Below are positions 1-64,000 of a DNA stretch of 64,000 bases, piece after piece (within the stretch, counting starts at the first letter, position 1; every line of letters begins with the position of its first letter). The position numbers and the translations under genes were made by a program. The stretch comes from Antedon mediterranea. Its lineage: Eukaryota; Animalia; Echinodermata. The stretch is taken from contig NC_092676.1 of NCBI RefSeq assembly GCF_964355755.1, positions 2,547,788 to 2,611,787 of the forward strand, read 5' to 3'. The notes below the pieces were generated by a model, which did not search any database, had not been told where the DNA came from, and saw only the letters and a program-made list of their open reading frames with translations.

Positions 1-833
1 TAATATAGACCTACATAAAAAAAACCTATTATTATTATTAATATTGTTTATTGTTACTATAGGCGCGCCTATGCCTGAAGCTATTAGGCCTACCGGTTAC
101 GGTATGCACTAAATATGTCCATCATTATGGGATTAAATATTATCCTTATTTAGGCTATTTATTAAATAATAATATATTACGAACTACTAGGCCTATGTGT
201 AGCCACAAATCGTTAAACGATATATAATTTAAGTCCTACAAGTTCACTGAACTCTAAGTGATTGTAAAAATCATATATTTTATGATATTAATATCATAAA
301 TAATTTAATTATACAATATCAGACTAAATTAGAAGAATGTTAGTTTTGCTAAACAGTCATAATATAGACTGAAACATAAATTAAATGTCATATACAGTAA
401 TAAAAATAAGAAATTGTGTCGTTGGAATTCTACTATACGTATATTTTTGAATATTCATGAGAACAAATTATATAATTTTTTTCATGCGCGCATTTGCGCG
501 CACTAAAATGTGATTTTAAAATAAGTTGGAGTCTTTAATATGCTACAAAATGCACTAGGGTTCGTAAATTAAAAAGTTGCTTAAACGGTAAAATTTCGAT
601 TTACCAAATGATACGTCTATGGCTTGATAAAAATATGATTAATTTGTTAGCTGGTATAAAAACTGCGATATCTCCGTGAAAATTTACTCGATTTTTAAAC
701 GGTTTTTTCGAGAAAAAAGCTCAAAGAACAATGAACAACTGCACAAAGGTCATGCTTCACTATGATGTATTAGAAACTACTGCGCAGCCTCTGTTTACTT
801 TTTTTGTCACCGATGTCATGCCTGGCTTCTTCC
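1..833. mobile_element. Probable end of a TTAA-flanked DNA transposon (Kolobok/Sola3-like); other end outside the window
   Basis: Transposon-like subterminal sequence ending ...CATGCCTGGCTTCTTCC followed by TTAA at 834-837. Confidence 0.35.
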
Positions 834-1074
834 TTAATTAGGGTGTTACGTAATCAGAGCCGACTCTGCAGTGAGCTGCACGGGTAAACAGGATGTTCTT
901 CAAAGGATCGTTATGGGAAGTTTATTACCCTATGCTTAAGCACTACCGCACAGCGTGATACTAATTGGATTAACTGGATAGCTAGGCCGAGTTGTGCCTC
1001 CTCTTATTCTTTACTCCATGGTAAAACATTATAGTGGTAGATTGGTGATATATTATTGTCCAGAAAGTTCTATA

Positions 1075-1335
1075 ACCCAGGTTAATACAGAGTATCCTAA
1101 TTTTTAGTGATAAATTCTGGATAGATTAGTGTCTATGTACCGTAACCCTGATTAATACAGAACATTCTAGTGAAAGATTATAGTCTATGTAACCCTAGTA
1201 AAATACAGAGCATTTTAGTGATAAAGTGATGATAGATTATTTTCTATGTAACCCTGGTAAATACAGAGCATTTTAGTGATAGACTGATGATAGATTATTG
1301 TCTCTGAACCCTGGTTAATACAGAACATTCTAGCA
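1075..1335. repeat. Degenerate tandem repeat, about 50-70 bp unit, about 5 copies
   Basis: Recurrent AACCCTGGTTAATACAGAGCATTTTAGTGATA...GATAGATTA. Confidence 0.85.
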
Positions 1336-1795
1336 ATGCCCTTTCCTGATGTGTACTTTTAAATTTTGTAAATATATAGCAGAAAGTCAATTACAACCAT
1401 AGTTCTGACACTAATATCATGCTCTCGTTCACTAACAAATCATGTCTGCTATTTTTGATGCCCTAACCTCCTCAACTTTGTTTTTCTGTCTGGCTTTTGC
1501 TTACCACAAATAAAGTCATACGCCTAACATGTAATTAAGAGGAAAACAAACAGACGAACAAAACCGTTTAATTACGAGAGCGGACATTTTTGTTTTCCAA
1601 ATTTTATCTAGATACATTCATTAGCATATATTAGAAATTATAATGAACAAACAAACAACAAATATAGATATAAATATTTCAATTTTATTTGTTGTCCTTT
1701 AATAAAATTTCTTCCCACGGAATGGAACTATAGTGTCATAATGCCCCATCTTGCAATGGCATATTTATACTCCTCTCTCTGTGTGTTCCGTACAG

Positions 1796-1813
1796 TGTAT
1801 TTTAGATCCTGTA
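1796..1813 (+). CDS. Candidate 18-nt microexon (CILDPV if phase 0)
   Basis: ctcctctctctgtgtgttccgtacag|TGTATTTTAGATCCTGTA|gtatga; a 15-nt variant with a gtagta donor is also possible. Confidence 0.35.
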
Positions 1814-1940
1814 GTATGACTACGTTTTTGTTAAACTATAGTTTTGTAGTTCAGTATTCTGAACTCAATACTGTTCTTGTCTGTTTTTAATTTTATAGAA
1901 TTTATAGAATAGCAATAGAAAGCATCCAATTGTTTTATTT

Positions 1941-2195
1941 ATTTGTTGGTGCCAATAAATTGTTTGTTTGTTGGTGCCAATAAATTGTTTGTTTGTTGGT
2001 GCCAATAAATTGTTTGTTTGTTGGTGCCAATAAATTGTTTTTTTGTTGGTGCCAATAAATTGTTTGTTTGTTGGTACCAATAAATTGTTTGTTTGTTGGT
2101 GCCGTTAAATTGTTTGTTTGTTGGTGCCGTTAAATTGTTTTTTGTTGGTGCCGATAAATTGTTTGTTTGTTGGTGCCGTTAAATTGTTCGTTTGC
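1941..2195. repeat. 25-bp minisatellite (TTGGTGCCAATAAATTGTTTGTTTG), about 10 copies
   Basis: Units at 1946, 1971, 1996, 2021, 2046, 2071, 2096, 2121 and onward. Confidence 0.95.
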
Positions 2196-2482
2196 ATGCA
2201 TCATACTGTAGTGTCATTGTCTGTCGCCCTCATTTTGTTTTTATCATATCATTCGCTTACCTTCTGTAGTCATTACTTCTTTTCTGTCATTCTAATCATA
2301 GTTATCATAATATTTCAATTATCTTGTTTTTAATCTTTCAATTATTATTTGAATTAAATGTTTCTAAATTGATAATTTAACACAAATTATTTATGAAATC
2401 AGAAATACATCAATTAATGCTTATCCCAATTATTTATATCCATATTAATATTTACTTACATTACACTGTATCGCCCTCTAAG

Positions 2483-2545
2483 GTTAAACTCGTACGAACT
2501 CAAAAGGATGCTTCCGAGTTTCGCACTAGGTCCGTGCAGGCCTAT
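2483..2545 (+). CDS. PPFIBP1: Liprin-beta probable coiled-coil exon (VKLVRTQKDASEFRTRSVQAY), phase 0-0
   Basis: aag|GTTAAA...GCCTAT|gtaagt; 63 nt, open, more GC-rich than its flanks; phase matches the next exon. Confidence 0.6.
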
Positions 2546-5500
2546 GTAAGTTGCGTTCTTAGGTGGATTGTTCAGTAGCGTGTGATGTGCCTGCCATATA
2601 CCTCTTCTGAAAGTTATTTTAGAAAGTGCTATGTCATTCAAAAATAATTTTTCCATGTGAACAGATGTTTACATTTGGAGTGGAAATTTACTGTGTGAAC
2701 ACACATTTAAAATGAATTTTTTTTTAAAGGATGCTTTTTTAAAATTTGAACAATATAGTGCTTTCTATAAATAGCAACTTGCTTTTTGCTACATGCTATT
2801 TGGAGGCAGGCTCTTTGGGGAAAATATCGAAATAGCACAATTTCATCACAGATTTCGTTTTAAATGTACAAGTTCGCAAGAGCCTGCCCCCCCCTTGATT
2901 TTCTCCTTCCTCTGCTTGTCACGGATTTAAGCTATGCTACAATATCACATTGCATTTGTGAATCAGATATTTGTCATTAGTTACATTACACTCGCAACAT
3001 TTCATCTTATAAGTTAATATCAATCAAAAGTATTTTCTTCTTCTGTGGTATGACAGATATAATGGATGTGTGTATTGAACTTCCACTAATAATTATTAGA
3101 ATCACGTTTATTTACACATTGAATAAAGTAATAAACTTATTTCTATTTACCAACCCTCTACTCCTTATTATTTGAATGTCAACATAAACTGCATGGTTTG
3201 AGATTTTTATATATATTTTTTATTTTGCATAATTATTTTATTTATATGAACAAGCTTGCTTTGCATTTATGATATTTTTTATTTTTTATAATTAAATTTA
3301 TTTTCTCACCGTATAAAGTATTTTGATGTTTGTTTAAATTTATTTATTAATTTTCGTAAACCAACATAAAATAAAATTTGACAATTTACACATTTACAGG
3401 AGTGAATTTATTTACCAAAATCCATACCATAAAATATATTAGGATAATAATAAATATGAAATTCATAATCTATAATTATGAATGAACTAAAAATAGTAAT
3501 TTAAATTTTAAATGATTATTAATCTGTATCAGTCGTTAAAGAAGCCAATCATGAAGCAACAACAAAGTGGAAAATATTTAATGATGACGTTTTAGTATCC
3601 ATTGACGTTAGTGAGTGGGAGTCCATATCCAGTGACGTTTATTATTAATTTTTAATATTTTCAATTAACAAATATATTTACTTCAATGCAACAGATGTTT
3701 TCTTTAATTTTTCACTGTGTTTTAAAGCATTTCCATTTTGGCAAACTGTTTGTGAATTTGTCTACACTATCAAACTTTATGTGACAAAAATATGTGATGT
3801 GCTCAAATTTGAAAATGATGATGTCATATCACTACCATATTTGAGCACATCACACTAGTGTGATAGTTAGCTTTACTGTATTGGATATACAGTTGAACTC
3901 TTATTAAGAGATGCCCTTGGGACGTCCCAAATACCTATTATTGGAGGTATAAACCTCGTCAACACTGTTGTTAGTAAAATTAAACTTATCATTAAAAAAA
4001 AAAATATGCATGTTGTTAGAGCTCTGAATAAAGTCTGTTTTTCACTAAAATATTAAATAATTTTGAAATCAATTTATTGGTGTATTTGTTATTATAATAT
4101 CAAATAATTTAATTTACTAATTATCTTTGAAATATTTTTTTGATTGACGTTAATTTATTAGATATTTTTATTTACTAATTTTTAATAATATTTTATTCCA
4201 TGTTTATTTAATTATTTTGACATTTTTGATATCTTATTTCTTCCATAGAATGAAATTAAAAATTTGGAAGCAAAATTGAATGGGCTCAGAGATACAGGTA
4301 AAATTAGACACAAAGAGTACTAAAAAAAGAACAGTTGTGGATTTTGTTTAACCATATTAGTAAAATATGGTATATTAACTGAAATTTAATTAAAAATATG
4401 TTTAGTATAATTTAATAACCAAGGGATGTTTTGTTATTACTAATATTGATGATGAAACTATGTAATTACCTTCTGGTTTATAAAAATTTAGATACGGAGG
4501 CAATTAAATTGAAAAAAGCAGTTGAGTCGTTGATGTCTGCCAATGAGGAGAAGGTAGGTTTCCTTAAGTCATGTCTACACTATCAAACTAGTTTGACAAA
4601 AAAAGTGTTATGTGCCCAAATATGGCAGTGATATGACATCATCATGTCCATATATGGGCACATCACATGTTTTTGTCGCATAAAGTTTGATAGTGTAGAC
4701 AGAGCTTTGGAAATGGTTCAGATGAAATAAATGATAGGTGATGGTAAAGGTGGTGTCTTTGGCTCTTGCGTTGATGGGGAGGTTGCATTTGGAGACAATT
4801 CGTTTGTTTATTACTAAAATATGAACTGAAATCAAGGTTATGTATGTATAATCATAACATTACAGTCAGGTCACAACTATTATCCATTTATTTGGTCCTT
4901 AAAGAATCCTAATAGGTGTCCTACTGTTTTTTATGGAGATTTGACCAACTAACACCTGTTTGGTCTTCCTTGCCGTTTATGTCTCTGTTTAAATGTATTT
5001 ACCAGAAATTGAATAAATAATGACAAGCAAATTAAACTTTTTTTTCCAACCTAGGAGATGAAAATTGAGGAGCTTCGGCAAAGCATCAATTCTTACAAGC
5101 GCATTCAACAAGAAATGGTGCTAACAACACAGGGTAGTCAAAAGGGACTGGACTTGCAAGAGGAGGAAGAACTGCAACTGGACAGCAGTCCATCGGTCAG
5201 CTCAGCAGGCAATTTAGACCAAGATGAAACCATCAGGGACCAGGTAACATTGTTGGTAATCAATTAATTAGGGAGTGAATTTTTTTATTTACTAAAGCAG
5301 TTTATTTTGTGCTGGGCTTACCTGAATAAACCAACATAGATCTTCTCCACTCCAGTGGAAAACAGTATTATTTTCTAACATGGTTGTTAATTTTACCTTT
5401 TCAGGAGCGGCATCAAGCCACGCTACACATCAACCTCGCTGGACCAAGCGCTACATCAACACCAATCAACGCACCAATACCGCCCCCAGTCTCTGACGAT

Positions 5501-8500
5501 GGTCTGCTTCGGCCACGAACTCTGGATATTATTAGTCAAGAAGAGGAGTACGGTCAGCAAGTACGATCCTCTAGCATGGACAATATGAAAAGACCTCATC
5601 ATCTATCAAATAATGTAGGTGTATTTACGGATGATAGTGTCGGTTCTTATATTGAAATTTTTTTTTGATAACTAGCTTCATTTTAGCATATACCTTTTCA
5701 TTTCTTATATGAGAAATGAAATTCGAATTATCAAAAACTGCTGTGATATGTATTTGTAACATGTTGATAATACATGTTTGTCAAGTGTATAGGACACAGG
5801 ATCAAAGTGGGTTAACTGGTGACTCGTTTAGGGGTTGAAGGGTACACAAGTAGACCATACACATTAAGAGACAAAGGATACAATAAATGTTATCACCTAA
5901 TTTTTAAAAATATACATATTTTCTTATGCTAAAATTAGAGGATTGAGAGGGCCTCAGTAGAGGGGGAGGGGGGAGTGGTGAACTTATGACTTAGTTAGGG
6001 ATTGAAAGGTACATAAATCCATATAGTAGACTAAGGATTATTTATACTTTTTATTTGAATCGGTTTTTTACTATTGTGAAAATAGTATTCAGCAGCTGGA
6101 GTCTATAGCACACTGCCCTCACCAAAGACACGTAACTTTCTGGACGTCCATCATTCTGAACCAACGACACCAGAGAGGATGAAGAGAAACAAAACCAGGG
6201 TCTCCTTCGGAAAAGGAATCTTTAAGCGAAACACCAACAAGATGCAGAGCGCCCCCAATCTGAGTAAGTTCAAATTAATTTATTTAATAATTTTCTTTCT
6301 AACCTTATGATACTATTAATGCAGGGTTCTCAAAACCAAACTTTTGCTGGTTGCTTACAAGCTCCTCAAGCTGCTAAAAAGATCTAAAAATGTTTAGGTA
6401 GCAATAACTAGGAGGTTGAGGAGTTAGGTATCCTAAAAATAGACCAGACAGATATTAGCCTATTGTCAAATAACTTGGAGTTTATTTACTGCCCTCTATA
6501 AAAAACAAACAAGAACTTTCTTAGTTTATTTGCTGCCCTCTACATATGAAATGGAACAGACTTAAAAAAAGAAATTTTTTTTTAAAATTTATTTATTTTT
6601 TATTTGAAATGAAACAGACTTGCTTAGTTGACTTTTAGCAGACAAATTAGTACATTTTACTGAGTACAGCTGAGTAGAAGAAGTTCTATACATTCTATCC
6701 GTAATTTTCCTTAACAAACCTATTTTGCTTATCATTGTGTTTTGCCCTAATATATTGTTCGTATGATTAAGATCATTTCTAATTAGTCACTGATTCCTGA
6801 GGCCATATTAATTAGTCTATTTTAGTGAAGAATACATTCAACATTTATAATAATTAGTACGCTGAAAGGTTTACTAGTTATGTCATTGTTACCATGGTGA
6901 TATAACATCAGTTTTTTTTAGTACTAATTACATTTATCTAATAAATCATTATTTGCATTTTATAATCATAACATGTCAACCAATTAAATACAAAAAGCTT
7001 TAATAAAACAATCTTTAATAACACTATTTATCTGTTGTTTTCCTACCAAATAAGGTCATGTATACTTTTCATCATATAAGCAATTGTTTTAGAAGATTTT
7101 TACCAATAATTGGATCTAGCATTTCCGAAACGTGTCGGCATTAACATTTAGAACATTCTGTTTGACGATTACCTTGTGGTGTTTTTATTGATTTCAAATT
7201 TTGTTGGTATCATTTTGAGACACGACCTTAGCGTGTATCCTTCTTAATTAAAATTAAACAAAACATTGACATTTAGGATGTTTTGTACAGAGCCTTCAAT
7301 TTTCGTATTTACATAAAACTGAACGTTTAATACTGTATTCATCTTTTTAGATTAATTTTCTTAATGTTTAGCATTCATGAATGTTTTCATTCTAAAGATT
7401 AATTTTGATTAAATTACAAGAACATGTTATTAGTGGCAATATTTCCATTTATGTCATTTGCATATAAATACAATATATATATATATAGAAATCGTGTGTT
7501 CCTCTCAAATTCAAATTCAACAAACATTTATTTCATCAAATGCCATACAAATATTACAGAGCATAAACTGAAGACCAACCTAAAAGTAAACTTGTCTCAG
7601 TTGGCCCTTAAAAAAATAATAAGAACAAGTGAGATACAAATAGATAGAATAAAAACCTGGCAAAGATAAATTCTCCTAAAAAAACAATTAATACAAAGTC
7701 ACATAATTCTTGTGTTGTTGTAATGTACCCCAATAGTAATATAGTTTCATACTGTACATTCTAAAAGTTGTGAGGTAATTTCCCGATAGATCGTAATCAA
7801 AACGGTACTGGGTTTGTCTACTAGCATTCCTGCTCCCAACCAGTAAATCCATTCATAGAAGCCTTTATGAAGTAAAGCCTACCTGGTGGTGGCCATAGAA
7901 CGGTCCCGAGATAACGACTATATTTCGGCTTTTAGTCGATAGAAGTTTGAAAAAATTGTTAGAGATAAAGTATACAATGTTTGATTATGTGTAGATGTGT
8001 GATTTGTTCTTTTATTTAAATTATGTTCTGCATAAGGAAACATAGTTTAGTTTTTAAATACTGCTTAAATCAGTGATTCAACTAAATTGCTAGATACAAT
8101 GTTTACATTTATGAATTTAATATTTATTTATTCCTTTCTAATGTTTCTATAAATATGTGCATTAATACCAATTAGATAATTAAATAATTGATGGAATTTT
8201 CATGATATAATAATATGAATTCCATATTTATTTATTCGTTTTAAATGTTTTCCTAATTATTTAATTTCATTCATAAATGTGAATTTGTATAACCCCTTGG
8301 ATCAAACATAATTTGATCTGCGGAATGTTTGTTCCATATTTATTTATTCATTTTAAATGTTTTCCTAATTTTTTAAGTTCATTCATAAATGTTAATTTTT
8401 TTTTTGGATCAAACATAATTTAATCTCCGGAATATTTATTCCATATTTATTATTTATTCCTTTGAGTTGCATTATGTATGTATTATTTTTTGAAAGGTCA

Positions 8501-11500
8501 GACAGTTGATTATATACTGATTATATTAACTGGATATTAGAATATTATTAATGAATGAAATTGATATCAAGGTATTTAATAAAAGCTTAGAAATTTCTTC
8601 TGCTTTATAAACTACAATTGCGTTAAGTATATCTGGTATTCGTTCCCGGGAGAAGTCAATTATTCCGAATATATTCCAGTCAATTTCGTACGGATTGTCC
8701 GCTTCATTTAGGAGCTTATTTAATGAGAGCAGAGTCGTTGTTTGTAGTTCATGACCAATTGATAATGATATGTAAACAATTGGTTGAGAATTTCAAGTTT
8801 AAGTCGGTCGATAAAGTAGTGTCAAGCCGAGTGAATTATATCAATATTTTGGTTATGATTATTAAATTTAAATTGTAATATTAGATTTCAATATTTGACA
8901 TATTTTGTTTCTATTCATAATTATTTTCACAATTTTCGTATTCTGTTGTTTATTATCATTTTAAGGAATACGCCAAAATATTTACTCCAAAATATTTACT
9001 CTAACCATTATCCTTTGCTTTTAAACATATACCATGAGTGTAATCCCACCCCCCATTTAATCTTAATTCGAATATACAAGATATCAGTAAATTCCAATAG
9101 TGAAATTCAAGTACAATTCTACTCTAATTTAATAACTAAGCCCATGGGACTATACTATATTTTCATCAACTAAATCTATATTTCCATTTAATAAAAATTT
9201 CACTCTTCCCTGAGTATTCTATCTTTGTTGGGATGAATTGTTTCAATTTGCTGGTCATCTTACTATCCACTCACCTTTAGTAGTAGTCCACCCAAAATAA
9301 AGCTCATTTTATTTTTAACACATCACCAAGAATCTCTGGAGAACTGAAAATTATGGTTTTTTTTCCCAACCATTCTTTCTATATATAATCCATCTCTTAA
9401 ATCTAAATACATCTTTGCATCCCCTACACATTGAGTCAATATTTTTAATATAGAGCTTATTTTTTAAATTATATATTAATGAGATGAGATAATTCTTTGG
9501 AAGTTTAAAGTCCCTTTCACGTTTATTGATGAGTAATCAAGGAAAAGGAGAAGATCCAGAATTTGGGAAATCAGGAAGAAAAAAGTAATAAATTATTAAA
9601 ATGATTAAAAAAAATAAATTATAAATATTAATATTATTACCGTATTATGATAGATACCAATATATATGCGAGATTGGAATGGATTAGGCTACCCGCCAGA
9701 CTGTCTCTACATCTGTGTGCAGCTAATCCTACTACTGCCATCATTAATATCTATTTTTTATTAATAAATATTAATATTCATCCTCCATTAGAAAGCTAGA
9801 GTGTTTTAAACAAAGACATTTGACCTGTAGTATACTATAACACAAATTGATTGCTCTAATTCAAAACTGATTATAATGACCCAACGACGTGCCATGGACG
9901 AGCCTCCGGAATCATTTTATCATGCTTATCAAAAGTTTATATCTTTGTCATTATTTAGAAAAAAATTTGTTATGCTTGAATAATTTTTCCAACATTATTT
10001 TTGAAATAAATTCTAATTAATCTGTTTGTAATTACCTCCTCGGTCAATCTTGATTATATTAACAAGTGAGATTACAGGTATCGAACTTGATATCTAAATA
10101 TAGATATGATGTCATCAGTAGTTGAACAATAAAATCGATGAAGCGTGAAGCATCGAATTGATGATAATGGGTTAGGAGTTTGAGCCAGTCAGACTTGTAT
10201 AATATTTACATCACTTGTTTGCTTGATAAGCCACGTTCAAAATCTATGTTACGTTTGTTTTCAATGTCAAAGGTCGGTGTGATCTTTAGACTGGGAACAA
10301 TTGTGAAAACAGTGTGAGGTGTTTTAGTTTGTTCTTAACCACACTTGAGTCTGGAGTTAATTGATCCAACCGAGCAGCTAGCTCATGGTGGTTGTGTGAC
10401 AACATTTTAAACTTGGGGCTTCTTATATTGTTGGATATATCAAGTACCAGTGTACAGAAAGTAAGTTGAAATATTTAGTAACTAAGATTATATTTGTAGG
10501 ATATGAATGTTTATACAGTCATATCTCTCTATTAAACCGGTCTTCCTTGAACTGGCCTGAATTTGTGGTATTCTGGAAAGTCTGGTTTCATAATGAAGTT
10601 TACATAGGGAAATATTTCAGCTGAGGACCATAGGAACATTTTCTGTTATTCAAAGATCTATTTTTTGGGGAAATTAACTTATTTAGAAAGCTTTTAAAAT
10701 TCAGATATTAAATATAAACACTATTTTTAGGCTAATAACAAAATATATTAATATATCAAGTAATATTAAAAAAAGATAAACGAATCTATATTAGTTTTGA
10801 CATGGAGGAAACAATATATTATATTTTCCTTCAGTGGTTTCAGTTTAGTAACAAAATTAGGAAATAATCTAATGTTCATGACCTTTTTGATCTTCGAAAC
10901 GTAATGAACAATAAAAAAACATAAACATTAATATTGACATTTTATACATATGTTTGCGTGCGAAAAAGTAAAGAAACACAGTTTTTTATTACCTGCATTA
11001 TGTATAACATTAATAGATGCTATTAATGGTTGTAATAGTACAATATATGCCATATTAGTTATTGCGATAGTAAAACTGTGTTTGTAATAATATCTCTTTG
11101 TGGATTTCTGACATTTCCACTTTGTCATGTCATAAATGGACGGACATAGTGGTTTAGATTAGATGAGGTTATTTGGAGGACGAACTGTCAAACTTACCAA
11201 TGTTCATTTGTCAGATTATGGTGTTTCCACCAACTTTTACTTGATTCTCTAGATGTTATATCTCAAAATGATCTATCGTAACAATTTCAATATGATTACA
11301 GCAGATTTGAGTAGTGTGTTTTAAAGTTTTCCATGTTTTAACTATCATAAATTGGGATTATTGGAGAATAAAAGCATAGATAACTTAACAGTAATGTACA
11401 AACAACTAAATGGGGCGTACTCTAGGATTGACCAAAAGCGTACACCTCGTTTTAAATTTGATTCTTTCACAATAGACATGAGACGTATTTCTAAAATAAA

Positions 11501-14500
11501 TAACCTATTTCTAATTGTAGTGAATTTATTTTAGTTGGTTCCGAGCTTTCTCAGGCGTATATATTTCCACGCGACGTACACAGCTGTCACTGAATGATAA
11601 CTCATACAAAAAGTATATTTAACTCAACTAGAACTTTTATTCCTTGTAATTCGATTAATACATCTTTCTACCACTACCAGTCAAGCCTTAATATTTTCTT
11701 TATCATCTTTCCGTTTATCTACCCTGATCTTATTCTCTCTTCTCCTTAATATCTATTACATTCCACTTTTATACTGGACATGCAAATTTTAGGCTTCAGA
11801 GGAGGATAACATTTTCCCTCCAAAAATTATACGATTTTGATTGGCTAATAATATAAGGCGGACCTGGTCTAAAGCATCCTTCTCTAAACACAGAGAATCA
11901 CAACATAAATAATATGACACTAATTCATAACTCTGCTTCTGGTGGTCTGTATCAATAGAGCATGAGTAAATAATAGTATCCATGCACTAAATATCCACAA
12001 AATTAATATTGGCCCATGGGACTATACTCGATCAGTATTAGAAACTTTAGTTACTCCTTTATTAAAGTAAAATAATGTGTAATTTGTAGACTTTGGACTG
12101 TAAACTATTTCTAGAATATTTGTGTATCTAACCTTTGATGAGCGATAATGCTGATATTAAAGATCAGGTTTGTTGTAACATGTGTTGTCAATGAGTTGTT
12201 GGTGAAATGATTTCAGAACAATAGCGTTAATAAAGTTGATCATGTGACAGTTAGCAGTGTCAATAAGAAGCCTAATAAGCGTAGTGGTGTTCATTATACC
12301 AACACGCACATGTAAGAATTATTAGATTAATTGCTGTTATGTAATATAAAATCAATGGCGGATAGGATTTTGAAATAGGGATGGAATGAATGGCTGGCTG
12401 AGCTTGATTTGATGTCCTATCTTTTGCATTACAAATTGCGAAGTTTAGGGAGTTGGGGGCCTTTAAATAATAATATAATGATGGTAGCCTAATACAATGT
12501 TTCTAAGCACTTTACACAAAAAAAGGATCATTAAAATATTTAGTAGGTGTATTACAGATGCCACCTTAGTTCTCCTTTAATAGGGTGTAGTATTAGTGTC
12601 TCCTATAATTGTGTTACTTAATTTCTTACGCAAATGTTATACTGGAACCGTCTTTTGAAAAAGATGATGGTAAACATATTGAAACGAGACATTATCAACC
12701 TTTACCTACTTTGTTTTTAAGGAAATTGGGAGGTACGACGCAAACATTACTAGTGTTTCTCAACCTTAAAACATTTACAAAATATTAATGCATTGTCAAT
12801 ATATTTGTTTATACAAGTTAATATATTATGCAATATTATTAGTGTATTAGAAATTAAAATTGCTAAAATAAAAACAATATCTTTTATTCGATCAAGTAGA
12901 AAGTATTGTATTTTGAAAGTTGGTTATAAAAGCACGATATTATATAAACAATTTCTAATAATATCACAATTTATGATAGATGAACATATTAGGATCATAT
13001 TGAATATAATATTTCCAGCAATAAGCACGTAGGACGGACACAATGATGTATCGTATATCATAGTTATTATTCCCGATGAAACCGTCAACACTCCACTGCC
13101 TTTATTCAGATGTTTTTATCTCAATAGAACCGTACATTAGTTTCATTAATCAACTTTCAACTCCATAAGCATTTATGTATAACTTTAATGATAACCAAAA
13201 GATCTATAAATTTAAAGTAAGAAAAAGTAATGACTACTTTATGAAATGCATTTTGATTGATTGGATTTTTTGACGTTTATTATGTCATCATCAGGAATAT
13301 TGCTAGCAAAAAAAAACTTCTCTCAATCTTTATTTGAAATTGAATCTTAAGAAACAAAAAATTCATGCACAAATTATAAAGTATTGTCACCTAAAAACAA
13401 GAAAAATAACGATCAATAAATTAAACTTCGAATAGGCCATTTTGAATAGGTAATTTTGTAGTTTTAATCAAATTAAATTAACAAAAATAATAATTTCGCT
13501 TATAAAAAAGACCAAAAAAGGTTAACTTTAACCACAAACTTATTGACTTCCAAACAATTGGTTTCCGGTTGATTTTTTTTTTCTTTAATTATGTGGCTTT
13601 ATTGGGTAAATTTGTTTTCTATCCAGTATTTGCTAAAAACTATAACTATTATGTGATATTAACACATTTTTTTAAAGACAGACAATGTCTAATTTAGTTT
13701 TTTTTAGCTCTTATAAATGTGTTTTCATACTTATATGCAACTTTTGATTGTCATGACATAAGAAATCTATGGTTTAGTCTTGATCACTATAGTATAAAAT
13801 CAACTATTTGTACATGGTAATTTTGAAAATGTAACCAATTACAGTTAGCAGGACATACGGTTTTAACAGGCAATGTCCTTTTCAACTTTTACAAATGTGT
13901 AATTTCTTACTATATATATTTTGTAAGATTATGTCCTATCAACTGTGTAAACAGCACATGTGTAGTGAAATATACCACTGAAAGTACATACAAAAATAAA
14001 CAGACAGTTTAAAAAAAGGTTTACAACCTTGTTGAACTTTATACTGTTAAAATTGAATATTTTCTTTGAAGGTGTGTTCTTGTATTTCAAGTACTGCTTG
14101 CCGCTTCCTTCTCTAGCTACAGTACTCTTCAGTACATTTTTTAAACCCAAGCCTCACTATAGTCTCTACTTATTTCGTATACCTCTGGCTATTCTTACCA
14201 AATCCATACTTGCCATATTTGACCAATACAATAATATTTGACCAGTACAATAATAATCTAATTGTCCATGTATTGTCGAAGCTAGATACATTCTACAAGG
14301 TATTTGACCATTTAATCCAATTTATTTATTGTACATATCCGATAAATTGGAGGTTATTAAATTTCCATGGCAATAGGTACTGTAGAGAACCATGTATTGC
14401 CACAGGCTTAAATAAAGACATTATCATTTTTGTTTGATTTTTTTTTTAAATGTAAAAATTTAGCAAATATTATTCCACCACCTACTCACCCTTTACTACA

Positions 14501-17500
14501 AAATTAATTGCTCTCAACAATTTATATTATTAGTATTTTGTCAGTTTAATTTAAAGATTCGACCTTCAAAATTCATGATAATCCGGTGGTGCTATTCCAC
14601 TTTACCATGTTGAGTTACTGTTGCTCTATTAAATCTGAACATACCATCCACTCCTCCCCCCCCCCCTCCCCCCTTTTAGCGGTAGAATGTTTCCATATCA
14701 AATATCATATTTTAAATTTAACTTTTTTTTTACATTTCCTCAATATTGTTTATATCATTTAAGCTATTTATTTTAATATGTTACAGTTAATATTACATTA
14801 ATCTACCATACATGTATTGTGGGAAAAAAAAAATAATTTTAATACACACCTGGGTTTGTTGCCATGAGTCACCAATGCATTGCCAATTATTTTATAGTCT
14901 TCAATAAAAATATTACCATTACTATTATTTGATGTTGATAGCTAGGTGATTCATATTTATTTCATATTTTTTATTAATTCATTATCCTTATACACCTCCA
15001 AATCCTAATCACAAGTTTCCAAATCTACATTACTGTACATCAAATATTCATTTAAAGCTCTGTCTACACTATCATTTTAGTTTGACAAAAAATTGTGCCC
15101 TAATATGATAGTTATATGCCCAAATATGGTAGTGATATGACATCATCATGTCCATATATGGGCACATTTTATTTGATCTGGCCACAGATACCAACAGCAT
15201 TTTCATTTTTTTCCAGTAATTGGCCTTTGGATAACAATATTCATCTATTATGAATAATATATTCATTCGCCTTATTGTTAAATTACATAAATTAGACGAA
15301 TATTTAATAATTAGTTATTTCCATTTTCATTTGTCTATTACAGATAATTTACCCAGATTTACTTCTAGCTAATTATATTTAAATTGTAACCTAATCAATA
15401 CGAATCAATACGAGTTATAGACAAATTGATTATGATCTATCATGCTTGACCGAGTTTGTTGATTTTGTCAGTTACAGTAAATTAAATCAGTTGGAACATA
15501 TTTGTGTAATGCATTTATGAAGAAAGATTTCAGAATTATGTAGATAATATTATTTATATTGTAACATTATGATTATTGAGATTTGAAAATCTGTTGTTTT
15601 TTCTTAAATATTATTTTTATTTTTATTTTATGCCTTTAGGCAATGTGGCCAAGGATTACCAATATTGAATTAATCACTGTCCTATCAGATAGGTGGTAAT
15701 CCCCCTGATACAGGGGCTATTGTGTGAACCAGTTCACCGGGGTAACCCCTCTTTTTCGAATAATGAACTGGGTTCTTTAAAGTGCACACAGGTTATAACT
15801 GTGTACACTGGACCTACGGTTTATAGTCCTTATCCGAGAAGACTTGTTCCACCACCAGAACTAGGAGCGAGTCGGCCTCGAACCCTTGCCGATGTTGTTG
15901 TTGGCTCTTTAGGTACGGTAAACGGCGCCCCTGCCTTAACCGCTCGGCCATATGACTCGCTCAAACCGTAGTGATATGGGGGTAATCTGTATTCTTCTAA
16001 TTTAGCCAGTTGATTCTCGCTACTATATCATAGACTCCAACCTTATTAACCTAACCGTCCATGATGCCAGATCACATATGATTCACATGTACTGCTGTAT
16101 TATGGAATTTGCCTATAATACTGGCTAAATATTGTCATATTTCGCGATACAGAACTGAGAATCTGTTGCGTTTATAAACAAGCGCTTGTGTTTTTTCCCA
16201 TAAGGGCCTCAATTATCTATTTTTTGGCTGCCTCGTTTCTAAATTTCTTGAACTCCTATTATGCCCTATAGTTGTATATCTTCAATATAGCATGTTAAAA
16301 CATACAGTGTTACTATTAAACTCGTCTAACGAAGTTGATCAGAAACCATTGGAATTACAATGAGAGGAATTTAATGTGAAATTAACGAGGCTAATAATAA
16401 TGAACCTAATCAATGTTGTTCAAAGGTCATGTAGCTTATTGCCAATTAGTTTTCATGTAAACATTATTATGGTTGAACTCTACAATTTTGGTAAAATTAA
16501 AGATGTATTGTCTCTCAAAAACATGAAAAATGAAGATTAATGAAAACAGAATTTAAATAGGTCATTCTGTAGTTTTAATAAAGTTATTCACTTCTGTAGA
16601 AAAAAAAACCCCAAAATATTGACAAATAGACAAAATAAACGCTTTCTTTTAACCAAAAACTCTTTTTTTTCTCAATCCAGTTTTTTGTCAAAGTGAATTA
16701 CTGTGACATTAAAATTATGAACAAAATATTTTTCAGGGGACAATATATCTCAATAATTCTCTATAATGTATCTGAAAAAATGACATTTTAAAAACTTTTT
16801 TGACCATAATAAAAAAGATATTGGCACTGACAGAAAATATCAATAACTCATTCGTTTTACCTGCATCTGGCTATTAATGTAAATTATGACTTGAAACCCA
16901 ATTAAATTTGCAAGGTTATTGAATATTACATTATTATTGATGTTATGTATGGATATTTTTTATCTATGGATTTTATTTATGGATATTCTAATAGCTTCGA
17001 AATTTGGAATGCTTAAGTGGATTCAGTATTTTTAAATATTGTAAAATGTGCTGAACTTATTATCTTAAGCTCTGTCTACACTATCAAACTTTATGTGACA
17101 ACAAAATGTGCCCATATCATGTCATATCACTACCATATTTGGGAATATCACTACCGTATTTGGATACATGACACGTTCTTTGTCAAATTAGGTTGATAGT
17201 GTAGACAGCTTACTGCGACTATGGAGTGGAGGCTCAGAAATTGTTAGTAGATGGAAAAATTTTAATAATATTACAAATGATAAAAGATTGCCGTAAATGA
17301 TGATAATAATGATAAAATCTTTATTTTAAAACGGATGGTTAAGTGTATGTATATGTAATAATGACATTTTAAAAACTTTTCTGACCAAAGAAAAGCCCTT
17401 AAAAATGTTGGCGCTGGGTGATGGGTGTACACATTTGGAATTGGTGTGACTGTCCATCACAACTGTACTGTACACCTAAAATGAGCTGATTATAGGCTAG

Positions 17501-20500
17501 TAGTATTGAAGTAGTTGTTGTTCTAAAGCAATAGTTTATCTGTAAATTATACATTTGTAACATTCTATTATTGCCCATATCATTACTATACTTCTTAATA
17601 GGGTGTTTGATTTCCTATCTAGATAAAGGTAATCAAAGTCTATACATCCATTTTATCATATTGTCCGCTATAATCTGTTCTTTTTTATCTATTCATCCGC
17701 CCGTTAGACAGGCGTCACTCTTACTCTGTGAATTGTCTGATTAAAGTGTAGTCAGCCATTTACTTTATTTAGTTTAATTATAATTCGTACTTCTGACCCC
17801 TTTTGTTTTTGAAAATGAAATGCAATTAACAGCTTGAAAGTAAAGTACAACTCGATTCTCTGTACTATATATCCACATATGTGCCATTATGTATTCTGTA
17901 TTATAGGCAAATTCTATATACAGTATCACATGTATATCACATGTGTTGCTATTTTATGTTAATGTTAGGTTTATGGTTATATCCTAATACAGGTGTCATA
18001 TGAGATACTGTATCATAGAATTAGGCTATGATACTGTGCACAATTATATATACATTTACCAAAAATAGATTAAAAGTACATTTTGATTTTTAAACCAACT
18101 ACGCTTTTATCTTCAAGATACATATTTTAATTTCATTACCATTATTATTGTTAATATTTATTTTTAAAATTATATTATTTATTTATCTTATTTTTATTAA
18201 ATGTTCTTTTGTGTAAAAATAACAGAAAAAAAAAGGTGTGACTTGTGTGTTGCTATTCACTCATTTACCATCTTATTTCATTAATGAAATTACGATTTCT
18301 AAAGATGTATTAAAAGTCTTGTATCTGTTAAAAGGACATTTCCTCTAACAATTGAACACTAGAATAAAGGACCATTGTCTTTCAAGTATTTAACGTCTTT
18401 TGTGCTCTTATCTTCACCTGACTTGTCTAGTGGTAGTAATTACCAAAGTACTGTTTGAGTCATAATATTGAATTTAAAATGAGTTTGAAGCCAGCATCGA
18501 TAGAAAAAAACCAAACTATTGGATCTACTGCACTGGAATACTTTGTAGCACGACCTTGGTTATAGTTCTATTGTTATTGTTGGAACAGGATAGTCGGATT
18601 GAGTGACTCATTGAATTGATGTGTTCTGGAACAATAGATTTGTAGTATTTGGAATTGCCCATAAGTTACGTTGAATCTAGGATTACGATCATTTTAAAAT
18701 TTGAAGGTAAAACGTTTTTTAATTCTTTGAAGATAGATTATTGGGCGTTAATATAGTGTGTGTATGGTTAACCTTTAAATTGAGATTTAATTGACGTCAA
18801 TATAGGCAACAGGCTGGATGGTTATGCATATGCCGACATAGAGGAATATACTGTAGGGATCAATATGTATGGATTCGTATGTGGAGGTAGGAATGGCTAT
18901 ATCTATTTAGTTGGCTACTACGGTTAGGTTATACCGTCTAAAATATACAAGAGTTAAATGGATCCATTTGGAGGCTACAGTAGACTAGTAGAAAGATGGA
19001 TAGGTACAGTATCTACTAGGTTATTGTTAAGAATAAATTTGTGGTTGGATTGTAATCGGAATTGGGGATTATCCTACCTGTTGGTAGGTATGATCTAAAG
19101 CTCTGTTTACACTATCAAACTTATGTGAAAATGTGACGTGCCCATATATGGACATGATGATGTCATACCACTACCATATTTGGGCACATCACACTTTTTT
19201 TTCAAACCAGTTTAATAGTGTAGACAGAGCTTTAAAGCTCAGGTACAGGCATGAATTTATTTTAAACATAATATCTGGTTAATTGTACATACCGGTAAAT
19301 CAAATATTTGTAATAAAAATTAATTTCCCTTAAAATAGTCAAATAAAATTCTGCTATAAAAACCAGGAAGACTTTTTTTCAGTAGTTAGGTAGTTAAGCC
19401 TACTGTAATAACATGTCTGATGACTCCCTAGAAGGACAAAAAAAGATGGTGGAATGGATAATTTTTGCTATAGCATAAAAATAAAACTTGAAGTTGAATA
19501 AAAATACCATAATTAACACAAATAAAATCCCAAAAATGATGAAACATAGGGCAAACTATAGATCGATAATTTTTGGAATGTATGATCAATAGAATTTTTT
19601 TGCCCGCACCTGGCCTTTAAGTTTAGATTTAATAATAGGAGAAACTGTAGGATAAATGTCTTACTTTAGGGTCAATACAAAAATGTATTAGGTAACCAAA
19701 ATTTAATGGATTTGGAAGTACACAATATTCTGTATAGTTTTTGTTTTCATTTTGTTGTCGTTTTGCTTTCTCTTGCCTTTCTTTTGGAGACTTTTTGTAT
19801 AAATAGAATTGCATTGATATGATTTGTAGGCCTATAGGGCAGAAAGTATGCAATACAGATATTAAAATGAACATTGCAAAACATATTACTATACTACTGT
19901 ACTTATGATAACCAAACTAAATTAATCGTTCTAAGTAGCTTAGACATTAAAAACAAATTTAAAGTAACTTTAATTTGGTTAAATTGTGAAAATTAAGGAG
20001 CATGCAAAAATAATTGAAAGTGCAGAGTTAAATTTATAACACACAAGAAAGTACAAAGTAATAAATTATTATTAGCTCATTAACTACACCCAAATATTAT
20101 TCATATAAACAAGAATATGGCTTGATATATTAAAATTGGAATTTCACAAAGAATGCATTCGTTGCTTTTAACTCATCTGCTATGAAAAATAAATGAAGAC
20201 GTTTGCCGTTAATTGAGCAATCGTACTCGATATTTTGAATAATTTATAGTTGTGCGTGTTAAATTTCATACAGTGATCGACATAGAGGCACAAATGTTTT
20301 GATCAACATTTGTGAATTCTTGAAGGTGCATTCATGTTTCTGCGTCAAATATATAATAATCAAAATGGCTAATGTATTTTCTGACATTTGGACAACTTTA
20401 ACAGATCAAAGTTCACAACAAATGTTTGAACTTTGACTTTTAAAACAGTTTGTAAACACAATATATGTAACATTTACGAAATTAGAAAAACCCTTTTAAA

Positions 20501-23500
20501 ACATTTTTGCTGTTATTATTGTTTGAAGTCTGGAGGGATAGCAAACAACCCAAGATTCATTAATGAAACCTTCAGAACATAATTTTAGTAATAATTAAAC
20601 ACTTTATTTTTATATTTAAAAGATAACTATTATTTATATATGTCTTAGCAAGGTCAGGTAAGAACATGCATTATTGAAATTGATATCAACATACAAACGA
20701 CATATATAAATAAACATGTAATAGTAATGGTCATTAAACAACATTTGTAGCACTCTAAAGCTACACTATAAAACTTTATGTGGTTAAAAAAATGTGCCCA
20801 TATATGTACATGATGATGTCATATCGCTACCATATTTGAGCATATCACTACCATATTTGAGCATATCACTACCATATTTGAGCATATCACTACCATATTT
20901 GAGCATATTACTACCATATTTGGTCACATTACATTTGCTGTCACAAAAAGTTTGATAGTGTAGACAGCGCTTTACACTGTTAATAGTACTAACTATTTAA
21001 ACACAAAATACAATAGACTGTTCACCTATTAAAGGGACATTCTTTGGAACCAACAAATCAGGAGTGTGTCATCTAGATAGGAGTTCATCATAGTAGTAGA
21101 ATTAATTTACATATATTTCCCCTTTTCTTTTAATAGAATGTCCCCTTAATTGTGATATCCTCTGAGAGGTGGAATTTACTGCAGTCGAATTCTGATCTTT
21201 CTTTCTGCTTTTTTTTGCGTGCCAGGTACTACAAAACATCTTAGAAAAAAGGGCATTCTATTTCAGAAGCCATAATTGATTTATTTTTACAGTAATTTCC
21301 TTTGTGATATTTTAATAGTTGTAGTTTAGCTATTCAACACATTTTTTATTCAGATTTCAACGCAGAATGTAAATCTGTTACATGCTCGCTTTAAGACCTT
21401 GTACGGCAAGCATATCAATCAACCACAATAAGCAATTTCCTACTTATGTCACAACATGAATTTGACACCATATTGGTTGTAAATCGTGTTCTTATTTCTC
21501 ATACCTGTTTAACTTATGCCAAGAATCTCATTTTAAGATGTTGGAAATATTGATGATGATTTTACTGTCCTCATTTTCCTTATGGTAAATGAGCATCTAT
21601 TGTAACCTTTGTTCGTGACCTTTTGACCTCCACTTCAATGGCCGCCATCTTTGATTCTTGTGCCAACATTATTGGTTATTTTCTCTCCAAATATTTTAAT
21701 CATGACCGCCAATGGTCAACATCTTGGCCTGGCTTCTGCATTTGTTATGTAACTCCCAGCGAGCTAAATGTACTCATGCGATTTGATAAATTATCTTTTC
21801 GTTGTCGTTCAACAATTAATGTAATCTCTTTCTTAGTCTCTATGGTCACATGGACTTCAAGTTTAATGTAATCTCTTTCTTAGTCTCTATGGTCACATGG
21901 ACTTCAAGTTTAATGTAATCTCTTTCTTAGTCTCTATGGTCACATGGACTTTAATCTAGTAATCATTAGCTTCTTCAGACATGATTTATGCGAGTATAGT
22001 TTACTTAATTCTTATTTTATTAGAATATAATAAATAAAAAATTTATCTGCAAACTGAATCAATATACCTTGCCTACTAGCGTGTCGTTTATTGTAGCGTG
22101 CATGGTATTTTCATAGGTTTCAGGAACTGCCTCTTTATACGATTTACATTATAGTTGTATAATATTACCTTTTATGACAGGCTGATAAATGTTTGCAATA
22201 AAAGTTTCAATCATGCAACGACACTAGAATATTTTTTATTGATTTTTTAGGCAATTCACTTTATTTTAAGCGATAATCTACGAAGGTTGAATTAGATTTT
22301 CCTGTAAACAAAACGAGTTGTCATCATCTGGATAATTTGTTAAGGAGAGAGACATTAAAGATATATTATCCCCCTAACAATTTTTTATGCCATTTTAATG
22401 TCAATAGTTATTCAGTTTGACCAAAAACTGGATCGGGAAAAAAAAATATTTACCTGGAAAAATATAATTTAAAATGTTCTTTGATTAAAATTAAATGTTT
22501 CCTTTTTTATAAGTGAACTAATTTTTTTTTACAGAAGTGAAAAACTTTATTAAAACTGAAAAACAGCTTATTTAAAGTCTGATTTTATTTATCTTCATTT
22601 TTTATGTTTTTGGGGATGATACATCTTTCATTTTTTAAATAAACACTACTATGCTTTATTAATTGTTTTCACTTTAAATACCAGCTTACTGTTTTTCAAA
22701 GTAGTTTTAAAATATCATTGAATAGAAGAGGTATTAAAGTTTATAGCTGTGTCATCATGGTTGGTTATTGCATAACATGTTAGACTAAGTACCAGTTTAT
22801 ATTCAGTATTATTTTTTTGTTGCTTCCAAAATAAAATTCACCGTAAACCTAAAATATTCAGAGGATCAAATGCAAGGTATTTCTTTGTATTTTTTAATTC
22901 TTGAGCTTATTTGACATCACAATATGTTGTTTAAATTTAAAGTCTAACTACAATTTATTATTATTCTATGATAGAATAACACCATGTTATCTTTAGACTA
23001 GAACTTAAAATAATCTATTTTATTTCAGTTTTAATTTTTAATGTTTGTATCAGTATGATGCCAAAATATCTTCATTTTAAAACTTTTTATTGTTTTCAAC
23101 TTTTTGGTAAAGATTTACCTTTTTATATCTTCATATTTTTAATGTTTCATTTCTGTTATATTTATATACTTTTAATTTTGTTTGAGCAAAGAAATTTAAG
23201 TTTCTAAGCAAATTGTTCAATGAGTACAACATTGTGAATTCCATTCGATAATACAAACAAATTTGAGAACATTTTTCTTTCTCTTCTCATAAGAAATGCT
23301 AAATATATTTGTAGGTTGTTAAACAAGAATACATTACACATTTTACTGTCGACATAGTATTTTATTGAGATTGTGATACATTAACGCTACATCAAAATTA
23401 CACCAATAACATGAAAATTACACCAATTTTGATCAAAACTTCATTATGTTAACGGTTTTCCAATCACAATGTTCACACGTTCGTTACTCGTTGTTCCTTA

Positions 23501-26500
23501 TGCATTATTTCAATGAACTGCTGATGGACGTGGTTTGTAATACCATCATTTCAAACTCTCATCATTTTATTTCCGACTGACTGCAAACACAATATTGCTT
23601 CAAGCGTTATTAGTGATGATATTTACTCGCAGCAATGTCCACTCTTCTGGGATGGTAAACAAACATTTTAATGTCACTTTCTTCGGAAACTAAATGAAAA
23701 ATTGACAGGTAATATGTCCCTAGTATTTCAATCAACCTTTTAATATTTTTTTTTTTTTCCTAATTATCCGACTGGTCTAAATGTTGTTAAAATTAATAAT
23801 GGCTGAGAAAAGTTGATGTTTTGAATTGTTTATCATGTTTTTGACGGCTTCTTGAAATGACACGATGCAAACAAGCTTCAAACTGCTAATTGCGTTTTTT
23901 AGTGGACACATTAGCATAATGGCTGCAACTAATGTAGTAGTTAGTAGCGGTTTAACACGGTACATTATTGGTTTTGCCCGTTGCAGACATCTATTAATAG
24001 TTTTGTAACAAAATGACTCAGTTTCTTCTTTTTTTTTTCCTGCTGCATGTACTACTGTACATATATTTTACCACACTTGTGCAATCATTATATTTTGTTT
24101 ATTGCTGAATGCACATTAACATTGAAATATGTTGTAATAACAATCTTGTAGTGCTACTATGGGGCATAATAGATGTACCGTATTGGTTGTAATACAGCAG
24201 GATTTAAAAACTACATATACTAGTTATGAACAGTAGAACCCCATCTTTGGTAAAAACCCTATCTTTGGGAAAAACCCTATCTTTGGGAAAAAACCCTATC
24301 TTTGGGAAAAACCCTATCTTTGGGAAAAACCCCATCTTTTTTAAAAAACCCTATCTTTGTTAAAAAACCCTATCTTTGTGGAAAAACCCTATCTTTGGGA
24401 AAAACCCTATCTTTGTTAAAAAACCCTATCTTTGTTAAAAAACCCTATCTTTGGTAAAAACCCCATCTTTGTTAAAAAACCCTATCTTTGTTAAAAAACC
24501 CTATCTTTGTTAAAAAACCCTATCTTTGTTAAAAAACCCTATCTTTGTTAAAAAACCCTATCTTTGTTAAAAAACCCTATCTTTGTTAAAAAACCCTATC
24601 TTTGTTAAAAAACCCTATCTTTGTTAAAAAACCCTATCTTTGTTAAAAAACCCTATCTTTGTTAAAAAACCCTATCTTTGTTAAAAAACCCTATCTTTGG
24701 TATAAAAACCCTATCTTTGGTATAAAAAAAACCCTATCTTTGTTAAAAAAAACCCTATCTTTGTTAAAAAACCCTATCTTTGTTAAAAAACCCTATCTTT
24801 GTTAAAAAAACCTATCTTTGGTAAAAACCCCATCTTTGTTAAAAAACCCCATCTTTGTTAAAAAATCCTATCTTTGTTAAAAAATCCTATCTTTGTTAAA
24901 AAACCCTATCTTTGGGAAAAACCCTATCTTTGGGACATCCTCCAACAGCTCTATTCAGAGATGTCTCTATTAATGGACACAGGTTGGAGGACACCCCTAT
25001 TAGGGTGACATTTTGTTAGGTTCTGAATTGGAGTTCAACTGTATAAAATATACATTTTATCAGTGATTTTGATAATTTAACTTCAACTATGTTCAACATA
25101 AAAATATATAATTGACAAACAATGATAAGGTGTAGAAACTAATCAAAGCTTAACACAATCAAAGCTATACAATTAAATCATCATAGTATTAATAATATAT
25201 TATTGCGCACCTATCAGTTTAGAATTAATGTTCTTTGCATGTCGTGTTTATATATACTGGGACGAACCCACACGAGACAAAAAAAATATATTGCGTTATT
25301 TGTTTTGATCGAAATGTGCTTAATAGTCAGACAGGAAATATATGCTATTAATAATTATTGAACATTTGATTAAATTTATATTACATGTGAATGCTTTAAT
25401 GTTATTACTGAAGTGTGCATGTATTGATTACACATGTTACTATTTCTAAGTTAAGAGGTTGTTTGAAATAAAGCACTTTTATAAGAATTTTACTATAGCT
25501 CCTTTAAGTATAATTTATTGTGGAAGGAATAAGATATATGTCGTCATTCTCGCTGTGCATTCTCCTCTCGTATTTTCTCGAAACATTAAATTTTTCCGTT
25601 TTCTGTATATTGTTTTCTTTGTAATCAAACATTTTTATGGCCACAAGAAGTCATGAAATGGTTGGAAATGCAGCCTTAGCTGGTTGAAAATGGCATCCCT
25701 AGCTGGTTGGAAATGGCACCCCTAGCTGGTTGGAAATGGCATCACTGATTGCTTGAAAATGACACAAAACTGTTTCTGTGTTTTTGATATGATTATGAAC
25801 TCTGAACTCAACATTTCTGTTGGATGTAAGTTTTTGATTTTTCTAATTTTCTTCTACAGCTAATAATATCAGTGAAGAGAACCTGTACCGAATCAACGGA
25901 GGACGATACGTAAATTACGAGATGATGCAGCGAGGTGAGTTGCCTCCCCCTCCTGGGACCCCTCCTACTGAAATCAGGAAGAAGAAGAAAGGGATTAAAA
26001 AGTTATTTGTCAGGTAAGATCAGTTCATTTCTTTATAGTTTTTTAATTAGATGTAGTCTTACTATATTATTCAATTAATGTATAATGTTATATGTAAAAT
26101 AATATGATAAAAACAACATTAAAACTTAAATACTGTAGATAAGTGATAAGAGAAATTTAATTGATAGATTTGTTTAAGAGATAATAACGTGTATTGGTTG
26201 AAAAGTTTATCAAGAACATGGCATTATGAACAAGGCATTGTAAACAAGGCATAATGAACATGACATGAACATGGCATTATGAACGGAGCATTATGAACAT
26301 GGCATTATGAACATGGCATTATGAACCAGGCATTATGAACATGGTATTATGAACATAGCATTATGAACATGGTATTATGAACATGGCATTATGAACATGG
26401 TATTATGAACATGGAATTATGAACAAGGAATTATGAACATGTAATTATGAACATGGCATTATGAACAAAGCATTATGCACAAGACATTATGAACCAGGCA

Positions 26501-29500
26501 TTATGAACATGGTATTATGAACATAGCATTATGAACATGGTATTATGAACATGGAATTATGAACATGGTATTATGAACATGGAATTATGAACATGTAATT
26601 ATGAACAAGGAATTATGAACATGGCATTATGAACATAAGAAAACAAACTTCAAATGTATGTATTTTTTTTTTACAGGCTGAAGCGTTCTGGCTCAACCCA
26701 AATTGCTTCAGATGATGAAGAAGCACCCATGGGGTTCCAAAGAGGGGGGCGGCTAAGGGCCACTGCAGGGGCACGTCTTGGCTGGTCCAGAGACATCAAA
26801 TCAAATGGGTAAGACATTATGATTATTATTAATAATAATCATTATTGTGTGTAGATTGATGTGAGAATTGTATTAATTTAAGATTAATGAAATTTTAATA
26901 TGTGTTTTTTGCGGAACTTGAAACACCAAACAACTTCTACAAAGGTGCGTGCCGTTTTATCCGTTATTAAAACTCACTGAATAATATTTATAATTCTTAT
27001 TCGCCGATTTAATGTTTTAGATGTTCACTGAAAATAAAACTAGGACTACCGTATATTTCGGTGTATAAGTCGCACTTTTGACACGCAAATTTGACCTCTA
27101 AATTAAGGGTGCGTCTTATACACCGAACATAAATGCCTCACCACACAGATTGTACATAGGCCTAGGCTATCGTCACCTCGTTTGCTAGGCCTGAGTAGGC
27201 TAGGCCTAGCTACAGTAACTAACTAACGTAACGGCAACCTGCTTCTGCCTAGGCCTAGTTTTCAAGTCATTTTAGCATGATGTTATACTAAATATGATGA
27301 AAAGATTTGTTCATTATGGCGCTCCGATAAAATTTCATTTGTAAACGTGTACGACGTCGTACGATTGGAATAGTATTTATTTATACAGTAGTTATACGCA
27401 CGATCGCCGTACCCCAAGTGCAAGCCCTTCTTTTGGTGACACATGGTGTACGGTATTCGACTAGTATATTCTCCAGGTGATTATAGCATGGACCTAGCGT
27501 ACACACTTCTCGGATACATAGATACTAATCGAATACGATTGTCCGTGAAAACGTGCGCCCTCTCAAAATGATCGAGCGAGGCTAGCCCACACACGTGCGT
27601 GTTACACACACGGTCATGCACTCGATGTTGCGGCGAAACTCATGAATAACAAGTTAGAAAGAACTTGTTGAGGCTGGGCGCGGCCGAGCCTAGGTAAGAA
27701 AAAACCTAAATAAAGGACGCCGTTGTAGATATAACAAAATATATTATTACAATAATATTGATTACAATTTAAAAAAACATTGTTTTGATGAAATATAAGG
27801 GGCGTCTTATACATCGACGATATAAAAAATACCGATATTTTACTCTCAGTTGGGGGTGCGTCTTATACACAGGTGCGACTTATACACCGAAATATACGGT
27901 AATAAGAAAATTATAATAGTTGTTTAAAAGCAGACAATATGAACATATTGTAATCAAACAAAATAAGATAACTGAAACCTATATGTTAGTTTCACAACTT
28001 GAATTGCTTAGGTCAAATGTCATCGATCGTTGCCTCTTAAGTGTCCTGTAGATGAATTCTGCCAAGAAGCTTTTAAAACACTGCATTAGTTCAAATATAA
28101 CAGTTATGTGATGAGAGCTTTCCATACATAATTTATCCTTTGCAGTTAATATTTGATGTATTCTGGTATTTGTGTCTACAAACTTTTCTAAATAAAGACC
28201 GTTCTATTATGGTACCCTCCAATTATAGACCAGTTAATATTTGATGTATTCTGGTATTTGTGTCTCCAAAAAATAAAAACCTTTCCATTATGGTACCTTC
28301 CAATTATAGACCAGTTAATAATAATTTATCATTTGCAGTTAATATTTGATGTATTCTGGTATTTGTGTCTACAAGTCTGTTCTATATAAAGACCGTTCCA
28401 TTATGGTACCCTCCAATTATAGACCAGTTAATATTTGATGTGTTTTGATATTTGTTCTGGTGAATGTGCATAATATAAAGTAGAAGTGAAGACTAAGTTC
28501 TTTTGTAACAGATATATTTTTCACAGAATCTAGTTCTTTAAAACATGATCTATCAAATTCAATAATCAATAATTATCAATAATCAATTCCTTCAAATATC
28601 CAGTCCAGTTTAGTGCCCTGCCAAACCAAACAAAGAACAATTGTTGAATTGATTTTATTTGTTATTATTATTCTTTCTAAACAACGTCCTTGAGTCAATA
28701 TTATTTTACAAAACTGTTAATGTAGTAACAAACAGACAGACGTTTTATATTTTACCTTCATCATGGCAGAATAAAAATTATTTTTGACATCAACAATAAG
28801 TTTAATCTGATTAAATTAGAGCAGTTGGCTTCTTACCAAGAGTTTAATATTTACAATTCATCAGATATAACTTCAACCAATTGTCAAATCAAATATATTA
28901 ATATTAAACTAATTATTATATTCAGTTTAACTTTTATTATTATATTAAAATTGCTATTCAGTTTAAGTTAGCAACTGAGTCATCGATACCTGTAATAGTC
29001 TATTTATTTAATAAGCAGTGCTAAATTAGGATTTTGGAATAGGGTAGAGAAGTCCAAAACTTCACAAAAAGACATATCTTTTGCATTATAATTTTCAAAA
29101 ATGTTTAATCTGCCATAGAGGAAATTATCTTTGGAATGCTTTGAAATAGAAAAGTGTGTTATACAGTATGTGTATAATACATGCATTTGCATGTATTACT
29201 ATACATTTTCAAGTGTGTGTGTGTGTGCGTGTCTGAACTTTTGTATTGCTTTTTGTTATATCTTTTAATCAAAGGTTTTCAACCTATAAATAAAAAGTTG
29301 ATATTGCGAGATGTAATTGCGGGATGTAAATGATTGTGGGATATAATTTGCGAGATGTAATTTGCAAGATGTAATTGTGGGATGTAATTTGTGAGATGTA
29401 ATTGCAGGATGTAATTTGCAAGATGTAATTGTGGGATGTAATTGTGGGATATAATTTGCGAGATGTAATTGCGGGATGTAATTTGCAAGATGCATACTTC

Positions 29501-32500
29501 TCATTTAGGCATGCTACAATAATGTTCTATGTCTGCGTCACTTAACATGTAATCGTCTTTCTCTCTTCCTTTACCACCTCTCACGTGTTGTATGTGCGTG
29601 CTCATCTTTTTGCGTGTTCTTTGCGTGCTTCTCTATCTAGGCACGTGCAATCAGCAGCCACCTGGGACGGGAAATACGATTTCACGCTGAGCGATTTCTC
29701 AAAAGTCGGGCCGTGGCTTCGTAGATTGGAACTAAAACAGTAGGTTTAGTCAGGCATGTGTTTTCTTCAGCACATACGTTTTAAATATTATATCTGCATT
29801 GCTTTATATGCACTCATGTTATTGTTACTGTATAGCGTTTTTTAATTGCCATGTTGATTTCTTTATTTATTAGTGAGATTGTTATGTTTGAGTGCATGAT
29901 CACACTTGTTATTTAAAATATACTGTACTAGACTTTTTAGATGATAAAATTATGCTCTAGTTAGTAACAATTTACTAAAATAATAATGATTATAATAACA
30001 ACCTACATTGTCATCATTCCTCATCTTTATTATCATCATCATTATCATCTTATTATTATCATCATCATCGTTATCATCATCACTATCGTTATCAGCATCA
30101 TCATTGTCATCATTGTCATCATCATTATTATCATCATTATTATCGTCATTATTATCATCATTGTCATGATCATTATTATCATCATTGTCATCATCATTAT
30201 TATAATTATTATACAAAGATAATCATAATATCATAAACAGTACATACAAAATATTAATATTATGTATTCTTTATCAATAAGTATTTTTATTCAAAATTTA
30301 TAATTAATTTATAATAATTTTACAATATGCAAGAAAAAATTGAAAAGAGCATTGTTAAGCTTTTGTATTTCTGGTCTTATATAATATTTAATAATAATTA
30401 TTTAATAATGCTTGTTAGAATAAAAATCAAAAGGTATAATATGCGTTTGAAAAAGATCAAATATCGCTCTAGCCAACTATATATTGTTTAAATAGCGTTA
30501 TAAATATTACCAGATATTATACCGACGACAGTTGAAATATTTATACCGTGAACGTGAACGATTCCTTCATCCTCGTTTATTGATCTCTAATCAGTCCTAC
30601 GCAAGATTCCAGAAATCCAGGCCAGTGTTAATTTCTAGAATTTTAACTGGTCTGATTTTTTGATTTTTTTTAATGAATTTTCAAAAACACTTAATATATT
30701 ATGATATATATTATATTATGTTTGTCCTGGTATTAATTAGATATGAGGTACTAGTTTTTTTAATATCATTTTCAAATTTAGAAGATTTATATTTCATTAA
30801 AAAAAAAGATTTTCAAGTTGTCCAGAAATGTTAAATTACATTTAGAGGTGGTCAAACAATATTCAGATGCTAGTAGTATTATTATTATTAATCATTATTT
30901 ATAAAGTGCTTTTCCAGAAGATCAAAGCGCCGTACAGAGAGATTATTTAAAAAAATAAAATAAAAAGTTAGATGTGTTAATGTGGGACTGTTTGCTAGTG
31001 GGATGCGGTGGGAAATCGGGTCATATGATGATTGCAATGCCACCTCTAATACGTAATACTGTATTAAAACAACTAAACTAACTACGCTTTGAGTTCTTGC
31101 GCTGTGTTGACAGCGTCAGGAATTGCCACCTGTTATAACACAAAGCCTAAAAGCCTAACTAAAATGAAATAGCTTTAAAATTAACTAATCAATATTCAAA
31201 TTTATTCGTACTATATTTTATATATAAAATGTATTGGCTTAACGGATGAGTAATAATTTGCATGTTAATGTGTATTTGGGTTTTATTATTCAAATTTTGT
31301 TGGATTTCCTACATTTTCCCCGCTCCTTGTGTGTATATCCTTGATCAGTCATCACATGTGTCTATATCTATTCACATCATCTTCATACATTATCCCAATT
31401 TCTGTGATTTATTTACTTGATTCTCGGGCCTGTATCTCATATATGACAATATTTGCCCAGTATCATAGGAAAATTCCATAATACAGCATCTCATGTATGT
31501 CACATGTTGTACCTGTATCATATAAAGTTAGTTTAAGGGTTAGTTTATGATAATAGGTGATTTATGTCAAACATATGTGATACTATATTATGGAATTTGT
31601 CATGATACTGTAGAAATCTAGATACAGTACCGAAAAACATGTGTTTTTATTACCTATACTTTTCCTTAATTTATTTAATTTTCAGACTCCTGTTTTAGTT
31701 TCAGTTCATTTGTTTTTATAACTTTCATCAAATGTTATTATATATTATTATTTTTCACTTTTTAACTGTTTACATTTTCACTTTATAAGTTAGAGTTGAC
31801 TATTTTATATATATATTCTTCACTTTGTATGTGTTTTATGTTGTTTCTTTACTCTTTGTTTTAAAGGCCAGGTGCGGGCAAAAAATTTCTATTGATCATA
31901 CATTCCAATAATTATCGATCTATATTTTCCCCTATGTTTCATAATTTTTGGGATTTTATTTGTGTTACACGAGCTTGTTGAAAATAAGCACTTTCTTATC
32001 AGTGGGGGGATAGTTCAAATTACACAGTAAAATCTCTATTCTTTTGTACACAAATTTTGTAAATAGAGAGGCATTTTAAAAAGCTATGAAAAATTAACGG
32101 TGTCATAAAAAATGTTCAGATGACTAAATATAGGTAATATAACTTGAATTTTACATTTCTGGTATTTTTATTCAACTTCAGATTTTTATTTTCATGCTAT
32201 AGCAAAAATTATCCACCGTATATCCACCATCTTTTTTCACCTTCTAGGGAGTCACTAGACATGTTATTACATTAGGTTAAACTACCTAAAAAAAGCCTTT
32301 CTGGTTTTTATGGCAGAATTTTGCAAAATTTTGTATTTGACCATATTAAGGGAAATTCATGTTTTTCCGTCTTGATTTCTGTTACAAATATTTGATTTAT
32401 GTACAATTAACCAGATATTATATTTACAATTCATGCCTGTACCTGAGCTTTAAATTCAATTTAAAAAGTATTATAATATTTATTATAAATACTTGATAAC

Positions 32501-35500
32501 TTCTTCAAACACCAATTAGGTAACTACTACTTTAGATCACTTTAATCATGGTGGTATAACCATGCTTCAATCTTTAAAAAATATTACAGCGAAATGGATA
32601 TGAACTCAACCTAATAGCGCAACTAATTTTGTTCTCCATGCAAGTATAGCTTAATTTTGGATCTTACAGTACTAGACATGCAATGAAAAGTTGTAGATGC
32701 AATACAGGCAAGTTGACCAATGACAAGCGACAGTTCTAATAATCCATCGCTTGTGATTGGTCAAATCACTTGCGTTGCATTACATCTTTGTGGGAACCAA
32801 TCATTAATAAGCCTTACCCCTTTAATTTGACCCATTTTTTTTTCGTTTTGGTAATAATATATGTATTTGCTTTTTCAGAGATATTGATATGCCGTTTGCA
32901 AAGTGGGACACGGATCAGGTCGCGGCCTGGCTCCATGAACTTGGTTTATCCCAGTATGTTTCCATGTGTCGAGTGTCTGTCAAGAATGGTGCTACCCTCC
33001 TAGAAGCTTCACCTCAAACATTATACAGCGTGAGTTATCCTATCAAAAGGACATCTTTAACTTATAGTTTGATATATTGTAATATAGTTTTTACTTATTT
33101 GAAATACACCTATCAACTGTAAAGCCTTGTCTACACTATCAAACTAGTTTGACAAAAATATGGTAATGATATGACATCATCATGTCAATATGGGCACATC
33201 ACACTTTTTTCGTCAAACTAGTTTGATCGTGTAGACAGAGCTTTAAACAAAATGTCCTTATTCACATAAATCCCTCAACTCTTGATGAAAATTATCACAT
33301 CAGGTTTGCATTGCCAATAATCAAATAAACTGGTTGAAATTTAATTTCATACAATTTTGTGAAACGGTTCTTTTTTTTCAAATCGTAAAAAATGTTAAAT
33401 CATTTCTTTGTGTTGTGACTAATGCGTTAAATGTCCACACTTATGTCATCAACTAAATCAATAAAATCATAGTAAATTAATAATAACCGTAACTTTCCAT
33501 TTCTAATCCGAGTAAATGGACAAATTTATCTCATTGCATTAAGTGATAAGGTACAGTGATTGATGTGTATTTTATTTATTTGATCTTTCTTAAATATAAT
33601 CTCATAAACTAAAAATTCAAAATGAGTACCATTTAATTTAAAAATCATTCACTCAAAACCTGCCTTCTTGATTTTGCTTTACCTCCATTTGCATTTTGAA
33701 TAAAATATTTCAAACTAATTATTTTGTGTTTAAACATATTGTTTTAAGATTCCTATAGACAGAGCACAATGTTCCAATAGGTGGAAATTAGACAAAAGGT
33801 GTTACATAACACAGACAGACATGCAGAACAATATTATCATCTGCAATCATTTATTTATTTTAAATATAAATGTACTAATTTTGCTCCATTCTTTTGTTAC
33901 TATTTTTCAGGAACTCGGTGTAAAAAACCCTCTTCATCGTAAGAAACTCCTGTTAGCGCTTCAGGCAATCAGCAAAAACGAGAAAGACAAAATGGGTGAA
34001 TTGGACTACACATGGGTGACGAGGTGGCTTGACGATATAGGACTTCCACAGTACAAAGACTCCTTCCACGAAGCCAGAGTAGATGGCAGAATGCTCAATT
34101 TCCTTACAGTGGTAGGTAGTTGGGGGCTTAAATCCCATAATGGAGTTTTCCTCTATACAATCGGCACAGGTTCAAGTCACTCCTCGATCATTATTCTGGT
34201 GGTAGAAAAAGTCTTCTCGGATAATGTCTTAAGAAGGTCCAGTGTACACATCTGGCTTGTGTACACTTTAAAGAACCCAGTCCAGCTTTCGGAATAGTAG
34301 GAGGTTACCCAGGTCCATTCAGCCCCTGTCGTTGTGGACAGACGAACGGGTGCCGCTTGGTGGCAGCACTCGACATGAAGGGACCCTTAGGGGAGTAGAA
34401 AGTTGTGGTATGTGTCGTCCACACCTGTGCGCAATTAAGCCCAGTATGTTGGTTATACCCCCATTACATCAACAAAGAAAAGGAATATAGTGGATAAAAA
34501 TTTATCTCAACATAGAATTTTCTGTAAGAGGAAACATACCACATAAACAGCAAAGCAACGATGTAGGTTTATATACAGTAAAACGTGTCCTACTTCTGTT
34601 AGCCATAAAAGAACTATTATACTACGCATCAAACTGGTATCCAGTGACTAATCATGTATCTTCTGACAATTCTTGGTGTGATTCAAGATAAAACTTTAGT
34701 TTGTGTCATAAAATACAAGAATTGAGACGTGAGAGTTGAAACTGTGGCACAGACAAACAAAAAATAAGTTTTGATAGATATTTTCAATTTGTTTTTGATA
34801 CAACATGCTTAATATCTAATAATAATATTGAATTAAGCTCTGTCTAATGTGTCAAACTAGTTTGACAAAAAAAGTGTAAGGTAGCCAAATATGGTAGTGA
34901 TATGCCCAAATACAGAAGTGATATGACATCATTGTGTCCATATATGGGCACATCACATTTTTTTGTCACATACAGTTTGATAGTGTGGACAGAGCTTTAT
35001 AATAACATTGAATTAGAATGTGCGTACTTGTTGACGAAGAAGTGCTCAAGGCGCTTAAAACAAAAACAAATTTAAAATTGTCAACCATTCGTCTTCAGTA
35101 CATCTCGATCTCACATCCTACCTCCAAATATTAACAAGAAAAATGTCCCAACAAACAAACCTTAAAGTATGTTTTAAATGTTTTTTCCTTAAAAGTAAAA
35201 AACAAAAACATAATTAAGCAAGACATACTTTGTATAGACGTCATACCTTTGTATGAACCTAGTTTAAGAAAATGTAATTTACACAATGTCTTTCTATGAC
35301 GCGCATTCAGGCTAGAAAAGCGTCACACATCTCGGCAAAAAGCAAAAACCATTTATAAGCTTAGGTATGCTTCTTTTTAAATCCAAATGATTATCTGTTT
35401 TCTCACCTTGCCTGAAAAAAATCTATTTTTTTTGTAATAATTTGAATACATAGAAAAATTATAATTATCCTTAAAATCACTTGTTAAATTTCTCAAAACC

Positions 35501-38500
35501 AATTCAATGATTTTCCTCGTCAATCTCAGTTAATTATGTTTTTGTTGAAATACGTTTAAAGGGAAAAAAGAAAGTACAACACAATCAATTTATGTAAGTG
35601 GCAATTTTCCCAGTTTATACAAAAGTACAACAGGACTTGAGGTCAAGGGTCGTTTTAAATAAGGTCAACTTGTATTACATGAGGTCGGAGGATCATGGTA
35701 AACAGTCAAATCTTGTGACTTTTGGTTTATAAACTTCAAGAAAATACTGAATTTTAATTGTGCTCTGATTATGAAATTATCTGTTTTGGTGATCTTGTTC
35801 TACTTCATTCTGCGCATTTTTAACAAATATTGTTTTAAATTTGTTAATAATTATTATTCTGTAACACTAACACACTTTCTTCTAAAACGTAAACAAAATG
35901 TAATTCTCCGAACTCTACTTAAAGTTGTTTTTTACCTTGAAATTCATAATTAAGATTTGAATTTACCAAAATTATAAATTTAAATTGTCTTTCCATGAAA
36001 TCTAAATTGAAATGCATTGTTAATTAATAGCGTTATGTACTTTTTTTTAAGGATGATCTGTTATCATTGAAAGTAACAAGCGCCTTACACCACATCAGTA
36101 TCATGCGTGGTATACAATGTCTAAGACTCAATCATTTTAATCCTAATTGTCTCCGGCGGAGACCCACTGACGAGGTAAATATGCGTATTTTATTATTTTA
36201 TATTTAGATTTTCATTAAAATGTTCAAGGTAAGATGTAATATGATGTCAGCGTCTTGTTTATTTTTAACGATGTTAAATGGCTAACTAATTATAATTGTG
36301 TTTTGTTTTCATTTAGCCTTATTTATATTCATCCCTTCATTCGTTACACGTATACATAATCATTTTTAAAATCAATTCCTGTATCATATAACTACTACCC
36401 CTAAAACAAATAAATCTAGTACTAATCACAAAATTATTAATTGTTAATAGTTATTTAAAGATGTATTGTCTCCCAAAAACATGAATTAAGATTATTAAAA
36501 TCATACTTTGAATAGGCCATTTTGTATTTATGATAAATTTTTTCACTTTAGAAAAAAAAAAAAAAAACTCATTGTCTGACATCACCATGTTTGAAGTGTT
36601 TGAAAATGTTAGTGTGAGAAATCATACCAATCAGTGATGCTTGATTTTACTATATATAGTTGACTAACCAATCGCCTGATCATATTCCTATCTACCAATT
36701 TTTCTAACAGTTTGTTATAATATATGTAGTTGTTAGTTCTAGTATTTTATTGTTTTTTTATACAGAATGATAAATATATATTTTATACATTAATCTTATT
36801 TAAAGCTTCCGTTTGGTTTTAATTGGTTATTTGTTTTTTTAAATAAAAAAAAAGAATATTTTTTGTTTTCTATTAACATATATAATTTACTTTAAATGTA
36901 GGTGTGGCCTATTATGATGGAGGTAGGTTTAAAGGAAGTTGATTGGTTGATTGGTTGCACATCAATGACTTTAACGCTGCACGGGGACAAATGATTGGTT
37001 GAAATGTTGCCAATGCCATTTTCATTTTTAAACTTTTATTTCTGTTGCAGGCATGATCATTTTTTTTAATGCAGCGCATAAAATAATTGTTTTATCTTTT
37101 TTTTTTTTTATCATAAAATGTTAAGGTTTTTTTCATTTTGGCGCAGATTTTTTATTTGTTCTTGTAAACATTTTGATATGAATTACAACTTTCATGAAAG
37201 GACAGAAACTTGGAAATATACTTACACTTTTCACTAATTTAAAATGGGTGATGTTATAGTTATTACCATCTTTTCAATACATAACCAATCACATTATTTA
37301 AGAACTAATGATTTACACATTTTATGTTTTAAATCAACAAATTTTGATTTTTTTTAAATTTATTTTAATAACATAAGATGATCAACATCAAGGAATTGTT
37401 ATGGGTACAAATTACACATTAATTTTAGTTTGGTGACTTGCTTGTAACTTTTAACCAATCACATCTCTAACAATATCAAGGATTTATTAACCAATCACTG
37501 AATGCTTACAGCTGACCAATCAGAGGTGTCAGATAATGTTGGCCAATCATATAACAGCATGATTTTCACAGCCAAGATTTGATCATTATGCAATGTTGAC
37601 TAAAAACTAATTGTATTTAATTTAGGATCTTCTTTTGCTGGTAATGAAATAAGTTTACTACACATTTTGTTAAAACGTTTAAGAACAATTTTAAGATGTT
37701 AACAGTTGCAATACAAAGATATAAAATATGTTTTTTTTTAAATTTAGATTTCATAAAAATTAGTATTAGAAATTATGATGTAATTTAGTTATTATCTGAT
37801 CTATTAAAGATGTATTTTTTATGTTAGATTTTCTACATAGGATTAGAAACTTAGTAGTATGAAATACCAGGGGCCGGATTTATCTACCAAGACAATTTTT
37901 CTGCTAAAACTGTTTTATAAATAAGTTATTTGCTTAAATATATCAGCTGAAGACAAAATATAAGCAGCTATTGATAAATGCCACCCCAGTATTATACTGA
38001 CTGCAGTTGCATTTTTCACCCACAGACAAAGCAGGAAAAAATCTCCAGTGTACCAACTTGGAGTTCGCAACTGGTAAACAATAAAACTCCATGATTCATA
38101 AATACTCCATACTACCTGCTTTCATTGTTAAATAAGCTCCATGGTTTCTTCGTTTCATAGCCTTAAAACTGTTTTCAACATGGGTGCAAGAACATTCCCA
38201 AAGAAAAATCATGTTTCTTATCCTTGTCTACACTATCAAACTTTTTGTGACAAAATGTGCCCATATATGGATAGAATGATGTAATATCACTACCAAATTT
38301 GAGCACATCACTACCATATTTAAGCACATCACACTTTTATCAGTTTGATAGTGTAGACAAAGCTTAATAGAACAGCGTACAGCCCCACTCAGTGTTACTT
38401 CATCACTATGACGATAAGCAATATTGCACCTATATTGAAAACATATAAGTTATTGGTTAGAAGAAATCATAAACAGGCTTATAGCATGAATGGTACAATA

Positions 38501-41500
38501 GATTATATATTCTTCCATTGCATGTTGGGTTGATGGTTCTTTTTGTGATTAGCTTTCATGACTTTTTTAGACTCTTTAGAAGCGTGGTGAATTCATTTCC
38601 GATTTTTTTCTCTTATCCAGTAAGATTGGAGTTTTTCCACTGTAATTGACAAAATTGAGCTAAAACGTTATCATTTTCTTCCGTCAAGTTATTTCCAAAA
38701 GTATGTCTTACATCGTCTCTCGTTTCATCCCTCCACTCACTTACTTATTTTTTCCACTTATTTTTTTCACTTATTTTTTTCCCTCACTCTTTGTCAAATA
38801 TCTGAACTATTTATATCTTCGCTTCAAATTTTAATTAAATTACCATTTTACAAATTAATATCTAAAGAATAATGAATATTTTAAATTATATTGTATAATT
38901 TTCAATTCCATTTAGTCTGATGAGTGGAGCAATTATATTTATTATCTTTCGTAATAAGTACATAATTTATTGGAGACATAAAATACAATTTGCCTTTTGG
39001 CATTTCTGCGACAGGCTAAGCATGATGAGCTATCTAAAGACAAAAGATATTAGTGATGTGTTGAAGTTTTTCTAAAATAGGATGCCTGTGGCAACCTCAA
39101 ACGACGTTTGTCATATGCATATTGAAAACCGTATTTTCCTTTTTTTAAATGTTCTACCTTTTCTTGTCCAGGGAAGACAGAAATGGTGATGCACATGCAT
39201 GCTTAATACAGGTGTTTATTTAGATTTTACATACATATTAGCATCATGCAGTTAGATATGCAAATAAGGTATTTTATGCTAATTATCAAAATATACATAA
39301 AGGTTTTATACACATATGTAAATTAGACTTTACATACATATTAACATCATGCAGTTAGATATGCAAATGAAGTATTTTATGCTAATTATCATAATATACA
39401 TACAGGTGTTTATTCACATTCAAATTAGATTTTACATACATATTAGCATCTTGCAGTTAGATATGCAAATGAGGTATTTATGCTAATTATCTTAATATGC
39501 ATACAAGTGTTTATTCACATATTCAAATTAAATTTTACATACAAATTAGCATCTTGCAGTTAAATATGCAAATGAGGTCTATATTTAGACTAGCATACAT
39601 AACAGGTAAATAAGAATGTTTTAGGGGATAGTAAGTTGTTACAATATGCAAATTAAGTTTGGAATTTTAATTAAGCTTTATATGAAGGGTTCTATAAGGC
39701 AAGTGTTGCATGTTTTATGGCATTCAAGGTGTGTCATTTGCTATCTTTACAATCTATACAGTATTACATTTTAGCTTTAGTTAGGTAGAGTAGTGTATAG
39801 TAGAAGCCCTTTTAAGGAAACTCTTTCAAGTCCCAAGAAAGACTCCCCTGAATTGGTCCCCTTGTTTCATAACAAAGTGTCTCCTTGATAGATGTAAATC
39901 AGAGGATGGGTTTCTTCTTTCCGATTCTTCTATTCCTGGTTATTAAACCATACTTTTCTACACTTTAGTGTCTTATCAAAGTAGACTACATATACTTGAT
40001 TAATTAATTAATTTGCAAACGTGTCCGATTATAATTTTTTTACCAAAAGGAAAGAAAGTTGTTATTATATTCATTCTTTAATTTACATTTTTTGGCCTTA
40101 AAACGTAAAAATGCGTGTTAAAGTTCATTCCTTCCACAAATGTGATTGTTTTCTACATGTTACTCAATGCATGCACTTTTTCTTTTCTTTTTCTTGCATT
40201 GTGGCATTTTACTATATGTTACATTTGTCAATTGTAAACATTGATACAAATATAAAGGGAACCAGACAAATTGATCTAGGGGAAAGATTTTCTAATATTC
40301 AAATAATTATAAACTTTAATTAATTGTAATAATTGTTTTTCTTTTCTGATTATTTGAATGAATGAATTATCTGTTTTTAAAAAAAACCACACAAAGATGT
40401 TTTATAATTTTTATTAATATCTTAAGAAAAACAACTTTATGGATAGTGTTGACAAAGTATTTTTACTTGAATATTTCAGCCATATGAAAGTGGAGCAGAG
40501 GTCATGTTATGGTCAAATCATCGAGTCATGGAATGGCTGAGGTCGGTAGATTTGGCGGAGTATGCCCCCAACTTACGAGGCAGTGGGGTTCATGGTGCTT
40601 TAATGGTAATGTTGCAGATATTGCATTTAGTTTACTTAATTTTATCAAAAGATGTGTGTGGAACCTAATGATACAAGCTTGGTGGTATTGCGGTATGATG
40701 GAAGAGTCTTACCAAATAACCACTAGCCAAGTGAAGATAATCTCAATAGTGTAGTAAAAAGAGGGTGTGGATTGATGCCTCTTTAAAAAAAAAAAACAAA
40801 AAACCTCTAGCAAACCCGGGAGTTTACACTCTCAGACTGTCAACAGCAGACACCATTGCACTTTCCCAAACGAGTGGCTGTATTTACCATTCACACTTAA
40901 GGGAAACACTTACTCTAAAAACTAAAAAAATCTCCTATCTTAGTAAATACAATTTAAGAGAAATACTAAAATATGTATTGAGTTAAGTGAAATACTTAAT
41001 ATTCAAGGGAAATATTTCACTTAAGTGTGAATGGTGAATACGGCCACAGACCACACTATACTTTTTCCCAAACCAGACCCCATTGTACTTGCCTGATTTT
41101 CACGGAGTTTGGCTTTGTGAGAGTAAACTGTATAAACTAAAACACCAATCGTAACATTTTTTTCAGGTATTGGAGCCACGTTTCTTGGCGGACACATTAG
41201 CAGCGTTGCTTTGTATTCCTCCTACCAAGACTCTATTACGTCGTCATCTCAATACGCACTTTGTTTCATTGGTCACGTCAGAGTGTCAAGCCGAGAAACG
41301 AGAAATTGAAAGGTTACCTACATTTGTGCCGTTAAATTCACTTGCCAAAATTAAGGTACGCACATTTCTTGTTTTTTATACATGATTAAAATCTGAGCAC
41401 TCAAATTTAAAAACTTTAAAGGTGTGATGTGCCCAAATATGGTAGTGATATGTTTAAATATAGTAGTGATATGACATCATCATGTCCATATATGGGCACA

Positions 41501-44500
41501 TCACATTTTTTGTCACATAAAGTTTGATAGTGTAGACAGAGCTTTAGATGTTTTTAATAATTGGCTATCAATTGATGTATGTTGTGGTAACTTATTGTTT
41601 TACTGCAATATAGTCCAATCCAAGCTTTATAAGTACAGTTGTAATAAAAAGTTTAAATAACAATTTACCATTTCATTATGGTTGTGAATAAAAACCTTAA
41701 GCTAACACGGATTGAGAACAAATTATCCCGAAAAACTTGTGAATAACCAATATTTTTACTTTTTGAAATCAGCCAAAGAAAAGAGCATTTACTCGTAAGA
41801 AGCGTGGAGGTGAAGACGAAGATTACTTGTGCCCGTTTGACACGCCGCTACCTAGTTCAATGAAACTTGATGGCGTTATTAATGGCGCAAGCACGACAAA
41901 TAAAGTACCAAGCTATCTGACGGAAGTCCGCAGCACGGACATGGTCCATAAGCAACGAGATGAAATTAATCAGGTGTGTGATTGAAATGCGGAACGATTA
42001 CTGTTAGGATTTTTTTTTTTTCAAAAGTGCTTGGAATATTTCATTTCAAGATGTTTATACTCAGCTAAATGCAACCAAATAAACTTGGAGAATGGCTACG
42101 TTGGTTATCATGCCAAGTATTGCAAAAAGAAATTGATAGTATCATATCATTATCATGAATGACTTAATTAAGTATACTCTTAAGACATGCTACCAATTTT
42201 TCGGTTAAAATAACACACGATGGGACTAAACAGAAAGTCTTTGATACAATTTATAAACTAATTCCAACCAAATTTATGTCCCAAAACCATTGTTTTTTTA
42301 CGAAGCTGCCCAGAGTGTGAAAGATCAGATTTATTTAGTTCATTGTTCAATTTTGAAACTACTACAATTTTTTCCAATTTTTTTATAAAAAAGGTCAATA
42401 CATCTCTTTTGCTCAGTTTTATAACAGCATTTTCCTACCTCTTCCAGTTTTCTAATTTGTATTGTTTCCCCTATTGTTCCCCTGTTGTCTTTAAATCATT
42501 CAAACCACTTTCCTTTTGACAGAAATCAAATCATTGTGATTGTAAATAATTCATAATTTCTTTGTTTTTTTAACATTGGTGAATTGTCAGTGTTTATTCC
42601 CAAATTCTGTTTATCATAATTTATACTATATTTATCTTAATAACAAATCAAAATTCTTATATCAAATATATTATTTCATATTCATTTCATTGCAACATAC
42701 CATTGAATGTTGTATCATTATTCTTGCTATAATATCTTGAAACTTAATATATGCAAGTTCATTCTGTGTATATTAGCATAATAACCATTAATGATGCCAA
42801 ACATCTGGAGTCTTCACAAAGAATAATGCTTCTTCTATTATGCTATGTTCAGATTCTCATATTTTAATTGACTTAAAATTATGACTTGTGATTGGGCGTT
42901 AACAGAATCTAAGTCTGTATTTGATCATGAGGGCAGTATTTAGGTCTGTAGTATGAGCATTGAGCTGGTCCTAAACGCTATATCAAACTTTATGCGACAA
43001 AAAAATGTGATGATCCCGTATATGGACATGATGATGTCTTATTACTACCATATATTGGCACATCACACTTTTTTTGTCAAAATAGTTTGATAGTGTAGAC
43101 AGAGCTTTATAGATGAAGTATAGTTAATAGGTGGTAGTTGCTTTGCCACTGAGCCATAGTGTTCATATAGAGTTTTGGTTCGATTTTTTTCACCTTTTTC
43201 AGAGATATTAAGCCTTTAATCCTGTCAGATAAATTGTTAAAAATAATAAAGTAAAAATTATTTAGTGAAAATGTAATTATTTGACAAATGAATTGTGCAA
43301 ATTATTATTTATTTATTATTTTATTTTGTTTTTTTTTTAGTAGTAGCCTTAAATTGGTTATCTTTGTTTAACCATATTTATTCATTTTCTGCTCATATTT
43401 AGTTGTGATATTGCCATATTTAGTCATGATCTGCCCATATTTGGTCATGATCTACCATATTTAGTTATAATCAGCCCATATTTAGTCATGATCTGTCCAT
43501 ATTTAGTCATGATCTGCCCATATTTAGTCATGATCTGCCCATATTTAGTCATGATCTACCATATTTAGTTGTGATATTGCCATATTTAGTCATGATCTGC
43601 CCATATTTAGTCATGATCTACCATATTTAGTTATAATCAGCCCATATTTAGTCATGATCTGTCCATATTTAGTCATGATCTGCCCATATTTAGTCATGAT
43701 CTACCATATTTAGTTATAATCTGCCCATATTTAGTCATGAGCTGTCCATATTTAGTCATGATCTGCCCATATTTAGTCATGATCTGCCCATATTTAGTCA
43801 TGATCTACCATATTTAGTTGTGATATTGCCATATTTAGTCATGATCTGCCCATATTTAGTCATGATCTACCATATTTAGTTATAATCAGCCCATATTTAG
43901 TCATGATCTGTCCATATTTAGTCATGATCTGCCCATATTTAATTCAATCACAATTTGTTGGCCAAATATTCTGTGATAATCTGAACATAGCTGTACATAA
44001 ATAAATAATCGCAAACCGATACATGAATGTGACGCTTGTATGTATGCCTGTTAGCCTCTTGCATGGTTTATTCCGCTTCTCTAGGCCGAAGATAACCGTC
44101 GGAAACCAACACGTGTGCAGAGTCTGTACACACGGCGCGACGTGTACAATCCACGTGTATACGTCCATCCCAGAAGCGCTGTCATAACAAAGGTATAGGT
44201 GAATGTGGCACTGGTGTTTATCTCAATCGAACCAAACGGTTCGCATTTGAGACAATTGCTTTAGCTGGGACTGCACCGTGCGTCACTGCGCTTCATGTTA
44301 TGCAAATAACGAGGTTATGTGTTCGTGGTATTGACCTTTTAACTGCCAGAATTTTAATATTAACAAGTTTGCCCTCCACCTTGAGGTACAGTACAAGTTT
44401 CTCTCCCATACACAATTCTGAATATTCTGATTCCTGACAATAGGTGGCAGTGTTTACTTTGACTGCAAACTCAAAAAGAAATTTGGAAATGTAAAATTGT

Positions 44501-47500
44501 TAAGCCTCAAAAATAAATTTTTCTTAACGTTTAAAAATGGAAATTTTAAAATGCATTTCACGAAAAGTTTTGGCAGTTAAAAGCAATAACTCACATTGTC
44601 CTCATTTTTCACACTTCACTTTACTTTCCTTTAATTTTTGTTTTCTTTTCGTTTATTTTTGTTTTAGGTCATCGTAAGAAATTAAGGAGATTGTTTATTA
44701 TGCTTTGTGTGTGTGAAATGTGTTTTTTATTTATTCTCTTTTTCTTTTGAATGTAAAACAAGTTTACAAAAATGATTTGATCTTCTCAAGTTTTCAAAAT
44801 CCTTTTAAAAACAAAAACCCACCTTTTTACTTTATAACCGAATTTAAATCTCCTTTCATTTCCAAGCATTTCGAACAATCTGGTGATTGTTAAAAACACT
44901 ATATAAATGTAACAATAATACATTATGAACAAGAAGGGCACTCAGAGAGCGCAAGCCCCCGCCTTGGCATGGCATGTGTGCCGTACAGCTATGAAACCAT
45001 CCTTCAAAATCTTATGAATATCGGGAAAAAACTTTGTTAGTAATCCTGCTAACTAACAAATATACAAACATACAAACAAATAAACAAACAAACACACGCA
45101 CACTTCTATCTGTGGTAAAAATGTTTGACTTGTTTTACATTCAATAGAAAACGATGATTTGTAGTGTTAACAGTATCAACATTGTCGAAACATGCAAATT
45201 AACGATTAATTGTTATTTCTAGCATTTGCCGTATGTTGTACAAAGGTTCTTGCTTTGTTCATAAGACAAAGAAAAAACAAATATTCTTAATAATCTAAAA
45301 TTTCTTTTCGTATCATTATTTTCTTTTTGTTATGAATTCATCTTCATTTTCTTTTTGCATGATGAGTGATTTGCTGCTCTTTTGTGCTTATTTGCATATG
45401 GATAGGTACTCATTTGCATATGGCCAGGTGTTCATCTCTAAATCTACGTTCATTGATCATGTAGACTAGCCTCATAGATTAGTTATTAACTTTTTCTTTC
45501 CTTAATACTGATATTTCATTTTGAAATAAAATTTGTCATCAGTTGATTGTTCATTAGCCCAAATCTTAAATCTTTCTTTTGGATACCTTTCATTGTTCAA
45601 GTCCAAATCACACCTGTATGTAAATTATTCAAAACTAAATATACAATAAATATAATAACAAATATTACAGATAAGTTTTTTTCCTACTACAATATTTTAT
45701 TTTTCATTTGCTTTAAAACACTTTTAAAAAATATAACCGCACTTGTTCACCGAACTAAACTTTTTATATTACATAATAATCATAAATTATAAAATTAAAA
45801 TATAGAATTAAAGATATATAATTCCAATTTGTTTAAAGGCTTTGCTTAAAGTTACACAATTATGTAAATATGAGATTTATTTGGTATGAGAAGAAAAATC
45901 GTGATTTGTATTTAGAGGAAAAGTAAGTGGAAAGAGAGAGATGAGGAGAGAAAAATGGCGCAAGTTGTACTACTCTGCATGTTAAAGTATAAAAAGTATC
46001 GCATATTGTAAATTTCATCAATGCCTATATGTTTTGAGCTTTTTTATTTGTTTTTGTATTTCCTTTCCAGAACCTTTCATACAAATTGATGTATACCAAT
46101 TGTGCTTTGTGTTAGATGATATTTTTGTTGTAGAGCGTATTTTATTTATTTTTTATTATTTTATATTATAAAGTTGGTTATTTTTTTCACAGGATGTTCA
46201 AACACAAAAGCACTCACAAGCTATTGTTTACAGAATCATTCCATGCATATGGTGAATTGCAAAACAAATTAAATAACAATGTTTAATGTTCATTTGAATC
46301 CATGACAGTCTAATGATGTTTTTAAATTTACGATAGAGAAACGTTTTATAAGCATTTGTATTTTTCACTTGTATTTGTTTAAATCGTGAAAAACAACCCT
46401 ATTAGTCAAACTCAAATAAATTAACCTTTTTAATTTATCGGGATTTAACTGGAAGATACATGTCTGATATTTTTTTTAAAAAGGCCAATTTTTCAACTAC
46501 AAAAAAAAAATATTATAGACTGATTCACATTGAACAATAATGTGATGTATTATAAAACGTGTTTGCTGCCCTCAATATCATATATTGTAAATAGAAATGT
46601 ATTTATAGTATTATAAATGGGAACGATAATATTGCTATAATAACAGTATTATTGTTAGTGGTCTCCGAAAATGGATTTTGAATCTGTTTTTCACCATATA
46701 CTTTGAAATTACACAAATTAATGATGGTTCTAAAGAGTAAAGTAGCAAATTAAGTGACCCGGCTTGACAATATTGTGATATGAAACCAGGCCAGTTCACA
46801 AGTGGCCATTATTTGCTCGTCAGTTCTGTCAGGACAATCAAACTCTTTCTCATGTGTTTTATTGCTATCTGTGTATTGATTCAAAAACACATTGACAATA
46901 ATTTGACCATATTATCTTTCTACACGACGACAGTAGACGCACATATGGATGCTGAGAATATGCGTTTTTATTTGATGATATTTATGCCCTCCTTAAATGA
47001 ACGACATTTGGCTTTTTTTTATTGGTTCGTGCCCTTTTGTCAATAATACCGTAATATTGTTGATGACCAACAGCTGTGAGAGAAATAAAAGTATTTCTTA
47101 GTCATTTCTTATCGTAGAAATATTGGTTTATAAACAATGTGATAATAATTCTATTATATCTTTTATTGAAAATTAATTTTTATTCAGATCAGAAAAAATA
47201 AACTAATCAATAAATTATTACTGATTGAGCAATCATTGAGAAACATGATCGATAAATTGATCAATAATCTATATTAATTAATAACCAATCATGGAATATT
47301 GTACCTTGATCGAAACCAATTATTAAGCAACGCGATGGATACATTTATCAATAATCTATACTGAGTGACCAAGTATTATCATTGTTATTAATGAATATCG
47401 ATATCTATTTCTGGTCATTAAGCGATATAATGATAATTTTACCATTGATTTATTTGATATCCTATTCTACCAATATATTGTTATTTTGATAAGTTACATC

Positions 47501-50500
47501 ATTTAGACTGTCATAATGATTCTATTCTAAATGCTTACATAACATTTAATGGGGCCAGTCACAAAGGTATTATGATAATATAACCTAAAATTATATATAA
47601 ATATATATTATAATATACTGCTTGTTTATTATGCTATTACTATATACATTTTCATATATATTGGTTGCAACTATATATCTATATAACACATTATATTGGT
47701 GTATTATTCTAATTTTTCAGCACAATCAGACAAGGAATGGAAATGCACACGGGGGTGCCACCCCTATAGACAACTTTGGTGCTTTTTCGCAGGAAATTAA
47801 CTCACTGACAGTCAGTATAACCAGCAAATATATATTATTTTTTTGCCGCTCAAAAGTTCATAGTTGTTCACCATCTAATAAGAAAGCTTGTAATTTTATA
47901 GATACCACCTTTAATGAATGCAGCCTGATCGACATTACCCCCCTTTTCCTTATAAGGATGTCGTCTACCACCTCACGTCATACCCAATTCCTGCTGTGAA
48001 ATCTCAGCATCTTGTTTTAACACCTCCCACACCATGCTAACCCAAAATCATTCATAGTTTTGTTACCTTAAAAAATAACAATTCATTCTTGTAATTTTAT
48101 AGATACAAGTTTAATGATCGGCATAACCCCCCTTTTCCTTATAAGGATGTCGTCTACCACCTCACGTCATACCCCATTCCTGCTGTGAAATCTCAGCATC
48201 TTGTTTTAACACCTCCCACACCATGCTAACCCAAAATCATTCATAGTTTGTTACTCTGAAAATAAAAATGAATTCATACTTCCTTTTCTGTTTTTACTGA
48301 TTCTTCACTCTATTTTCTTTCTTTTTTCAGCTTATTCTATCCTTCTTCTCCATACATTCTATTTAAACTTTTATCTACCTTAACGTCGCTAACTACCTGT
48401 TTAGAAAAGTTGCATATGATTCCATTAATTCTGCTCATAATTAAATTAATTATAAAGTCATCATGAAGTTAAAAGGGTTGAAAGTTGTAAATTTCCTGGC
48501 AAAAGTAGAGAATTTCGAATAAAGCCATAGATATAAATAATTAACTTTGAATAAGAGAAACAAATCTATTTATACATACATATATAATAAATCATACATT
48601 ATTTAATACATATTTATCTCTGAAGATTTATTCATTTTTAGATATATTTCAAATTCTTTGTGAGAAAACCTCGTAAGATCGTTTATTCAATTGTGCATCA
48701 AATAGTAATTACCACTCTTTAATCGGTTGAGATAATTGGCGGTATGCTTTAAAGCTTCAGTAGATGATTACGACGCATTAGTCTCATGCTATCATACCAC
48801 TGTTACACTATCTAGTATATTACCGGTCTTGTGACCTTCTTGTTATGTTCGACCATAAATAGTACCGAGTTCGCGACCTTTCCTCTATCTACTTATCCGT
48901 TCTTTTCTGTTGTTATTCTGTCTGTAATTAAAGCTTTGTTGAGATCTTTTCTTCTAACCATACTTTCTGTTTATCATTTCTTTTTCTGTAAGATCTCCTT
49001 TTCTATCTTTCCTCTCTTCTTCCTTCTATTGAATGTTTTCCATTTGTTATCTCTTTCTTTTCTCTCTCCACTTTTATCCTTTCTTATCTGTTTCTTTTAT
49101 TTTGTCATCTTTTTTCCCAACAAATCACTCTTCCTCCTTCCTTTTTTGTTTCCTTTTCTACCTCTATTCCTTCTCTCTATACTTTATTTACTTGTTCATT
49201 TCTTTTTCTTCTTCAGTGTTTGTCTCTTCTTCTTCTAATCTTTCCCTCTATCCTTTCCCTTCACTCTATTTCTTTTTTTTACTTTTCATCCTACATACTT
49301 TCTCTGATTGTAACCTTTTACTCTTGTTTTCGCTCTCATCATTATCTAATTCCCATCAACATGATAATAATCTTTGCAACAAAGGGACATCTAAACATTA
49401 TTATCGCTACATTATCTGTACATATGTATATAATGGGAGGTATTATGAGTTGATTGTCTATCCTGGATTATATTTCTCAACAATCTTTCTGTGTATACGT
49501 ACAAATGATGCATATTACATAATGCCCTGTGCTGTAGGTTCACTCAGAAAACCTTACATTTCCTATACTGTAAGTCTATAGTTATTTAAACTCCATTAAA
49601 TGTGTGTTCAATACTTTAGAAACATCCTTTAGTATTTTCGAAAGATTCGGAATAAAATGTTAAAAATCAGCAGAATTTATCAGAAATATATGTTTTAACA
49701 CTATACAGCCAATACTGCACAGGGTACAAATACCTCTATTAAGGGGACACTTTGGTGGCCCCGAATTGACCCCCTCCATAAGGTTTCTACTATAGCAGTA
49801 ATCTATTTGTATCGTAGGAACACGTCGTTCTCCTCAGAATTCTGTATGTGCCACTGTTATTGTTAATATTAGAAATAAACATGATGCGATTCATTGAAAA
49901 TCTTCATGACCACTCGTTGACAACTTTCCAAATGATAATAATTTATTTTATCTTTATCTGGCACACTTTACTTCAAAAGGAACATGACAAAAAACACCCA
50001 GTATCGAAGATAATGTGCAGGCAACTACATTTAACTGTTTCTTCATAGTTTTCCCCAGATATAAACAAATTAAAACATGGATCGTTCCCAAAATAAGCGT
50101 TATTAATTTTGAATTTAAATAATTCTGGAAGTTTCTTGTGCCAGTAAAGAAATCACATCTCCGCCAGTTGCCCGTTTGCTAATTGTTAAACAAAAATTCA
50201 ACCTATATCAGAATAATTGCATAATTAATTTGGCTCCAGAGCCGTCTCGTGTAAACCCCCTTTTTTCCTCTCGTACCTCATTCTCCCCTTCACCTTCCTG
50301 CTGTACTTTTCCCAAATCACTTAATTTATTTCACTCATAATTGAAGAAGAAATGTTTTCCTTAAAAAAATCACCCAATTGTTTTTTTTTTTATTTTTGCT
50401 AATACATTTTAAAATAGCTTGTACTATGGCATATAGATGGTGAACTTTGAAGTTTTTAAACAACATCTTTCATTTTTTTAAACTGAAAACAATTCCTTAG

Positions 50501-51981
50501 TTTTAGTAAAAAATATAATTGTATTAACTTTAGATACATACCATATTCAAATTCAAAAACTGTTATTGTCCAATATTCATTTAAAAAAAATGGAAATTTG
50601 ATGTTTTACATATTTATTTTCTGTACGAAAAACACAAAACCAAAAGAACTTTTAGAAAATTTAATGTGCCCATTCAACGGATAACTGTAATTTTTATGTG
50701 CTTACTGACAGTGTAGTTTTAGTATGCATGCTTCTACCATTCATTAACATAGCTTTAATCATATAACTGCATTTCATATCATAATTTGCTTGAAGATAAT
50801 TGTTGTTTGTTATATATTTACAATTTATATCTGTATTATTTCATTATTTATGTATTTGTAATAAAATTGAGGTGATCATTAAATTAGAATATATTCCATG
50901 TTGCTCAGTTTAATATTTGATTCCCACCCCTTCTGCACCTTGTTACTTCCCTCCCATCCGCATTTTTCCCATCCTCACTTTTTTTTCCATGCGCCTCTTT
51001 TTTATCCTAAATTGTACTTGGGTCCCATTTAATCCTCCAATAATCTCATCACATCCATTTTATTTAGCCCGAACATTAGTAGACCTTCGATCTCTATTCA
51101 TCATTACCGTAATAATTCTCCCCCAACCTTTTCTAGGATAAGTCAATTTATATTAAAATATAAAATACAATATAATATTCTTTAATGGAGATATGTCACT
51201 TAAATTTCTCCCAGAGGATCTACATTACTTCTTGTTATCAATGAGTAGTAATGGGTACAGGTTAAAGGTCAATAACCTAGAATATAACATCGGAAAATAC
51301 CCTCAAAGAGTTCTGTATATGTTCCTAATTATGCTCCCAGAGGGCGGGACATTTATTAATCAATGTAAATTTGGCATGTTGGAACAAAATTTCTAGCATT
51401 GCAATACTTGCAGCCCTATCTATGCAAAAATGTTGACGAAGATGTTTGTTGAATACATATTCCTAATGCTTCATATTAATATATCTATGTAGTTTTTAAT
51501 TTGTAAAATAATTATTCATTACCTTTTAATGTGAAAGTTGATTTAATCAATTACCCGAAAATACTGAACAGTTATTAAATTTGACAGGCCCTGACAACCC
51601 TCATCAGTTTTGTTTCTATATGAAAATGAAACTTCTTTGAAAATGATTGATGCTTCTAGGGTTTTTTTCCAAACATGATAAATAGCCCCCTCTATTGGTC
51701 TATACATTCTGGAGCCTTGACTGATCCGTTATGTAGGTTTCTGTTTACGAACAGTCGTTAAAAACGAATGAAACCAATTTGTAACGCTGATCATAATGTG
51801 ATAAATATCTTTAAAAATTACGTCTACTTTATTTAAATGTTGAAAACCGGCCAATTTTGTAAACTACATAATTGTGATTTTGTAAAACTAGGTTATTTAA
51901 ATTTTTTATTTGATTTCTTTTTTATCGTAGAGCATGCTTTCACGGGAGAACTTCAAGAGCGATGAGGGGACAAATGTTTAA
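2483..51981 (+). CDS. PPFIBP1: Liprin-beta (PPFIBP1/PPFIBP2-like) multi-exon gene, 5'-truncated by the window; join(2483..2545,4249..4297,4492..4553,5055..5243,5405..5614,6086..6263,25860..26013,26677..26808,32879..33029,33911..34111,36052..36174,40480..40605,41167..41355,41773..41973,47721..47810,51931..51981)
   Basis: Phase-consistent GT-AG exon chain. The translation contains liprin-beta hallmarks: LKKAVESLMSANEEK-EMKIEELRQ, SFGKGIFK...SAPNL, KKKKGIKKLF, RATAGARLGWSRD, MPFAKW..QVAAWL, WVTRWLDDIGLPQYKDSF, WSNHRVMEWLRSVDLAEYAPNLRGSGVHGALM, TLLRRHL, GAFSQEINSLT, C-terminal TNV*. Confidence 0.95.
3759..3855. mobile_element. MITE family A, partial copy
   Basis: TGTCTACACTATCAAACTTTATGTGAC...ATCACTACCATATTTGAGCACATCAC. 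Confidence 0.8.
4249..4297 (+). CDS. PPFIBP1: Liprin-beta exon (NEIKNLEAKLNGLRDT), coiled coil
   Basis: ttccatag|AATGAA...GATACAG|gtaaaa; phase 0-1 fits the next exon. Confidence 0.8.
4492..4553 (+). CDS. PPFIBP1: Liprin-beta exon (DTEAIKLKKAVESLMSANEEK)
   Basis: tttag|ATACGG...GAGAAG|gtaggt; matches the conserved LKKAVESLM.ANEEK motif. Confidence 0.92.
4567..4706. mobile_element. Harbinger/Tourist-like MITE family A, copy
   Basis: TIR (AGCTC)TGTCTACACTATCAAACT / AGTTTGATAGTGTAGACAGAGCT; TWA-type flanks. Confidence 0.85.
5055..5243 (+). CDS. PPFIBP1: Liprin-beta exon (EMKIEELRQSINSYKRIQ...RDQ)
   Basis: ctag|GAGATG...GACCAG|gtaaca; 189 nt; conserved KIEELRQ..N.YK motif. Confidence 0.92.
5405..5614 (+). 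CDS. PPFIBP1: Liprin-beta linker exon (ERHQATL...HLSNN)
   Basis: ttttcag|GAGCGG...AATAAT|gtaggt; 210 nt open frame; an alternative donor at 5619 is possible. Confidence 0.85.
6086..6263 (+). CDS. PPFIBP1: Liprin-beta linker exon (YSAAGVYSTLP...SFGKGIFKRNTNKMQSAPNL)
   Basis: aatag|TATTCA...CTGA|gtaagt; conserved SFG.G.FK...SAPNL; alternative acceptors at 6092/6095. Confidence 0.88.
7505..7612 (-). mobile_element. Probable 3' end of a CR1/L2-type LINE
   Basis: Minus strand ends ...GAAATAAATGTTTGTTGAATTTGAATTTGA (AATAAA plus microsatellite tail). Confidence 0.4.
15056..15168. mobile_element. MITE family A, partial copy
   Basis: Left TIR plus internal ATGACATCATCATGTCCATATATGGGCAC. Confidence 0.8.
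15600..15960 (-). mobile_element. tRNA-derived SINE with Meta/MESC-like central domain
   Basis: Minus strand: A box TGGCCGAGCGG, B box GGTTCGAGGCC, core TTCTCGGATAAGGACTATAAACCGTAGGTCC...GCACTTTAAAGAACCC, (TAAAAA)n-like tail. Confidence 0.8.
16501..16750 (+). mobile_element. Kolobok-like MITE family C; other copies at about 13380-13690, 22359-22626 (opposite orientation) and 36459-36567 (partial)
   Basis: ttaa|AGATGTATTGTC...GGGGACAATATATCT TIRs; shared internal AATAGG(C/T)CATT(C/T)TGTA. Confidence 0.7.
17068..17210. mobile_element. MITE family A, copy
   Basis: Both TIRs present. Confidence 0.85.
19099..19231. mobile_element. MITE family A, copy abutting a Kolobok-like element
   Basis: Both TIRs present; followed directly by TTAA and element B. 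Confidence 0.85.
19236..19616 (-). mobile_element. Kolobok-like non-autonomous element B (internally deleted copy)
   Basis: ttaa|AGCTCAGGTACAGGCA...TGCCCGCACCTGGCCT|ttaa; reverse complement of 31865-32449. Confidence 0.8.
20649..20657 (+). CDS. Candidate 9-nt microexon, phase 1-1 (L-T-N becomes L-T-R-S-A-N)
   Basis: tgtcttag|CAAGGTCAG|gtaaga; strong donor, AT-rich acceptor. Confidence 0.4.
20759..20971. mobile_element. MITE family A, copy with internal 21-bp tandem expansion
   Basis: CTACCATATTTGAGCATATCA x4 between the TIRs. Confidence 0.85.
21817..21950. repeat. 47-bp tandem repeat, about 3 copies, near-perfect
   Basis: TAATGTAATCTCTTTCTTAGTCTCTATGGTCACATGGACTTCAAGTT at 21817, 21864 and 21911. 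Confidence 0.95.
22359..22626 (-). mobile_element. Kolobok-like MITE family C, copy
   Basis: ttaa|AGATATATTATCCCC...GGGGATGATACATCT. Confidence 0.7.
24238..24934. repeat. 19-bp minisatellite (AAAAAACCCTATCTTTGTT), about 36 copies
   Basis: Direct inspection. Confidence 0.97.
25860..26013 (+). CDS. PPFIBP1: Liprin-beta exon (NNISEENL...KKKKGIKKLFV)
   Basis: cttctacag|CTAAT...GTCAG|gtaaga; phase 1-2; conserved KKK.GI.KLF motif. Confidence 0.9.
26215..26637. repeat. 14-bp minisatellite (TTATGAACATGGCA), about 30 copies
   Basis: Direct inspection; ends 40 nt before an exon acceptor. Confidence 0.95.
26677..26808 (+). CDS. PPFIBP1: Liprin-beta exon (LKRSGS...FQRGGRLRATAGARLGWSRDIKSN)
   Basis: ttttacag|GCTGAAG...AATGG|gtaaga; diagnostic RGG.RATAG.RLGWSRD motif. 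Confidence 0.95.
27049..27899. mobile_element. Non-autonomous Tc1/mariner-superfamily (Tc2-like) DNA transposon, 851 bp
   Basis: Perfect 27-bp TIR CCGTATATTTCGGTGTATAAGTCGCAC, TA on both sides, subterminal GCGTCTTATACA repeats; no transposase ORF. Confidence 0.9.
28140..28445. repeat. About 85-105-bp tandem repeat, 3+ copies
   Basis: CAGTTAATATTTGATGTATTCTGG...ATTATGGTACCCTCCAATTATAGAC repeated. Confidence 0.9.
29305..29492. repeat. 13/14-bp minisatellite (GATGTAATTTGCGA / GATGTAATTGTGG)
   Basis: Direct inspection; explains the repetitive minus-strand ORFs. Confidence 0.92.
29641..29739 (+). CDS. Candidate 99-nt cassette exon, phase 2-2 (HVQSAATWDGKYDFTLSDFSKVGPWLRRLELK)
   Basis: Long pyrimidine tract ...ctctatctag|GCACG...AAAACA|gtaggt; open in the frame set by the flanking exons. 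Confidence 0.7.
30005..30212. repeat. Compound (ATC/ATT/GTC)n trinucleotide microsatellite
   Basis: Direct inspection; source of the poly-I and poly-D/N ORFs. Confidence 0.95.
30876..30940 (-). mobile_element. L2-type LINE/SINE 3' tail
   Basis: Minus strand GTACGGCGCTTTGA...AAAGCACTTTATAAAT followed by (TAA)n. Confidence 0.45.
31428..31630. mobile_element. Degenerate palindromic interspersed element; related copies at about 15985-16155 (inverted) and 17890-18045
   Basis: CAGTATCATAGGAAAATTCCATAATACAG...TATTATGGAATTTGTCATGATACTG inverted arms around a GGTTA-rich centre. Confidence 0.6.
31865..32449 (+). mobile_element. Kolobok-like non-autonomous element B (longer copy)
   Basis: ttaa|AGGCCAGGTGCGGGCA...TGCCTGTACCTGAGCT|ttaa; TTAA TSD, imperfect TIRs with RR..YY ends. 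Confidence 0.8.
32879..33029 (+). CDS. PPFIBP1: Liprin-beta SAM1 exon (DIDMPFAKWDTDQVAAWLHELGLSQY...)
   Basis: tttttcag|AGATATT...TACAGC|gtgagt; SAM domain signature. Confidence 0.95.
33123..33242. mobile_element. MITE family A, copy
   Basis: Both TIRs present. Confidence 0.85.
33911..34111 (+). CDS. PPFIBP1: Liprin-beta SAM1/SAM2 exon (ELGVKNPLHRKKL...RMLNFLTV)
   Basis: tttttcag|GAACTC...ACAGTG|gtaggt; WVTRWLDDIGLPQYKD motif. Confidence 0.96.
34155..34330 (+). mobile_element. Second, head-truncated copy of the same SINE
   Basis: ATCGGCACAGGTTCAAG...TTCTGGTGGT...TCTTCTCGGATAA...AGGTCCAGTGTACAC...CACTTTAAAGAACCCAG. Confidence 0.75.
34836..34996. mobile_element. MITE family A, copy with TTA target-site duplication
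   Basis: tta|AGCTCTGTCT...GGACAGAGCT|tta. Confidence 0.85.
36052..36174 (+). CDS. PPFIBP1: Liprin-beta SAM2 exon (DDLLSLKVTSALHHISIMRGIQCLR...LRRRPTDE)
   Basis: ttttaag|GATGAT...GACGAG|gtaaat; 123 nt, conserved. Confidence 0.95.
36902..36922 (+). CDS. Candidate 21-nt microexon (VWPIMME), phase 0-0
   Basis: aatgtag|GTGTGGCCTATTATGATGGAG|gtaggt; long AG-free T-rich tract upstream. Confidence 0.6.
38026..38073 (+). CDS. Candidate 48-nt cassette exon (TKQEKISSVPTWSSQL), phase 0-0
   Basis: ctgac...ttgcatttttcacccacag|ACAAAG...CAACTG|gtaaac. Confidence 0.55.
38220..38364. mobile_element. MITE family A, copy
   Basis: Both TIRs present, slightly degenerate. Confidence 0.8.
39207..39580. repeat. 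About 103-bp tandem repeat x4, each with an ATGCAAAT octamer
   Basis: ATGCAAAT at 39258, 39361, 39463 and 39566. Confidence 0.9.
40480..40605 (+). CDS. PPFIBP1: Liprin-beta SAM3 exon (PYESGAEVMLWSNHRVMEWLRSVDLAEYAPNLRGSGVHGALM)
   Basis: atttcag|CCATAT...TTAATG|gtaatg; near-invariant liprin SAM3 motif. Confidence 0.96.
40876..41045. mobile_element. MITE with 26-bp TIRs
   Basis: GGCTGTATTTACCATTCACACTTAAG...CTTAAGTGTGAATGGTGAATACGGCC. Confidence 0.8.
41167..41355 (+). CDS. PPFIBP1: Liprin-beta SAM3 exon (VLEPRFLADTLAALLCIPPTKTLLRRHL...KIK)
   Basis: ttttcag|GTATTG...ATTAAG|gtacgc. Confidence 0.96.
41420..41543. mobile_element. MITE family A, left-truncated copy
   Basis: Internal sequence plus perfect right TIR. 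Confidence 0.8.
41773..41973 (+). CDS. PPFIBP1: Liprin-beta C-terminal exon (PKKRAFTRKKR...DYLCP...EINQ)
   Basis: aatcag|CCAAAG...AATCAG|gtgtgt; conserved DY.CP motif. Confidence 0.9.
42963..43106. mobile_element. MITE family A, copy
   Basis: Degenerate left TIR, perfect right TIR. Confidence 0.8.
43394..43941. repeat. 20/21-bp minisatellite (CATATTTAGTCATGATCTGCC), about 26 copies, with higher-order pattern
   Basis: Variant units recur at 43402, 43568 and 43817. Confidence 0.95.
44085..44192 (+). CDS. Candidate 108-nt cassette exon (AEDNRRKPTRVQSLYTRRDVYNPRVYVHPRSAVITK), phase 0-0
   Basis: ttccgcttctctag|GCCGAA...ACAAAG|gtatag; GC-rich, open, in frame. Confidence 0.7.
44668..44673 (+). 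CDS. Candidate 6-nt microexon (VI), phase 0-0
   Basis: About 65-nt AG-free pyrimidine tract ...gttttag|GTCATC|gtaaga. Confidence 0.6.
44928..45105. mobile_element. Helentron/HINE-like non-autonomous element fragment
   Basis: AACAAGAAGGGCACTCAGAGAGCGCAAGCCCCCGCC...TAATCCTGCTAAC followed by a (CAAA)n microsatellite; family assignment is from recall. Confidence 0.5.
47721..47810 (+). CDS. PPFIBP1: Liprin-beta penultimate exon (HNQTR...FGAFSQEINSLT)
   Basis: tttttcag|CACAAT...CTGACA|gtcagt; resembles the vertebrate GAFSEGINNLT motif. Confidence 0.88.
47887..48258. repeat. About 200-bp tandem duplication
   Basis: CCTTTTCCTTATAAGGATGTCGTCTACC...CCCAAAATCATTCATAGTTT present twice, nearly identical. 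Confidence 0.92.
48880..49340. repeat. CT-rich low-complexity tract
   Basis: Strong pyrimidine bias; source of the F/L/S-rich ORFs. Confidence 0.85.
51931..51981 (+). CDS. PPFIBP1: Liprin-beta last coding exon (SMLSRENFKSDEGTNV*)
   Basis: tttatcgtag|AGCATG...GTT TAA; continues the LT-xML motif; ends T-N-V, like the S-N-V end of vertebrate liprin-beta1. Confidence 0.88.
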   Translation, partial: SMLSRENFKSDEGTNV

Positions 51982-53510
51982 TCGTGAACTGTCGATGACT
52001 CTTTAAAAACTTTAAACCAAACCAAGGAAAGAAACAAACACATGCAAGACGTACCTGGACAAAATATTATGCAAATGAGATTGACATAAAATATTGATGA
52101 TTGCTCATAGTGATATTTTACCAAAATTATGTAAATTTTTCCCTGTAAATTACGATGTTTTAGTTAATTTGCTTCTTTTTGCTGTTAGTTTTTCTTGGCT
52201 TGATATAGGCCTGTGTATATTCATTTAGTGTTTTCTTTACAATTGTTCAGCTGGTTATTTATTTGGTATTTATAAAGTTATTTAAGTGAAGCAAGTTGAA
52301 AGTGCAACAATAAATGAGTGATCCAGATAAGAACCACAGTCCCCGCATGAATCTGGTTATGTAAGGCTAAAGCAGTCAGGAATATTGGTCCCCGCATGGA
52401 ACTGGTTTAGGTATAACTTAATTGATGAAATAGAAAAACTGGTCCCCCCAGGGATTTGGTTATGTGCAACTATTGTGCTTCGAATTAGACAATTTGGACT
52501 CCGCAGGGATCTGGTTAGGGATATCTAGAGCGGTCAATCTTTGCTGAACGGTCAGTTTTTTACTGAATAGTCTGACAGCCTTGTGCTCCTTCACAGTTTC
52601 ATGTTGCCTAAACTCGACCGTTAAATCAGAAACTGAACCAAGATGAAAGGCATATTATTTCTCTTTATAGTATCGTTCGTTTGATTGCTTTCAGAACCGT
52701 AAACTTATCGGAATGTATTGACGAATCGACAACAGCTGTGTCTGTATCCTGAGCACTCATGACACGCCCTGCTGCCCCAGAAAACGACATCTACCCAGTA
52801 TATTCTGGTTTATCTTGTAAAATTACTAATATTATGTATATTTTTTCTAGGAGGAAGCTGTAGAGTGCTACTAATAATAAACGCAGGCTTCATCTGTTTT
52901 AACTTGTCTATACTTGCATGTTTGTTTACACGTTGTAAGCATTTTTTCTGTTAATTTCATTACATGTTCCAATTATGCTCCAAAGGATATTCCATGTGCA
53001 AATATCGGTTGCTAGGAGATTAAGTAAGGTTGCCAGGATGTTTCAAAGATTTTGTTTTAAATGTAGAAGAGAATGGGAAAAAGGAGGGTGATTAAGTAGA
53101 TTAAGGAAGGTGCCACTAAGCATGCAATGTTTGGGGTTATGTGGTATAGCAGACATATAAAATATGTTGGGTTTTTTTTTCTGATTTATGACAAAAGCTT
53201 AATAGATTATCACTTGCAATTACCACTATATTTAATTGTTTTTTTAAAGATTATTTATCCATTATTATACATAAAAAAATTAAAACAATATAGTTACAAA
53301 GTAAAATATAATGCTAATAAATTTGTAGTTACATAACACCATTTTGTATGACGATAAGATTTTTTAACAAGTATTTTTGCTGGATGAGATATTTGTGATT
53401 TTTATCTGCAAAAACGTGGGCCGCCGGGATACTGTTTGATTGTTGCATATAATACATGTATTTTAATCTTGTAGAATAATAAAAATAAATGTTTTGAAAC
53501 CATTATATAA
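51982..53510 (+). other. Probable 3' UTR of liprin-beta with tandem AATAAA polyadenylation signals at 53478 and 53484
   Basis: Follows the stop codon; U-rich; AATAAAAATAAA cluster; an earlier AATAAA lies at about 52309. Confidence 0.55.
52338..52520. repeat. Four regularly spaced 25-nt motifs (GGTCCCCGCA(T/G)GGA(T/A)CTGGTTA) in the 3' UTR
   Basis: Copies at 52338, 52387, 52441 and 52496 with diverged spacers. Confidence 0.8.
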
Positions 53511-55469
53511 TTGGAGTTAATATTATTTAACTGTATGTATCGTCTTTACAAATATCATTTGCCGTGTTCAACATTTTTCCTTCACCTTTGCTGTCTCGTT
53601 GGAAAATTTCTAAAGTAGAAATAATGGCGAAACAAATCGTTTTAATTTGTCGTGCAAAGATTAGGTAAATTACGACATTCAACAAACATATCCGTTTATC
53701 CATTCATCTCTCTATCGAATGCATTGAATAAATTCTTGATTTTTAAAGAGCTATATTAGTCGTTTTTGTTTGTTTCTGTACATATCAAACTTCCAAAATT
53801 TGCATAACTTTCAGACGGACGCGTCCTAATCCATGATCATCCATATGATTGGCTATGCATTAGCGCGTTGGATAATTTGCATACACGCGCAGCTACGCGC
53901 TACAATTATAATAATGCGACTGGAACTTTAAAGATAATTCTGTCCGTCGAAGATAAAGAAGGTTAAGGACGTATTATTTCAGAATTGTCAATTTAAATTC
54001 ACATTTCCTGTATGCAAGATTGTATTTTCCTCTCCATAATCAAGTAAATTCGAATACCGGCGTATTTCACTTTGGAAATATAATAGATCTAATTGCAATA
54101 AATATTCCTATTCGATTGTTTAAATTATTCGGTTATATTTAGAATTTTTCAGCGATGTTTGTCATTTGCTTTCTTAAGATGTAAATTTAATCATCTTATT
54201 ATGGATAAGTGATGAAACATTACTGGCTAAGCTTAAATATGCATATTTGTTCGCTTTGTAATTATACTTTTAATGCTGCTATTGTTGCTATAAGATATGT
54301 TGTTAAAATGTTATTTAATAGATGTATCGCTTTGCGTTTGTATGTTATGGCCATTTTTGGAAATAATCCCTGTAATACCAAGAAATTTTCGGTAACTTTG
54401 AAAATGGGGAAATGAGAAAATTGCAAATTATTTCTCTATGGATATTATAACTGAAATAAAAGAATTAATGAATGCAATTCGTTGAATATAAACTCTTTTC
54501 AACCTTTAAGCAAAATTGTATTGTAAGGTATTTGTGCAAGAAATAGATTGTGAAAGTAACGTTTACAGTCGGCCTATTGATTCAAGTAAGCCTACTGTGA
54601 AGTGAATATACCATAGACAGATCTGATGAAAATAAAATAAATTGAAATGGGATGCAAAACACAGACAACAAAAGAAGCTTTTGATAGTGTCGTAAAAGGT
54701 TTATCGCTTGTAAAATGGAAATTGTATATAATTTATTTAGAAAAAGTCAGAGGTCAACACATATATTTATATTTATACCAGTACATTTTCGCGAAACTTG
54801 CAGACACTAGTGCTTGATGCTTTTATTGCCTTTTTCACGCTGCTGCTCTAGCCCGCTACGTCACACGAGATGATTCATTCATTAGATGAAATCAAGCAGC
54901 AGTATAGTACTACACTTTGACATTTTTGTTAAAATGGAAACTCGACTATAATTTATAGGTACCACCCGTTGAATCCAAAAAACGGCTGGGAAAAGAGTCT
55001 AATGACAAATCCCAAAGCATTTCTGGTATTTATGAGTCCCATGATATTACTATAATTCACTGTCAGATAATCATTGAATTATTATCAAAACCGTCCATTG
55101 AAGTTTTTGTTTGTAATAGGATACTTGAAGTATCTAGGCTTGATGAAGTGACCCCAAGACTTGACCTTAGCAATAACAATAAGCAAGCAGCGTTTTTTGT
55201 AAGAAATATTCTTGTTTACTACAGTATTGCTCTGAGTCTACGTTTCTTTCTAGGACACAAACTTAATATTCTATCCTATCAGACTATGTTCATCCATTGT
55301 TGGGAGTAGCCCCCCTCCAACAATTTTCTTCTGCCGTATGTAATTCTCGTAAAGGAAGTTTTCCAATCGCAATTAAGTCCAGGGTTCAATCCTGATCTAC
55401 TGCAAGGGTTCTAACCCGCGACTTTTTCAACTGAACTCCATAAGCCTCAAATGAGACCTAATTAACAAA

Positions 55470-55832
55470 AAAAATGACATTTTTGTGTCGCATAAAGTTT
55501 GATAGTGTAGGAAAGGCTTTAGTTTATACATTGTGAAATAGTTTACCGAACCTGTAATTGGTGAGTACTCGCTGTTGGATGATGCGTATGGAATTTAAAA
55601 CAAGAAGTTTTTTTCGTGTTTGTTTAGGCTATTTGTTCTGATTTCATCTCTCTCCATGTTTTATGTTGTCTTGCTCTCTTCCTTTTACCATTTCTTGGTT
55701 GCCATTCTATTACTACTTGAAGCCCTGTCTACACTATCAAACTTTATGTGACAAAAAATGTGTGCATATATAGACATATTTGGGCATATCACTACCATAT
55801 TTGGGTACATCACACTTTGTCAAACTAGTTTA
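55470..55832. mobile_element. Two partial MITE family A copies (about 55470-55518 and 55721-55832)
   Basis: AAAGTTTGATAGTGTAG and AGCCCTGTCTACACTATCAAACT. Confidence 0.75.
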
Positions 55833-56174
55833 ATATAAAGAGCTGTAGAACATGATGCTGTTCAATCTAACAATAATTATTCGTAACAATTTCTTCTAAA
55901 TAGTTAAATCAATAAGCTGAATGATTACTCGAAATATAACTTTAAACCAAAAAAAATGCATTATTAATTGATTATGATTTCTATAAATGTATTATTAATG
56001 TATAGTGCCTTTCAGATCAAATTCCTTATTTTCTAATTTTGGTACAGTGTCGGTATAATCACAAAGAACAAATAGAATATAGCATGTATTATGATATTAG
56101 AATCGGATTACATACTTGCTTGTAAACATTGTACAATTATATATGAAAGAGAATAGCCGTTAATACAGCGCATA

Positions 56175-56313
56175 AGCTCTGTCTACACTATCAACTTTAT
56201 GCAACAAAAAATATGAAGTACCCATAATGTAGACACGATGATGTCATATCACCACTATATTTGGGCACATCACACTTTTGTTGTCAAACTAGTTGGATAG
56301 TGTAGACAGAGCT
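56175..56313. mobile_element. MITE family A, copy
   Basis: Both TIRs present. Confidence 0.85.
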
Positions 56314-58254
56314 TAAGTTGCGTACAATATCTTAGAATTAAATGAGTTAATTTATTCATGTCAAACATACAAAAATAATTTTAAATTGGTTTTTTTTTTT
56401 CAAGTTAAAAGAAAGTGATCTTTTAACAAAATATTACTTTTTATTACTTTGTTAAAACAAATATCTTTTAAAAAAACGTGTTCATCTATATCTAACAATC
56501 GTCAAACTGCCCAGTTTATAGAAGAGATGCGCAACTTTCTAAATTTATTTAGTTTTCTATTGACTTCGCTGAATATGTTTTTGCAAAGTTTATCATCTTC
56601 GGTCACCATTTTATCCTCTTAATTTCCTTTATGTAGGCGTACTGTATCGGATGTAGCGCCGTGTACATTATACAAACATTTAATTAAAGTACGACCTAAA
56701 GACTACGAACCTATTGAGTCTAATAGTCATTTCCGAGCGTATACAAACTTCACATCAAGTTATGTAAGCTGAAAACACTATCTCTGTATTATTTGCTCAT
56801 CTGGACATTTTGAAGGCCAGGAAAGATGGTAATGTCGTGAAAACAAATACATTAGCGCCCTCGTCCATTATGAACATACTGTCGGTGGGCGCTGGTTCAT
56901 TCTTGGCATAATTGCTTTCAGTTAGTCGGGTCAAACTTTATCCCACAGATTACACTTTAATCTATTTGGATTAAATTTTAATTTGCACATCAATAATAAT
57001 ATACAGAATAAGATGAACAATATTAATCTACACTTTAAGAAGAACATTAATATTTCGACGACTGGCAGTTTCCGACTTGGGCTTTTGACGAGTTTGTTAT
57101 TGTGAATGTTGAAAAAAGATAAAAATAAATAAATTGATGAATCAATAGGATCTTTATCAGCATCCTTTTCCATTCCATTTTTTGTCTTAAATTAATTTAC
57201 TTCATAATTAAGTGTCATTTTATTCTGTATAGTCTGTCACTCAGGCAACGTCCAAACAGTCCATGAGGGGGAGAGGCGTATCATGTGGGATTTCTTTTAA
57301 ACGCCGCATGTGCGTCGTGCGTACTCCATGTACGCTCATCAAACTAATGTATGATTTTATCTTTTTCGTTGATAGAGGGCGTATTACTATTGGTCCACAT
57401 ATTTTTATTAATTTATATAGTTTATCAACTTGTACACATATGTACTTTTATGTATGTTCTTAGTTGAAAATAAACAGAATTTCTACACTGTGTTTAATTT
57501 TTCCCCTGTATCCTTAGCGAATTGTCAATTTGCTAATTGTTTAAACCTAAATACAAGGAACGAAAGCATCTCGTAAGTATGCAAATTAGGTACATTCTAT
57601 GTAAATTAGATTAACTCCACCAACACAAAGAAATAAATAGGCTACCTCCAAGATCTTGGCCGCTGACGTGCACCGTTTACATGTCTTTCTATATATTTTT
57701 TCTATGTTTAACTTTAACTCTTCAAGCAGCGAAATGACTAACGTCACAATTGGAATACAAAACGGCAATACCGATCATTTGTAAGTAATTTAATAGGGGT
57801 CAGTATATTATTAGGATAAAATAAAATAGAAGCTGCTATTTAAACGATGGGGTTACTAATATAATATCGAGTAACAGAAGAATAGGCCAACTATATGGCG
57901 GCACTAACGAACTGAGTTGCGGCATATTTTCTCCTTAATATACTGACACGATCACACTGGCTAAAAAGTTTTCAAGTTTCCAATCAACTCTTTTAGTTTA
58001 GACAATTATGATTTATCTGATATATTTTTTATTTCAATTCACGTACTATATATCGATTATAATCAGCAGGGCTATCCACGGGCGAATATGTCAACCTGTC
58101 CAACACTGATTAAATAATCATATCGTTTATTTAATCGTTGAAATACTGATATTAAATACAAGGACATATATTATAACATCACTCTCCATAGTACGTGTTC
58201 ACTTATTTTTAACGATTTCTGCAGTATAGGCCTACCATTTATTATGAGTCAAAG

Positions 58255-58701
58255 AAATGTGTTTCGCGTGCGAGAGGCTCAATTTTAATGGGCACGCGTT
58301 AAAATGATGAGGAAAATGGTCATTTGTACGCGCGCGTCGATCTACTGGTGGTAACAATACTTGATACTGATTGTTACTAGTATGTACTTCGTTTTACATG
58401 CACTTGTCTTACGTATACTCCTTTTTTGACCGTTTTGTGGAGAACAGCAAAGTGTTATTGACGGTAATTATGATGAAACAATACGATGAGACAATAAATG
58501 ATGGATGAAATATGTTCCGCTTGCGAGTGGTTCAATTTTAATGGGCACGCGTTTAATTGATGATGAAAATAATATTTTTGTACGCGCGCTTTACTGGTGG
58601 TAACAATACTTGATACTGATTGTTGTAAATGCACTTGTCTTCGTATACTCCTTCTTTTTTTACCATTTTGTGGAGAACAGCAAAGTGTTATTGACAGTAA
58701 A
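58255..58701. repeat. About 250-bp diverged tandem duplication, CpG-rich
   Basis: TAATGGGCACGCGTT...TACTGGTGGTAACAATACTTGATACTGATTGTT...GTGGAGAACAGCAAAGTGTTATTGAC present twice. Confidence 0.9.
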
Positions 58702-59194
58702 TAGAATGAGTGATGTGTTAAATTATTCGTAAGAACAGTTAAAAGTGACAATATTCACGCAATGTTAACTAATATTAGCATTTTAAAGACGACTGACATG
58801 AAGACACGGTGATCCATCATAATGTGTCTATTTGTGAGGCAGCTATATAATTGTCTATTTAACATGATGGAATTAGATTTCCGATAGCTAAGTTAATAAT
58901 ATCCTCAGAAAGGAGGAAGTATTTTATTTCTATCGATATTTTTATTATTAAAGTTTGTTTGTATCTTCACTAATTGATACTATAGGTATTCCGAATAGAC
59001 CGGGATATTTAGTCCTATTATTAAACGCATTATACGTCACAACACGTTTGCCTTTTGACTCCTTAACCTGCTCTAAAAAGAAAACGTAGCTTGTAGAAAT
59101 TGCTTAAAACCAGCACAATGCATTATGTTGGTTTATCAATGTTTGTATAGACGTTTATATTATATTGTTGGAGCGCAATTTAGAAAGTATAAGT

Positions 59195-59330
59195 ATAGTC
59201 TCCTCACTATCAAAAAAGTGTGATTTGCCCAAATACTGTATGGTTGTCATATGCTTATATATGACATATTAAAGGCAAAGGACACATTTGTTTTTTTTGT
59301 CACATAAAGTTTGATAGTGTAAACAGAGCT
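59195..59330. mobile_element. MITE family A, degenerate copy
   Basis: Right TIR AGTTTGATAGTGTAAACAGAGCT. Confidence 0.75.
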
Positions 59331-60072
59331 TTATATTGATATCATTTTGATTGGGATTGATGTCTTTTCGAATTTAAAGCGCGCATGATCTCGAAAAAAA
59401 TTACCTTTGACTCTCGTTCGTTTTCATCGACAATATGTCTTCTTGTTTTATACATCGCTAAACCTACACTTTTTGTATTGATTATACAATACAATTATGT
59501 TAAATTCTCTATTTGACACCATATTCTAAAATATTAAGCACATTCTGCAATCAAAATTAGATCTAAACGAAGAATGTAACTGATTTTAAGATCACTGACT
59601 CTCAATTTTATTGAGCTCAAATAAAAGAGAATTCTTTGCAAAAAGTATGAATATTGATTAAATCTTGAAGGGAAAAAAATTAAAAAAACGTCTTGAATCC
59701 TAAAAACAAACTACAAGGCTAAAGATAATTTAATATTTATATTTGTTATCAAGAATCTTCACTATCGCTAATTATGTCGGTTGATGTTTTTGCCAGGAAA
59801 TTTACAAAATGTGATGTGATAATCGCGTATTTTTTCCAAATTTTAACTGTTTTAATTGCTTGCTGTTTGACGTGTTTTAAAACTATTCTCGTCAGTTCTA
59901 GAAAGTAGTGGATAATCTAATCTTGTCATTTGTTTTATGCTGGAGAAAAAACCCGACTAAACTATGTTGTAAGTAAAATGAGGAACGGATACTAATGTGA
60001 ATATGACGCCTTTTTTTTTTTGTCGATTAACCGTTGTTTATGTTAATTGGATTTCCAATCGTTTATATAATG

Positions 60073-60492
60073 TTTGGTTCCCACTAGAGACGCAACACAA
60101 CGACGTAAAGCAACGTTTTGTGCAGTATATGGAGAGCTTAGCACGAAGGGCAATCCTCAGGGTGCTGCACCGCTGTCTTGTTTTATATATATGTTTTTGT
60201 GCCTGAAAATTGAATAAAATAAAAATTAAATAAAGTACCGTAAGAGATTTGACCAATCACAAGCGATGAATTTATTCGACTGTCGATTGTCATTTGTCGC
60301 GTCCCTTACGTTGCGTCTACGTCCTAGTGGAACGTAACGCAAGGACGTAAACGCAACGCAAGCGTTTTAACCAATGACAAGCGAAGTTATAGACAGTTAG
60401 CAATCACAAGCGAATAAGCCATCGCTTGTGATTGGTCAATTCACTTGCGTTGCGGTACGTCCTTGTGTTGCGTCGCTAGTGGGAATCACGCT
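60073..60492. mobile_element. Tandem/nested palindromic MITE family D; related copy at about 32670-32800
   Basis: TGGTTCCCACTAG.GACGCAAC / GTTGCGTCGCTAGTGGGAA ends; internal CCAATCACAAGCGA / TCGCTTGTGATTGG arms. Confidence 0.7.
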
Positions 60493-63400
60493 TAAGGGAT
60501 GGCGCTATTTTCTCATATATTACGTAATGATAACAGTAAACATGGTGTAGACCGTGTCCCATTGTTCCGATGTTTGCGGGGTAGATCGTTCATTAATGTC
60601 ATTTGTAATTGTCTGTATTTTTACGCGGGAATATAGCGACGCGCGCATCATGATGACGACATTAACAAAATGATGACCATTAGATAACATATTGAGAACC
60701 ATTGTTATTAGACAGATTTGATTGCGGCTTGTGACAAAAACAATGGCGCAAGCTGCAAAATAGAAAATGAAATTAATAAATATATTAATATCGCATTTCA
60801 ACTTTATAATGTTCTCCAACTAGTAATCCGTCGTCACAGTTGAGCGCATTTGAACAATAGAATCGTTTGACAGATCAATATTAAGAAATTTGAATTTCAC
60901 TTAATTCGTACAATTGAATTCAGGTCAACTAGAGGTTAAACTAATATTCCTTAGTAGTCCTTTAATTAAATTAATAGGGTATTACGTCGTTGGTGGCGTT
61001 TCATAACTATACGAATCTATTTTTTATGTTACTTTTAAACAATTCAAAACCATTGAATGATTCCGATAAATTGTTACGTCTCTAAAAAAAACCGGTTTAT
61101 CACATGGGAAGTAACGTGCTTAAAAAAACTGCAGATGGCAAACTTTTTTTAGACACTGGTGGCGCTGTTTAACCAGTTTCAATTTATACGTGAATTGTCG
61201 CAATTTTTATTTTAGTGACTGATTATCTGATTATTGTATTGTTTACGAAACCATTGAACAAAAGGTGGAAGCGATACCAAAGTTTGAAATCTGTTGCTTT
61301 ATCACATTGTAGTCAATAAATAACTGGCTAATCAAACAGTTTTTTTGGCAAGCGATTGTTTATCGCTAAACAAAAGCAGGCCTGTGTGTGGTACTGGTGG
61401 TGTAGTAGACCACTCTCAGACGACGATTACGTTTGGCAGCAGGCGACAAAACGTTGGTAGTAGGAGCAAAGTGTGGTTAGAGGAGAAAACAGAGACGAGA
61501 AGAAAATAAAACGGGAAAATCCAAGATCAAAATAGCTTGATACTATAATCTCGTTATAGTAGGAATAACAGGTATTTATAAACATTACAATTAGTATTGT
61601 GTTAGTATTTTTTTCTAATGTCTTTAGCAGGTAATTATTCAAAAAGGTCAAAATGTAATAATATTAATTTTAAAGTTTTGTCATCTTAAAATTAGAGACC
61701 AATATCCATGCATTCCCCCAAGGCAGCATTTAAGTGAATTTTAAATTAATAATAATAATAATAATAATAATTAATATTTTATTATTATCAGTCATTTTTT
61801 GTAGATAAATAATACTAATATGAATACCCAAATACTGTAGATTTTGTATATACTTGGTAGGCCTGTGTGTAAATTACAAAAATTGACTGAGCTGAGATTT
61901 TGGGCCCCCAACTATAAAATATCAGTCCGCTGTCATGTTTTATAACTTTTAATGATAGAGTATGTGAAAATGAACTTTACTATTGCTTCCTTAAACAGTC
62001 TACCTGATTGATTCCCCCATAAATCTAACAACATTTGCTTTGATCCATTTAACCCCAATAACAATGACACTAAATGTAACATTAGGTCATATCCACACGT
62101 GAACATTATTAACACAACTTGCAATCTGTTCTCATCACAGTATAATTACTATTGATATTTCACTGGGGGATTTTAAACATAAAATGAACAAAATACTCCA
62201 GAGGTGAAGAGAGAGAAAAAGATAGAACTGAACTACAATTAGTAGTACATCCATGTTTATATAATTTACCATATTACATTATAATGTTATTTATAAATAC
62301 TGTATTAACATTGTATTTTATATTGTAATGACGTAGATAGAACAACTGGAGCATAACACTCCTATGGGAAATGAAATAGGGAATAAATTGGACACATAAT
62401 CACCCAAGGTTGTACAGTAATAGTGCTGGGTGGAGATGGGAAAAGACACCCATGTTTTCCACCCAGCCTAAACCTTATTTTACACCTTCCACTCAGCCCA
62501 TTGTCACCATAGCACTCATCCAAGAAACCTGGGTGACAAAGTTTTTATAAGGGTTTTAATTGATGACAATGACCCTGTATGGCACTCTAGCAAACACTTC
62601 TCATTCTGCCTCTTTGACATCGTAATAATTTTAGTATAGTTAAGTGAAGATATTTAGTAGATCTGGAAGACTTGTGTGTATAAACCTCAAATAAACAAAC
62701 AGTGTATAAACACTTTATTCCTTAGGAAGACCATCATCTTTTCTTTAAATGTTTTCACAGTAAGTAAAAAGGAAAATCCAGACCTGAGTTCAATCCAACC
62801 GGCACTGAGATATTGAGATTGTCTCATCCAGTAGCGAGTTCCATTTATCCACAACACAACTATTTTCCAACATCTGGTCAGGTCTTTATCCTGTTATAAT
62901 ATTAAATGTTATTTTTGTTTCCATAAATTGTAAATTTGAGATGTAATGAATGTTCATAATAATGTTTATTCAGCATCTTGATTGTTTGTAAAATTATTTC
63001 TGGCATTATGTTTGCCATGAAAACAATCTAGATGCCAAGGTCACATTATGGCAAGACACAAATGTAAAGGAAATATTATCTCTTATCATCTAAATTGTGA
63101 ATAATACAATAATGGAGAAAATTATCATTATTATTAAGTTGGTAATTTGTTCATTGACATTATAGGTAATTACACTATATACTAGAACCCATCTATATAT
63201 AAAATATGGTTAATTCTGTAAAAGGCGAGCACAATGAAAAAAACTTGTGGACAAATCTCTGCCTTGGATACCTACCTGATCTATCTCAGATGTACCGCGA
63301 AATGTAAATTGATAACATACCCTCCAGTATTAATAAGGGGAAACGTTTAGGAAACCAACACAATGTTGTTCTGTACTAGTGTTTAAAACATATATTTTCC

Positions 63401-64000
63401 GCTTGTTCAATTTGAGGAGAAAGTGTACACTAGAATCTCTATAAGGGACAGGGAATGAATAACACATATTTGCCGCTTGTTTTGGAGAAAATGCCCATTT
63501 GATAGAGTGTATCCTCTAAGGGATATCCACAAAAGGATGTTCTACTCTTGTTTTAAAACAATAAATATTTCTTCCAAAAACGCTGCTCAACTTTTGGACC
63601 CAACAGTTTCATTTATTGTTCTTTTTTAATCAAATGATGCCTTTTTTAAATTTATATTTTCCAGTATTTAATAATTTAAAAAATAATGATTTGTTATCAA
63701 TTATTTTAGTTTAAGAATCAGTAGTACCGTAAACATTATGTATTTATAGTATGAAATGAACAAGTGCTAACAATCCTACCCCGAGTGTAACCTGAATAGG
63801 AGTGTCCACAAACAAATGTTTTACTCTCATTGTTTAAGTACAATTTAAAATTATATATTAAATACCACAACTTGAAAAATAATAAAAGTATATTAAACAA
63901 TTTTATTTTGAATTGAATTTTACAGTAAGATATTCCTTTGGTGCAAGTAAATTGGTATGATAGATTAATAATCAAATATTGGATACAGTAGGAAGTTATT

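What the first reader, a model, noticed from the sequence alone, without database searches (positions are those of the whole stretch)
1796..44673. Hidden battery of frame-preserving cassette exons/microexons: a possible combinatorial splicing code in an invertebrate liprin-beta
Seen: seven short segments (18, 9, 99, 21, 48, 108, 6 nt) bounded by AG/GT, each a multiple of 3 and stop-free in the phase imposed by the flanking liprin exons (phases 0, 1, 2, 0, 0, 0, 0). They fall in linkers or the tail rather than inside SAM cores. Known: neural microexon programs (SRRM4/eMIC domain, RBFOX, Nova) are bilaterian-wide and target synaptic scaffolds. Inference: this gene yields many tissue-specific isoforms through exons an automated annotation would likely miss. 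Short AG..GT pairs also arise by chance in AT-rich introns, so the 9- and 18-nt calls are weak.
Basis: partly seen in the sequence, partly recalled or inferred. Interest (0 to 1): 0.8.

Follow-up and report, generated by a model that had tools for sequence, protein, structure and literature searches.

The report
Feather-star liprin-beta optional exons
Four of the seven proposed exons in this feather-star scaffold gene are already in the public annotation as optional exons and three tiny ones have no support, while one optional 16-residue loop is shared with starfish, sea urchins, a sea cucumber and probably an acorn worm, where it likely switches a binding surface on and off.

Summary
The window holds liprin-beta of the crinoid Antedon mediterranea (every exon matches RefSeq XP_071954628-46). 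All seven segments exist with AG/GT ends and keep the frame, but 1,216 such pairs lie in the same five introns, so that alone is no evidence. Four (99, 21, 48, 108 nt) are real cassettes: RefSeq includes and skips them here and in the crinoid Anneissia. They are not hidden. The 18-, 9- and 6-nt calls are in none of 297 proteins; shuffled introns match their splice-site score in 100, 45 and 9 of 100 trials. One RNA run showed the 108-nt exon joined straight to the last exon, no 6-nt junction, and an unannotated donor at 46251. The new point is depth: the 48-nt SAM2-SAM3 loop with an invariant Trp occurs in 12 of 15 ambulacrarian species, both forms in 8, and in no named chordate annotation except one unrelated-looking frog model. 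Neural (eMIC) control is untested; the one real microexon lacks the UGC mark. Verdict: ordinary conserved cassette splicing with one interesting ancient loop.

The parts
1796..1813 (+). Proposed 18-nt microexon (6 aa with Pro); probably chance
   Evidence: Score 4.0, rank 6 of 44 in its intron part, 100/100 shuffles equal or better; in 0 of 297 proteins; would fall in helix 113-332
2483..2545 (+).
   Evidence: Skipped in RefSeq X5; homologous 21-aa cassette included and skipped in Acanthaster, Lytechinus, Strongylocentrotus
4249..6263 (+). Five constitutive exons (4249-4297, 4492-4553, 5055-5243, 5405-5614, 6086-6263)
   Evidence: Exact match to RefSeq X1
20649..20657 (+). Proposed 9-nt microexon, phase 1 (my placement); unproven
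   Evidence: Score 14.3, rank 2 of 282, 45/100 shuffles equal or better, 2 better on the reverse strand; in 0 of 297 proteins; sits at the protein position of an 11-aa vertebrate cassette
25860..26808 (+). Two constitutive exons (25860-26013, 26677-26808)
   Evidence: Exact match to RefSeq X1
29641..29739 (+). 99-nt cassette exon just before SAM1; crinoid-only among fetched proteins
   Evidence: Skipped in X10, X12 and Anneissia X6; 30 of 33 aa identical; 130-nt AG-free zone, 2 UGC near the acceptor, TGCATG downstream
32879..36174 (+). Constitutive SAM1 and SAM2 exons (32879-33029, 33911-34111, 36052-36174)
   Evidence: RefSeq match; aligned to 3TAD chain C
36902..36922 (+). 21-nt microexon (VWPIMME) in the SAM2-SAM3 linker; crinoid-only among fetched proteins
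   Evidence: Skipped in X2, X7, X12 and Anneissia X2, X4; 7 of 7 aa identical
38026..38073 (+). 48-nt cassette exon in the SAM2-SAM3 linker with invariant Trp; ambulacrarian-wide
   Evidence: Skipped in X4, X7, X12; homologous cassette in 12 of 15 ambulacrarian species, both forms in 8
40480..41973 (+). Constitutive SAM3 and tail exons (40480-40605, 41167-41355, 41773-41973)
   Evidence: RefSeq match
44085..44192 (+). 108-nt cassette exon in the disordered tail; crinoid-only among fetched proteins
   Evidence: Skipped in X11, X13 and Anneissia X7, X9; 33 of 36 aa identical; junctions 41973>44085 and 44192>51931 in RNA run X1
44668..44673 (+). Proposed 6-nt microexon; unproven, best of the three
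   Evidence: Score 14.1, rank 1 of 46, 9/100 shuffles equal or better, 82-nt AG-free zone, 26 of 30 pyrimidines; in 0 of 297 proteins; no junction among the listed loose ends of one run
46193..46251 (+). Unannotated donor at 46251 spliced to the last exon; acceptor not shown (46193 scores best and would give a 59-nt exon ending the protein at the last junction)
   Evidence: One X1 contig, 45969-46251 plus 29 letters of the last exon, depth 11; scores
47721..47810 (+).
   Evidence: Skipped in X8, X13 and Anneissia X5, X9; skipping junction in X1; aligned in all deuterostome rows
51931..51981 (+). Last coding exon, ends in -T-N-V
   Evidence: RefSeq match

Best explanation
This is the crinoid liprin-beta gene with six annotated frame-preserving cassette exons in the window (63, 99, 21, 48, 108, 90 nt), which likely add or remove short binding modules around an unchanged three-SAM core, while the 18-, 9- and 6-nt calls are probably chance AG..GT pairs. 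Shown: exon boundaries, inclusion and skipping in annotations of two crinoids, three junctions in one RNA run, and conservation. Predicted: the SAM cores stay folded with the inserts, which are low-confidence loops; the 63-nt exon removes three whole heptads. Inferred: the Trp-bearing SAM2-SAM3 loop is a splice-switched docking motif kept since the echinoderm-hemichordate ancestor, to which crinoids added a second Trp microexon; ordinary tissue splicing factors set the inclusion. Partner, tissue and regulator are not shown.
For: Joined window exons equal RefSeq X1 residues 253-end. 13 other isoforms differ by whole exons; Anneissia skips the same five cassettes. Cassette identity 30/33, 7/7, 7/16, 33/36, 27/30 against 679/764 overall. 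SAM2-SAM3 linker is 10 aa in 243 of 288 matched proteins; 44 of the 45 longer ones are ambulacrarian; W28 invariant in 7 of 7 aligned cassettes. Folds: inserts pLDDT under 50 in X1; in a starfish fragment SAM blocks score 85-94, the insert about 52 with a short helix. Chance tests. Precedent: a two-exon Trp insertion between SAMs of liprin-alpha2 binds CASK (PMC8044993).
Against: RefSeq isoforms are automatic models; I could not see their read support, and distant cassettes are not phased. Only 7 of 16 residues of the 48-nt cassette are kept between the two crinoids, and the Glandiceps insert (15 aa) shares little beyond position and Trp. 3 of 15 ambulacrarian species (Diadema setosum, Saccoglossus, Ptychodera; 1-2 records each) show no cassette. 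The 6-nt call beats 91 of 100 shuffles, and very short exons are often absent from annotation (own knowledge), so it may be real.
Confidence: 0.72

Rival explanations
1. The cassettes form a neural microexon programme run by SRRM4/eMIC with RBFOX or Nova.
For: One real 21-nt microexon. The 99-nt exon has a long AG-free zone, UGC near the acceptor and a downstream TGCATG; the 48-nt exon has one UGC; these are features of eMIC targets (PMC8797185). UGC within 20 nt in 2 of 6 alternative against 1 of 13 constitutive exons.
Against: No UGC within 20 nt for the 21-, 18-, 9- or 6-nt segments; five of six real cassettes exceed 30 nt; TGCATG occurs 18 times in 52 kb anyway. The studied cassette of human PPFIBP1 answers to MBNL, TDP-43 and ESRP, in cornea, muscle and epithelial lines.
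Confidence: 0.2
2. The 6-nt and perhaps the 9-nt segments are real unannotated microexons.
For: 6 nt: rank 1 of 46, 9/100 shuffles, most pyrimidine-rich acceptor of all exons tested. 9 nt: strong donor, and a vertebrate 11-aa cassette lies at the same protein position. Bilaterian 6- and 9-nt neural microexons exist (10.64898/2026.09.05.749416).
Against: 0 of 297 proteins. Equal or better decoys exist: 36208-36228 scores 18.7 and is in no isoform; a 6-nt pair at 17623 outranks the 9-nt call. My odds: 6 nt 0.3, 9 nt 0.2, 18 nt 0.04.
Confidence: 0.3
3. The cassettes are tolerated splicing noise in disordered linkers without function.
For: They lie in low-confidence regions; the 48-nt cassette diverges fast outside its Trp end.
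Against: 99-, 21- and 108-nt cassettes are as conserved as the rest of the protein; the 48- and 63-nt exons stay optional across echinoderm classes.
Confidence: 0.06

Closest known systems
RefSeq liprin-beta-1-like isoforms X1-X14 of Antedon mediterranea (XP_071954628-46) and X1-X9 of Anneissia japonica
   Same: Same gene; 99, 21, 48, 108 and 90-nt cassettes annotated as included and skipped
   Different: They lack the 18-, 9- and 6-nt calls and the donor at 46251
Liprin-alpha2/3/4 SAM1-SAM2 insertion (VWV motif binding CASK, two exons; PMC8044993 passages)
   Same: Two exons encode a Trp-bearing loop between tandem SAM domains of a liprin
   Different: Here the loop is in liprin-beta, between SAM2 and SAM3, the motifs are VWP and PxWS, and no partner is known
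Human PPFIBP1 exon 19 (33 nt; MBNL, TDP-43, ESRP; PMC13641209, PMC8983780 passages, PMC5703972 supplement rows)
   Same: Regulated frame-preserving cassette in a liprin-beta
   Different: None of the crinoid cassettes resembles it; that it is the 11-aa cassette seen after SAPNL in bird rows is my inference from length, not tested
SRRM3/4-eMIC neural microexon programme (PMC12992808, PMC8797185 passages)
   Same: One 21-nt frame-preserving exon in a synaptic scaffold; eMIC-like acceptor on the 99-nt exon
   Different: Most real cassettes are too long; the microexon lacks the UGC mark; no neural data
Fgfr alternative exon kept across Ambulacraria (PMC5703972 passage)
   Same: Lineage-wide alternative exon shared by echinoderms and hemichordates
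   Different: Other gene and domain; shows that such depth has precedent

Membership tests
Liprin-beta | N-terminal coiled coil plus three tandem SAM domains closest to liprin-beta | tested here: met
   3TAD chain C E 2.4e-101 against 5.8e-41 for liprin-alpha2; Pfam SAM; helix 113-332
Cassette (skipped) exons | Transcripts with and without the exon | tested here: met
   99, 21, 48, 108, 63, 90 nt in RefSeq isoform sets; 108 included and 90 skipped in run X1
Cassette (skipped) exons | Same feature for the 18-, 9- and 6-nt calls | tested here: inconclusive
   0 of 297 proteins; only the 6-nt site was covered by reads, one run of contigs
eMIC-dependent neural microexons | Length 30 nt or less, frame-preserving | tested here: met
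   Only the 21-nt exon among the six real cassettes
eMIC-dependent neural microexons | UGC close to the 3' splice site | tested here: not met
   0 UGC within 20 nt for the 21-, 18-, 9-, 6-nt segments; present only at the 99- and 48-nt exons
eMIC-dependent neural microexons | Long AG exclusion zone and pyrimidine tract | tested here: inconclusive
   21 nt: 45 nt and 17/30, inside the constitutive range 19-85; 6 nt: 82 and 26/30; 99 nt: 130 and 23/30
eMIC-dependent neural microexons | Neural-enriched inclusion that depends on the eMIC factor | not testable with these tools
   No tissue-labelled RNA run was served
Liprin-alpha CASK-binding insertion | Position between SAM1 and SAM2 with a VWV motif | tested here: not met
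   Insert lies between SAM2 and SAM3; motifs VWP, NWF, PWY, PxWS
Liprin-alpha CASK-binding insertion | Binds a partner through the Trp | not tested
   No partner sequence was in hand
Mutually exclusive exon arrays (Dscam type; recalled) | Duplicated exons, one used per transcript | tested here: not met
   X1 holds all cassettes together and they are unrelated in sequence

The most novel reading that the evidence does not exclude
Ambulacrarian liprin-beta carries its own ancient splice-switched Trp docking loop between SAM2 and SAM3, a parallel invention of the vertebrate liprin-alpha/CASK insertion, which crinoids expanded into a four-state switch with a second Trp microexon; an unannotated late exon (donor 46251) would also swap the C-terminal T-x-V end.
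Probability: 0.3. Interest if true: 0.55.

Novelty: new member of a known kind. Interest (0 to 1): 0.24.

Why it matters
As proposed (a hidden code missed by annotation) it does not hold. What remains is a small, testable lead: the SAM2-SAM3 linker of liprin-beta is fixed at 10 residues in most homologues, yet echinoderms and probably hemichordates have kept an optional Trp loop there since their common ancestor (over 500 million years, date recalled). If it recruits a partner, it would show that both liprin branches separately evolved splice-switched inter-SAM docking loops, and give a marker exon for tissue splicing in echinoderms.

Tried and rejected
No whole genome was held, so no intron conservation test. 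Reads were laid only on 44000-47900; the 18-, 9-, 99-, 21- and 48-nt sites were not covered, so their read support stays open. X1 has no cover over the 90-nt exon and no 6-nt junction among 6 listed loose ends (6 rows of that table not shown); contigs drop rare forms, so this is no evidence of absence. The first score matrix had two misplaced boundaries; corrected, where the 9-nt call fell from rank 1 to 2. My own 15-nt candidate 37626-37640 scored 7.4 and was dropped. A profile of the 48-nt cassette against 1.84 billion representatives gave 11 hits and no cassette outside ambulacrarians; amphioxus X48 and Priapulus rows lack it, two Logan fragments and one frog model have unrelated longer linkers that look like read-through; one representative per cluster cannot show absence. 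Pfam found nothing for the 99- and 108-nt peptides. Earlier findings: none. Literature: eight searches listed no paper on echinoderm liprin-beta splicing by title or abstract start; subscription journals are missing. The Esrp supplement has no sea-urchin row under liprin or Ppfibp, but urchin genes may bear other names; the supplements of the 2026 bioRxiv paper, which covers sea-urchin tissues, were not seen and may list these exons. No complex was predicted.
Full report
Identity. The exon at 33911-34111 matched liprin-beta-1-like of Antedon mediterranea at 100 percent, then Anneissia japonica at 88 percent. The cluster holds 14 RefSeq isoforms of Antedon and 8 of Anneissia. Twenty window exons joined by coordinates equal residues 253 to the end of isoform X1, with AG/GT at every intron. 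The SAM region aligns to mouse-type liprin-beta1 in PDB 3TAD chain C far better than to liprin-alpha2.

The observation. All seven segments can be placed with the stated lengths and phases; the 9-nt position is my placement. Being 3n and stop-free carries no weight: 1,216 of 11,042 AG..GT pairs up to 120 nt in five introns pass that rule, 619 of them 27 nt or shorter.

Four are real and not hidden. Anneissia skips the same 99 (96 there), 21, 48, 108 and 90-nt exons; both species have all four combinations of 21/48 and of 108/90. Identity between the crinoids is 30/33, 7/7, 7/16, 33/36 and 27/30, against 679/764 for the shared length. These are automatic models whose read support I could not see. 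Independent reads: run X1, laid on 44000-47900, has loose ends that are letters of neighbouring exons, giving junctions 41973>44085 and 44192>51931, the X8 form; X3-X5 run straight through as DNA.

Three are unsupported. None occurs in 297 fetched proteins. With a matrix trained on this gene's own sites, the best short candidate of a locally shuffled intron reached the real score in 100 of 100 trials for 18 nt, 45 for 9 nt, 9 for 6 nt. The 18-nt call would put six residues with a proline into the predicted helix 113-332, whereas both real coiled-coil cassettes are 21 residues, three heptads (inference). The 6-nt call has the most pyrimidine-rich acceptor tested and remains possible; X1 showed no junction for it, which for contigs is no evidence of absence. 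The 9-nt call lies at the protein position where birds and gar have an 11-residue cassette, a weak point in its favour. A decoy at 36208-36228 scores higher than any of them and is in no isoform.

Depth of conservation. The linker between SAM2 and SAM3 is 10 residues in 243 of 288 matched proteins (9 of 297 did not match the pattern); 44 of the 45 longer ones are ambulacrarian, one is a frog gene model of unrelated sequence. The 16-residue cassette is in records of 12 of 15 ambulacrarian species fetched: two crinoids, four starfish, four urchins, Holothuria and, with 15 residues, the hemichordate Glandiceps; both forms are annotated within 8 species (Antedon, Anneissia, two Asterias, Patiria, Acanthaster, Lytechinus variegatus, Glandiceps). 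Diadema setosum, Saccoglossus and Ptychodera records lack it. One Trp is invariant in 7 of 7 aligned cassettes. Non-crinoid echinoderm cassettes open with a second Trp; in crinoids a Trp at that place comes from the 21-nt microexon. The 63-nt cassette is also optional in Acanthaster, Lytechinus and Strongylocentrotus. The 99-, 21- and 108-nt peptides were found only in the two crinoids. A profile search of 1.84 billion representatives added no cassette outside the group.

Structure. In the X1 model (mean pLDDT 52) the inserts 599-631, 790-812 and 985-1020 are coil under 50. In a starfish fragment with the cassette (pTM 0.64) the SAM blocks score mostly 85-94 and the insert about 52, with a short helix. 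So the core is predicted to tolerate the loop; nothing here shows what the loop binds.

Mechanism. Most likely the cassettes add or remove short linear modules around a fixed SAM module and tune coiled-coil length in whole heptads (inferred). The closest working model is the liprin-alpha2 insertion between SAM1 and SAM2, encoded by two exons, whose VWV motif binds CASK; liprin-beta SAM3 binds liprin-alpha SAM1 (PMC8044993, passages). The present loop fails membership of that class (other protein, other linker, other motif) but may work like it. Neural control is open: eMIC targets have long AG-free zones and UGC near the acceptor (PMC8797185, passages); this fits the 99-nt exon, partly the 48-nt exon, and none of the segments of 30 nt or less. 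The studied human PPFIBP1 cassette, 33 nt, answers to MBNL (PMC13641209, passages), TDP-43 (PMC8983780, passages) and ESRP (PMC5703972, supplement rows), so non-neural regulators are as plausible. The eMIC background is from PMC12992808 (passages) and 10.64898/2026.09.05.749416 (passages; supplements not seen). An Fgfr exon kept alternative across Ambulacraria is a precedent for such depth (PMC5703972, passage).

A by-product. One X1 contig runs 45969-46251 and then into the last exon: a donor in no RefSeq isoform. The best acceptor, 46193, would give a 59-nt exon that stops the protein at the last junction and removes the terminal T-N-V; 46174 would give 78 nt in frame. The contig continues upstream of both, so it may be partly spliced RNA or a cryptic donor. 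T/S-x-V ends are common in the family (SNV 112, TNV 34, THV 26, STV 4 of 297); that they are PDZ ligands is recalled, not tested.

Verdict. Observation partly confirmed, interpretation partly supported. Eight searches (listings only) showed no paper on these exons. Known kind, public annotation, one conserved loop worth a look: interest 0.24.

Noticed in passing
window 45969-46251: RNA contig spliced from an unannotated donor at 46251 to the last exon; a 59-nt exon from 46193 would replace the C-terminal end.
   Followed up: partly
window 2483-2545 and an exon upstream of the window: Two adjacent 21-residue cassettes in the coiled coil (RefSeq X5, X6), each three heptads; the first is also optional in starfish and urchins.
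   Followed up: yes
window 47721-47810: An ancestral exon (GAFSQEINSLT, predicted helix) that is skippable in both crinoids.
   Followed up: partly
window 36208-36228: High-scoring 21-nt in-frame pair only 33 nt after the upstream donor, in no isoform; a useful decoy.
   Followed up: partly
window about 4570-4710, 15060-15170, 17070-17210, 19100-19230, 20760-20970, 33120-33245, 41420-41545, 42970-43110, 56175-56315: A recurring 130-200 bp element with inverted ends (MITE-like), seen by eye in many introns.
   Followed up: no
window about 1930-2190, 24240-24930, 26240-26640, 43370-43940: Minisatellite arrays in introns, seen by eye.
   Followed up: no
window 41773-41973: This exon ends three codons later than its Anneissia counterpart (EINQ against E).
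   Followed up: no
P0298, P0225, P0170: Liprin-beta annotations reach isoform X48 in amphioxus, X26-27 in ostrich and X21 in chicken, so rich splicing is usual for the gene.
   Followed up: no
window 44405-47698: DNA runs X3-X5 show many substitutions and small indels against the window, none listed at the 6-nt site or its splice dinucleotides.
   Followed up: no
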